Assembly: GCA_964187785.1 (NCBI GenBank)
Contig: OZ076409.1
Location: 57,538,001-57,602,000 of the forward strand
Origin: Amphiscolops sp. MND2022
Lineage: Eukaryota
Length of the DNA stretch: 64,000 nt
Direction of reading: 5' to 3'
Position numbers and translations under genes: made by a program. Below, in pieces: positions 1-64,000 of the stretch. Each line of letters starts with the position of its first letter. Position 1 is the stretch's first letter. The notes below the pieces were generated by a model. The model saw only the letters and a list, made by a program, of their open reading frames with translations. It had not been told where the DNA came from and searched no databases.

Positions 1-166
1 CACTGTTGAATTATCCCATCAAGAGCGTTAACCTTTTTAGAATTTTGGACAACAGTTTCTCAACAATAGAAACATTTTGTCTTCAATTCAATGTTTTCAA
101 ATCTATTTTTTGTAAGACTTCGCTAGAAATCATGATAGAAAAACACTTTTCAGAAGAAAATGTTTA

Positions 167-584
167 AACAAGACGGGAACGTCTAAAGTCGGCGCTATAT
201 CTAAAGCTCAAAAGGCGCAAAGTTTTTAAAATTGTAAAAGGGGGACCCTTTAGACTTTTTCAAATCCAGTTTGCTGCAAAATATCAAAAAACTTGAAGGG
301 GGGGACCGTTTGGCGACAAAAAAATTCGAAAAAAAGTAGCACAGTGCCGAAAAAAATTCAAAGGGGGGACCCTGTAGTCCCGTCCGGTTTTGTATCTTAG
401 GTTAAAAATTGAGTACATGAAAGGGGCAACCCTTTGCACTAACTTAGATGCGATTCCGCTTGCCGGTCCAGTACTTTAGTAGTTCTGTAAAAAGTGTCTA
501 CTACGCATACATTCTGTGGTCTGACGAAAAAAACTTGCCACAGTAATAGTCGGGCTCATTTTGATAAAATGCGCCGACTAAAAA
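167..584. mobile_element. Helentron-associated non-autonomous element (HINE/DINE-1-like), family A
   Basis: Starts AACAA + hairpin GACG-GGAA-CGTC + subterminal repeat AGTCGGCGC. Internal GGGGGACCCTTT and CACAGTGCCGAAAAA repeats. Ends TAGTCGGGC...GCGCCGACTAAAAA. No TSD; A/T-run ends; more than 10 homologous copies in the window. Confidence 0.8.
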
Positions 585-782
585 CAGTCATACTAAAAGT
601 ATTTTCATGGGGGACTTTGCCAAGATTACGACCTGAGAGTCGTCTATCAAACTCATGATTTAGACAAACATTCACTCGAGGGACCCCTTTAAACATCGTT
701 CATGAAGAACAGGATACGAAGAGGCACTATAATTGTCCGGTCTCTCAAGTCTAAGTGAATGGAGCCTGAAGAGTAGACTAAC

Positions 783-950
783 CTGGATGTCACTGTTGTT
801 AAATGTCTGGTTGCCGCTGGTGAGCTGGAGGTAGAGCAGGGGTCGGTTGGGCACGTAGGTCGAGATCCACACCAGATACAGCAGCACAACCAGCAAGGTG
901 GCCGCCAACAACAGCGTCACCTCGTCTCCGAAGCCCTCGATCAGTGTCAT
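783..950 (-). CDS. TMUB1: Transmembrane and ubiquitin-like domain protein (TMUB1/2 family), first coding exon; gene continues left of the window
   Basis: MTLIEGFGDEVTLLLAATLLVVLLYLVWIST matches the TMUB N-terminus (MTLIEGVGDEV... plus TM helix). Acceptor TTTCCAG ends at 958; donor GTTAGT starts at 782. Confidence 0.85.
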
Positions 951-1270
951 GTCACATCTGGAAACACGGCACAAGATTCAACAGATGATACATTACGTTC
1001 ACATATTACACATATACAGATCTCCGGATTCAGCAACTAACAATGAGTTAAATGAACATTAACAACCTCTGTTCGAGACACTTCATGAAAATGGTACAAA
1101 ATAAAAATTCGGTCAATTTTCTACGAAACCACCTATTCTTCGTACACGAGCTATAACTCAGCCGAAAAAAAACTTGCATTTCAATAAGTTGGAATGAGCT
1201 AGAGTAACAAGCTCATCATGGGTGAAGATCAAGAAAAAAATGTCCAGAGATAACAGTGAAAATTTTGCAA

Positions 1271-1813
1271 TTTTTTAGTCGGCGCTTTTCGTAGAAAACG
1301 CAGACTATAGCAGTGACTTTTTTTTCAAGACCAACGAAGTGACAGATTTCATAAGCTTTATAAGCTGCGTCCACTAACTGCCACACTTGTAACTTCTACT
1401 GCCACTTGGCATAGAGGTTAATTAGGATAGTTTTTGATGTCTGCCAAGCAGACGGACGTGGGTTCGAGTCCCGCCCATGACAAAAAATTTTTTGTGCAAG
1501 TTTTTTTCGGCTTGGTGAGACTTTTCTCGCAAATTTGTTAAATGTCTCCAAAGGGCCCCCTTCATTTTTTCCCCTATTTTGCAAAAACATGGATGTTCAA
1601 AAACTCCCAAAGGCCCCCTTTTACATTTTTCGGCACTATGCGACTTACCGGAGACAAAAAAAAATATCGAAAAAAATTCAATAAAAATTCGAAATCTTTT
1701 TTCAATTTTTTCCTCACGCGGGTACTGTAGAAGAGAATACTTGACACATTGAAGTCCTTTTGCTATTTTTGAGCCTTAGATATGGCACCGACTTGGGCCG
1801 TTCCCGGCTTGTT
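1271..1813. mobile_element. HINE family A copy (opposite orientation) carrying a tRNA-like cassette
   Basis: TTTTAGTCGGCGC...GCACCGACTTGG-GCCGTTCCCGGC-TTGTT; near-identical to the reverse complement of 9301-9810. Confidence 0.8.
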
Positions 1814-1904
1814 GAATGTTTTCGTGGGTATGAATGTCGCACAGTGCCGAAACAGTAGGTCTTTTCCAGAGGTTTTGCGAAAACTCTCAGCAGTCCCACA
1901 TTAA

Positions 1905-2302
1905 CAGTGAATTGTACACGATACACGATTTTTTGCTTTTTTAATACACGAACCTACACGATAGACGATTTTTTGAAATATACACAAAATTGTCTCAATA
2001 TTTGAACTCTGGTCCCGTTTCGGTTGATCCATTTCCATTTTGGGAAGCAGAAAATGAGCCAGTATTGTTCAACAAATTGATCCTTAAAATTTTAGCCATT
2101 CCAGCAAGCTCGGGAGCATTCGAAAGGCTATTTTCTCATTGTAACATATGATGCGCAAATAGAAGAAACCGTATGTCGCCAAAAAACTTGGTTCAAATTG
2201 CAGTTTATAATGAGTGAATTGAAATTCAAACTTTCAAAGTTTTTATTTTTCAGAAAAATATACACGAATATCAAGAAATTGACGATACACGAAAATTCAC
2301 TG
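1905..2302 (+). mobile_element. Internally deleted hAT DNA transposon (dimerisation-domain remnant)
   Basis: TIR CAGTGAATT...AATTCACTG with ACACGA subterminal repeats. About 2022-2215 translates VDPFPFWE...LAIPASSGAFERLFS...NRRNRMSP (hAT C-terminal motif) with a stop. TSD decayed. Confidence 0.75.
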
Positions 2303-2876
2303 TACAGGACCTAAAAATAATCAAAGATCACACTTAGGACTGTAAAAAGCGCTGTTTAATAACGTTCAAACAGTTGGAAAAATGCGCGAAAACCGTCAAT
2401 GGAACTCTTTGCTCAACGGAAGGACAAAAACATCTCACTAGAGCAAGAGATAAAATTACTAACAAAGAGTAAGAGGAAAATTACTAACAAATAATTCATC
2501 ACTGTTGAATGGCATGGAATCGCATTTTTCGAACTATGCAAATGGAATTTGACTTGAGTTTTCTCAAAGTTATACTGGTTATAAGTCAACAAGTCTCCAC
2601 TCAACATAGCACTGGAAAAAGGACAATTTTACTTGGAAACTGACACGCAACCTCAATTTACCTGCATGAAGTAAAAAAAGATAGACATAAAACTATCAAT
2701 TACTTTTTTCAAAGTCACCAGAGCTCTAATTACATCGAAAGAAATATTTTTGCATCAAAGCGGTTTGTTCACAACAAGCAGAAAACAAATAGACAACTTC
2801 CAAAGACTGTCTCATTATAAACTATCAGTAATAATGATAATAGTAAGATGAAAATAAACTATGCAGTCCGTTGCAA

Positions 2877-5800
2877 TTAATACATGTTGCTGTAGGGGTC
2901 ATGGGGAGGAGATTTGTAGGGGTTGGGGATGTTGCTGCTGTATCTGGCAGGTATGTTAGCAGAGGGTTGCATTGCAGAAGAGGCCTGTGGGAGTCTGTGG
3001 TGCTCATATGGGTTCATTCGTCCTCCGTTAATACCATTCATATGGGAGTTTGGGTTACTCTGGTTAGACCCAGAGCTCTGCGCGTTGAAGGATCCTGTCA
3101 TGGCTGTGGCCATCATTTTGGCCATAGCATTCAACATTTCTTGGCCGAATGTACCGGGGTCTATCGTTTGACCTGTAAACACGATGCCATGTTGGTTTCA
3201 ATTTATTGGACTGACATCGCAGGCATAATTGTTTTGACCAGGAACGCCCTGCGGCCATAACAGACGGTTTTAGTTAGAAACGAATGAGGTTTAAACAATC
3301 TGTTTTGGGAGTTCGTTTTTAACTTTGAAGAAAACTTTTAGAGCTTGTGAGTTTTTACGAAGGCTGAAATAATAAAGCAAATTTCAAGCCACCTTCAGGG
3401 GAACTTGGACCGATTTGTATAAGACGCCCGCTAAGCATGGGTATATGTTTCGCCCTGGAATGATCTAGCGACATAGTTTTCCGCATTTTTGATCTTTCGC
3501 GAATATTTTGGCAACGTTTCAATTTTTTCAATATTGAAACTTCTTCGCATATTCACATATTTGTCTCGTAACTAATTATGGTTTCTTTAGATTCTGCGAT
3601 GTGAGTTCGTAAAATTTAAAGTTTCACCATAATACAGATTTCTTAAGTAGGGCGGAAAAGTGCACTTTTTAAAAAATAATTTGGTAATCAAACTAATGTG
3701 ATATACCTGGGGGACTCATTGGTGCTTGATTCAAATAGTGAGGAGCCTGGTTTGAGTAATGGGGACTTTTGTTCATCTGACCGACACCACCAGCTGCGCC
3801 ATTGTAAGAGCAATTGAGCCCATTGCCAGTGGATGCTATCTGAGAGTAGCCATCATACGAGGGACTACCCGGACTATACTCTGTTTTCACGTTGGGGTAA
3901 TGATTGGTAGCCGCCATTGAAGGGTTATAGAACGAAGCCAACTTCGGTTGTGAATGGGCTGCTGAGTTTTGCTGCTGTTGTTGCTGCTTGTTTTTGTCCA
4001 TCGGATCAGCTGGTCGAACGACCACATGGATTTCCTGCAAAACGAAATGCCTTGATACGATTAAATAAATGTTAAAAAGTCTGAAACGGCCGAAGTCAGT
4101 GCCCCTCTTGCGGCTCGAATTCTTTGGGCGTGTTGCAAATTCCCCACGGAAGTATGCTCTCAGTTGCACAAAAGTTGATCTTTTAGGGTGAATCTGTGAT
4201 TTGTTAGTCATGTAAAAATGGGGCAGAAAAGAAACAGAAAACAAGAAGCATAAAATACTTTAAAATTCAAGACTTGTTTGACTTGATTAATCAACACTCA
4301 CAATTTGGGTTCAACTAAATTAAATTTCAATTTTGACCAACTTCACTAAAAAATCATGTTTTTAGTTTCAATATGCTAGTCAGCTACTCTTTTGATAACT
4401 CTTGCGCAAAAAAAGGAAAGGCCACTGCGACAAAACTTCTCGAACTCTTCAACCAGAACTGTTGCAATGATTAATAGAACATACCGACCATTTCAAACTT
4501 ACAGGCAAAACTAAGATAGAATTAAAAAAACAGTATCAGGGTCTAAATGAGCCATAAAAAATGCGGATCGCTTCTCAAGGAAAGCGGACAAGTTGTAAGA
4601 AGTGTGGCTTCACTAACTCGGATGTAGTGTGACTTTTCAGCAATGGCTCTGTCCGCCATGCAGCTCTCTTCGAAGGTGACGAAAGCAAACTGTTTGCGGC
4701 CCTGATCGTAGTATATCTCACTCACTGGCCCGAACTGTTCGAAGTGCTCCATGAGATCCTCTTTGGAGATCTTGTCCGTGAGTCTGCCCACAAACACTCG
4801 ACACAATTCTGGAGACTGGAAGACAGCACAGGCAACATTACACACCATTACACCATAAATATATATAAAAAATGAAAATTGTGATTTGTGAGTAGTTGAA
4901 ACTGCGATGTACAACTATTTCAGCCGTGACATCTAAATGTATTAAGTTTCAGCCATTTCAAATTCAAAGGACGAAATTTTCAACCTTGAAATTGCAATAA
5001 ACTGGTATTTTGGTTACTTTGAAACGGCAGAAAATCGCAAAATTTCGAAATGGCTCAAGACAATTTGCTAATTTTATTTCTAGATCTTAGTTTGAATATT
5101 ATAGTCAGAAAATGGTGTCTAGTTTTGTTGAAATTCTTGGAAGGAACTGTTCGAAATTACACAATTGGCATTCACCGCGATGGATTTTAAAAATGCTTAT
5201 GTTGACTATTTATAAAACTTCCAAAACGTCCGCCCGAAAAACCCGAGCTTAGTGGAGTAAGGTACCTCGGCAGAATTGGCGACTTGAGTACTATCTTTTT
5301 GTCACAAATTTGAAGCCAAAAAAGGCACGAAAAAGGCTTATGCATGAATAGTGAACACAAAAAGTGAACACTGAAGAAGAGACTTAAAAAATATTTTACA
5401 GAGAAGTTCATAAGTCAAGTCGATATACCGCAATATAGTCAAAAATGTTGGAGTGAGTATCGGTTTAAATAATTAATTTACAATAATTATCATTCTTACT
5501 TAAAATTTAAATGTTTAGAATATTCCCTCATATATGTAAAATCCTTTGTATTTTATCATAATGTGAAGAAATTCAGTGTTTTTCAAGTACTTTGGAAATT
5601 AGTATTCGGTAAGAACGATTCTACCCTATACAGTATCCTAAAGACAACATTTGAAGCACCGTACTTGTGAATTTGGTTTTTTAACTTGAACTTTTCTGCC
5701 ATCGATGACGAACGCAGCTCCATTGACTCGTTTCTGGTCGTCATAATTAACGAATCGGATAAAGCCGAAGCCACGAGAAAGTCCTTCTGTGTTCTTCATG

Positions 5801-8800
5801 ATCTAAACAATCAATAATGGGCCATAACAAAAATCACCCACTCAAATAGATCAATTATTGGTACATTTCAGGGCTGCTGTTTTGTAATCAATACCGCCGA
5901 CAGGTCGAGTAAGTAAGGACAAGACAAAACCATTCGCCGTCACCCCCAAACACTCGGTCAGGTCAGTTAAGGTGACTTGCTCACCCTTTGCGCCTCGATA
6001 TTCTTGATGTTCCGTCCTGAAAAATTAAAGATATGTTAATAACGCTTCAAAGAGAAACGACCCTTTTCGAATCTTAATGTCAATGCCAGCAAAAGCGTTC
6101 AGCTCTCAGATTTCAACAAATTATCAACATCCCTAAATATCAATCTTGAAAATTGGGCCCTGCGGGGCACAGTATTATTTCTGCTTTTTATGCTTTCATG
6201 TTCATTGATAGAAGCATATCTGGAAAACTAAACACTCCTGTTTAATCATTATACAGCGTACAATTAAACACTGTACCAGTTTACACCGCATTCAATTCTT
6301 CTCGGACCAAAGAAAATATACACTAGGGTACCAAAAAGCTAAATACACTCCATTTGGCCTACGAAATATTTCAAAACGAAATATCTTTTATTTTATTCAT
6401 TTTACAGAAAAATCACAGGAGCAAAAGTATCTCAAAATTTGATAAGAATTACAACGGTACTTTTTGTTTCCAAGTCGAATCGAAATTTCGAAAGGGACAC
6501 ATGCTGGTATGAGTACTTTTGGATTTTTTCGAACTTCACTATGCAATATCTCGAAACCTACTGATGAAATGAACAAGACGGGAACGTCTCAAGTCGGCGC
6601 TATATCTAAGGCTAAAAAAGCGCAAAACATTTTCTTGGAAAAAAACTTGAAATTTTCGAGAAAAAAAATTTCTTTCGGAAAATGTCGCACAGTGCGGAAA
6701 AATGTAAAAGGGGGGACCCTTTTTGATTTATGAACACGCATTCTGTAGCAAAATAAAAAACTCAAAGGGGGGACCATTTGGGAACATTAAAAAAATTTCG
6801 AAAAAAAGTCTCACAGTGCCGAAAAAAAATCGAAAGGGAGGACCCTTTAGTCCCGTCCGGGCTTGTAGGTAACGTTTAAAAAGTAAATGAATGCGCTCCC
6901 CGTTTGCCTTTACCGGTCCAGTAGTTTAGTACTGTATTTAGTAGTTGAACGTTAATTTTAACGTTCGTCGCTTCGAGTCTGACATAAATTTAAAAAAAAC
7001 GAGTGACTGTAATAGTCGGGCTCTTTTCTTAAGAAAAGCGCCGACTAAAAAGATCACCCGATTAATTTTGTAGCCTTGACACCGTTCTTTATTTTTATCT
7101 GTAACACTTTTTCTGAAAATTCCGTCAAAACAATATTTTCACGCAGTAAAAATTGAAGTTTTCATTTTGTGATCATTTTGCGGTGTCAATTCATAAGGAG
7201 GACATTTTCAGAAAAAGTGTTGCAGAAATTTCTTATGAACAGCGGTTGCCGAAATATTGCATACTAAATTTCAGAAATTGTCAAACGTCAAAAATAAGGT
7301 AAGTGTCATAACTTTTGTACATTTTGATTGAATGCAAAACAAAAATTACCCATGTAATGCTGATCAAAATTGAACATTTTGTTTCAGGGGTTTTTGTGCC
7401 AATTGAATATGTAACACGTTATTGCGATTTGATTTTTTCGTCAGCGAAATCTAGTGTATTTAGCTTTTTGTAACTACTAAGCGTATAAAAAGTTTCGTAT
7501 TCACATTTGAATGCAGACGAAGCTCTCGGCGAACGAATAATTAACATTCGTTCGCTTCATTTCTAAATCGGCGTACGAATGCGTAATTACCACTCGCTCG
7601 TTTCATCGCACGAGAAACGAATTTTCGTAGGCAGCTTGAGAAATTCAAATCTCACGCTTATACTCACTGCCGGACAAAATATGATTTTTTCAATAGGTAC
7701 TCGAATCGCGTACGAAAAATTGACTGAAAAAAAAGTTGCAAAGTTCAGATTTCAATATTATTCCTGCTATCGCCGAAATAATAATCAAGAATTAAAGGAA
7801 AATAGGGTTAAATTTTTCTATTATGTATCATATTTTAAATTATTCCTTTTGGAGTTGGAACAAAAATTGACGAAACTATTCATCACTTCAGTAATTGACC
7901 AAAAACGCCAATTTTAAAGCCTATAAGATCCAAGAATACTTGAGAGTATTTTTTTTCGCGTTCCAAGTTTATGTGCTTAAATCTTTTGAAAAGCAAACAT
8001 AGAACGCTTCAAATGCATTCACAGAGGACACAAACAATCAAAAATACGAGTTACCACATTTTAGAATTCAACTTGAAAATATTTAGAATTTTAGAATTCA
8101 ACTTAATTTAACGAGTTAAATTCATGACTTATTCATACTTAGGAACAACCTTACATATCCTCTACAAACCCCTTTGGCCCAATCCTTTACAACTTTGAAT
8201 AACGACGTCTCACAAGTAACAGTAACCCCCAACAGGCAGAAAACGCTGCATTTTGTCCGTGTTTCGGATATTTACACATTAGTTCCAAGTCTATAACCCG
8301 TTCAAAAAAACAGAAATCCGATAAAACCGCTTGTGAAAACCATCTCAGTTGAGAATCACAAGATCAGCGATTTTCTATTCATGCTGGAAACAGGACCTAG
8401 CAAAAGAGTGACTATGCAAGACTAATCAATATGGCTCTTTAGACACAAAACAATATTTACAGAAAATGAAAAGCAGTAATTCTACAGCTTGACAAACGAC
8501 CGCCTGATTATTCAACCGCCTGATTATTCAATTATTTGAGCTCGATATACAAGTCAAATAACTTTAGTCCGCCGAATTGAGTTATAAAAGAAAACAAGCC
8601 TTTATAAGTGAAAAAGCGCCCGCTTAAGGTTCAAAAAGAGAAAAGTATTTCAGAGCGTCGATGAAATTGGTCACTTCGACCGAATTGAAAAAAATGAATA
8701 AAAAATTTCAAGAGAAAAAACTACGAAAAAGGACTATATTAGTCGCGTTTTACTTCATAAAGCCCCGACTAAAAAGAAACGCAATGGCACTGTAATCTTT

Positions 8801-11800
8801 TCTGTTTGAAGCTCAAAAATAAATAGTCTGAACGATCGATAAACATCCCCCATTTTCGGGTCTTTTTTAGTCGGCACATTTTAGTAGAAAATGTGCCCGA
8901 CTCTTGCAGTGGGTAGTTTTTTTTAGACGCGTAAGGTCCACTTTTTTGTTCATTTGTTCAACAACTTGAACTATGGAGGTTCAAAACACTCGAACCTCAG
9001 AAGCGCGTCCAAAACGAAAAGACACTGTTCTGTTCAAAAATCACATTTTAAAAAATTTTTTGGAATTTTTTTAAAGTCAAAGGGTCCCCCTTTTACAATT
9101 TTGAGCCTTAGATATGGCGCCGACTTTGGCCGTTCTCGGCTTGTTATACATTAATTTTTAAAAAATTGCAGAAAAAAAAACGGATTAAGTACCAGGTGAA
9201 AAAGATTAAGAAGCATCACCGTGGCAATGATGATGCCAAAAATCCAAAGAAAAGCAATATCAGTTGCAGAAAGATTTTACCTAGAAACGGTCGAGAAACG
9301 AACAAGCCGGGAACGGCCCAAGTCGGCGCCATATATAAGGCTCAAAAATAGCAAAAGGACTTCAATGTGTCAAGTATTCTCTTCTACAGTACCCGCGTGA
9401 GGAAAAAATTGAAAAAAGATTTCGAATTTTTATTGAATTTTTTTCGATATTTTTTTTTGTCTCCGGTAAGTCGCATAGTGCCGAAAAATGTAAAAGGGGG
9501 CCTTTGGGAGTTTTTGAACATCCATGTTTTTGCAAAATAGGAAAAAATGAAGGGGGCCCTTTGGAGACATTTAAAAAATTTGCGAAAAAAAGTCTCACAA
9601 AGCCGAAAAAACCTGCACAAAAAAATTTTGGTCATGGGCGGGACTCGAACCCGTCCTTCTGCTTGGCAGACCTCAAAAAATTAGAAGCAGAAGAAGCTCA
9701 ATTAGTGTGGCAGTTAGTGGAAGCCAGCTTATAAAATCTGTCACTTCGTTGGTCTTAAAAAAAGTCACTGCTATAGTCTGCGTTTTCTACGAAAAGCGCC
9801 GACTAAAAAAGGTTGAGACATATCACTTAGAACAAAGCCTTTCACTTGTTGAGAAGTGCTAAATTTAGTTTCATTTCGCAGTTTGTGAAAATCGGGTTTA
9901 GAGGTGATCCGAGTGCTTCGAAGGCCCGCAAGATGAATATTCCAGTGACAAAGTTTGATGCTTAAAAATTGCGGCAAAATTCCGTTCTCTACAACAATAT
10001 CCTTAGATTACGATTAAACTTGAAATCTCTTTGATCGTTTTCTCTCAATGCTTAAGTCTTAAAATCTCTTAAATGATCAAGTAGAAACAAACAAAGCATG
10101 TGGTGATGGTATGAAAAACACAAATATTAAAAAAACTTACTTACATTTAGTAGCAGCAGAGAGCAGAAAGTCATCAGCAGCATTACAAAATCATCAGCAG
10201 AAACCAACTGACGACCCCGGGTTCGTTATTACGTCACTATATTACGTCATCAAGAATAATATAGGAACAGCAGATTGTTGTTGTGCAGGCATCGATCAGA
10301 AGAAATCATCATCATCATCATCACCATTAAAGTTATCGAGACAAAAGATCGAAGTGGAGGACAAAGGTAGAATAAGATGGTGATAATCAGCAAAGCATCA
10401 TCAACAGCAGAAAGTAACACAGACACAATAAGTACTACTGTCACTGAGCTTGGCAAAAAGCAAGAGGAGCAAAAAACAGTCAGAGGCAGGCCTAAACGGT
10501 GTTTTTATAACCAGTTTTAAGTTTCCAGCATCATGCATACACCATCAAAGTTAAACTAAGGTTGAAATTAACTTTATCAAGTTCTATACATGTACATAGG
10601 CTAAGGTCTTTCTCAAACGGATATCTCCAAATTATTTTTCAAAACTTATTCATAGAGAGAAAATTCAGGAACAAATGGACAAACAGTGTTGAAAAACTGA
10701 AGGAATGTCAAAAGAAGTAAAGTTTGTGGTATCATTTTCCAATTTCTGTTTGATCTACAAATCTCTCTCAATCATTTTTTCCGTTTCCTGTAAATAAGAC
10801 CGGTACCATCTGCAACGACGAAACCGGTAGAGATTCGCTTTGAAGAAAAATAATCAAAATATGACTTCATTCATTACTCAAAACCAATTTCGATAGTCGA
10901 AAACAATGCCGAGACGATACAAATATCATCGGTGCATTTTCAAGAGAAATTGAAGCTCCAAAGTTAATTTAAGTTTGATAGAAGGTTGCTCAGAAGACTT
11001 TGCAATTTCACGCAGAATTAGTTGAAATGGTTTGAATTGCGTTTATACACTCCCCGACAGCATACAGTTTATTCTAATTGCTTTAGAACCAAGTAAAATT
11101 TCCCCGTTTTCGGAGTTGAAACTTGTCGATTCTCAAGCATACCAATAAAGTATGATCTTCAATGGCCATTTCATGCTTCAATAGAATACTGTAGTCTGTT
11201 GAATATAATGTATCGAAACTAATGAAAGATTTTAAAAATTAGATGAAGCAATCCACGGTCATTATTGATGGGTTTGATTGGAAAACAGGAATTCAATCAA
11301 GGTTGATTCTGATGCCAAGAGATGATGCAATTAAAACTTGAACTTTACACTCGGGTAAAATTTGCATTCAAATATGTAGACAAAATAGACCATTACGGGT
11401 ATGGATGATTAGTAAAACCGCATGCAAGAAGTGGAAAAAACTGATTACCTTGAATTAATACTACCAAACTTCTGATCCTAATCAAAATAGCACTTCCAAT
11501 TTCTACACAGGGTAGGATCACTTCAAAATTATGCAAATTAGGATCATTCCCACTTTCGAAAACATGATATTTAGCTGGTACTCTATTTCAGCAGCAGCAA
11601 AAGTCACTAATAATCCAAGTTTTCACACTGCAGATCAGCCAAATTTCATCGTGTATAAGCCGCAATTAAAGTCCGGTGATGTCATTAAAAGAAGCTTCTG
11701 TTCAAATAAGGAAACTGTAATAAATCAGTCTACACAGGATGAAATTCGCAGATTGATCATAACTAAATCAGCATACTTGCAAAGACAAAGGTCAATAACA

Positions 11801-12610
11801 AGTCATCGAATCAGAGGGTCAGTAAGAGAGGGCAGAAAAAAGCAGTACTAACTTGGGTGAAAGAAAGTTCTCCGTATTTGGAGAAGAACTCGGCTAAATT
11901 CTCTTTGGTATAGTGGTAAGGCAGATTCAGCACTACTAAGTCTGATGCCTGTGGAGTGGGTCGCTTTGTCTTTGATACTTCCGCCTGAGCACTGTCCTCC
12001 ATTTTCCGTTTATTATCTAGAGCAACAAAAATCAAAAATATAACCAATATTGACCTTTATCAAGCATGCACTTCATCAGTGTATTATTATCTAGATTGAG
12101 CCACAAACGAAACCAACTGATTTGTTGAAGCCATCAAGTTAGAACAAAAAATTGGTAAAATTGCGCGTTTGTCTTCTACAAGGTTCAAAATTTTGGAGCT
12201 TCCCAGAACTGACGCATGAAAATTTTTGGTCTGTATGAATTCAAACGGCCCCTTTAAATTTTCGGTAGTGAGAATTCTTCAACGAATCAGAAGATTTTTC
12301 TTGGATTGAAGCTGATTCCGGGTTGTCACTTAGATGATACAAATCAGGAGCTTTCCCACAAACCTGTTTGGGTTTTTACAGTGTTCACCAGGTACACGGT
12401 ATCTCCCCAACCTCCTTCGGGGGGATAGAGAACCCCATCTGCCAGTCTGACGCCCCTGAATGCGCGGTTGGAGGGGTTGCGGAATTTGAGACCGACAGCT
12501 GACGGGAACTGACTCTGCACTGAGGAGAGTAACACTCCCCCGTCATTCTCGACGGGCACCTCGATTGGATCGTCTGTCTCTGACTCCGAAATGGCTACGT
12601 AGTACTCCAT
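2877..12610 (-). CDS. TARDBP: TAR DNA-binding protein 43 (TDP-43), 456 aa; exons 12364-12610, 11853-12016, 5665-5802, 4618-4815, 3707-4034, 2877-3172
   Basis: N-terminal domain MEYYVAISE..PIEVPVENDG.VLLSSVQSQFP..VGLKFRNP; NLS DNKRKM; RRM1 (SDLVVLNLPY..SRGFGFIRF); RRM2 (RVFVGRL..FAFVTF); Q/N/S/Y-rich C-terminus with helix EMLNAMAKMMATAM. All introns are GT-AG with compatible phases (1,0,0,0,1). Confidence 0.95.
3419..3676. mobile_element. HINE-like element family B (in TARDBP intron 5)
   Basis: AAGACGCCCGCTAAGCA start and TTTCGCCCT/AGGGCGGAAAA subterminal inverted repeats; homologous start at 21000. Confidence 0.55.
6155..7785. mobile_element. HINE-like element family D with a nested TIR element (~6321-7470) that itself contains a family A copy
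   Basis: 6155-6320 plus 7472-7785 align with the uninterrupted copy at 18976-19458. The insert is bounded by CAAAAAGCTAAATACACT / AGTGTATTTAGCTTTTTG. Confidence 0.7.
6572..7051. mobile_element. HINE family A copy
   Basis: AACAAGACGGGAACGTCTCAAGTCGGCGC ... GCGCCGACTAAAAA. Confidence 0.8.
8863..9145. mobile_element. HINE family A copy (short, opposite orientation)
   Basis: TTTTAGTCGGCAC ... GCGCCGACTTTG-GCCGTTCTCGGC-TTGTT; same subfamily as 15372-15913. Confidence 0.8.
9301..9810. mobile_element. HINE family A copy with partial tRNA-like cassette
   Basis: AACAAGCCGGGAACGGCCCAAGTCGGCGC ... GCGCCGACTAAAAAA. Confidence 0.8.
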
Positions 12611-12963
12611 GCTCGTCTTATGATAAAAATTATGGTTAACTGCTCGTTATTGCGATTGACTATAAAGGAGCTTCAAAAGATCTGAAATTCAAAATAACTC
12701 GTTCATATTGAAATTTTGAGCTATAAAGAATCGTATGTTCCACAAAGCAAGACTAGAAGCATCTTACGCCATGGCAGGTATTTCAGTAGGCAAGAAAAAA
12801 CCAATTCGACTACTTTGTTCAACAATTTTACAACTGAATTTAAACGCTGAATTTACAACGGAAACTGACATTAAAAGAAGAAAACGCTGAATTCCTTGGT
12901 TAATGCCGTTCCCGGCTTGTTAGAATCGTATAATGTCTATGATTATAGACATTATACGATTCT

Positions 12964-13394
12964 AACAAGCCGGGAACGGCATAAGTCGGCGCCATATCTA
13001 AAGCTCAAAAACAGCGCAAGGACTTCAAAATGTCCAGTATTCTTTTCTATAGTACCCGAAAAACCCAAAAGTGGGACCTCTGGCGCGCTAAAAGGGGGGA
13101 CCCTTTCGCAAAGCATCAAAAAAATTGAAGGGGGACCCTTAGAAGTCATTTAAAAATTATCGAAAAAGTCTCACAATGCCGAAAAAAATGAAGGAGGGGA
13201 ATCTTTTGTCTCGCCCAGTATTGTATGTTACGCTGAAAAAGGAACAACTTTACAACTTTCATAGTTCAGTTCCCTGGCCCAACTGGTCTAATTTGACCTT
13301 AAAATTTTGTAAAACTTTCAAGAACTATTTTGGTCAGTTCGCGTGGATTGAAAAAAGTCACTAGTATAGTCACATGAAGCGCCGACTAAAAAAA
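12964..13394. mobile_element. HINE family A copy upstream of TARDBP
   Basis: Family A termini at both ends; an isolated terminus GCCGTTCCCGGCTTGTT also lies at ~12905-12921. Confidence 0.8.
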
Positions 13395-13412
13395 GCGTGT
13401 AGCAGTAAAATT

Positions 13413-13815
13413 AACCAGAGCCGCATGTGCGGTAAAGGAGTCTTCTTCCTTCTGACTCGCTCGAATCCCAGTCATACGATTTTGATAAAATTGCACATAT
13501 AGGACCCTAATATGGTGTAGAATGGCTGCAGAAAATTTCGTGCGAATCGTATGAAGTTTTTTAGAAAATAAAAAAGTCCAAAAATGGCTGCTTTTTGGTC
13601 ATTTTTGGGCTATTTTGACTGTTTCTCACATCCCAGTCGTAAGATTTTGATGCCACTGCGCACGCAGGAGCACTTTGGGGTGTAGAATGACTGCAAAATT
13701 TTATGGAAATCGTATGGACAGTTTTTGAGAAATTTGAAGTTTTCATTAAAAGTCGGGGGAAAAAACGTCACGATTGCATAAGTAGTCGAAATTTTTTTCA
13801 GACTCCTGATAAAAA
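13413..13815. mobile_element. HINE-like element family C with internal ~165 bp tandem duplication
   Basis: AACCAGAG + hairpin CCGCA-TG-TGCGG, subterminal GGAGTC...GACTCC. Duplicated CCCAGTC.TA.GATTTTGAT...TGTAGAATG.CTGCA unit at ~13467 and ~13632. Confidence 0.5.
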
Positions 13816-15195
13816 TTAATGCAGAATAAAAATAAAAGTTAAGGACAATCTTTGAAATCCCAAAAGCGGGTTTTACTCCAACTTACGTCCTTTATTTAGA
13901 CGTGTATGATCCAAAATGAAATGCATACAAATTCAGCCTGAAACTTGCCTCTATTGACTTCTGGTAAAAAGACGTAAGAAAAGGTTTTTGAATAAAATTT
14001 ATGAGCTTATTTGGGCAATAACAACATCATTGAAAATCTACACATAATAGCAATGAAATTCGTAAGATTGTATTGATAAATTATTTGTGGAATATTTTTG
14101 TCAGTCTGTTCCAAATGAGTTCGAATGAGTTGGGCACATAAGATGACAGTTGATAGCCAATTAGACAAAAAGAAGCCGTTTCAAAATTATTCACATGCTT
14201 ACTCATCATTCGAACACAGGTGGGCCATATCAAAAGTTTAAAAAGCGAAAAATATAGGATACAGCATCACACTCGCTTGAATTTTTAGTACCGAGCTAAG
14301 ACCAAATTCTATTTGAGTTTGCGCCTTTTCTGAAAAGTCATTTATTGACAGATATGGAAGTTAGAATTATTTTCCCACCAAACAAGAGAATATGTAGTAC
14401 TAAGCAACTGTGGATAACTCAGGTATCAAAAAACTGAAAAACAGGCATTTTTTTCATATTTCTTGACCCAAGATCATGCGTTTAATATCTAAATACAAGA
14501 ATGTGTGATGCAGTAACGGACATTGCAAGCTCACGGAAATTGAATTTCATCTCAGCTACTATAATGGGGATATGGAATAACTGACTACAACAAAATAAAC
14601 AAGTTTTGTGTACATTTATTTTTCAGCTTTACATCCGTCTTCCGTTTTATTTTTCATTCCAATATATACTCGCATGTAAAATGCAAAAACATGGATCCCA
14701 CAAAAGTCATTTGGGGGGCACAAATGAAATGAACCTCTTCAATGAATGATGCTGAAATATCCATCACAACTTCAGGGGACCCCTTTGGTGTGTTGTCAAG
14801 GGGCTAGCGACTGTATTGGCGACTGGTTTGGGAAAATGGGAATGAGATTTGAAATGGAAAATTGGGGGTCATCACTCATAACATAACAACAGGAGTAACA
14901 ACACCACTAATAGTAATTGTAGAGGTGGTATTCAAGTTCATTAACGACATTCTACGCAATATAATTATAATATGAGCATCAATTTAGAAGTAAGCTGCGA
15001 TAGGTCGGTGAGTGGGCGACGGTGACGGCACGCAATGCAATGAGGTCTGGTCTATCAAGAGGAATGGGGATGTTTTTGCTAAAGTTGATGTTTGTTGTCT
15101 TTTTATCTGCTGCTGAGTAGAATTAAGTTCAGGGGGAGGAGGAGTCAGAGAGATGAGAAAACATATAGACACGTGCTCTGCCTGACCTGAGAGAA

Positions 15196-17819
<2,624 letters not shown>

Positions 17820-18430
17820 GGCTAAATCTGAAATGATACTGAAGGTCAGTACAAATCAAATCGATTTACACATATCGTAAGAAAGTCGGAATTTACGGCT
17901 ATTATGATGTTCGTTCCCTCGTGAAAAATGCAAGGCATGAACAGGTAATTTACCGCTATTTCAATGTATACACCAGGCAGAGCAAACAATTGAGGTTCAC
18001 GTTAAGTTGCACATTGAAAAACCATTGCAACACTTTCGGTGTATTTTTCGATGTCATCATTTTATCGGGTTGCTCGCTGGGTACGAATTGTAGAGCAAGT
18101 GTTGAAAGTAACAGTTTTCCAGTTACAGCTGAATTATGCACTCAACTCAAGCACTGACTAATTGCATCTTTCAAATTATTGTATCAGAAAAATCGTGCAG
18201 CACCGAAATTATGAAAATGATCACCTTCGGAAATCACTAAAATTTCATCAACCATTTTCGCGATAGAATCATTCAATAAAATTCCGGAAGTTTCAAAAGA
18301 TCTCAAAGCATTTTTCAGCTTTGTGAAAGAAAGAGCAAACTTGGTAAATTTGATCGAAAGCATTCAGATCTTGGGCTATAAACTTTGTTACTTAACCCTA
18401 ATGAACAGTGGTACTTTACGGCAGTCTACC

Positions 18431-18906
18431 TTTTTTAGTCGGCGCTTTTCGTAGAAAAACGCAGACTATAGTAGTGACTTTTAAAGACCAACGAAGTGAC
18501 AGATTTTATAAGCTGGCTTCCTTTAACTGACCACACTAATGTAAGCTGTGCATAGAGGTTAATTAAGATTTTTGAGTTCTGCCAAGCAGAAGGACGTGGG
18601 TTCGAGTCTCGCCCTCGACCAAAATTTTTTTGTGCATGTCATTTCGGCTTTGTGAGACTTTTTTTCGCAAATTTTTTAAATGTCTCCAAAGTGTCCCCCT
18701 TCGTTTTTTTTTATTTTGCAAAAGAATGGATGTTCAAAAAACCCCAAAGCCCCGCTCCCTTTTTTTTACAATTTTCGGTACTATGCGACTTACCGGAGAC
18801 TTCAAAAAATTTCGGAAAATTTTTCGCTCATGCGGGCACTGTAGAAGAGAATACTTGACACTTTGAAGTCCTTTTCCTATTTTTGAGCCTTAGATATGGC
18901 GCCGAC
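18431..18906. mobile_element. HINE family A copy (opposite orientation) with tRNA-like cassette
   Basis: TTTTTTAGTCGGCGC start, colinear with 1271-1813; terminal hairpin lost. Confidence 0.75.
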
Positions 18907-18975
18907 GGTTATACTTTTCCAAAATTCAAATTTTGGCGCAATCCGCTTTTCTCAAAAATCTTTGAACAATAGAAA

Positions 18976-19458
18976 AACAGGCCCCTGCGGGGCACAGTAT
19001 TATTTCTGCTTTTTAGGCTTTCATGTTCATTGATAGAAGCATATCTGGAAAACTAAACACTCCTGTTTAATCATTATATAGCGCACAATTAATCACTGTA
19101 CCAGTTTAAACCGTCTTTAATTCCTCTCGGACTAAAGAAAATATAACTACTAAGCGTAGACGAAGTTTCGTACTCGCATTCGAATGCAGGCGAAGCTCTC
19201 GGCGAACGAATATTTAACACTTGTTCTTTTAATTTCAATATCTCGGTGTACGAAAGCACATTTACCGCTAGCTAGTTTCATCGCACGAGAAACGAATTGT
19301 GGTTGGCAGCTTGAGAAATTAAAATCACACGCTTATACTCACTGCCGAACAAAATATCTGAACTTTTCAGTAGGTACTCAAATTGCGTACGAAAAGTTGA
19401 TTGAAAAAAGTTCAAAAATTCGGATTTCCATATTAATCCTGATGTCGCAGAAATAAAA
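18976..19458. mobile_element. HINE-like element family D
   Basis: AACAG + hairpin GCCCC-TGC-GGGGC, subterminal TTATTTCTGC ... GCAGAAATAA; second copy at 6155-7785. Confidence 0.7.
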
Positions 19459-20733
19459 AACAAGACGGGAACGTCTAAAGTCGGCGCTATATCTAAGGCT
19501 CAAAAAGAGCAAAACTTTTTTGGATAAAAACTTGAAATTTTCGAAAATTTTTTCTTTCGAAAAAAAGTCGCACAGTGCCGAAAAAAATCAAAGGACCCTT
19601 TAGCCTCGGCCGGTTTTCTAGGTTACGTTAAAAAAGTAAAAAATGAAAGGGGGACCCTTTGGAGACAAAAAAAATCGAAAAAGTCGCACAGTGCGGAATA
19701 AAATCGAAAGGGGGGACTCTTTAATCCCGTCCGGTTTTGTAGGTTACCTTGAAAATGTAAAAAATGAAAGGGGGGACCCTTTGGACCAAGTTTGCCTGGG
19801 CCGGACTTAGCCTTAGTTGGTTTCAGGATTGTTTCTAAAAAGTGGACCGATCAGTGTGAGGATTGTAGTCTGAAGAAAAACAAGCCGGGAACGGCCCAAG
19901 TCGGCGCCATATCTAAGGCTCAAAAACAGCAAAAGGACTTCCAAGTATTCTCTTCTACGGTACCGGAAAAACCCAAAAGTTGAACCGAATTGGCACACCA
20001 GAGGCGACACTTTGAAATTTTTCATCCATTCTGTCGCAAATCATCAAAAAAATTGAAGGAAGGGCACTTTTGGTGAAATTTTTTTTTAAAAAGTCTCACA
20101 ATGCCGAAAAAACTGAAAGGGGGGACCCTTTGGGATTTTTCAACATCCGTTCAGTCGGAAAACTCCAAAAAAATTGAAGGGGGGACCCTTTGGGAAAAAA
20201 ATTCGAAAAAAAGTCTCACAGAGCTGAAAATACTCTAAGTCCCTTTGAGTTTCTTAGATGATGTAAAAATACTACTTCGCAAGTTTTTAAAGTATTTTAT
20301 TTAAATTTGCTAAGTAAGAATTGTAAGATATTAAGATTGTAAGATTTGTAAGAAAAGTGGACCGATCAGTGTGAAGATTGTAGTCTGAAGAAAAAAAAGG
20401 TCACTGCTATAGTCGGGCATTTTTAGTTAAAAGGAAAACGCGCCGACTAAAAAAGGTCACTGCTATAGTCGGGCATTTTTCCTTAAAAGGAAAACGCGCC
20501 GACTAAAAAAAGGTCACTGCTATAGTCGGGCATTTTTCCTTAAAAGGAAAACGCGCCGACTAAAAACAGTCACTGCTATAGTCGGGCATTTTTCCCTTAA
20601 TGGAAAAGCGCCGACTAAAAACAGTCACTGCTATAGTCGGGCATTTTTCCCTTAATGGGAAAGCGCCGACTAAAAAAACAGTCACTGCTATAGTTGGGCA
20701 TTTTTACTTTAAAGGAAAAGCGCCGACTAAAAA
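19459..20733. mobile_element. Two head-to-tail HINE family A copies (starts at 19459 and 19879) ending in a tandem array of the terminal unit
   Basis: Two AACAAG-hairpin-AGTCGGCGC starts; shared AAGTGGACCGATCAGTGTGA.GATTGTAGTCTGAAG segment at ~19840 and ~20355. Confidence 0.8.
20399..20733. repeat. Tandem array of 6 x ~55 bp units of the HINE terminal hairpin
   Basis: Unit GTCACTGCTATAGTCGGGCATTTTT-CC-TTAA-A/TGGAAAA(C)GCGCCGACTAAAAA repeated six times. Confidence 0.9.
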
Positions 20734-20999
20734 CAACCCCATGCCCTTCTACAACAAGTCCTTGTGCAACAAACCCCAATAATATCTTGTTACTACAAGC
20801 CCTCGCAGCGGGCCGCACGAAGTGCGAAATGGCCGCGAAGGGGCGGTACAGGAAAAAGAAACTGAAATTCTGAAGAATGGGGCGCGCGGCGACAGGGGCT
20901 CGCCAAACCAAAATGAAAACGAGCCTAATATCAATCCATTCAAACGCGCTGCAGTTCATTTCTCTGGTACGCGTAGTTGTGGAGATATTAATGATTTAA

Positions 21000-21788
21000 A
21001 ACAAGACGCCCGCTAAGCACCGGGATATTTTCCGCCCTTTTTGCCTTCACCAACTAAGCCATAGCTATTTTGGGAGGGGGGAATAGGATCTAAAGAATAA
21101 GATCTAATATTTTATTATTATTCGCATTAGGTCTTATTCCAATCCTGAAATTTTAGATCTTATTCTCTTTTTTGACTTTAGATCTTATTCCCCACTCCAA
21201 AATATTTAGTTACTTGACTATTTTAGCTACTACAATAGACAACTAACTTAAAAAGTAGTCAAGTAACTAAGTGAGGTCGGGAGATTTGGCAGAATTTGGA
21301 AAAAAACGCATCACAGATCATGATTTTCCTCCCCCAAATTTATTTGTGGGGTCGGAAAATAACTAGCTGAGGAGTTAGACTAGCTGCTAAGAGAAGAATT
21401 TGTTGAGATAACCTGGTAAGAAGATGGCTGTTCGCGTAACTATTATTCCAGATCACGCAAAAACAACTTATTTTACAGATCAACTCATCAACTTTATTCA
21501 GTTAAATATTTGCCTAAAATAGGATGCTCGAAACTAGGGATAGCAGAAATTCATGGCGTGTAAAAATGTAAAAAACCGGATTTGCATAATTCCGTTACAT
21601 AAATCCGATCAAAAATAATTTTGAAGGCATTTTGAATTTTCAGTAAAATGCTCACTCAATGACAATTTAGAATTTGCGAGTAGTTTTCATTCAAATTTTT
21701 TATCAAAGGAAAATTTTAAAATGTGACAAGTAGTCAATGTGAATAAACTTCTGGGCAAGGTTCAAAAAGGGGCGAAGTGTTTGAAAAA
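21000..21788. mobile_element. HINE-like family B copy containing a small MITE (~21073-21198, GAATAAGATCTAA repeats) and a ~65 bp palindrome (~21206-21270)
   Basis: AACAAGACGCCCGCTAAGC start as at 3419. Inverted GGAGGGGGGAATAGGATC/GATCTTATTCCCCACTCC and TTAGTTACTTGACTA/TAGTCAAGTAACTAA. Confidence 0.5.
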
Positions 21789-22338
21789 TTAACTATCAAT
21801 CATTACAGTTCCAAAAAATACCCGAAGTGATACCCATAAGACTCGAAAACAGCTTTGTTTTGAAGTGGAAACATCAGAAAAACCCAATTTTTTGAACTCC
21901 TTCAAAAATATTCGCATAGTGCTTAAAAACTCGAAGCTCGCTATAAGGCTTTTTTGGGACCAAAATCTTCAAAAAAAAAAACGAAGATGGATGGTGAAAT
22001 TTCCACTTTGATGAAATTTCTTGAAGTCGCACAGCGCCAAAAAAAACATCTTTTGATCTCGTTCAGGTTTGCGAAAATCAAAAAACTGTCCATTCTGGGA
22101 TTCAAACCAGCCACCCCTGGTTTACAGCCACGCACTTATCCACTGTGCCAAGTGGCATACCGGAAATGCAAGTTCGCAGGTTTTAAAAAACCACCATTAG
22201 TTTGCGTTTTCTAATGAAAGCGCCGACTGAAAAAGTATCATTTGTCTGCGAATTTCAGCTTTAACCCCGTCAACTTCAGCTATCCCTACTCGGAACACAA
22301 ATTAACTTCACAACGCAACTAAACAACACATCCATTTT

Positions 22339-25300
22339 TTATTCTTCATCTTGGAGGTAGCTATTTCTTTTTTCTTGACTAGCGTCACCTCTCGAATCAC
22401 CCAACAGACAGTCCAACTTGTCTTGAGAAGCTATCAGGCTATCAATCTGTTTTTCCAAGCCAACAGCTGTAAATAGGTTTGACAAAAATAGCAGTCACAT
22501 TTGTGGACTGGAAATCCTTGAAACGGGAAAAAAACAAAAACAATAGGTGAATATTAGGGCGAGGGATCATGTATAAAGGCTTTACTTTTGATAGCAATGT
22601 GACAATCAGTCTAAGCAGTTGACCAGTGACAAAACCACGGCAACTAAAAATCCATATAGAAGAAGTGTCATGAATTATGACATTCATATAGCATCTCGAT
22701 TGTTTTCCACAGAAATTAAAAGTGAACGCACTTTCCAATGCAGACATCTACACAGCAAGGTAAACGCAACTGGCCAATTGATTGTTAAAGTTTTTCAAAA
22801 GTTGTCTCGACCTAACCAACGCGACATGACCTTAAAGTAGCTTAAAGAAGCTAATTTTTACCTTCTCGGCTCTCTTTAGGTAGCGTTTGCGAGCTAGGTA
22901 GGCCACTCAGTACTTCTTGAGAAAGGGACAAGAACTCATCAAGCGAAGAATTCAGTCTTTCGCTCGAGCTTTGACTATTGGGTGGACCTGTATCTTGAGA
23001 AACACCTGTATCTTGAGAAACACTCGATGACACCCGAGATGGCTGAAACTGAGAACTGAATACTTCATGTTCAATGATAGTTGGACTTTTCAAACGTTTC
23101 AGTGAAAATCTGTGTACCTGGGACGAGTTTTTGTCGACGACACATTTGACGTTGAACCTTGGGGCCTTGAACCCTTGTTTTTTAAGTCCTGGTTTCCGAG
23201 CTGCTTCTCTAGACACTGTCGGAGCGGAAAGTTTGGCTTTTTTTATTGGAGTGAGATTTCTGCCAATCTCGATGCTTGATTGAGAAGCACTCACGTTACT
23301 TTCCGAAGCATCTGTACTTGAAACGGCAGAACTGTTACTGATGCTTGAAGGTGAAGCTAATGACAATTTTTTGGTTAGCGAAGGCTTCTTGTAGTTATCT
23401 TGGCTCTTTGATTCGTTTCGATCTTCAACTTTTGAAACTAGGCTTTTCGCCGGTTTGAATAACTCCAACTTCGATATTAAATCTTGAGGAAAGCCCGCAT
23501 CTTCTTCAGTTTCGCCAACATGCATCGTGTTTACGGCCATTTTTCGGTCCTTTTCTTTACTTAATTCCATCGGCTTTCCACAGACATCAATAATTTTCTC
23601 ACTACAGTTCTTATTTCCGCTAAGCTCCTGATTTTCATCAGCAACTGTCTGTTCGTCGAAGTTTTCCCGCGTTTCTTTTAAATTTTCTTCCGTAATTGAC
23701 GACGGAACAATGTTGGCATCTTTGGTTGATGGTTCTTGATAATTTTGTTCCGAAACTTCACCACTTTTGCTCTGTAGAATCGGAGTTTCAACAACTGTGC
23801 CATTCAGATTTTTAGTCTCAATTGGCTGTAACGAGCCGCTTGCGGATTTATTGGCGTCTACTTCGGAATCATCCTCATTGCTTGGGACAATATGCTCTGA
23901 ACTGGGCTCCAATTCAATGTGACGCGCGGCCTCAGTTGCTGCATTTTCAAAATCAGAAAGAAACAAAATGAGGCACAAAAACATTAACTTGAAAAACGAG
24001 TTCAACTAACCAGATCTCTCATAAATCGTGCCTGCGACTTCTTGGTTATCTTGATTATCAGAATTAGAGAGAAATGAACTATTTTTCACGACAGTGTCAA
24101 CAACTTGCTGTAAATCGGTTATGGACGAAAACACTGCTGGCTCTTCTATAGATAATTCAGCAAATAATGTTACCGACACTCACAAAACTCACTGGCCACG
24201 AGAATTACTGATACTGCAATTTTCAAAACATTTCAAGGAAAAATTTTGGGACATCTGTTTTGAGATTCCGAAAAAATCAAAAGTGAAACGAGATCGCTAC
24301 AAAAAACTAGTTAGCAAATAACTTCACCTTTGCTTCCAATCTGGTCGACTTTATCAGTAACTGTAGTGCTTGATTTAGGTTTGGATTTTTTTCTCTTCAC
24401 TTTTGTAGTAATCGAGAATGACTTCTCGGCAGACAAAGACAACCCCGTTCCTTCTTTATTTGATTGGGGCTCAGGTATTTTTAAAACTATTTCTTCGGTT
24501 ACTTCATCGTCACTTGAATCAGTCGTGAAAGTCACCGTACAGCTTGATTGACTATGATTCACCCTTTCACTAACGCGGTTTTTATTGTTCACCCGAACCA
24601 CTGTTTTAGAAGTAGCTGGAAGCGTACAAAGATTGAAAGAACGAAACCATGAGAATCAAAAAATTTTAGGTTAACTCTATACCAGAACTGTGAGGCTTCT
24701 GGAAAATTCTGCGCTCCCTGTTCAACGAATGACTAACAGCCGTGGAACATCGCTTCAAGAAGCCAAATCTTTCCAAACGCTCTTTCGGAGTCAGTTTGAG
24801 AGCCTCGGTATACATGGCGAAAACACTGCTCTGATTCTTTCTAAACATGTTTTTCCCGATAACCTTCTTCTCAAGCACTTCTCATCGAAGTTGAGGATTT
24901 TCCAGCTAAATGGCGATTCGGAATGTTTTTCAAACTTACTTTTGGTCATGTGGAAGATAGAGTCGCAAACAGTCTTTGCTCCGAATTATCTGTGTCTCAA
25001 TACACCATGTTCTGGTGACGGGGTTGGACAAAAACGTCACGTGATAGCTCGTGACATATCGCTTTTCTTGAGGAGTTATATGAAAGTAAAGATCATCGAC
25101 TGGATTCGGATCAACTACAGCGGGCCACCAAGGATACCCTTGAAAATGAAATAACACTATTTTCAATATCTTGCAAGAACAGTTTTGTTCATTGATTGAT
25201 CTTGATCAACAACATTAAAGACATACATATTAGGGTACGATATACATTTATACCTAACAATAACTTTGATTTTAGGGATATAAAATACACGAATATTCAT

Positions 25301-25758
25301 GTAAGACCTTGAGCAGCAAAAATGAATTGGACTACTTTTAAAAACTAATCCTGCGTGATGACAAGGCCAATAGCAAGTTTCAAAAGAGTATTATTTTAGT
25401 CGGTCAGCAAAGATCTTATCTAGACTTGAGACTTTGGAGCCGCATTCTATTTTGGAAACCATATTAAATAAGAATTTGGGATAAACTATGGATAAAGATT
25501 TTAACCATCCACTTTAACTGCCACTAAGTCTCCAGGGTGGTACTGCTGATAAGTGCATTTTGAATTCCACCATTTATTTTTCTCTTCATAAATCTCGCAA
25601 CTCAAATCAGCTCTTTCAGAGCAAACCCAAGTTGCACGATTTATTAAATAGATATCTTCTGTCTCTAACAGCTCTCTCCATTTACCACAACTCACGCACT
25701 GAACCCACTGTGCAAATTCCTCATCAGAAGAGAGTATTTCTACTGCTGTATCGACCAT
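22339..25758 (-). CDS. ZCWPW1: Zinc finger CW-type and PWWP domain protein (ZCWPW1/2-like); exons 25506-25758, 24940-25138, 24683-24840, 24328-24615, 24011-24145, 22862-23938, probable last exon 22339-22466
   Basis: zf-CW WVQCVSCGKWREL...WVCS...C, then PWWP GDLVAVKVDGYPWWPAVV...YHVTFL..PVTRTW and helix EALKLTPKERLERFGF; long S/K/E-rich disordered tail. Phases are consistent. The terminal exon and the 1-versus-2 paralog assignment are uncertain. Confidence 0.8.
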
Positions 25759-26370
25759 TCAGAAACCTAAAGAAACAATGAAAATACACATTTCAAGTGA
25801 TACCACTTGACTTTGTCGTTCTTGACGTAGTTGTTTCAATGTTTTTTTTTATTGAACGAAGCTTGATAACTTATTCCCTTGCTCTTATGGGAATGGAGTC
25901 TTTACCTACATACCATCATCAAAACCTATACCATGAAAGCGGTATCAATTATGTGCTTGACCGCAGATGGCAAAGAGCCGTCATGAATTTTTTACCTCCA
26001 AAAGTAGTATGAACAACTAACTGACTACACAAAATTTCAGCTTACATTTGGGTGGTCGGATATTTCTCAAGCACTGCGGATCCTTCCGGAACCTCCTTGA
26101 AGAGTGAGGGGAAACTCCCAGAAACTAGGAAATTTGAATTATTACTTCCGGAAAACAATTACGAAGAAACTTTTACCGAGTCTGATTTTCACACTAAAGT
26201 TTTTTGCGAAAATCTCTCGAAAATTGAATGCCTCTCTTGCCGTCATGATGGAGCGAGATGGTGCCTAATAAGGTCTGCTAACGAGGAGGATCATGCATTC
26301 AAAAATGAAGTCGATGCCGATCGTTGAAAACCTTTCACTCGAGGAAAAGTATAAAGTAATCGGTGAACTA

Positions 26371-26695
26371 AACAAGCCGGGAACGGCATAAGTCGGCGCC
26401 ATATCTAGGGCTAAAAAAGGCAAAATGACTTCAAAGTGTCGAGTATTCTTTTACAGTACCTGAAAAACCCAATAGTTGGAGCTAATTGGCGCGCTAAAAG
26501 GGGAGACAACATCCATTCAACGCCCCGGCGCTTCAAAATCCATTGTTGCAAAACATCAAAAATTGAAGGGGGACCCTTTGGGGAAATTTTTTGAAAAGTT
26601 TCAACGCCGGAAAAACGAAACATCCATTCTGTCGCCAAACATCAAAAAAATCGAAGGGGCACCCTTTTAGGAAAACTTTTATTTCGAAAAAAAGG
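26371..26695. mobile_element. Partial HINE family A copy
   Basis: AACAAGCCGGGAACGGCATAAGTCGGCGC start; distal end missing. Confidence 0.7.
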
Positions 26696-26877
26696 GTCGG
26701 GCCACAAGTCCAATTTTTCTCGTCCAATAAGATTTCAGAAATCCCAGCGTCGTTCAAACTTAGTTTTCTTAACTCGTCCAATTTGATTGGCTGACGGGTT
26801 CGAACCGTAAACGAAGTCCGTTTAAAGATGAAAAAATGAATCTTTCAATTTCCCCTTGTCAGACAGAAGACTTGAAT

Positions 26878-27227
26878 GGGTGGGCGGAAGTAGGTCGAAG
26901 GAACGGGATCGAAAATCAGAGTTAGTCCTCAGGTCGACATACCAAATTTTTGAATGGGATCGAAACAACTCCGATCGAAATTTTTATAACAGTAGTCAGA
27001 TATGTTCACATACCCCTAGTGCCCTGAATGCAGGAGCGAAGCGAAGCGGAGCGACGTGCCATATGGCCATGCCTCAATGTTGCTACTTGGCGAAGGGAGC
27101 GAAGCGACCGAGCCATACAACAAATACGATTAAATTCGACCGCATTCCATTCGATCCCTGCAATTCGATCAAAAGGTTCGACCTCTGTCCTTTCGACCAG
27201 AAAAATTCGACCTATTTACAACCACCC
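26878..27227. mobile_element. MULE-type MITE with GCGAAGC core
   Basis: TIR GGGTGG...TAGGTCGAA / TTCGACCTA...CCACCC, TCGA subterminal repeats, 9-bp TSD GACTTGAAT/GACTTGAGT. Confidence 0.8.
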
Positions 27228-28409
27228 GACTTGAGTTATGTTCATCATAAGTAGATTAAGATGCACCAAAAAACACGTTGAACAACAATAGCAATTCAGG
27301 AAACGAGCACAGTGTTTCTATCATAAAAATTAAAGAAATAGCTCCAAAAAAATTTCTTGAGCTATTTTTTGAATTCATATTTGCTCAGCTCGAAGTTTAA
27401 AGAAAAATTTGCATCGAAGAAATTCGCTAATTTCATGGCTCTCGTGAAGAAAATTCTTTCGGTAGTTTGCATTCGGTTTGGTTTTTTTTGTATGAAGTGT
27501 GTTGTGGGACGAAGTTGGTAGTTAAACATGTCTTTTCTCACAGAGAACAGGTCATCAAAGTTCTGGAATTTGAACTCAATATATAGTGCGGAAGATGATG
27601 TCAGAGAGCTGAAACAAAAGCAAAATCGGCAAAGGACTTATATAAATCAAACGGTTTTCTTTAGGATGTCTCACGAGACATCCACCTGGTACAAAAGCTT
27701 TAGGAGATAAGCTTTAGGAGACTTCTTTTCAGATTGATAAAACGGCCGTAGGCATCAAGTATTTGTTTTTCAATGTGCGGGGTCCAGGAGAGTGTTGAAA
27801 CAAAAAAGATTCCAAGATATTTGACCGGTTCGAAAGTAAAAGAAACGTCTTCATCCTCGAAAACTAATATTAGTTGTACCTTTACTGGCTTTTTCAAAGA
27901 GAACCTTATGGGCTTTGTTTTATCAGCAATAAACACCATTCCATTTTCTAATGCCCAATCATGTAGTCGAAGAAGATCATTTTGAAGTTCATAAGGGCAT
28001 TTCGTTGTTATCTTTGTATCATCTGCAAATATGAGAGCGTGAGACTTGGTGAAGCTTTCTGCTACATCATTAATGAAAATAATGAACAATATAGGTTTCA
28101 AATTATGGCCTTGCAGTACTCTACTCATTTTTTTTCAAACTCTGAGGCATGATCATTGACGTGGGTCAGGGACATTTCGTCACCAGCCATTTGGGCGACA
28201 ATATGGCGTCTGTCACAAGGGCCACAAAAGTGTCGACCAGGGTTGTCGAGATCTCGACAAAATCATTCTCGATTCTCGAGTGACATCCCGTTTCTCGATT
28301 CTCCGTCTCGAAAGTTCTGAAACTTATTTCTCGGTCTCGATTCTCGACAGAATCTAATTTCTCGAATATGTTCTCGACAATAGTGCTATTTCTCGGGTCA
28401 TTTCTCGAC

Positions 28410-29352
28410 TAGAGGAGGGAATAACGTCTAAGGAATAACGTCTAAAGGTCTACCGGGAATAACGTCTAAAGGAATAACATCTAAATTGAAATATTAGGGA
28501 ATAACCTCTAAAAAAACGGGAATAACGTCTAAACAGAGGAATAACGTCTAAAAAGAGGAATAACGTCTAAACCTGAAAACGCGAATAACGTCTTAATTAC
28601 AGAAAAACGACTAAAATACAGAAAAATTGTCAAAATACGTCCGAAAAACGGGAATAACGTCTAAAATTGAAAAAATTCAGGTCAATTAGGATCTGATGCT
28701 ATGAAGTGATTCAAAGTATAAAACATGGCATGGGACATTTTGCCGAATTTTTATTCGGCAAAGTGGGCATCGAAATTCGGCAAAGCGGGCAAGGCAGTTG
28801 TCTACATCTGCAAAAACAGACTTTTAAAGCTATAAAGTGATTCAAAGTATAAAACGTGTCTCGGATATGTCCCCATTTCCTCTAGTGCCCCGCGGCCCCT
28901 TGGGGCCGCTTATGTTCCCATATTGCTAAGCGAGGTCGAACAGGAGCAAAGACCTAGCGGGAACGGAGATCGCGAAGCGATCGTAGTGTGAGCTGGTCTT
29001 TGCGACGGTGAGGGCGAGCGTGCATACACCGAATACGCCCCCACAATATGTGGGAAAAAATAAATAACTATGAATTGTTGTTGTTCGAATTAAGGGTACC
29101 GTAGACAATGATACACTTGCTAGGACCCATTTTTGTGCAATTTGTTGTGAAAATATTCAGAAATATTTTTTTTTGATTTCAGAAAGTTCAACTTTCAAAA
29201 CAGGAAAAACGTCTAAAAAACGGGAATAACGTCTAAAAAAACGGGAATAACGTCTAAATTTTTAGACGTTATTCCCGAAAAATGATTTAAATTTAGACGT
29301 TATTCCCGTTTTCAATTTAGACGTTATTACTTAGACGTTATTCCCGCCCGCC
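28410..29352. mobile_element. MULE-type MITE/foldback element with GGAATAACGTCTAA subterminal arrays, inserted in the hAT end
   Basis: Inverted arrays of GGAATAACGTCTAA / TTAGACGTTATTCC; perfect 9-bp TSD TTTCTCGAC. Confidence 0.85.
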
Positions 29353-29476
29353 TTTCTCGACATACTTTATCTAGTAGAAAACAATGGCATTTAATAATGT
29401 CTCTAGGTGAATGAAATGAAATGCTTCTCATTGAGAGGGTTATAAACTTCACCAAAGCGACATTAAATGTGCAAGA

Positions 29477-31179
29477 TTATGATCTTAGCGAGGCGTTTTT
29501 ATTTAAAAACACATTTCGGTGTTGATTGTCAGGAGCCAGCCGGCCCCGAAGATATGACTTGAATTGTCGTCCTGTCGAAAGCATTCTCTCAACATCACAG
29601 CTTGTTGGCCAAAAATGATCATTAATAATCATTCTATAGACATATAGACTTGAAATTGAATTATTCAACGAACAAACCTGAAATTGGGCAACGATGCAAT
29701 TATATCAAATTGCTCATCGGCTTTCTCTCTGTTAAATTCCGCAAACGACATAATACTTGGACTTTCCACATATTCGTGATCAACACTGGGAAGCTGGTTA
29801 GAATTTTCTTTCAGTTTCAATTCTCGTATGTGTTCATAAAATTCACCAGATTTGTGACATAACCCATTGGCAATTGCGTTTCCGTCAATCCATTTTGAGA
29901 GCACTGATCGAACTGAGGATGTCATAGCAGCTTCGTTTCGTGCGACATGATTGAGAAATCGAATAACCTTAATGGCCACACCTAAGCGCGCGTCTGATTT
30001 CTGTAATTCCAAAGCACACTCTTTCAGCGGTTTTGAAAGGGAGCAAATCTTCTTGGATTTTTCTTAGAGAGCCGATCATCGGTAATAAACACAAGTACAT
30101 CTTTCATTTCAATAAATCGTAATAGCATGTCGAGCAATGAGTTCCAACGAGTGGCATTGTCCAATACAACTTTTAATACAGGCCGGTTCATTATTCGTTG
30201 CGCTTCAGCCAATTTATCTTGTAGTTTTGGAGAACGCTTTATGTCTCGAACACATTTTGACGCTTATTTAATAACGTCAACGTAAAGATCGTTATTTGTG
30301 GTTTCGTTGACATTGGTGGTGTCTGATTCATCTTCATCATCATCTGATTCAATTTCTTGACCACGTTCTTCGTCTATTTCAAGAATGAATTTTCTAGCGC
30401 ATAAATTTACAATTTTTGCCAAACATGGAAATGAAAACCAGTTAAACACGTTAGCGACAGCTTGAACATCTGCGCCACAGTCGACCACACAAATTGTAAT
30501 ATCAGATGGCAATAATCCATCCGTAAAGCTGAAGATGCTTTTTGATAAGGGCGCATATTTCTTCGGTGCCACAAAATCCTGTGTAGTGTGTAGTGAATCA
30601 TTCCAAGGCAAAGCTTCTGCTTTTCAATATAAAGGTAAATTCCCAAAAACTTCACACCGTCCGATGTTGTCCATTTATCAAATGACACGCATAAAACGTT
30701 AGAGGGGTCCCGGCAAGCTATAATTGACTTAACAATTTGAAACATTGTCTGATATTCGTTCTCTAACTGACGATTAATGGAATGTTTGCTGACTTTGGAA
30801 AAATTCAGTTGCTTAAATATTTTCTGGAGTGTCTTCGATTTAACAATTTTATTCACAGGAATTCCGTCATCGTAAACTAGTCGAGCCACATCGCCTAACC
30901 CGTTTTCAATTTTTGCTGCTTTTCCACGCGCAAAGGGCAATTCTCCTTGCTTATCATCTTCACTCCCCCATTGCATACTTGTCTGTGCCTTCGGAGGCCT
31001 GTTGAATTGGAATCTTTGCATTTAATATTTGTGCCACATGCAAAACATCGTCGATATTCTGTCTGTCTTCCGTTAACAAATTGAACAAGGAACGATTTTG
31101 GAAGATCCTCTTTTGCCCCCTTGTTTGTTCTGTATTCAATTATATTATCTGGAATTGTAACAATGTTCGCATCTGCCAT
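29477..31179 (-). pseudogene. hAT transposase pseudogene
   Basis: Split over several ORFs: BED-like CFAC..LRRH, SFDKWTT, VVDCGADV, FPCLAKIVNL, TRWNS, PTSCDVERMLS. Confidence 0.88.
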
Positions 31180-33177
31180 ATCTCAATCTAAAAATACAAG
31201 AAATAAAAAAACCATTTACTTTACTTTTAAAAATAGTGAAAATTAAATATGGCATTTGCGATATTTCAAAACTTTTAGATAAATGGAAATGGATTTCGCA
31301 AATTCATTTCTCGATTCTCGATTTCTCGACGAATTATTTCTCGATTCTCATCTCGAATTGGCATTTCTCGATTCTCGACCGAGTGTCGCGGCTATTTCTC
31401 GACAACCCTGGTGTCGACCAAATGGGTTGATCAAATTGATCATTTCCTGATATATTTGAAGAGGTTAGTATATTTGTTGTATGGCTCGGTCGCTTCGCTC
31501 TCTTCGCCAAGTAGCAACGATGAGGCATGGCCATATGGCACTTTGCTCCGCTTCGCTTCGCTCCTGCATTTAAGGCACTAGGGGTATGTGAACATATTTG
31601 GCCATTTAGTCTACGGGACATTTGGGCGACATCATTGTCGCCGAAATGGGCTAAAATTTTTGTCGCATAATTGGTTGGTGACGAAATGTCCCTGCCCCCA
31701 TTGACGATTACCCGCTGTCTTCGATTCTGGAGGTAAGAGCTCAGCAACTTCATCAAGTTACCATCAATGCCGAAAGTTCGGAGTTTTTTCAGAAGTATTT
31801 GATGGCATGATCTGTCGAATGCTTTTGAAAAGTCCATATACAAGTTATAAATATCTTCTCGAATTTCAAAAGCGCCCTGAAGAAGTTTTAACTGGACGAG
31901 GAGCTAAGGTTGATGTGGATTTCTGTTTCAAAAAACAATGTTGGGTATTGAAAATTGAAAATTTGAGACTCCAGAATTGGAAACAGCTTTGAGAACTGTA
32001 ATTTCTCAAAGCAAAGGGACAGTTTTGATAGACTGGAAATGGAGCGATAGTTTTCGATAATTTTTGTACTGTCTTTTCGATGAATAGGTTTGATTCGATT
32101 AGCTTCCAGCACTCCGTGTATTCGCAGGTTGAAGTTATTTCCTCTACCTACTTTAAAAAGTGAACACTCAGGTTGTTAGAAACTGCACGAACATATTACC
32201 AGGAACTTGATCGGGGCCAGTTTCTAGATGACATAGGACAACGTTTCTGACACTTCATTTATATTGAATTCCAAAGAGTTGTTGCCTCTGAGAAATCACC
32301 CACTTCTTGAGTTTCGTCATTCACAAATTGTGCACAAAAAAATCATTGAAGGCGGAATCTATTTCCTTGTTGCCTTTGAATATTTTCTCTTCTTTTAGCA
32401 TTTCAACAGGAATTGACGAAAACGTTGTTTTCAACGACCGTATAAGTTTGTAGATCTCATTTACCCCAGGGATGTCTTGATAAAATTTGTTGAGAAAACA
32501 AATTGTATCAAGTTCAGCTATGTCAGGTATGTTCACATACTCCTGGTGCCCTATATGCAGGAGCGAAGCGTTCGAGCCATACGTCAAAGATGAAGAATAT
32601 TTTTTCTGACTTGTGCAACTCGCTATCATTTTCGGACTTGTGAAACCCAAATTTATTTTCGGACTTGTGAACAGCCTCCAAAAAAAATCTCAAAATGCCG
32701 AAGAAAAACTGAAAGACCGTTTGATCTCGCCCGATACTGTATGTTACGCGGAAAAACAGAAACTTTATGGTTCGGTTCGCTAGTCCTAGATTCAGTTCAC
32801 AAAGCCAAAAATTATGATACTTTGAATTTTCGAAGAACTATGAAGAACTATTTTGTCCAGTTCGTGTGGATTGAAAAAAAGTCACTAAATTAGTCGCGTT
32901 TCACCTCATGAAGCGCCGACTAAAAAAGCTTCATAATAAATCTAAGATAAAGAACACAGGTCCGGACATCCTGGGGTGATATGCCCTATACATAGTCTGG
33001 TCTGCAAGAAATTGGCATTTGCGCAAACTGTAGAGGCCGTACAATTAGGAAATCATAATTAGCTGGTACAAAATGGTTGCATTTTAAATGAGTTGGTGAT
33101 GACACATTGTACGGAAATTGCGACAGTAAAGTAGCGAAATTTATTGTATCATGACAGCCTCCACTCCTCAACCAGGG

Positions 33178-33690
33178 GGTCACAAGTCACTTGCCCTAAA
33201 GTCAAGTGGCTTATTTTTTCGTCGAGTCATTTGGCTTAAAAGTCTGCAACCAAATGACTACAAAGTTGTGCCAAGTACAATTTAACTCAAATGATGGCTG
33301 AAAAACATATTCTAGACCAAAACTGAATTGATATTTCATTGTTAAGTTTGGTAGATAAAACGAAAGTTTTGAATTTGTATGAAGAGATTAGCATATTTGT
33401 TGTATCGGTCGGTCGCTTCGCTTCCTGCGCTTCCTTTGCTAAGTAGCAACAATGAGGCATGGCAATTTGACACGTCGCTCCGCTTCGCTTGGCTCCTGCA
33501 TTCAGGGCACTAATGTTTTGTGAACATAGCTAACTACATCATAAAAATAATTTCGACAGAATCAGTCACCCGTTTCAACTCAGTGCTTTTAAACCAAATC
33601 ACTTTGCGCCACGAGACCAATACCCGAGACATCTGGCGTTAAAACTCTGAGCTGAAAGACCAAGTGTATTAGGCCAAATGACTATGAGCC
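33178..33690. mobile_element. Decayed MITE with AGTCATTTGG/CCAAATGACT repeats and GCGAAGC core (minus orientation)
   Basis: Imperfect TIR GGTCACAAGTCACTTGCCCTAA / TTAGGCCAAATGACTATGAGCC; TSD not resolved. Confidence 0.6.
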
Positions 33691-34084
33691 AAACAAATAA
33701 ACATTGGCCATAGTGGTAAATTGTATAAAAAATTATCCACAAATATAACATTATTATTCAAAACGCTGAAGCATCAGTAGGTCATCAACTGTTTTTGCCA
33801 ACCACAAAAATTTGTTTACAAGCAAAAAAAGCAACATTCAAGGTGCGTTGGTCTCATTAACCCTCTTCTGCCTAAATGTTTCAGTGAACGCTGCCAATCT
33901 ATTGAACAAACAAATCACTATAATGACTGCAATAAGGGATTTTAAAAAGACTTATTTTGTTTCTAAGGTAGGAAAAATAAATTCATTCATTTCATACCTT
34001 CAAAATTAAATTAATTTTGAACAAATAGTTCGAAATGGAACCGTTTAATGAAAAAACTTTTACCATAAATCAGTTTTACCCAAC

Positions 34085-35420
34085 CCTGTCCTCAACTGTA
34101 GTTCCAGTGGAAGACGTAATGACGTTGGCGTACGGTTCCTTCCTCTTTCCGCTGAGTTTCGCAGCGATCCGAGACATAACACACGCGTTGCACATGGGCC
34201 GACGCCTCCTGAGCAAGGCAAAACCAACGGTACAAATGTGACGTTTTCCAGTTCGAGTATACGCGCCTCGTACTTCAGATACCTCAACTGCTCGTGATAG
34301 GTGTACAGGTCTTTCAGACCTTAAGGCAACTTTTTGCAAGCGGATTGAAACTTTTGACATCAAAATAGTTCATACTGAAACGCGCTCTCAGACATCATGC
34401 GGTCTGATATCTAAACTGCCTCATCTTCAGTGGTCACTTATTTTTCATTAAAAGACTCGTATTGTAAACGTCTGAAGATTTGACTCAGTATCGACAAGGT
34501 AGTTGATTTCGCTCCGAAGCTTAGCAAAAGTGTCTCTGACTTCATTGTGTCTGATTTGTGTAATTCCACATTCTGGACAATGTAGTGCGTGCGTTACAGT
34601 GAAATCTTTGTTGCATGTTCAGTTAGAAGGCTTTTTTGGGATCGAAACTCTATCTGAGAGCGATACCATCCCTGAAGTCAGATTTCGTGAGATTCGAATT
34701 ATATCTACTCAATGGAAGAGCGTTTAATCAAATAGACGACCCTTCTTCTGAGGCACGACCGAGACAATGTAGTTCTTCAGTTGACTTTTCTTCTCTGATT
34801 TTTTCTTTCTTCATCTCAGATATGGTAACGTTGTGCCATCTGGTGTCGCAATGTATTTAGAGTCCGCTTTTGGAGGCTTGGAATGTTTTTCGTGAGAATG
34901 TCGAGAACGGAACTCCCTTCCACTTTCTCGTTAACGATGAGCACTTTTCCACGTTCTTTTCAGTTCAAGCATTTCAGAGCGTTTGATGTCTTACGCAATG
35001 TATATTGCTCATCAAAGATTTTGAATTTTTTCCGAATTCCGTTTGCCTGATAATCGGGGCTCTCTTTGTTGCACGGCGCTTGCTTGATTCAGAAGTTCTT
35101 CGAGCTTGCATTTGTTCCATAGGTCCAACCTGCGCGATAAAGTTCTGGTAATCGTTCCATTATTTTCATTTTTTGTTCTCGCGAGAGTCAAGTGGGACAT
35201 TATCATTGTTGCGAAGTTTGTTAGCTTTTCGTTGTCTTCTGGGAATGTGACAGGGTTTAGAATTTCGTTCAAAGTCTCCAGGTATACTATTCAAGCTTTA
35301 TGTATATAATTGGAGACAGGTTTCCAGTGAACGACTTCTTCGTAAGCCTGCCGCAAGATTGTCGCCCTCACGTCGGTTAGCTGGGAACAGAACTCGGAAG
35401 AACTGCTTTCTGAGTCGTCT
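34085..35420 (-). pseudogene. CRE-clade (restriction-like endonuclease) non-LTR retrotransposon relic; RT domain apparently deleted
   Basis: N-terminal LSRRLDLWNKCKLEELL..A..VQ; zinc knuckle/RLE FTVTHALHCPECG..QIRHNEVRDTFA, YEARILELENVTFVPLV, RIAAKLSGKRKEPYANV. Confidence 0.75.
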
Positions 35421-36559
35421 TCTTTGTTAATGCTTCGTTTGTTAGAAGGTATGTTTTACCTGTGAAGTTTTCGTCATGAGAGTTTCCTGGAGCGAGGCCG
35501 CTGCATCATTTGTGCATGTACGCGTCACATTGGTAGCACCATATCCTGTGACCCCGTAGATGGCCATTGCAAATTGAACAAATTGTTTGCTGTGCCATGA
35601 GGGGAGGTTGTCCTTATCTAGGAGAACATAGAAATGAGACCTAAAGAAATTTACGCAAAGGTCTCATTACCAAAACGCGAAAAAATGGATGTCAATGCGG
35701 CAGTACATTTTCGGAGCACAAGCTGGGAGAAAAAAGCTGAAATTAAAAAGTTCTTTGAACTTGTTTTTGGATTGTTTTCAAAAGTTCACATTCTCCACTT
35801 TTTTCTTCTGTGACGTTAAGCATTTTCGATTGAGTCGAATCCTCCAGAACCGGCCTTTTCCTCCAATTAGAGGCATCTTTTCCAATGACTCGTTGAATTG
35901 GCTTGGCTCTCTGGATTTCGAAATGTCGAGGGATCGGAATGCCTCATGACTCAGTTTCCAAAAAGGAAAAATGTATATTGGTCAACAATTTGGAGTTTTC
36001 CACAGCGCCGCTTGTGGAGATATGGATGCACCGATAGTGTGTGCTGGTTTTATGTCAGTTACCATCAACGGGAGTCTTTCTCCTAATTTTCGAGCAGTTT
36101 GTTCGTTTCGGAGGATCTGCTAGCAGGATAGAAGTGTTACCGGATTTTTTCGGAGCTAATGTCGCAATCTTAATTCCTTGTTAGTTATAAAAGAAGCAAT
36201 GCAACTATTGAATAACTATTCTTTCTTTGGTCTCTTTTGATCTTTTAATTTTTGCTGTAAATTTTATAAGCCAATACTTCGAAGGTTGAATATTGTGGAG
36301 TCATTAAGAAACAGGTTAAGTTAGAAAGCGGAATACGATCCTACGGAATATGATCTAATCTAATCAAATTACTCAAATTGAATAGGACGAGGTGTCCTCT
36401 CAGTTTAAATATCAAAATATTCTGATTCATATAGCAAAGTATTTTGAGTTCAAGGATCAAGGTGAGCTGTCCTCAACAAAAGTTTTTTGTTTCAGTACAT
36501 GACAGAGTCTGCCACGTCAGTCAAGTGGTGGAGTTGGCACGTCTATTTGCACGCGTGAA

Positions 36560-38060
36560 TGAAAATCAGCCGCAGAATTTGGTTTGCCTCGTAAATGAAC
36601 CTGCAAAATTTTGAAAGACAAAACTCTGTACAAGAAGTTACACAAAGACAGATGTTTTCTCTGATTGAAAAATTGCGTTAAGTTTCAATTGTTAGTGAAG
36701 ACCAGGACTGGGTTCGTGGTTCCACAGATAAATTGAGCAGAGTAGTCCATGGCAAAATACAAGTCTAAAACTTCTTTTAAAAAACACAGAAATTGAGTTT
36801 ATTTTTGTGGAACTTCTTGAATCGGAAAAAGACGAAGCAAAATTTATCTGTGTAATATTTTTCGATCAATCAAAAACTCTTCTATCATCAAAGCAAACAC
36901 AGTGCCAAAAAAACTAGCGTCGCAAAGAATGACAGATTGAAGACAAGAATTGTGGCAAAACTATATGTTAGATCAGTGATGAAAATCGGCTTTTAAGGTG
37001 TCAAAAGCTTCTTGATGGTCATTGTTTATGTGGAGGCAACTTCTTTTCGTGGTAGTTGATAGAAAGGGAAAAGTTTGTGGCTCAGATTAGAAAGAAAATT
37101 CCTCAATAAATGTACACGAAATACTTGTTACATCTGTTTTACTGTATTCGGCATTCAAGTTATTCAAAAATACTTTCATTTTCAGCCTTTTTGGGTGAAA
37201 TAACTTTGAGAGTGATTACGTTGCCTACGTTTTCACTTTTGGTCGTGCCAAACTCGCATTTGTGTTCCTAAAGTGTCACACCAGATTCCCTCAAGCAGTC
37301 AAAAAGTTTCCATGAAGCTGAAATCATTTCACCAAAGATACTGACGCTGGCAGCGATATCATCCACGATTTGCCTACAAACATTTGGTGCGAAACATGGA
37401 TCACCATAAAACTTTACAAATGAACAAATGATCAGTAACGGGAATATTTAGGCCATGTGCTAAACAAATATTAGCGAAATTCATCGAAGCAAAGTTAAAG
37501 GCTAAGGTTGGATAGAAAGGTCGTAGGCCGTTTGATCACAGTGGTTCACGTGCGAATAATGGAATTCAAAGAACAAATTCTTCCCTGCTAAGTGATTTGT
37601 GGCATCCATCATATGACAATCTGAAGTTGCACCCCAAGTAATCTTGGCATAGGAGGTACTTCACTCTTCGCAAGTCAATAAGAATTTGAACTTTTCCAGA
37701 TGATTTAAGATGCAGAAACATCAAACTGCTATTATTAGATTGTGACAAAGTTGTTACGAAGATAGATCATTTTAGTAGTGCAAGCTCGACCAAAACGCAG
37801 GTGAATTCGTGCCGGTGGACAATGAACATGCACAGAAGGTGGGTGTAAGTTCCGGGGTTTGTTAAATTTTCAGCTCTGTGTTAAAACCCATGTCAAAGAG
37901 GTCTTTTGCGAAAAAGTCGTGACATTCAACTCAATTTTTCCTGGATTTACCTTATTTGCTCAGCATTTAGGACACATTTTTCAGGGAATTCCATTACGAT
38001 ACATATCCCCGCGAGCAAGTTCCCAGATCTTGCGACTTGCAGTAATAAGCAATCACAGTT
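36560..38060 (-). pseudogene. Ty3/Gypsy pol relic (RT and RNase H)
   Basis: SGKVQILIDLRRV, CRQIVDDIA, HKCEFG, NFLSNLSHKLFPFYQL, VILCDASFFG, LYFAMD, GKPNSAADF; many stops. Confidence 0.8.
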
Positions 38061-38099
38061 AGTTCTTATGATGCTGACTGTTTTACACTTTTCTCCTAT

Positions 38100-39080
38100 T
38101 ACACCAAGTGATAATTAGTTACACTGAATGACTAAAACTCAGTAATTGACTGGTTTACACTATTTTCCGGTCCATAAATTTACACTAATTGACTGAATTA
38201 CGCACTGATGCAGTACTACGCACTTTGACCAAATTACGCGATTTTCCACTACGCATTTTGACTGAATTACGCCGTCTTACTAATTACATGGTGTAAAATA
38301 GTCAAATAGTGTAGCACCGTAATGAATTTGACTATTTTACGCGTTTTGTGAGTCATTGGTTTACCTATATTAACGATGGTTTTATGAACTTTGTTGTGAA
38401 GATTGCAATGGATCATTTTAACTTGCTAGATGTTTCCGTTATTCCGTATTGATTCAATGATGACTAGTATTGAATTCTGAGTGATTTGAGTTCAATCACG
38501 AATTCAAATCATAAAGTTTCTATTTAAAAGTTTTGCTTACTGGCATGATCAGTGAGCAATTAGTTCAAATCAATAAACTCTAAATTGACTTAAGTAGTTA
38601 GTCACACTAAATGATTAGAATTCTTTTGCATGCATGTGTCATCCATTGTAAACTTTGGTGTATGTGTTAATGTACGTATGCGTTAATTGTTTAATCGCGT
38701 AATTCAATCAAAGTTAATGCGTAATTTAGTCAAAGTAATTAAACTCCAAGCAACTATCCAATGTAAATTTATGTGTTTGAAGCAATTATTAGATTGCCGT
38801 AAACCAGTCAAACTTTGACTACTCTACACTTTTCGGTAGTTTAGTAAATGAATACCTCATTAAAAGTGGAATTTAATCAAACTTTGACTGAATTACACCT
38901 TACTAAATTAGCTTGTAAATTTTGACTGTTTTACCTATTTACTAACTACGCATTTTGACTGGAATTCACCGCGTTCATATTACACTGTGCTGCACCACTA
39001 CACGTGTGGATTACTACAGTCTTTGACCAATTTACAGTAATTGACTATTTTACCGAAAATACTATTTACACCAAGTGATC
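38100..39080. repeat. Decayed array of short TTGACTGAATTAC(A/G)C-like units in both orientations (probable old MITE/foldback)
   Basis: Recurrent TTGACT..ATTAC / GTAAT..AGTCAA motifs. Confidence 0.45.
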
Positions 39081-42000
39081 ACTTTCCACTTTTGCGGGAC
39101 ATGTATCGTAATGTCCAGTTTTTAGGACCAAGCTTTTGTAATCTCTGCTTTTTCAAAATTTCATCAATGACTTCTCGTAACAAGATTCACAATAGAAAAG
39201 TTCTCGCAGGTCTCTGGAGTTGGAAACCACAATTTCGAGTAATCAAGATGTGGGCGACTTGTTGATGCATATTTTCATTTGTTTTAAAAATAAAATCTTG
39301 AACCAACTGATTGAAGTCTGATTAGAAATCAGTTCGATTACGCCATTTTGCCTTTTTAGTAAAAAAGTCAACCGAGAATCTAGTTCAATATTTCAGTCAC
39401 CTTGTAGGTTCGCGCTTTATTAAGAATTTGGAAGTGAGCCTTTCCCGTTGGAGTATTTAATGTCAGTGGGTTAACTGAAATTTTATGGCAGAAGTGAAAA
39501 TTTTAACAGATTCATCAATTTCACTGAGACGAAGTAAGAGCAAAGCTGCATTCATCTTCTAGGCACTCATTCGGTAAAACATGTCCTGTCCAAGACTGAT
39601 ACATATCAAGAAAATTATTTGAACGGAAGCAACTTTTGATCGAGTTGATTTTGTCACTTTTTCGTTCAAAAAGAGGAATTTCGGGTAGTTTCTTTTGTAC
39701 AGCAACGTTTTTTCCTTAATCAATCAGATAACTTAAAAACGATTTCGAAAGTTGCGAGTTCTTAACTTAAATGTTATGTTGATTTTCATATCAGTCAGAA
39801 ATGTTTGACCTGATTCCATTGGAAAAGACTGAAATGAAAACTTTTTAGATTTATAATACCAGGAAGACATTTAAAGATCATGGAACAAAGATTCAGGTAA
39901 AGCATTATCGTAGGAGCCGGTATCTATTTGACCTCGTTGTTCAACTTCATAAGCAAAATTGAATCCAACATAGTAATGGTTTTCTTCCTCCAGCGAGGGA
40001 ACAGCACACACTTCTGGCGGTTCGCGATTATAAGGTCATTCAAGTAACGGGCGTTTTGAACTTGACGTTTTCAAGAGTAGTCCTTGGAAGTTTGAGCTCC
40101 TTATAATTTTTTCTGGAACTTGTTTGAAAAAACTTTGCGCGCCCCGACGTAGAGCAGGTCCCTCGAGAGTACAGTTTGGGGCTGAAAGATTCAGACAGCC
40201 ACAATTACGACAAGTGATTGATGACTGTTGCGTATATGGGAAATGGTTGGGTCAGGTCTAAAGAAAAGCAATTTGATTTTGATCCAGATTGAAATTCTTA
40301 TCAGTATTGAAAATATGATGTGAAGGGTACATTGGTGTCTGATTGAAAGCTAAATCGTCCGTTATCTTTGTTATTAGAGGGACTTTTATTTCTTCTACGA
40401 TTGTTTCTTCATAGCGACCACAAATACAAGGATAGCCATGTTGACTAGTATTTTGCTCTTGATTATACACGAATTGGCCTCGTTGACTTTGTGTGAACTT
40501 TGATTTGATTTCCTGGAACGTTTAGAGTATGATGCTTCTTAATGTTTTTCACCTGATTCGTCAGTGTTTTTAAAGTTTTACGCTCTTTATAGTTATGGGC
40601 ATCCCATTTAACCGGTTGTCCATTGCTTCCTGAGTGCTTCTACAATTTGTAAGGGCCGTGACTAAGGTTTCAGAAAATCAAAGATCTTCACCAGATGTCG
40701 TTTCTGGTTGCTCAAAGAGTTTGGAGTTTGGCAATCGAGACATATTCTTTCAAATATTGTCGTCGTATCTACGTAGAACGCGCATCTTGTCCTGAGCGAA
40801 GCATTTCTCGGTAAAAAGGCGTTTTTCAGCCGCTGCATTATCTGCTTGCGCGTCAATTGCTCGTCAGGACTAAATTAGGTTCTTAATACGTCTTTAAAGA
40901 TTGTGGTTTGCAAGGTGACCAACAAATTTTCAGGAGTATTAGTTTTCGAGTCGAACTTCAAATTTGCTAGGGTGAGTGCATGATTTTCTTGTAAGTGCGG
41001 ATTACACAAGCGATGGCGTAAAGCAGTCAATGTAAGGTCAAGGCCAGTCGTAATTAGCTTCGTAAAAAAGTTTCAAACTCACGGAAAGCTGAATTTCTCA
41101 AGCCATGAATAATGTTTTGGTTGTATTTATGATTGAGACATGAGGAGTCAAAATTTGCGAAAAAAGTTGATAGGCGGTTATCGAGAATGGCCGCTATGAA
41201 AAATTTAAAAGAACGTATTCCTGTAAAATTGAAAAAGTTGAAAAAAATCGCAAAAGTCACTTTTGTAAAGGAAGAAGAAACACCACGTAAATTGAAAACG
41301 AAAGAGGAAGTACCTTAAACCGGGTCGAATGTAAGGTGAAACAGATTAAAGCGAAGTTTTCAGAATAAGCAAACAGCTTGAAAAAGCAGCGAGATCAAAA
41401 AGTGTTGTGTTCGAGTGTTAAAATTGAACATGCTTTGAAATCGCCAGTTTTGGAACATCGTATCAACTTACAACATCAAAATGGCTCGCACTCACCATTT
41501 CACGTCTGTTGTCCGAATGAATAATTGAAGTCACTGAATCAAGTAGTAACGTCATTTTATGAATCGTGCAAGTTGATCAATATTTCATTTTTGAAAGCCA
41601 CAGTTGTTGATGTAAATTGAGACGTCGGAAGTGTAGAAGCAATACTCGAATTTTCTGGATGATAGGTACGAGATTATATGTTGTTTTTGAAGAATAATCA
41701 AAATGTGTTGTCTATAGCGAAGTCTCAGAATAATAAGCGAAAGAATATTTGTCAATTTGAAATGATAAAGCCGTCAAGTTTTGTTACAACTATAGATGTG
41801 TGGTCAAAAGCAGTGGTCGCGTGTGCGTGGTTTGTGCTCAGAATATTGGAGGAAAAAATGCGTTCGCAATGTTTCGAGTAGATTGTGGATTGCTTCCATC
41901 CTCTCACTTAGTCCTATATCCTATTTTGCAAACAGTTTGTCTTTTTCCGAGGATCTACTGGCAATGACAGAGCAGACAGCAATTTCGGAGCTTTGGTCAC

Positions 42001-43276
42001 AATCCCGCTTCCTGATTAGTTATAAAACGCAATTTTTGAAATACTATTCTTCTGATTTTGGTGTTTAATGATCATCATTTCTTCACTTTTATTGTAAGTA
42101 TTATGATACTTCGAAGGCTAAAAAGTTAGGAGCCCGTAATAAACAGTTTAAATGTCAAAGTAATCTGATTTAAATGGCAAAGCATTCTGAGTTCAAGGAT
42201 CAAGATGTTCTGTTCTCAAAAAGATATTTCGTTTCAGTGCATAACATTCGGGTAAAGGATCCTTGTTTGAACGCTTTCCCGAATTAGTAAGAATGTAGAT
42301 CGTAAACTTTTAACATTTTATAACCTCACTAAAAATAGGATTGTAAATTTTTTCTACGAACTCACTTGAAGAAAACTTTTCTACGAACAGAAAATTGAAT
42401 GAAAGAGGCATTAATTCATGCACAATCGCAGTCATGAAGACCAGCCCCTGCTCAATCGATACGCAATTTTCGCTCCCGCAAAGTCTTCTTCCTTCTACAA
42501 TCTCGCTTCTAGTAGCAAGACGTCTATTGGCGGCCGCGGGCCATAAGTAAAGGCGGAGATGGGGTTGTAGGACAAAACTGGCTGATGGTTGGCTTTTTTA
42601 GACGTTTGAAGTTCTACGAGTTTACTACTGGCATTCGACAATTTTTTTATGGCAACTCAAACAGCGCGAGAAATACGGTCATAGCCAACTGACAATACAA
42701 TTTTACTTTGTTATTGCTCTGGGGAAGCCATCTATACCATCTTTTTCAAATATAGATTATTCTATTTCTTAAACCTTTCTTTTTGATTTTTTTTCCATCT
42801 TGAGTCCGTGAAAGTCGGTGCTTTCATTTTATTCATTTCAGAAAATGCAGATGATGGTTCAACTTGGACCGAAAGTTTTCAACATAGATGTTTTTATCAA
42901 CCACTTATGACAACTTGGCTCAAAAAGGAAAATTGAAGATGTTCGAAGATTGTGGAAGTTCAATACTGGACGAGAAAAAGGAACAACATTTTTTGTGAAA
43001 ATGTCCAATATTAGGATACTCGTGTGATTCTTGTCAAAAGTAACGGTAAAGGGACGTACTTAATTGAACGTTGACTTTGTTTTGCCAGCATTATCCAAAC
43101 AGGATGCCATATGCAGAAATATGTGCCAGAAAGAGTCACACTAATTTGAAAAATACTGTGCTCCAGAGCCTATGATTTCGACATCTGAAACAATACAGAT
43201 AGACTGTGAAAATTGATTCATGGAACAATGAAACTCCTGACTAGTTCCATTGAAATGCTAATAGCTCCTTACGCAA

Positions 43277-43727
43277 TGGGTACTCCTGACTAAGTGTGGT
43301 CCCAAGCAATTTCTCTCTACTAAGTGTGATCCCTATAATGTAAGTGTGGTCCCTGCATATTTTGTCAGAATAATTATTATAACGTAGTCAGCTATGTTCA
43401 CATACCCCTAGTGCCCTCAATGCAGGAGCGAAGCGAAGCGGAGCGACGTGCCAAATGGCCATGCCTCAATGTTGCTACTTGGCGAAGGGAGCGAAGCGAC
43501 CGAGCCATACAACAAATATGCTAACCTCTTCAAATCAAGTTCCATACATATTGGCTGTAACAGCACTAAAATCTAGTAAATTGAATTCTGCTGTTTTGAA
43601 CTACATGTAATGTTTGCTTTACGTTGGCTATTCTAAATTTGGCTATTTCTAGGGACCACACTTAGTCAGGAGTTTTCAGGCCGGCTCCATAAATTTTGTA
43701 GGGACCACACTTAGTCAGGGGTACCCA
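43277..43727. mobile_element. MITE with 4-bp TSD and GCGAAGC core
   Basis: TIR TGGGTACTCCTGACTAAGTGTGGTCCC / GGGACCACACTTAGTCAGGGGTACCCA, TAAGTGTGGTCCC subterminal repeats, TSD GCAA. Confidence 0.85.
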
Positions 43728-46513
43728 GCAATGTTTGGTAAACATTGAAAGAGGCGCCATTTAATAAATTCTTGGAATTCATTTGGTTATCTGGTTTTTA
43801 GGTACCCTGGTTGGAACTGCTTGAATGATTTTATAAAATTCTCAAAGAAATGTCCATGCATTAAATCTTCACTGATTAGATTTAATTTTATCAAGCTGCC
43901 TATAAAATGCATCTTAAATTTGGCGGCAATTCTGCGCCGCGACGTTTTGGAAGTTTCATAAAGACGCCGTTCTAATTTTGAAATCACTGAGACCTTAATC
44001 AATTTTACCACGCTTTCAATGCAAACAAATTCAAGTCACATTATAAGTTTCAAAGTGGCGTCATATTCAGCGTGCTAGTTGGCTAACGGTGATTACATAA
44101 GGTACTTACATGGGAAACTTACGCGTGAAAACAAAGTGATCGCTGCGGTGAAGAAGTGGAAATGTTTTCAGTTTTAATTCAAATAGTGAAGGCTGCATGG
44201 CAATCCTACAAAATGTTTCCACGCACGGTCCCGGAATTTTCCATGTTTTATAAAAAATTAGCCTGCATGTTTCCATGCAGCATGTAAAAAGTTCAAGCAA
44301 TCTCGACTAGGGTATCTTGGAGAATCACGAACTTTTTTAAAGTAGACTACAAATTTCACCGATTGGATCACAAAATGAGTGAAGATCAAAACCTACACAG
44401 AGGCCAGTATGTTACCGTAAACAAGTCTCTTTTCGCGAGAGCTTATGTACGATCTTATACACCCGAGTTGATAAATTTCAACAATCAATCAGTCCTCATT
44501 AGTGCTCATTACAATCCTGCAGAAAAAATTGTTGTCGATTCCCGAATAAGAAGTTCCAAAATTGGCTTCCTTCCAAGTAAACACAAGGATAGGTCCTGTG
44601 TAGTATGCTTTGACAATAATTTTGTCAGAGTCAAACAGAGATTCGTACAAATCTAAAATCCCGAGGGTGTTTAATGAACTATCGTTACAGCCGGGTGAAA
44701 TTTCCCTAACTTGATGTTGCCTTTAAACGAGAACTAGAACTAACCGCTGAAGTAGACAGCAATTTCAATTATTTTTTACGGCTTATCAGTTCACTTGTCC
44801 GCTCCGATATCAATACAGTTCCCACAATCTCAAAAAAAGTAATGAAACCATTAAAGCTTTGGAAACACTGACTACCGTCACACGCACAAGAAGAACAAAT
44901 CACCGGCGGAATTTTACCGAGTGGTGACTGTCAAACTTTTTGTGAAGAGTCAAAGCACAGAGATCAATTTGTCAAAAATCTTACGCGCTCACAAAAAACA
45001 TTTTTGAGAAATTCGGAATATTTTGCAACAGAATTAACCAAATTGGACAGATTGGATTTTCAAAACAAAATGATGTAAACAAGAAACAATACTCGGAGAT
45101 ATCGAATGTGGAAATTTATGTCTGATTAAGAACGGAAAACCAGAGATGTACACGACAGTTTAGATATCACTAAGCTAGAGGTCCATGAGGTTTTATTTGT
45201 TGATTTGGCTTTGGAAATGCTTCCATTTTTCAAAGTTTGGAAGGTTTTCTCAAATAATTGAACCAAAGTCATTGACCGAATATATTTTTTTTCAATCCAG
45301 GGAGAAGGGTTTTAGAAATAAGGTCAATCGAGTAAAGCCTCTGAAACTTTTATATAAATGACAGTCCCGGTTGAGTTATAAGAGACATGGCCGGATCGCC
45401 CCTATTGTCGTATTAGCAACAGTGTTTCTTTAACTGAAAACAAGAAAACATCAAGGTCAACAAGAAAAGTCTCGCAGGGCCAAAAACTTCAAATGGGTGA
45501 TCTTTTGCTACCTTTTGATATGGTCCAAGATACATTTTTAGACCTGCTTCACGATGATATGCCTACTGACGAGTTTGAACAAAAAAAGTGGACGCTTCGA
45601 GGTAAACTGAAAGGTATGCGGGAAACTCATCAAAAACAACTCATCGAAATTTCAATGGTGGGAAACTGATGGATCGAAAATTATCTCATCAAATAATAAT
45701 TGAGTGCAAACTCGTCTAATAATTACAGATTACCCACAGGGACTCTTGTTTTGCTAGTATTTTTGACTTGTTGTTTTCGGCGAGTTGTTTTTGACGTTTT
45801 CTTAGATTCGAACTGACGAACAAATCTCAAAATATAACCATGAAATTAATTTCTTCAAATAATTTTGTCATGACTTGAAGAGGAGGAACCCTTGGAAAAA
45901 CTTGCTATTTTGTTTATAGGAAATTATTGAAAATTTGCAGTGGGCATTAAATGGTCACTTCCCCAGGTTAGGATCTCTTCAGGCGACGACAAAAAACATT
46001 CTGGAAAAACTTGCGTACTTCACGAGTTTTCTTGATTTTCAAAAACAGATTCAAGAAAGTGTTTTTACTTGTATTGAAATATTTGTTTTATACAGTTAAA
46101 TTTCGTCTGGTAATTTTTGGACCACTCGAATAGAACTTTTAGGTTGTTACTTTCCGTCTTTTCGGGAAACCAAAAGTTTTAGTTTTAACAGAAAATGTTT
46201 ATATATTTTTTTGCATCTGTTTCTGCCATTACTTCTATAACTGCTTCAACTGCTTTAATTTTTCTATAATTCATAAGCTGCTTTGTCTGGGGAGTATCAC
46301 GGAAGTACGGAGTATGACTGTTCAAGTCCCGTGCAAAACCAAATTTTCATTGCTTGCACAGGTTGAGGAATGACCGAAAGTTCACCCTGTTGGGTTTTTT
46401 GGTACTATGCGACGTTTTCCTGGTTTTTAAAAACCGAATCAGCTTTTGATTTTAGGAGGAATAGAGCGTTTCGCGAGCATAAATACCCGCGGGTGTTTTC
46501 AGAACAGTGCAAT

Positions 46514-49500
46514 TGTGACATCATGTATTATGTCATACTTGAGATTACACCATAGAGGTCCAAATACTTCTAGACATTTAAGTACCTGTCAACATTTATG
46601 TTTATCATATATGCTGGTACATGTATATCTTATTATAGTACCATATTCGTATGAAATTCAGTTGGAATGGAACACGAATAACAAACAATACATTGTTACA
46701 ATCTATATGTTCCTCATCTTGACCTTACGATACGATAGAACATGGCGCAGTCGGAATAAATAAATGGAGAGCAACAAAAATTTGGAAAGCACAAGTTCCT
46801 CAAATGGAAAAACTTCAGAACGGGGGACCGCAAACAATGAGAAAACTCATCAGAAGACCACCCTACCTACCTTCGAGAAAAGGGGAACACAAGAGGCCGA
46901 ATTGTGGTGGCGTAGATTCACCCAGTACATGAAGATGACTCAAAACATCGATCTGAATATCATGACTACAGACAGAGAAATACTGGAACAATATCGAGAC
47001 GAACTAGAACAACGGGTCAAAGACGTTTTCATAGAGGCACTGGGCGAATCCGTCATCACTGAGATGACAAGAACCGTTCGAGACAACGATCCGAACAGAT
47101 TGGATCTCAACCACCTACATTCGTTGTTCAGACTACATTTTATTCCAGAACGTTACAAATTTCGAAGCCGAGACAATTTCTTCTGAATCACACGAGAGAA
47201 AAGTGAAACAGCCAACGACGCCTGGACACGAATTTTTCAAGTAGAAAAGAATTGTGAATTTGAAAACGTGACCCCTGCAGTACTAATCGCGTCAATGTGT
47301 TTATCATTCATTGGAAGAAAAACGGGCGATTTTGAGTTAAAGTAGAAAATTAGAAAGCGACATGACTATTGAAACACTTACGGACATAGTACACGAGTAC
47401 ATGTATGACAGGTTAAACGAGTCAAGCATTTCAAACGATGGCAGAGAAGCACAACACATTCAAGAACGACAATACAAACGGAAATGGTCTGATAAATTCA
47501 GTAACGAAAGTCTAAAAAAACCCAAATAATCAAAAACCAATATATAAAGACAACCGGTGCGGACAATGCAGTGCACCTAACTGGTCAAGAATGCACAACT
47601 GCCCAGCAAAAGCCGCTGAATGCCGTAATTGCAAAAGAAGGGTATACTACGAAAAAATGTGCAGATCACTGAAGAAAAAAAACATATCGAAGGAAGTCAT
47701 CATCAGCAGAAGAAGAAAACTGGGACTATAACAAAATACAGAAGATAAATGGAAATGATAAGAGAGTATTCTACAATACAACGCTGTTGGACNNNNNNNN
47801 NNNNNNNNNNNNNNNNNNNNNNNNNNNNNNNNNNNNNNNNNNNNNNNNNNNNNNNNNNNNNNNNNNNNNNNNNNNNNNNNNNNNNNNNNNNNNNNNNNNN
47901 NNNNNNNNNNNNNNNNNNNNNNNNNNNNNNNNNNNNNNNNNNNNNNNNNNNNNNNNNNNNNNNNNNNNNNNNNNNNNNNNNNNNNNNNNNNNCAACAAAG
48001 TTAGATTTTGATTATGCATATGGACAAATCCAACTGGACAAATAGAGAAAAAATATATGCATATTTATCGTCAAAAGGTGGAGTATTCTTTGGATACTAC
48101 CGCTTCTTAAAAGGATTCTACAGACTGGTAGATATTCCAACAAACTTCCCCGACAACCAATCTTCCAAGAACACCAATCTTCCAAGAACACTAATCTTCC
48201 AAGAATACAAACACCCATAGTGGCTTGACGATCTAATAAGAGTAACGAAAAGGGATGTGAAGCAACACGAAGCAGACCTTAGAAAAACAATGAAAAAACT
48301 AGAAAATGTCGGATACAGACTAAACATATAGAAGTGCGAGTTTCAAGAGCGAAATTGAATGGATGGGGTCTAAAATCGATCAAGAGGAATACGACTACTT
48401 TCCTTGGAGCGATCCAGTACCTCTCAAAACTTATCGAGATTTTATCTGCCAACACTGACATTTTGAGAAAACATTTGAAGAAACAAAACCAATGGAATTG
48501 GACAGACGAATATATCAAAGCATTGAACAAATTAAAGGAATTTACAACGAAAACATCCATGCCTGGCCCTCTGTAACGCAAATAATGAAAACATTTTAAC
48601 AACAGAGACGCTAGTACAAAAAAGTTTGGAGCAACACTGTCGCAACGGCAGAAAGATGGCAATTTTAAACCGTTCGGACACGCAAGCAGGTTCTCATTGG
48701 ATACTGAGAAGAATGCAATAAACGAACTGGAGCTACTTGCGGTAGTATAGGTTCTGAATCATTTCAACCAATTGAATTACTGACATATCATCAGGCGCTA
48801 GAACCACTAATAAGGAGAAACAGATCAAATAAAACGGATAGCGTAAGTCTAACACAATGGCTAGATAGAATGGCAGATTTTGACATAAAGATGAGACATC
48901 GTAGACTTTTGAGCAAAAATCCAGTGTCAAAACCAGAACGAATAGAAAATTACAATGAAGAGTACATAATTGATTGCACAATACCTTTATTCGAGTTCAT
49001 CAACAACCACAGCAGCATCAACGAGTCAAAGATGAAATAAACGCGAATGGACAACTCAAAGAAGTGTGAACAGAAAATCGACCAATCACAAAACAGTTAT
49101 CGAGAGAAACCGAAGTCAAAGGACAGTAAAGCGAACAATCGCAGTTCGTTGCTATCATCTCAACAGAAAGTTTCACACCATCAGAAAAATATCAGAACGG
49201 ATTATAAAAAGATTGAACAATTGGAGAAGGAAGTCTCCTCAGCAGAAACACTTGTTCTGACAAATAGATGGAAAAATTTAGGTAAACCGAACAGTTACAA
49301 AATGAGGAATGGAGTTTGACAGCATACAACCCACCAAGATGCCACCGAATGGAAACCAAACGGATCGAAGTGGAACTGCAACAAAAGATTAAGAAACTCG
49401 TCTAGAAAAGAATAGAACAACAGAGCCAAGAAACATCGGATGAAAAAAGCAGACGAGAAGAAATGTTCAGAGTGAATGGGAAAATTAGAATCACACCAAT

Positions 49501-49664
49501 GCAAAACAACACGAACGAGCAAGGGACCAGTAAAATTACATCAACGGAAGAAACGCGAAGAAACCACATCCAAATAATTAAATTCACGTACCGGCATTTT
49601 GCTTCAAAAAGTAACTGGGAATCATATAGATCCAAATGGGGCGAGTGAGTCATGTCCAAGAAAA
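46514..49664 (+). mobile_element. Truncated duplicate of Gypsy element (5' LTR 46514-46742, PBS, gag, partial pol)
   Basis: TG...CA LTR, PBS TGGCGCAGTCGG, gag ORF at 46764, CCHC-like knuckles, DFDYAYGQI, WLDDLI. Confidence 0.88.
47793..47992. other. Assembly gap (200 N)
   Basis: Run of N; the paralogous interval in the second copy is 52348-52760 (413 bp). Confidence 0.99.
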
Positions 49665-51063
49665 ATTTGTTGTATTGGCTTTGGAAATGCTTCCATTTTT
49701 CAAAGTTTGAAAGGTTTTCTCAAATAATTGAACCAAAGTCGTTGGGCGAATATAATTTTTTTCAATCCAGGGAGAAGGGTTTTAGAAATAAAGTCAATTG
49801 AGTAAAGCCTCGGAAACTTTTTAAATAAATGACAGTCCCGGTTGAGTTATAAGAGACATGGCCGGATCGCCCCTATTGTCGTATTAGCAACAGTGTTTCT
49901 TTAACTGAAAACAAGAAAACATCAAGGTCAACAAGAAAAGTCTCACAGGGCCAAAAACTTCAAATGGGTGATCTTTTGCTACTTTTTGATATGATCCAAA
50001 GTACATTTTTAGACCTGCCTCACGATGATATGACTACTGACGAGTTTGAACAAAAAAAGTGGACGCTTCGAGGTAAACTGAAAGGTATGCGGGAAACTCA
50101 TCAAAACAACTCATCGAAATTTCAATGGTGGGGAAACTGATGGATCGAAAATTATCTCATTAAATAATAATTGAGTGCAAACTCGTCTAATAATTACAGA
50201 TTACCCACAGGGACACTTCAGTGCTGATTATGGAATAATTTTCCCTAATTGATGCATGAAATTTTCTGGTTAATGCATATTATTGCTGTTTTAGTTATAT
50301 AATTGCTAGTATTTTTGACTTGTTGTTTTCGGCGAGTTGTTTTTGACGTTTTCGTAGATTCGAATTGACGAACAAATCTCAAAATATAACCATAAATTAA
50401 TTTCTTCAAATGATTTTGTCATGACTTGAAGAGGAGGAACCCTTGGAAAAACTTGCTATTTTGTTTATAGGAAATTATTGAAAATTTGCAGTGGGCATTA
50501 AATGGTCACTTCCCCAGGTTAGGATCTCTTCAGGCGACGACAAAAAACATTCTGGAAAAACTTGCGTACTTCACGAGTATTCTTGATTTTCAAAAACAGA
50601 TTCAAGAAAGTGTTTTTACTTGTATTGAAATATTTGTTTTATACAGTTAAATTTCGTCTGGTAATTTTTGGACCACTCGAATAGAACTTTTAGGTTGTTA
50701 TTTTCCGTCTTTCGAGAAACCAAAAGTTTTAGTTTTAACAGAAAATGTTTATATATTTTTTTGCATCTGTTTCTGCCTTTACTTCTATAACTTCTTCAAC
50801 TGCTTTAATTTTTCTATAATTCATAAGCTACTTTGTCTGGGGAGTATCATGGAAGTACGGAGTATGACTGTTCAAGTCCCGTGCAAAACCAAATTTTCAT
50901 TGCTTGCACAGGTTGAGGAATGACCGAAAATTCACCCTGTTGGGTTTGTTGGTACTATGCGACGTTTTCCTGGTTTTTAAAAACCGAATCAGCTTTTGAT
51001 TTTAGGAGGAATAGAGCGTTTCGCGGGCATAAATACCCGCGGGTGTTTTCAGAACAGTGCAAT

Positions 51064-54000
51064 TGTGACATCATGTTTTATGTCATACTTGAGATTACAC
51101 CATAGAGGTCCCAATACTTCTAGACATTTAAGTACCTGTCAACAATTATGTTTATCATATATGCTTGTACATGTATATCTTATTATAGTACCATATTCGT
51201 ATGAGATTCAGTTGGAATAGAACACGAATAACAAACAAAACATTGTTACAATCTATATGTTCCTCATCTTGACCTTACGATACGATAGAACATGGCGCAG
51301 TCGGAATAAATAAATGGAGAGCAACAAAAATTTGGAAAGCACAAGTTCCTCAAATGGAAAAACTTCAGAACGGGGAACCGCAAACAATGAGAAAACCCAT
51401 CAGAAGACCACCCTACCCACCTTCGAGAAAAGGGGAACACAAGAGGCCAAATTGTGGTGGCGTAGATTCACCCAGTACATGAAGATGACTCAAAACATTG
51501 ATCTGAATATCATGACTGCAGACAGAGAAATACTGGAACAATATCGAGACGAACTAGAACAACGGATCAAAGACGTTTTCATAGAGGCACTGGGCGAATC
51601 CGTCATCACTGAGATGACAAGAACCGTTCGAGACAACGATCCGAACAGAATGGATCTCAACCACCTACATTCGTTGTTCAGACTACATTTTATTCCAGAA
51701 CGTTACAAATTTCGAAGCCGAGACAATTTCTTCTGAATCACACGAGAGAAAAGTGAAACAGCCAACGACGCCTGGACACGAGTTTTTCAAGTAAAAAAGA
51801 ATTGTGAATTTGAAAACGTGACCCCTGCAGTACTAATCGAGTCAATGTGTTTATCATTCATTGGAAGATTAACGGGCGATTTTGAGTTAAAGTAGAAAAT
51901 TAGAAAGCGACATGACTATTGAAGCACTTACGGACATAGTACACGAGTACATGTATGACAGGTTAAACGTGTCAAGCATTTCAAACGATGGCAGAGAAGC
52001 ACAACACATTCAAGAACGACAATGCAAACGGAAATGGTCTGAAAAATTCAGTAACGAAAATCTAAAAAAACCCGAATAATCAAAAACCAATATATAAAGA
52101 CAACCGGTGCGGACAATGCAGTGCACCTAACTGGTCAAGAATGCACAACTGCCCAGCAAAAGCCGCCGAATGCCGTAATTGCAAAAGAAGGGTATACTAC
52201 GAGAAAATGTGCAGATCACTGAAGAAAAAAAAACATATCGAAGGAAGTCATCATCAGCAGAAGAAGAAAACTGGGTCTATAACAAAATACAGAAGATAAA
52301 TGGATGGAAACGATAAGAGAGTATTCTACAATACAACGCTGTTGGACAACGAGAGACCATTCAAATTCGTTATAGACAGCGGATCACCAGTACCACTAAT
52401 CAAAAATTGCCTATTAAAGAAAACAACCAAAGTGAATCACCAATTACCACTTAAAAAGATGAAAATAACCAAAGAATTGAACTCACTGGACAAACGAAAG
52501 CAACAGTAAAAACAAACACCAAAACGCTAGAATCACCATTGGTGATTACAAATGCAATAACATCGCTGCTGATGAGATTAGATGAGATGCAACGGTTGGG
52601 AATACATCTCAACAACAATAACAGCGAAGTACAAATACACAATACAAAAACGGATGATACTAAGTCACAATAAAACAAAAAACTCAAACGCGAAGCTTGG
52701 AAGAAGAAATTTTAAGGTTTCCAAGGAAATCATCAGAACGAGAAGACGGCGAAATTCCGGCAACAAAGTTAGATTTTGATTATGCATATGGACAAATCAA
52801 ACTGGACAAATAGAGAGTAAATATATGCATATTTATTGTCAAAGGTGGAGTATTCTTTGGATACTACCGCTTTTTAAAAGGATTCAACAGACTGGTAGAT
52901 ATTCCAACAAACTTCCCAGACAACCAATCTTCCAAGAACACCAATCTTCCAAGAATACAAACACCCATAGTGGCTTGACGATCTAATAAGAGTAACGAAA
53001 AGGGATGTGAAGCAACACGAAGCAGACCTTAGAAAAACAATGAAAAAACTAGAAAATGTCGGATACACACTAAACATGTAGAAGTGCGAATTTCAAAAGC
53101 GAAATTGAATGGATGGGGTTTAAAATCGACCAAGAGGAATACGACTACTTTCCATGGAGCGATCCAGTACCTCTCAAAAATTATCAAGATTTTATCTGCC
53201 AACACTGACATTTTGAGAAAACTTTTGAAGAAACAAAACCAATGGAATTGGACAGACAAACATATCAAAGCATTGAAGAAATTAAAGGAATTTACAAAGA
53301 AAACATCCATGCCTGGACCTCTGTAACGCAAAAAATGAAAACATTTTAACAACAGAGACGCCAGTACAAAACAGTTTGGAGCAACACTGTCGCAACGGCA
53401 GGAAGATGGCAATTTTAAACCGTTCGGACAGGCAAGCAGGTTCTCATTGGATACTGAGAAGAATGCAATAAACGAACTGGAGCTACTTGCGGTAGTATAG
53501 GTACTGAATCATTTCAACCAATTGAATTACTGACAGATCATCAGGCGCTAGAACCACTAATAAGGAGAAACAGATCAAATAAAACGGATAGCGTAAGTCT
53601 AACACAATGGCTAGATAGAATGGCAGATTTTGACATAAAGATAAAAGACATCGTAGACTCTTGAGCAAAAATCCAGTGTCAAAACCAGAACGAATAGAAA
53701 ATTACAATGAGGAGTACATAATTGATTGCATAATACCATTATTCGAGTTCATCAACAACCACAGCAGCATCAACGAGTCAAAGATGAAATAAACGCGAAT
53801 GAACAACTCAAAGAAGTGTGAACAGAAAATCGACCAATCACAAAACAGCTATCGAGAGAAACCGAAGTCAAAGGACAGTAAAGCGAACAATCGCAGTTCG
53901 TTGCTATCATCTCAACAGAAAGTTTCACACCATCAGAAAAATATCAGAACGGATTATAAAAAGATTGATTAATTGGAGAAGGAAGTCTCCTCAGCAGAAA

Positions 54001-56603
54001 CACTTGTTCTGACAAATAGATGGAAAAATTTAGGTGAACCGAACAGTTACAAAATGAGGAATGGAGTTTGGCAGACATACAACCCACCAAGATGCCACCG
54101 AATGGAAATCAAACGGATCGAAGTGGAACTGCAACAAAAGATTAGGAAACTCGTCTGGAAAAGAATAGAACAACAGAGCCAAGAAACACCGGATGAAAAA
54201 GGCAGAGGAGAAGAAATGTTCAGAGTGATTGGGAAAATTAGAATCACACCAATCCAAAACAACACGAACGAGCAAGGGACCAGTAAAATTGAATCAACGG
54301 AAGAAACGCGAAGAAACCACATCCAAATAGTTAAATTCACGTACCGGCATTTTGCTTCAAAAAGTAACTGGGAATCAGATACATCCAAATGGGGCAAGTA
54401 AGTCATGTCCAAGAAAAGAAGGAGTGGAATTTGGGAAGAGAGGGTGAGACAGGCCGAACAAAAATTCTCAATAGATTCAAAAAGATCGGAATTGAGACGA
54501 GAAAAGATAACAAACTATTAAAAACATTGGTCTGCCTGGAGCGACAAACACATCCCAGACGAATATTAACAGTACACAAAGAATCTAGCAAAAAGATTCC
54601 GGGTAATGTGTTACGATGACAAGATAATCGTGCTAAGAAGTGTGAGAAACACTTTCATCACCCTACTTCATGAAAGACACCACTCTGTCAACAAGATGAC
54701 ATACGCAGCAAAGCCATTTTGGTGGCCGAAGATGAGCAAGGAGATTCAACAGAAAGATGACGACTGTATACCTTGCAAAAGGACTGGAAAGAACATTAAG
54801 CCTGAATAACATTTGACAGCGGTGAAATAATTACCACAATCCCAGAAACCAAACCAAGAAATCCAAATGGATTTCATTGGACCAATCAGATTTAAACAGA
54901 GACAATTGTTCATACTACTATCGAAACAGCAGACGGGCAGCAGCGTACATTTTTGAAACTCCTACGGGCAAAACCGCAAAAAGTTTTTTTAGAACGTTTC
55001 ATAATACTTAATTGTATACCACAAACCATTAGAACATAAAAAGGCACGGCTTTTGCGAGAAGAATTGAGAGAATTCAGCAAAAACATAAATTCCAAACTA
55101 GTGTACAGTACACCGTATATACATACACCAACCAGACTGGTGGAGAGAGGAATCAAAACACTAGAAGGTTACATGCGTGCAAACCCATGGGAGGGATGCA
55201 CAATGAACGAAGCTTTAAGCTGTTAACCAAATGTGATGAGAACAACGGGCAATTCCAGAACTAAAGAAACCCCTTTTGAACGACATTACGAAAGAAAACC
55301 TAGAACAGAACTGACCAAATACGTAAATCTGTCACCAAACGCTGAAATTAATGTTACTTCAGCGAAGCCAGAAACACTGTAGGTGTACATGTTCTCGAAC
55401 AATGAGGGACATCACGATCAACTGGTGATGAAAGCACCCCGCAAACTCAAGGAGGATGTTCGTAAAAACTTTCCATACACTTTTCTCGGTAAGAAAGTAA
55501 ACAAAAACAAATTCGAAGGTGCATCTGTTACTAAACCACAAACAACAGTAGCCGGAACAAAACACACATTTACGACGGGCAAAAACGAAATAATACACCG
55601 GAAAAGAGTAAACAAAACGTTGAAATCTACAGTTCAGAATCCAAAATCCAGACGAGGGAAACATCGGCGAGGACCAGATGGCTGGTTCACATTAGTAACG
55701 CTGAACCAACCAGAGACGACAACGAACGCGGAACAACCATTAAGAGCGAGCACTCCCATCTTGGAAAAGAGCATGCTGGAGACAACACTACAAAGCCCCA
55801 CTGAAGTAAGCCCCGCATACTCAGCGGGGAAAAGCAAGCTGATAAGAAACAAATTCGAACAAAAATCACGATAAGCCTGCAAATGGACCTGGAAAAGATG
55901 AACGAGTCAGAAGACATACAACAAAACATAACACCAATCTGAGATGATCCAAACGCCATAATAGTGAGCGACAGAAACGGTAATACCGATTTGATAAAAA
56001 TAGAACAAACAGAAAATTCAAATCAAAACACAAATAACCAAAACGAATTATTCACACGAAAATCAACAAGAATTAAAACGGCAAATCCTATGGTAATCCA
56101 ATAACATTGATCATTGTAGGAAAGACTGTGAACAACTGGGACAAACAAAACAGTCAGTCGAACAACTAACGCGGAGTGAACCGAAAGCAAAGCACGGATT
56201 GGTGGAAGCTTCCAGCCAATGAGGAAGAAGTAGAAGAAAACCGCTGACGGAGAATGAAGGAAGAAACTGGAACTTCTCATCAAAACAAACTGTTTTGTAC
56301 CGTTTATTTAAATAAGTCATGTTAACAATTAATTTGTCATACACCTTGGTACATAGTCCTTCGTTGAGGGGGGAATGTGACGTCATATGTTACGTCATAC
56401 TTGAGTTTAGACCATAGAGGTCACAATAATTCTACACAGTTGAGTACCCTCAACATTTATATTTACCATATATGCTTGTACATGTATATCTTAATGTAGT
56501 ATCACATTCGTATGAGATTCAGCTGGAATAGAACACGAATAACAATTTATTGATTGTTACAAGCTATACTTTCCTTATCTTGACCTTACGGTACGATAGA
56601 ACA
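51064..56603 (+). mobile_element. Ty3/Gypsy (Mag-like) LTR retrotransposon, degenerate; 5' LTR 51064-51292, 3' LTR 56376-56603
   Basis: TG..CA LTRs; PBS TGGCGCAGTCGG (tRNA-Ser-like); PPT GAGGGGGGAA; 5-bp TSD GCAAT/GCAAC. Gag, protease VIDSGS, RT (partly deleted) WLDD, RNase H DAS, integrase LHERH..FWWP..CIPC and MDFIGP; many stops and frameshifts. Confidence 0.92.
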
Positions 56604-58923
56604 GCAACCTACCGAAGAAGGTATTTTCACGCAATATTCTGAGGTTTTCGGATTAATAATTCTGTATCGGGAGTGCTAAGGGTGACCGCGTTTATAAAAC
56701 GCGTTTTACAAGCCTAAAGGTTCACACCTTTGAGTTGTGTCGGCATTGTGCGACATTGTGCGACATTGTGCGACAAAAATAGTACAGAAAAAATTAAAAA
56801 TTGGGCTTTTGTGATGTTTTCAGTTAAGAAAATCTTTTCTTTACTCTGGAATGTCCCCTTTGAAAATTCCATGGTATTAAAGTGTATGAGTAGTATCTCA
56901 ATCCACTGGGTTCTTGTCATACATTTCAATCAGGTATTTTAGTTGCTTTGCTAATTTCCGTAGTTTGGTGAAAAAAAATTCTCTTGATCGAAAGGATTTT
57001 CGAAATCAATATATGTGCTTAGTTTAGTTCTTGCAACAGATTCAAGATTTTCAGTTGATTTAGAAAATGACTCTGTGGCTGCCTTTTAAAACCAAATTCA
57101 GGTTTTCCTGTTTTCGACACGAGCTTGACGTTTTTTTCTTTTCCACTTCAGAACTGGAACGTTTTTAAAACTCTTAAAATGTTTTCTTATCGTTTGCAAA
57201 ACCACCTGTCGAAAATTTTGAAATCCGAAGGACTTTTCAGTTAGATTTGGGACTATTCAACAAGATGTTTGAGGTAATTCATCAGGTGAGAAAGTATCTG
57301 GAATCAAAAACAAGCATGGTTAATTCATCCTCCAAAAACAACAATGTTTTGACCAAAAGCTTGTTTGCCATAGATAAGGGTGTCAACAAACATAACAATG
57401 TCCTTTGAAGTTCACAAATGAAACTTTCAAAAAAAAAAGTCGTGACAATGAATGTTCTAGTATTGCAATCATTCGAAGTACCTGAATTAGCTTTTTAACC
57501 CGATCAAGATTACCAATCAGTTTTTTCACCGAATCAAAAGAAATACAGGAAGCCAAGTGGCCATGACATTTTCTGTTCACCGTTACAATACGTGTTCAAT
57601 GAAATTTGAACTATTCGAAACACCAACTAAATGTCAAATAAAATTAGTTGACTCCGCCCATTAATCAACATGAAAAAGAAACAACTTCAACAAAAATTTC
57701 TTGAACAAGCTACATCACTTTTTGGTTCATCAAAAAGTGATTGACAACTTAATTTTCACTCAACCTACGTATTCCGCAAAAGTAGAAACATTCAAGAGTC
57801 ATGCACATATAAATGCGCAAACGTTTGTCATCAAGATGTCAAGTACTCTCCCAAATTCAAGTTGACGCCTGTCAGCCATTGAAAGCTTCCTTCGCCTGAG
57901 AGACAACATCCGACCTAAGTGGCAACTACTTTGAATTTTTTCGGAAATTTGCTGAGTACTCGATTTCTTTTATTCAAGAGTTTGTGCCATAACAGAGAAG
58001 ACATACGAGCGAGCAACTGTTCCTGCAGTTTTCGATTAACAGCTTCATTCAGATATGAATTTTCCAAACATTTTTTGACTTGCTGTTCACTCAAACTCAG
58101 TTTCTTGTTTCAATAGAAAAGTGTACCGGTTTTTAAGTCACCTATTAAATGTTATCTCACCTACTTCAAACAAAAAGCTGAGGTTTGCAATCCCAGTTTT
58201 TTGTTTCGGATATTGCGTTTTGTCTAAGGTATCTAATTTGAATCTTACCTAACTTTCCATTTCTGAGTTGAAAAAACGCTTTTTGAGATACGTTATAAAT
58301 GAAGGCAGAATTGAAGTGAAAACGACTTTTTGAACAACTTTGATGCATTCACATTTTCACATTCATTGTTACAAAATCACCCAAATGTTCTGGAAGGGTC
58401 CTTGAGAAATTTCACTCTCAAAGTGAATAAAAACAGTTGTTAAAAGTTTGGACCCTTTCAACGTTTCTCACATAAGAGTTTCAGAGCAAGTACGAAGATA
58501 TCCCGAAAATTCATTCAAATAGACATATTGTCTCAAAGAAACGATTGTGGTTTCAAATCTAAGATGAGCACATTATAAATACTGATTAAAGTAATTGAAA
58601 TAATTCGAGCCGATTTCCAGCTTGCTGTATCTTGAATGTCAAAAGACCCAAGAAAAGCACTTGACTAGTTTCAAACTACGAAAACTAGATTCTCAACTTG
58701 ATAACTCAAGGGCAAGAGTCAGTTGTTAAAATGTTTAGTATCGTACCTGAAGGACCGCACGAACTGCAATATCAAAATTTTCACTATATAAATACTTTTG
58801 CAGTTCCTTTCGGTTTGCAGCAGGAGTTTTTTTGGATGCTATCACTTTCATGAAATTTCTTGACCGTTTTGCACAACCTTGTGTTAATATTTTTCGACGA
58901 TACAAACTATGATTATGAAGGAC

Positions 58924-59250
58924 AACAAGACGGGAACGTCTGAAGTCGGCGCTATTACTAAGGCTCAAAAATCGCAAATTTTTCAAAATTGCAAAAAGGG
59001 GACTTTTGGGCTTTTTGAAAACCAGTTTGTTGCAAAATATCAAAACAACTGAAGGGGCTCTTTGGAGTTATCAAAAAATGTTTGATAAAAAGTCTCGCAA
59101 AGCCAAAAAAGGGGGGTGGAAAGTCCCATAGTGCTAAGAAATTGAAAAGGGGGACCCTTCTGCTTTGCAATGGTTTTGTATTTCATGTAAGAGGCATTGG
59201 AGGCATTCAAAATCAAGTACTAAGTACCTTTGGTAAAAGTGCACAGTGCA
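58924..59250. mobile_element. Partial HINE family A copy
   Basis: AACAAGACGGGAACGTCTGAAGTCGGCGC start; distal end missing. Confidence 0.7.
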
Positions 59251-59264
59251 CATCTACAGAAACA

Positions 59265-59515
59265 GGTTGATCATACTCTGCAAAAATAAAGAAAGGTTGA
59301 TTCCAGGCTGATCATGAATTGGACCATAAGGTTTATTTTTTCAGCCTGGCATACTCCGTACCAAATATGTTTCAGTCTCTGATTACTCTATTTTCTCTTA
59401 TGGCTCAGATTTTTCTTCAACATGACTTCAATGAACATTACAGGCTCACCATAGACCGGACCACATATGGTCCAGAGTATGGTCAGCCTGGAACCACAAA
59501 TAGAAAATTAGGATA
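59265..59515. repeat. Decayed MITE with TTCCAGGCTGA(T/C)CAT repeats; related copy at ~60943-61165
   Basis: Inverted TGATCATACTCTG / CAGAGTATGGTCA motifs at both places. Confidence 0.5.
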
Positions 59516-59714
59516 ACGTAGTCAATTAACGCATACACTGATGAAAAAACTAGATATTCTTCAACCAAAGTGACAATGCGATCACAAAACTGAAAACACG
59601 GTCACAATCGTCAATTGTTGGCAGCTTTCGCTGAAATATTGGTATTTTTTTCTCGAAAGGATCAAAAACCACACTGAAAAGTGGGTACTGCTGTAACAGA
59701 AGTTAAATTCTTCT

Positions 59715-60310
59715 TTGGTTTAATTCACCAGACAACCTTTTGATTTCACTGCTTGAATCAACCTGTCCCGAACTTCGGCCGTTTCTGGCATAACCCCTGA
59801 TCTCATCGTCGTCTCTATAGGTAGAGTGAAAATTCGCATCTTTGTTCACCATTGTGTTATAGCTGGGACTTTCGGGTCTTCTAACAGAATTACTAGACTC
59901 GCTTTCTTCCCTTTCATGGTTATTTCCTCATAACATTATGTCAAGCATTCCATTGTCTGATAACCTTTATACTCCTCTTGCTTTGTTTTGTTTTCTCGTA
60001 ATAGGCATCAAGACAGTGTCAGATTATAAATAGCTGAATTATTTTAAACGGAAACTGTAGTCTCGAGTACGTTTGAACAACAGAACAATTTACAGCATTG
60101 TGTCCTCACTAGGGGAGTTACTAGTCTTTATAGTCCCACAGGGATGACATTCACACTCTTGTTCATCATCTAGTCAATTATGTCAAGGAAAATGTCATAT
60201 GACTTTCCACAACTACCATCTTAGAATATAACTTACCCATCAACAAATAATATATCAAAGTATCGGTGAAAACATACAACGCAGTACTTCAAAGGTGTTT
60301 TCAAATGACA
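59715..60310 (-). mobile_element. Old truncated LTR with gag-like ORF relic (ATG at 60008)
   Basis: MPITRKQNKAR..LSD..LDIML.GNN.ERE..EIKRLSGELNQR is homologous to the ORF starting at 63715; TATA-like TATAAA at ~60127-60132; TG start at 60310. Confidence 0.65.
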
Positions 60311-61767
60311 TGTTGTATTGCCGTTAACTAGCCTAGCATTTCTTCAAGTCATCAATAAGGTCAAAGGTATCTAAAATATGCGTCGACACACTCATGCGCG
60401 TGCTTAGTAGTACACTTATTCAGCTTCTAATTGTTAATCTTTACATTGCTTTTCACAGTGAAAATGATCATTCAGCAAAGGTTAACAGAGTTTTAAAATA
60501 GGAAAGTGTATAAGTCAGAATCTTAGAATAACTTCAAAAATTCAGCAATGTTAACAGGCTAATCTGGATATTTATATCTAATGATGAATTATAAAAATAT
60601 CAACAATTAAAATTAGAAAGTTTCCTGGTTAATATAAAAGTTCTAGTTTTGTTCAAGTATCGTGTAGGGGCCCTACTTTAGTACGTAGGCAGCGTTCCGG
60701 GTGCATTATCGTGCCCAGCTGCCGATGTCGTATTCACTGTCCCGTCACAGGCGGCAACCTTCGACAAGAGGATATAATTTGTTGTTAACTCCGCTAAGAG
60801 TTTTACGTCGGTAAGATCTACAATGTTTCGTTCGGAAAGACAAATTGTCTAACGTGGCTCTATTGCCGGTTCTGCATTCAGCCTATGAAGCTGGCGGTTC
60901 TCAATATTTTAAAAAAATTTCTCTAAATTGCATGTCACAGTAACCCACGTGGGCAACAAAAGTTTATGATTTCAGTTTGATCATATTCTGGGCCATTTGT
61001 GGTCCCAGACTGGACTACAGAAGTTTGTGGTTCCAGGCTGACCATACTCTGAATCACATATAATTCCAGATTGATCATGGTGATATAAGAGAAACAAATT
61101 TGTTTGATTTGAATGGTGCCATAAATGATCAGAGTATGATCAAGCTGGCCAAAACACCCGGGTTTCTACATCAACATTACAAAAACATTGAGGGTACAGA
61201 GTCCGGTAAGAATCTAAATTTTTCCTATCCTTTGATGGAAAGTCTGATTAATTGGCTAAACATGTTTCAATTTAGTGCAATCGAAGTTTTTTTGTGGAAG
61301 TTCTATTACTTTTACATGGATTATATCATTTATTTCAACCAGCTCCATGACGAAAAATGTGTTGCACGAAAAACGTTTGTTTGGCATGTTTAACTTTCGA
61401 TATGGAGACTCTCAGGTCCATATCTCGGCGAGACTTTGATTTCATGTTCTGTAGCCAAAACTGTATTCAGATGTGCATTATTTCACGTATTTGTAAGTGT
61501 TTGACCTGTTATATTTTAAGTTTTCACCTGCATTAGGTAATAAAATGTATTTCAACTAAATGCCAATTTTGACGTCGGAGATATGTAGGAAGTCTCAGGT
61601 TCCCTAGAAACAAATTTTTACGTGCTTGTGGAGCGTGCATGCAGTGTGCCAGCGTGTCGCCTCGGAGCTCTAAAATGGAGAGTCCCTCGACGCTATAAAT
61701 GTCTCCCTACGAGACCACTTTTTGGGTAACAAGTGGTGTTTAGACTTGTGTAAAGACTATGGACTCC

Positions 61768-62268
61768 GGGAGCGGGACCGAGCAGCTGATTTCAAACGGG
61801 ACAAAACAGCCGATTTTCAACATAGGACAAAACAGCCAATTTTAAAATAGTACAAAATCGCCGATTGGTAAAAAATAAAAATCGCCGCTTTTGTCAAAGC
61901 GTAATTTTTTCAGTTAATAAATTTATTATTATAACGTAGTCAGCTATGTTCACATACCCCTAGTGCCCTAAATGCAGGAGCGAAGCGAAGCGGAGCGACG
62001 TACCATATGGCCATGCCTTTATGTTGCTACTTGGCGAAGGGAGCGAAGCGACCGAGCCATACAACAAATATGAACCTCTTCAATTAAATCAAGTTCCTTG
62101 CATATTGGCTGTAACAGCACTCATTTTGTTCCGCGTTGAAAATCGGCTGTTTTGTCTCGTTTTGCAAGTAGGCTGCTTTGTCCCGTTTTGAAAATCGGCT
62201 GTTTTGTCTCGTTTTGGAATATCGACTGTTTTGTCTCGTTTTAAAATCGGCTGTTTTGTCCCGTATCC
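61768..62268. mobile_element. MULE-type MITE with GACAAAACAGCCGATTTT subterminal arrays and GCGAAGC core
   Basis: TIR GGGAGCGGGAC / GTCCCGTATCC, 9-bp TSD ATGGACTCC/ATGGTCTCC. Confidence 0.85.
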
Positions 62269-63115
62269 ATGGTCTCCAGTCCAGGCAACCTAAGCATCGT
62301 CCCAGCTATATTCGTGCTCCTCGGGCTGGACGTTCTGGAAAAAAGTTCGAGAATCGTAACTTCATTACATTCACAGAAAAATTGAACTGCTTCACTCATT
62401 GAACATCTGAAAAATATATGACTTTCTCAATGGAGCACCTTGTTAATGCATCGTGTTGGAAAAAAATGATAACTATCTAATTGGGGTGACGAAATTCTAT
62501 TTGGTTATGGGAAGATATCTATCACACAACAAGTCGTCTTTGATTGGGGGCGCTTTTGAGGGGCGTTTTCGATAGGCGCTTTCGAGGGGGGCCTTTTGAC
62601 GGGCGCGCTTTGTCTGGGGGCTTTTTTGCCTGGTAACCGTCTCGCCGGCGTGTTGTTTGATTTCCAAACGAAGTGCTCGTACTAATGTGTCCCTGGAAGG
62701 TACTCGACATTCTCTGAAGTATCGTGAAATTCAAAAACTGGATCATACGTAGCTTGAGAAGTATAACAACACCACCAATCTGAACAGCCAACATTATTCA
62801 GTCTCCGCTAGGAAATTTATTATGAACGTATTTATAAGCCATCTTTTCTTCCGACAGAGTAATTTTCTGACCTTTTGTTCATTCTTTGCTCTCCAATCTC
62901 TTTCATCGATTTGTTGTATATCGTAATTTCGAATATGTTCCGGATTCGGTCTTTTTTGACGATTGGCAGTTGCGTTATCAGCTTTAGTAACGAAGATTTT
63001 TTAAGCAATCAACGACAACATATCTGTTTTCAAGAGAGCAGGCAAGGCCCGGCTGAAAGAAGAAATGATTGCGATTTAATTATCCTTAACGAAAAGAGTG
63101 AGATGTGTTTCTGTA

Positions 63116-63715
63116 TTACAAAAAACAAACTCGCGTTAGGGTAGTGCTGTAAGGACTACTGTCCCTAGGTACTCTTAAGTCACCAGTAGACCGTGAGTCC
63201 TTTTTTGTAATTTTATTTCTAAACCCATTGTTAACTTCAGCGTTTTCCTGACTATTAGGGGACGAACTGGCCTCAGTGTCTCGATTCCCTGAGGGTGAAA
63301 TCGAACTCACTATAATTTGAATCTCTGGAATTACTCTCTCGGCTATTGCCGTGTTAATCGCCCTGTTTATCTGACTATGCATTAATGATATCATTGAATC
63401 CATTTCTTGTGAAAGTCTCATGTTGAATTCGCTAATGAAGGTTTCCAGTGTCTCTTGAACCCTGTCTTGCCTAGGAATTACATTTTCATGGACGTAGTGT
63501 CCAAATTCGTTTTCATGAGATTCATACCGTGCAGATTGGGGATGGGACTCAATGTCTTGATTGTTTTCCACATTCCCAATCATGTTTGAAAAATCGCGTT
63601 CAATAGGATTAGTGTTCTGATTCCCAATCATTACGTCCATATTTTCAAAGTCAGACATCATGTCCATTTCCCTTGACTTCCTAGCTTTCGCCTTTTGCTT
63701 TCTTGTTGAAGGCAT
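63116..63715 (-). CDS. Intact LTR-embedded gag-like ORF (199 aa) reading through the LTR end into flanking DNA
   Basis: MPSTRKQKAKARKSREMDMMSDFENMDVMIG...RLSQEMDSM..QINRAINTAIAERVIPEIQ (coiled-coil-like). Open across the CCTTACA end at 63148; homologous relic at 60008. Confidence 0.6.
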   Translation of the reverse strand: MPSTRKQKAKARKSREMDMMSDFENMDVMIGNQNTNPIERDFSNMIGNVENNQDIESHPQSARYESHENEFGHYVHENVIPRQDRVQETLETFISEFNMRLSQEMDSMISLMHSQINRAINTAIAERVIPEIQIIVSSISPSGNRDTEASSSPNSQENAEVNNGFRNKITKKDSRSTGDLRVPRDSSPYSTTLTRVCFL

Positions 63716-64000
63716 AAGAGACAATTGCAAGTGGTAAGAATTGATTATCTTTAGGCTTGCAAAACAAAACAAAATCATTTGATAGGCTGCAGAGAATATA
63801 TAGTTGTATCCCCGGTCCAGAAGTCCCTGGTATATATAGGACAGTTTGCATGACTATCATATATATAACCGTCATTTTCTAAAAATAGATAATCACTCGT
63901 CTAAAAATAGCATCACCTATTTATAGGTTACATGACGTAATGACCTATTGGTCACATCAAAGGCGTCACCTCGCCACACTCATCTATTTCAACTAGCGTC
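63148..64000 (-). mobile_element. Long LTR (3' or solo) of a Gypsy-type element, extending beyond the window
   Basis: Ends ...CCTTACA (minus strand) with no following TGG PBS; TATA box CTATAAATAG at ~63917-63926 upstream of the internal ORF. Confidence 0.6.

Follow-up and report, generated by a model that had tools for sequence, protein, structure and literature searches.

A candidate alternative 3′ splice site within RRM1 of an acoel TDP-43 gene, with unproductive products predicted

In the TDP-43 gene of the acoel Amphiscolops sp. MND2022, intron 2 interrupts the coding sequence of RRM1 and contains, at position 6016 of the minus strand, an acceptor that may be a genuine alternative 3′ splice site, a reading to which, judging from features of the DNA, we give a little less than an even chance. 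Joining exon 2 to this acceptor is predicted to introduce an early stop and to make the RNA a target of nonsense-mediated decay (NMD), with or without use of a donor at 5985. The window on which this analysis is based is a stretch of 64,000 nt (contig OZ076409.1, positions 57,538,001 to 57,602,000), in whose numbering all coordinates are given (Table 1).

The host gene consists of six coding exons on the minus strand (12610-2877) that together form an open frame for a TDP-43 of 456 aa. Pfam finds the TDP-43_N domain (PF18694) and pieces of RRM_1 in it, which places it in the TDP-43/TARDBP family. The exons were placed by tblastn with protein P0001 of Convolutriloba macropyga, the sole relative of exon 1 among 100 candidates (86% identity), which itself matches human TDP-43 with an E value of 2e-59; this likeness points to an acoel near Convolutriloba. 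Intron 2 is 6050 nt long, and one third of it is made up of repeats present elsewhere in the window. Five open reading frames from other acoel assemblies (P0009, P0010, P0012, P0018 and P0019) diverge directly after the Gln that ends exon 2, which indicates that a phase-0 intron inside RRM1 is common to these acoels. P0012, from an ENA contig, has an exon-2 peptide identical to that of the window and differs in the residues after the donor; it represents a very close relative or another haplotype. Several further features of the locus were recorded. Exon 4 has a second acceptor at 4808, 7 nt from the one at 4815 (minus strand), and use of the downstream one would shift the frame. Intron 4 has an acceptor at 4080 (8.8 bits, minus strand), 46 nt before exon 5, and a bump in GC content at 4197-4070 (minus strand) within an open reading frame continuous with exon 5. 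TGCATG words, which we take to be of the Rbfox type, occur on the minus strand at 12070, 11427 and 10537, in the vicinity of exon 2 and in the opening part of intron 2, which is unique sequence. The upstream neighbour is a Rab-family GTPase gene (17827-15190, minus strand, Pfam Ras), presumably Rab14-like, and the downstream neighbour (957-783, minus strand) is a gene that begins with a hydrophobic segment. Farther away, nine kilobases at 45195-54417 are almost wholly self-repeated, with a strong A/T strand skew, and enclose a 200-N gap (47793-47992).

Table 1. Features of the TDP-43 gene and of the candidate region in its intron 2 (window coordinates).
Feature	Position	Strand	Remarks
TDP-43 coding exon 1 (N-terminal domain)	12364..12610	-	ends phase 1; Pfam TDP-43_N E 3e-28
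Coding exon 2 (NLS-like basic region plus initial third of RRM1)	11853..12016	-	164 nt; ends phase 0; tblastn
Dispersed-repeat copy with strongest intron 2 acceptor (first base 6219)	6149..6325	-	92% identity to 18974-19149
Branch-point match (TATTAAC at -25), pyrimidine tract and AG of candidate acceptor	6017..6041	-	
Candidate 32-nt cassette exon	5985..6016	-	unique sequence, 50% GC, 72% purine
GC island	5866..6016	-	50% GC; begins at acceptor, extends ~120 nt past donor
Predicted 7-bp hairpin over donor positions -3 to +4	5969..5987	-	
GNGUGNNUGN match 1	5946..5955	-	+30 to +39 past candidate donor
GNGUGNNUGN match 2	5834..5843	-	-41 to -32 before exon 3; over possible branch point
Gap between candidate and exon 3	5803..5984	-	182 nt; mini-intron if donor used; otherwise retained, stop 5983-5981
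Coding exon 3 (remaining RRM1)	5665..5802	-	138 nt
Coding exon 4 (RRM2)	4618..4815	-	Pfam, tblastn
Coding exon 5 (RRM2 end, low-complexity region)	3707..4034	-	tblastn; donor inferred from frame
Coding exon 6 (C-terminal region to stop)	2877..3172	-	tblastn

An earlier note on this DNA had proposed a 32-nt poison microexon at 6016-5985 (minus strand), and its elements are all in place: the preceding AG, the following GT and GU-rich stretch, the 182-nt gap to exon 3, and the phase 0 in which exon 2 ends and exon 3 begins. Inclusion of the cassette does lead, as the note had held, to a premature stop at the start of exon 3 (5798-5796, after 149 codons), and sensitivity to NMD is rightly predicted: three junctions follow this stop, the last of them 657 nt away, and a poison exon calls for a stop over 50 nt ahead of some later junction. 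Should splicing take acceptor 6016 and pass over the donor, exon 3 would grow by 214 nt and the frame would close after 148 codons (5983-5981); acceptor 6219 combined with donor 5985 would give a 235-nt exon and a stop after 142 codons. With stops at 149, 148 and 142 codons, any splice from exon 2 into this region would be unproductive, and donor 5985 may be dispensable, since read-through also stops at once. We consider the 32-nt cassette a possible, if on balance unlikely, outcome of the choice of 6016, and the 214-nt read-through a rather improbable one. Skipping of exon 3 was rejected as a route to NMD because the skipped product is in frame (410 aa). The out-of-frame stop at 5798-5796 overlaps the in-frame ATG that forms the second codon of exon 3 (window 5799-5796, minus strand), so that re-initiation could yield an N-terminally truncated protein. 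This second-codon Met is also present in C. macropyga, while vertebrates have Lys at the position.

Both splice sites had been called strong in the earlier note, a description that is upheld for the acceptor and only in moderate degree for the donor. Our scoring matrices draw on this window only (11 donors, 13 acceptors); two of the acceptors, in an untranslated region or adjacent to the start, had been inferred from sequence alone, and the Rab gene was the sole additional training material that Pfam yielded from 105 GC-rich open reading frames. On these matrices acceptor 6016 scores 10.0 bits, in the upper range of true sites and third of the 267 AGs in intron 2, and donor 5985 scores 6.2 bits, sixth of 325 GTs and in mid-range (in leave-one-out scoring the 11 true donors span 1.4 to 12.4). 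The sequence GTTAGT is read by five of the 11 donors used. Elsewhere in intron 2, an unmasked pair at 10809-10573 (minus strand, 237 nt) has a higher summed score than the candidate (16.9) and an intron-like GC content (32%). A unique UG-rich block at 10500-10140 (minus strand) is filled with TGATGA and CTGA words, matches an Rfam C/D snoRNA at chance level (E 4.7) and ends in the donors at 10145 and 10141, which score highest in intron 2 and have no strong acceptor to pair with.

Splice-site strength alone says little, since it is easily reached by chance. Pairs spaced by no more than 51 nt with both sites equally strong arose in 29 of 200 Markov-simulated introns, and pairs equal by summed score in 78 of 200. 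Three equally strong short pairs occur on the two strands of the real window, the candidate included, and within the GC island an acceptor and donor of equal summed score (6.8 + 9.3 versus 10.0 + 6.2) lie opposite the candidate, on the plus strand of its 150 nt. The candidate could thus be a pseudo-exon arisen by chance, in which an AG and a GT happen to fall on the margin of a GC-rich patch in the intron and are spliced only at noise level, and the choice of the site by eye, in a gene that invites such a story, adds to this suspicion. We hold this reading to be quite plausible, if somewhat short of probable. It needs, however, a coincidence of the acceptor with a GC step, a branch-point match and a second TDP-43 motif. 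GC content rises from 23-35% before acceptor 6016 to 50% over 6016-5866, compared with a mean of 35% for introns and 41-55% for coding exons, and the acceptor thereby opens the sole exon-like GC island of intron 2. Among 429 AGs in ten introns, 17 reach at least 7 bits, and exon-like GC then follows only 6016; on the opposite strand it follows none of eight good AGs. The GC maximum of the island was matched in 9 of 500 simulated introns, acceptor and GC step together in 3 of 400, and these two plus the donor in none of 400, figures for which the thresholds were set on the candidate itself and which come from Markov nulls that understate real patchiness (the bump in intron 4 reaches 52% GC). 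Counted in the real DNA, the threefold pattern is found at two other unannotated places in 128 kb, an empirical rate of about 0.1 per 6 kb that favours chance. Taken together, the acceptor, GC step, branch point and motifs give modest support beyond chance.

Two further explanations are very unlikely in our estimation. The GC island might be the remnant of a mobile element, an antisense exon or an intronic RNA, its splice-like sites being incidental: it adjoins a repeat copy, continues well beyond the donor and has splice-like sites on the plus strand as well, and repeat masking covered this window only. Yet the island is single-copy within the window, none of the three frames is open across the 90-nt antisense pair, and the longest open reading frame over the island (57 aa) has no homolog among 1.84 billion proteins and no Pfam match. 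Rfam likewise gave no match over the island, and a snoRNA or miRNA reading was therefore dropped. About as improbable is a protein-coding alternative in which exon 1 is joined to the cassette and the cassette to exon 3. Because 32 and 164 nt share the same phase, this product is in frame, and it runs open to the normal stop; the resulting 412 aa would lack the NLS region as well as the initial third of RRM1. Skipping of exon 2 alone, by contrast, stops after 100 codons; NLS-less splice products are reported in human, as with Met85-TDP-35 (PMC8113996). But a matching phase is expected by chance in one third of exons, exon 2 and the cassette are 5.8 kb apart with nothing to exclude one or the other sterically, the cassette peptide bears no likeness to exon 2, and such a protein is absent among 1134 and 50 candidates, which hold only one full-length acoel protein. 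A dual use of the same 32 nt, which would poison the transcript when joined to exon 2 and stand in for the NLS exon, in frame, when joined to exon 1, we judge highly improbable. As for RNA structure, none in excess of shuffles was found around the candidate (z from -0.5 to +0.6), and the donor hairpin is marginal, its folding being equalled in 5.7% of 909 GC-matched GT contexts; on both grounds we set aside a switch of the donor between two RNA states (-17.1 versus -16.6 kcal/mol).

If acceptor 6016 is used in vivo, TDP-43 itself might be its regulator. By alignment, the acoel RRMs are substituted at the positions of W113, D174 and D247 and keep F147, F149, R151, R171 and F194, all of which we take to have roles in RNA contact. 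The motif GNGUGNNUGN, a footprint of TDP-43 RRM1-2 (bioRxiv 2023.08.01.551528), has two matches within the 182 nt between candidate and exon 3, as compared with 20 in 128 kb; two matches arise in 1.4% of 5000 simulations of local composition, a figure to be read with match 1 having been part of what guided the original choice of the site. Nowhere in the TDP-43 gene is there a (UG)3 run, and four UG repeats are reported as the in vitro minimum for TDP-43 and TDP-1 (PMC12820612). In the 1057 nt after the stop of the host gene we found no match to GNGUGNNUG. TDP-43 bound near splice sites is described as repressing them, while distant binding can enhance inclusion (PMC13343711). Given that the motifs adjoin splice sites, where TDP-43 represses, a weakening of the exon-3 acceptor is likelier than an activation of inclusion, and we infer that the geometry fits repression better than the TDP-43-promoted inclusion proposed at first. 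Abundant TDP-43 would bind the GU motif over the branch region of exon 3 and the motif past the cassette and, in its usual role as a repressor, would weaken the productive acceptor of exon 3; exon 2 would thereby be diverted to 6016, so that either the cassette or the read-through RNA would be made, each a predicted substrate of NMD, and TDP-43 would be lowered when abundant, a negative feedback. We regard TDP-43 feedback of any such kind at 6016 as unlikely on present indications; the missing (UG)3 run, the reported four-repeat minimum, the substitutions in the acoel RRMs and the result for fly TBPH given below all count against it.

Autoregulation of RNA-binding proteins through poison exons, alternative sites and retention is described as common (PMC6547761). 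Like the poison exons of SR proteins such as SRSF3 and SRSF7 and the essential exon of PTBP1, the acoel site offers a frame-breaking option in the gene of an RNA-binding protein, with a stop far before later junctions and candidate motifs for the gene's own protein close by; those cases, however, have support from NMD inhibition, knock-down and CLIP and are usually highly conserved (PMC6547761), whereas the acoel site is known from sequence. Human TARDBP, a member of the same family, autoregulates through its 3′ UTR (PMC13343711, PMC10530927), where a poison exon is also reported (PMC6547761). In both systems (in human by way of the TDPBR, intron 7, poly(A) choice and sTDP-43) unproductive splicing would lower TDP-43, but the human events concern exon 6 and the 3′ UTR (PMC13343711, PMC10530927) and the acoel option lies inside RRM1. 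The candidate further resembles the cryptic exons that TDP-43 represses in being intronic and frame-breaking, with GU-rich motifs near its donor, and differs from them in having no UG repeat; moreover, repression of the acoel cassette alone would constitute positive, not negative, feedback. Among invertebrates, the TDP-43 gene tdp-1 of C. elegans yields NMD-degraded RNA and is listed among the direct NMD substrates of class I (log2 change 1.3; PMC5765348 File S1), while Drosophila TBPH showed no autoregulation upon overexpression (PMC3605831). IDR-removing splicing was reportedly not found outside jawed vertebrates (bioRxiv 2026.10.06.756961). The cassette is very short, as are the neural microexons that depend on SRRM3/4 (eMIC). 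We rejected membership of that class, as 32 nt exceeds its reported 3-27 nt and the cassette breaks the frame; there is also no UGC between branch point and AG, the nearest being at -75, although UGC is described as usual and not strictly required (bioRxiv 2024.09.17.613571). The available portions of PMC6173133, PMC13247117 and PMC10570059 added nothing to this context.

Searches for relatives of the site returned little. Scans of JGI metagenomes with alignments of exon 3 and exon 2 confirmed none of 488 and none of 101 pattern matches, respectively. Protein searches revealed no isoform that carries the insert or begins at the exon-3 Met, but say little, since acoel records are few: a single full-length protein and fragments of genomic open reading frames. 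In a literature consisting mostly of non-subscription papers, we found no coding-region poison exon in a TDP-43 gene and nothing on NMD or microexons in acoels.

Control of TDP-43 dosage is central to the biology of ALS and FTD and has been described for the vertebrate 3′ UTR; in invertebrates, a study in fly saw no autoregulation and one in worm lists tdp-1 as an NMD target. What the acoel gene offers, if it is real, about which we are evenly divided, is an already familiar type of control at a new location, and as the kind of mechanism is textbook, it would be a new case and not a new principle. That acoel TDP-43 sets its own level by a splice switch in RRM1, rather than by the vertebrate 3′ UTR route, we think improbable. 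Were it so, this coding-region switch would mean that feedback had arisen a second time along a different path, and an early-branching bilaterian would have solved the control of TDP-43 dosage independently.

Follow-up and report, generated by a model that had tools for sequence, protein, structure and literature searches.

A predicted hairpin module common to MITEs with unrelated arms in Amphiscolops sp. MND2022

The window, by which we mean the whole 64-kb stretch of DNA analysed here, carries genes for TDP-43 and a Rab-family GTPase and a zf-CW plus PWWP gene, a set indicative of an animal, and about 13% of it was annotated by hand as TIR-element DNA. Searches of the window with BLAST and nhmmer recovered five full copies of one core sequence, 130-195 bp in length and 82-97% identical in pairs, in agreement with a first-pass annotation that had claimed a ~135-190 bp sequence at five sites. 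These are c1 (26980-27132, +), c2 (31450-31604, -), c3 (33372-33547, -), which is the most diverged full copy (82-86%), c4 (43373-43567, +) and c5 (61925-62121, +); c4 is a long form, as is c5, whose ends equal those of c4. The same annotation had placed an internally deleted copy at ~32523-32582 and a diverged relative at ~28864-29050, and both held up. The deleted copy (32522-32593, +) retains both boxes described below and has lost the sequence between the two hairpin repeats, and the relative (~28864-29040, +) has a duplicated 5' box, different hairpins and a 3' box. The relative was undetected by the core HMM, and its box-to-box alignment to the core (score 43) was matched by none of 1000 shuffles and none of 606 other window segments. 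At 59507, within another TIR element, there is an 18-base match to the core start that by estimate lies near chance level.

All seven copies lie within or between inverted repeats, six of them in well-defined hosts, and none in the window is clearly free-standing. Host 1, around c1, is a 350-bp element (26878-27227) with G-rich tips, short subterminal repeats and a 9-bp TSD with one mismatch. Host 2, around c2 (28162-31699), is ~357 bp long once a nested hAT is subtracted, has an exact 7-bp TSD (8 bp with a one-base TIR offset) and interrupts a LINE reverse transcriptase fragment (RVT_1 positions 73-110 and 118-203). The 3.2-kb hAT inside it (28238-31410, -; 8-bp TSD, broken transposase at 30407-31021) has no full core of its own and is the landing site of the relative's host, a 943-bp element (28410-29352) with long subterminal repeat arrays and an exact 9-bp TSD, of the length already claimed for it; nesting across 28162-31699 is four deep. 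Around the deleted copy, a candidate host (32464-32976) with C-rich tips and a 12-13-bp inverted pair is weak, being equalled by 92 of 200 shuffles. Host 3, around c3 (~33175-33690), has subterminal repeats and decayed TIRs; host 4, around c4 (43277-43727, 451 bp), has a 36-bp TIR that is 86% complementary; and host 5, around c5 (61768-62268, 501 bp), has subterminal repeat arrays and a 9-bp TSD with one mismatch. TSD lengths, described earlier as 9 bp for three full copies, 4 bp for one and unresolved for one, were revised in part: c1 and c5 do have 9 bp, as does the relative's host, and none was found for c3, but c2 has 7-8 bp and c4 has 4-6 bp at its outer ends (an exact 4 bp, or 6 bp if one mismatch is allowed, with an inner 8-bp alternative as well).

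Comparison of host arms revealed that left and right arms match within six of seven hosts, whereas between hosts 20 of 21 arm pairs were at shuffle level. The one other pair, c4 with c5, was equalled in 3 of 200 shuffles. A co-linear retest, in which 29 of 500 shuffles did as well, was not significant, and the idea that c4 derives from the arm of c5 was dropped. The claim of hosts whose TIRs and subterminal repeats share no sequence stands. Across c1-c5 the core sits 82-138 bp from one tip, and its GC content is 55% against 34-48% in the host arms. TIR elements that carry no core are also present in the window (21535-22288, ~38100-39080 and ~59260-61150), which counts against the reading that we favour below.

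The core is a discrete module in which two conserved boxes flank two predicted G·A-zipped DNA hairpins on a single strand. On the plus strand of c4, whose minimal unit spans 43391-43521, these are the 5' box (43391-43414), which is also conserved in the relative and in the deleted copy; hairpin A (43425-43447), with a predicted GAA triloop, GAA/GGA loop and tandem GA/GA; hairpin B (43480-43507), with a predicted GAA triloop, tandem GA/GA and GAA/GA loop; and the 3' box (43508-43521), conserved in the relative and in part in the deleted copy. Every full copy in the window has both boxes and both hairpin sequences (hairpins A and B at 27033-27055 and 27088-27115 in c1, and hairpins at 61977-61999 and 62032-62059 in c5), with the hairpins damaged in c2 and c3. 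The first-pass annotation had called this a GCGAAGC-minihairpin core, and the motif is indeed enriched (21 observed in the window versus 4.0 expected, 16 of the 21 inside the five full copies, the deleted copy and the relative), but the heptamer is only the tip of two longer G·A-zipped hairpins with GNA triloops that lie between the boxes. Hairpin A contains what we take to be the heptamer consensus of primosome assembly sites.

When G·A motifs were allowed, the best seven hairpins of the 64 kb all fell within core copies or the relative and all on the core strand, and the score of c4 or the relative was reached by none of 5000 shuffles, under a scoring rule devised after the core sequence had been inspected, which weakens these results as support for our preferred reading. 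Standard folding gave z-scores of +2.3 and +2.8 as DNA and +0.7 as RNA, all worse than shuffles. Because standard Watson-Crick models contain no sheared G·A pairs, we take these scores to say nothing on the proposed fold and to argue against an ordinary stem-loop in the core. The relative is predicted to form a G·A-zipped triloop hairpin of its own (28963-28987) enclosed by a 9-bp stem; that its boxes and overall design persist although its hairpin sequence differs points to selection on structure.

Beyond this genome, the hairpin design covaries in phage DNA. There, 119 stretches fit the hairpin-B pattern. Of 96 distinct contexts, 82 have complementary free pairs; once the GC/GC class was removed the figure was 28 of 42, versus 6.9 in shuffles. 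The controls yielded 0 matches for a GA-to-AG pattern and 17 for 36 non-GNA loops combined. Archaeal repeats and attC-like sites contain the design as well, and it is also found near the repA genes of plasmids; what the core has in common with phage and prokaryote hairpins is a design, and homology or descent is no part of our claim. An exact 22-23-base match to hairpin B occurs in 20 plasmids (E 0.2-0.6, not significant alone), covers the hairpin alone and lies ~330-380 bp before repA in two of three plasmids inspected. Metagenome contigs had no match to a 26-base pattern and 25 to a looser one, none of them a relative by the core HMM; viral contigs had none to the 5' box or to a second hairpin-B variant, and phage records none to the diverged relative. 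A TIR-plus-TSD scan for MITEs around prokaryote hairpin-B copies gave few convincing shells among 108 loci (L154 and L213 at best), and the idea was set aside. GCGNAGC mini-hairpins of the phage G4 origin, ssiA and N4 promoters have a triloop and one-strand fold as in the core, and a review places mini-hairpins at phage priming sites and ssiA; the string 'transpos' is absent from it (PMC13037366).

Evaluating the core's ends revealed that they differ among copies yet leave the box-to-box unit intact. In c4-equivalent positions, right ends fall at 43518, ~43535-43540 (two copies) and 43567 and left ends at ~43373 and 43391, with c1 stopping at the 3' box (27126) and c2 beginning at the 5' box. 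Two public sequencing runs from other samples, which contain a small share of the window stretch, gave 12 aligned records that span 43372-43570 only, leave the arms of host 4 uncovered and, as contigs, show presence and not absence, for which reason the gaps in coverage were given no weight. Four of these 12 join c1, c4 and c5 in a left-end cluster at 43372-43379, and c4, c5 and a third flank form a right-end cluster at 43566-43570; such clustering is more than random capture predicts and so counts against our preferred reading. So do the seven of 12 records that break off within 43432-43454, three or more of them continuing into unlike sequence, which indicate that partial core forms exist. 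Loose ends in the runs match the right arms of c1 and c5, and because these two core-host junctions recur in other samples, alongside new flanks, host and core multiplied together after capture. Among the sequencing runs listed as containing the stretch, none was an RNA run.

Host anatomy bears on how far the core may have travelled. G-rich tips occur together with subterminal tandem repeats in five of the six well-defined hosts, with 9-bp TSDs in three, and most hosts look like one superfamily, Mutator/Foldback type 2; only the host of c4 and that of the deleted copy might belong to a different one. PMC5225508 and PMC6446971 describe Muta1-type non-autonomous MULEs, or type 2 Foldback elements, of Aedes aegypti that resemble our hosts in 8-10-bp-type TSDs (in three clear cases here), in TIRs made of 9-15-bp-type subterminal repeats and in non-coding interiors, but Muta1 derivatives have heterogeneous interiors, whereas the window hosts have one structured interior common to unrelated families. 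Scanning 108 window reading frames revealed no cognate MULE transposase. Since most hosts seem to belong to one superfamily, swapping between families is supported and the exchange between superfamilies proposed earlier is not; what survives of that proposal, an interchangeable cis-module or a tiny element that targets MITE interiors, is a common structured module in unrelated MITEs, with both mechanisms still leading.

Our preferred reading, held tentatively, is that the core is a structured single-strand module that several MITE founders captured imprecisely and that was kept because it favoured copy gain. Arms that are unrelated around cores 82-97% alike require recent transfer, and it is likely that the core passed between transposon families and likely that founder copies of unrelated Mutator/Foldback-type MITEs captured it separately. 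Capture would have come about when gap repair switched templates imprecisely, or through Pack-type fusion of neighbouring elements. Whenever copying or gap repair leaves the MITE single-stranded, the hairpins would fold and could serve as a mark for priming, restart or protection from nucleases, by analogy with mini-hairpins at phage and plasmid origins; the core may have been retained because it would help its hosts to gain copies at that single-stranded step. Its ancestry may lie in the end of a Crypton-type element. Against this preferred reading, we know of no established single-stranded step in cut-and-paste DDE transposition, and Muta1 is described as excising in yeast (PMC5225508). In its favour, internal MITE sequence can raise transposition, including the internal enhancers of Stowaway Ost35 and mPing, which resemble the role proposed for the core; the same excerpts, however, report no common sequence or single-strand structure for Ost35 and mPing, and no common promoting sequence for mPing and mPong, where the effect follows GC content, unlike a core that is one common structured sequence (PMC9921582). 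Given that GC effect and the GC-rich core, GC alone could suffice.

A close rival, somewhat less probable, takes the core to be a small mobile element in its own right, moved as folded ssDNA by a Crypton-type tyrosine recombinase or an HUH enzyme, with a preference for the interiors of foldback MITEs, later amplification by its hosts and shorter copies that arose by later deletion. Two conserved boxes around exchangeable hairpins have the anatomy of a recognition site, ends cluster despite different flanks (43372-43379 and 43566-43570), and the minimal unit has a 4-base near-direct repeat at its bounds and a 6-base inverted pair flanking it. In most copies, homology continues beyond the 4-base near-repeat, and the seven window copies show neither a TSD of the core itself nor an empty site, nor is any of them free-standing. 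No recombinase of the tyrosine type, nor any HUH domain, was present among the 108 frames scanned, a set that leaves aside the remaining frames of 154 stop-to-stop frames, most of which lie in repeats. Hosts with no common sequence would moreover require structure-based targeting, for which we found no eukaryotic precedent. The hairpin design of the core may be linked to coral Crypton ends. Cryptons have no TIR or TSD, like the core; their fungal and oomycete groups carry direct repeats of 4-6 bp at the termini and their animal groups none, and a 4-base terminal repeat is a possible likeness (PMC3212892). They differ in that no recombinase was found here, in that the core is 130-195 bp against at least 353 bp for listed non-autonomous Cryptons, and in that it is always nested, and the word 'hairpin' is absent from the main text of that paper. 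CryptonV is described in Repbase Reports, as cited in PMC8869645.

Other identities fitted less well. Under a crude filter, hairpin-B sequence tips attC-like sites at 15 of 108 prokaryote loci. Integron attC sites have a triloop like that of the core, and attC is recombined as a folded single strand (PMC5027507); both points favour the mobile-element rival. The attC signature of RYYYAAC ... GTTRRRY arms was not found, since the core's inverted flanks run in reverse order, and the 108 frames contain no integrase. The SINE highly conserved central domains covered in PMC5804259 have a conserved middle in families with different ends and are proposed recombination hotspots; they are RNA-mediated, old and mostly vertical, whereas the core lies in DNA transposons, is recent (up to 97% identity) and has a DNA-type fold. 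A SINE with a tRNA-, 5S- or 7SL-derived head, a LINE-like tail and its own TSD was rejected, as nothing in the window reached an Rfam gathering score and the core has no TSD. Helitrons and Helentrons end in 5' TC with a 3' hairpin and CTRR, or in T-rich ends with sub-terminal inverted repeats; here the sole CTAG is internal with conserved sequence beyond it and no CTRR stands at the observed ends, and this identity was also discarded.

An improbable account is that the core is neutral cargo with no effect on its hosts, picked up by chance in Pack-MULE style from a dead transposon end or from a GC-rich repeat present in many copies. Heterogeneous internal sequence in non-autonomous MULEs (PMC5225508) and the gain of DNA by Pack-type elements through fusion of neighbouring insertions (PMC8903248) fit it, as do the four-deep nesting at 28162-31699 and the lack of significant sparing of hairpin positions (10 of 51 changed versus 27 of 80, p=0.11), the last of which also counts against our preferred reading. 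Neutral cargo would, however, require many free donors, none of which is clear among the seven copies; the same cargo in five families is unlikely, with p ~4e-5 for five random landings all inside the 13% of the window that is TIR DNA; and the relative retains the design with a different sequence. Least probable is one old host family with fast arm turnover, in which conservation or gene conversion kept the cores alike. In its favour are common G-rich tips, a similar core placement in c1-c5 and a faint c4-c5 arm likeness; against it are differing TSD lengths and arms at shuffle level around cores whose identity, even with the linkers counted, reaches 97%.

Short MITEs reach higher copy numbers than their autonomous parents for reasons that are still an open question, and what lies inside them is commonly regarded as arbitrary filler. 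The literature that we covered, with most subscription journals and Repbase Reports outside its scope, contained no description of a common hairpin core in eukaryotic MITEs. Somewhat doubtfully, we suggest that animal DNA transposons may harbour a portable single-strand signal, built like the hairpins of bacterial priming and attC sites. Such a signal would either target foldback MITE interiors via its own recombinase or boost the replicative copying of any MITE that acquires it. If true, it would be a transposon of transposons, or else a module for amplification across families, and MITE amplification would then include a single-stranded step. A transferable, strand-specific module in unrelated families would be a warning for builders of repeat libraries that interior matches can join unrelated families, and it would make the question of MITE copy number testable with one 130-bp cassette.

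Analysis of the window, which is eukaryotic with 38% GC and is animal DNA given its exons of TDP-43, a Rab-family GTPase and a zf-CW/PWWP gene, revealed that the core is truly located inside unrelated MITEs and more often than by chance. BLAST and HMM searches of the window recovered five full copies (c1-c5) that are 82-97% identical and lie one each in five different inverted-repeat elements (hosts 1-5, at 26878-27227, 28162-31699, 33175-33690, 43277-43727 and 61768-62268), plus one further copy at 32522-32593 that is deleted between two hairpin repeats. A diverged relative near 28864-29040 was missed by the HMM yet aligns with the core box to box, with 0 of 1,000 shuffles as good and a score above all 606 other window segments. 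Likeness between hosts in their arms, the host sequence either side of the core, did not exceed that of shuffles for 20 of 21 pairs, and the remaining pair did not hold up when retested, which bears out the first-pass annotation in placing the core within different MITEs with unrelated termini. As TIR-element DNA makes up ~13% of the window by hand annotation, five chance core landings inside it would have p near 4e-5, and every enrichment statement here is based on this one window and 12 short records of two public runs.

The target-site duplications claimed earlier were recovered for hosts 1 and 5 and the relative's host at 28410-29352 (9 bp each) and for host 4 (4 bp exact, alternatively 6 bp with a mismatch), whereas that of host 2 is 7-8 bp and visible only after setting aside a nested 3.2-kb hAT; host 3 is decayed. 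Host 2 inserted into a LINE reverse transcriptase, separating RVT_1 position 110 from 118, and the hAT has its own 8-bp duplication and a transposase fragment assigned by protein atlas, not by Pfam. The resulting nest at 27700-31843 is four deep, with the LINE reverse-transcriptase fragment holding MITE 2, then the hAT with its broken transposase, then a 943-bp MULE-type element and within it the diverged core relative. Elsewhere, a hAT-type MITE at 21535-22288 (8-bp duplication) and a decayed foldback element at ~38100-39080 have no core, and an 18-base match to the core start at 59507-59524 (2 mismatches, about chance level) sits just inside the left repeat array of a foldback-like element at ~59260-61150 that has no hairpins. 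An abundant repeat family, present at 1271-1813, 9301-9810 and 18425-18906 and as numerous fragments, resembles non-autonomous Helentrons. Its members start T-rich and have a terminal hairpin as well as a palindrome with a C-GTA-G triloop as its cap. A 95-98% tandem duplication of a decayed LTR-retrotransposon-like stretch at 45195-54417 surrounds a 200-N gap and may reflect either a recent event or an error of assembly.

The minimal unit of the core (43391-43521 in c4 coordinates) runs from a 5' box through hairpin A, a linker and hairpin B to a 3' box, and a long form, extended by ~18 bases leftward and ~46 rightward, is common to c4 and c5 end to end. The GCGAAGC minihairpin noted at first pass is only part of the predicted structure. 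Watson-Crick folding of the core was worse than shuffles on both strands, but with G·A motifs allowed hairpins A and B are each predicted, on one strand only, as a C-GAA-G triloop with two G·A motifs. Under this G·A rule, written after seeing the sequence, the top seven hairpins of the window all fall in c1, c4, c5 and the relative, a level reached by 0 of 5,000 shuffles, and amount to two independent hairpins and the relative's, not seven. Another repeat (6149-6325 and 18974-19149, 92% identical) starts with a GCA-triloop hairpin like the start of the relative.

A test in viral contigs supports the G·A hairpin rule. The hairpin-B pattern had 119 matches there. Of 96 distinct contexts, 82 have complementary free pairs (eight pair types), and so do 28 of 42 once the simple-repeat class is left out, against 6.9 expected; no match remained when GA was flipped to AG, and 36 non-GNA loops yielded 17 in all. 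The hairpin-A pattern matched 12 times, in some cases with long outer stems. Near-exact hairpin B also occurred in 108 prokaryote stretches, including repeats that haloarchaea and other prokaryotes hold in multiple copies as well as attC-like sites (15 of the 108 by a crude filter), with few MITE shells among the loci scanned; triloop hairpins adjoining it favoured the same strand (56 vs 18; further away, 17 vs 14). Integron attC-like sites of Anaerolineae, Bacteroidota and Calditrichaeota, near position 500 of loci L145, L172, L189, L212, L142, L163, L164, L167, L177 and L188, have a G·A-zipped GAA-triloop hairpin at their tips, and Halorubrum sp. SY-15 (L136, L137, L143, L161, L162, L165 and others) carries this hairpin, with exchanged GNA loops, in an intergenic repeat that accounts for at least 12 copies in the first 80 listed loci. 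Hairpin B precedes repA in two plasmid lineages, a lead only given E-values of 0.2-0.6, and GNA-triloop clusters in two unrelated plasmids (L267 1960-2060, L269 940-1020), immediately ahead of short direct repeats and repA, are candidate single-strand initiation signals. We take the outside matches to reflect a shared way of building folded single-stranded DNA and not common ancestry.

The 12 records, from runs X1 and X2 that cover a small share of the window, all fall in 43372-43570. Among their loose ends, two correspond to the right arms of hosts 1 and 5, which makes these host-core joints multi-copy families rather than one-off insertions; the others bring new flanking sequence. Four records share a cluster of left ends at 43372-43379, three a cluster of right ends at 43566-43570, and seven end at 43432-43454 with unlike sequence behind at least three of them.

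Cores up to 97% alike between arms that share nothing require recent transfer between families, and two routes would fit. Our tentative preference is that founder MITEs captured the core and that carrier families then bloomed. Founders would have taken up the module imprecisely, through gap-repair template switching or Pack-type fusion (PMC8903248), and families carrying it would have multiplied. This route is favored because the staggered ends spare the box-to-box unit, free copies are lacking and the relative keeps the design. MULEs are related to IS256 elements, which copy out through circles. Any benefit might arise at a single-stranded step, as priming, restart or protection, by analogy with mini-hairpins at phage G4 and ssiA (PMC13037366), and could be explicable by GC content alone (PMC9921582).

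A close but somewhat less likely alternative is that the core is itself a mini-element, mobilized by a tyrosine recombinase or HUH enzyme and preferring foldback interiors, for which the clustered core ends, the two boxes around exchangeable hairpins and a tentative Crypton lead all count. A parallel with integron attC sites (PMC5027507) points the same way, but 108 reading frames of the window yielded no recombinase or HUH enzyme, and neither an empty site nor a free core copy was seen. Against capture for a benefit, hairpin positions were not significantly spared from change (10/51 vs 27/80, hand-tallied, p=0.11), the hairpins of c2 and c3 are damaged, three other TIR elements of the window and the nested hAT are without a core of their own, and the host of the deleted copy is weakly supported. 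That the core is neutral cargo seems unlikely to us. A single diverged host family is very improbable, because arms of different hosts share nothing while cores are up to 97% alike.

A literature search, with most subscription journals, Repbase and Dfam outside it, returned no account of a structured core common to different eukaryotic MITEs, the nearest concepts being SINE central domains (PMC5804259) and MITE internal enhancers. A repeat library could already list the core as an unclassified or Crypton-type entry. The mini-hairpin is known and the hosts are of a known kind, with the G-rich tips, subterminal tandem repeats and, in the clear cases, duplications of about 9 bp that PMC5225508 and PMC6446971 give for animal MULEs of Foldback type 2; the reading frames scanned held no cognate transposase. 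Given this anatomy, the swap between transposon superfamilies first suggested narrows to core exchange between families, probably for the most part inside one superfamily.
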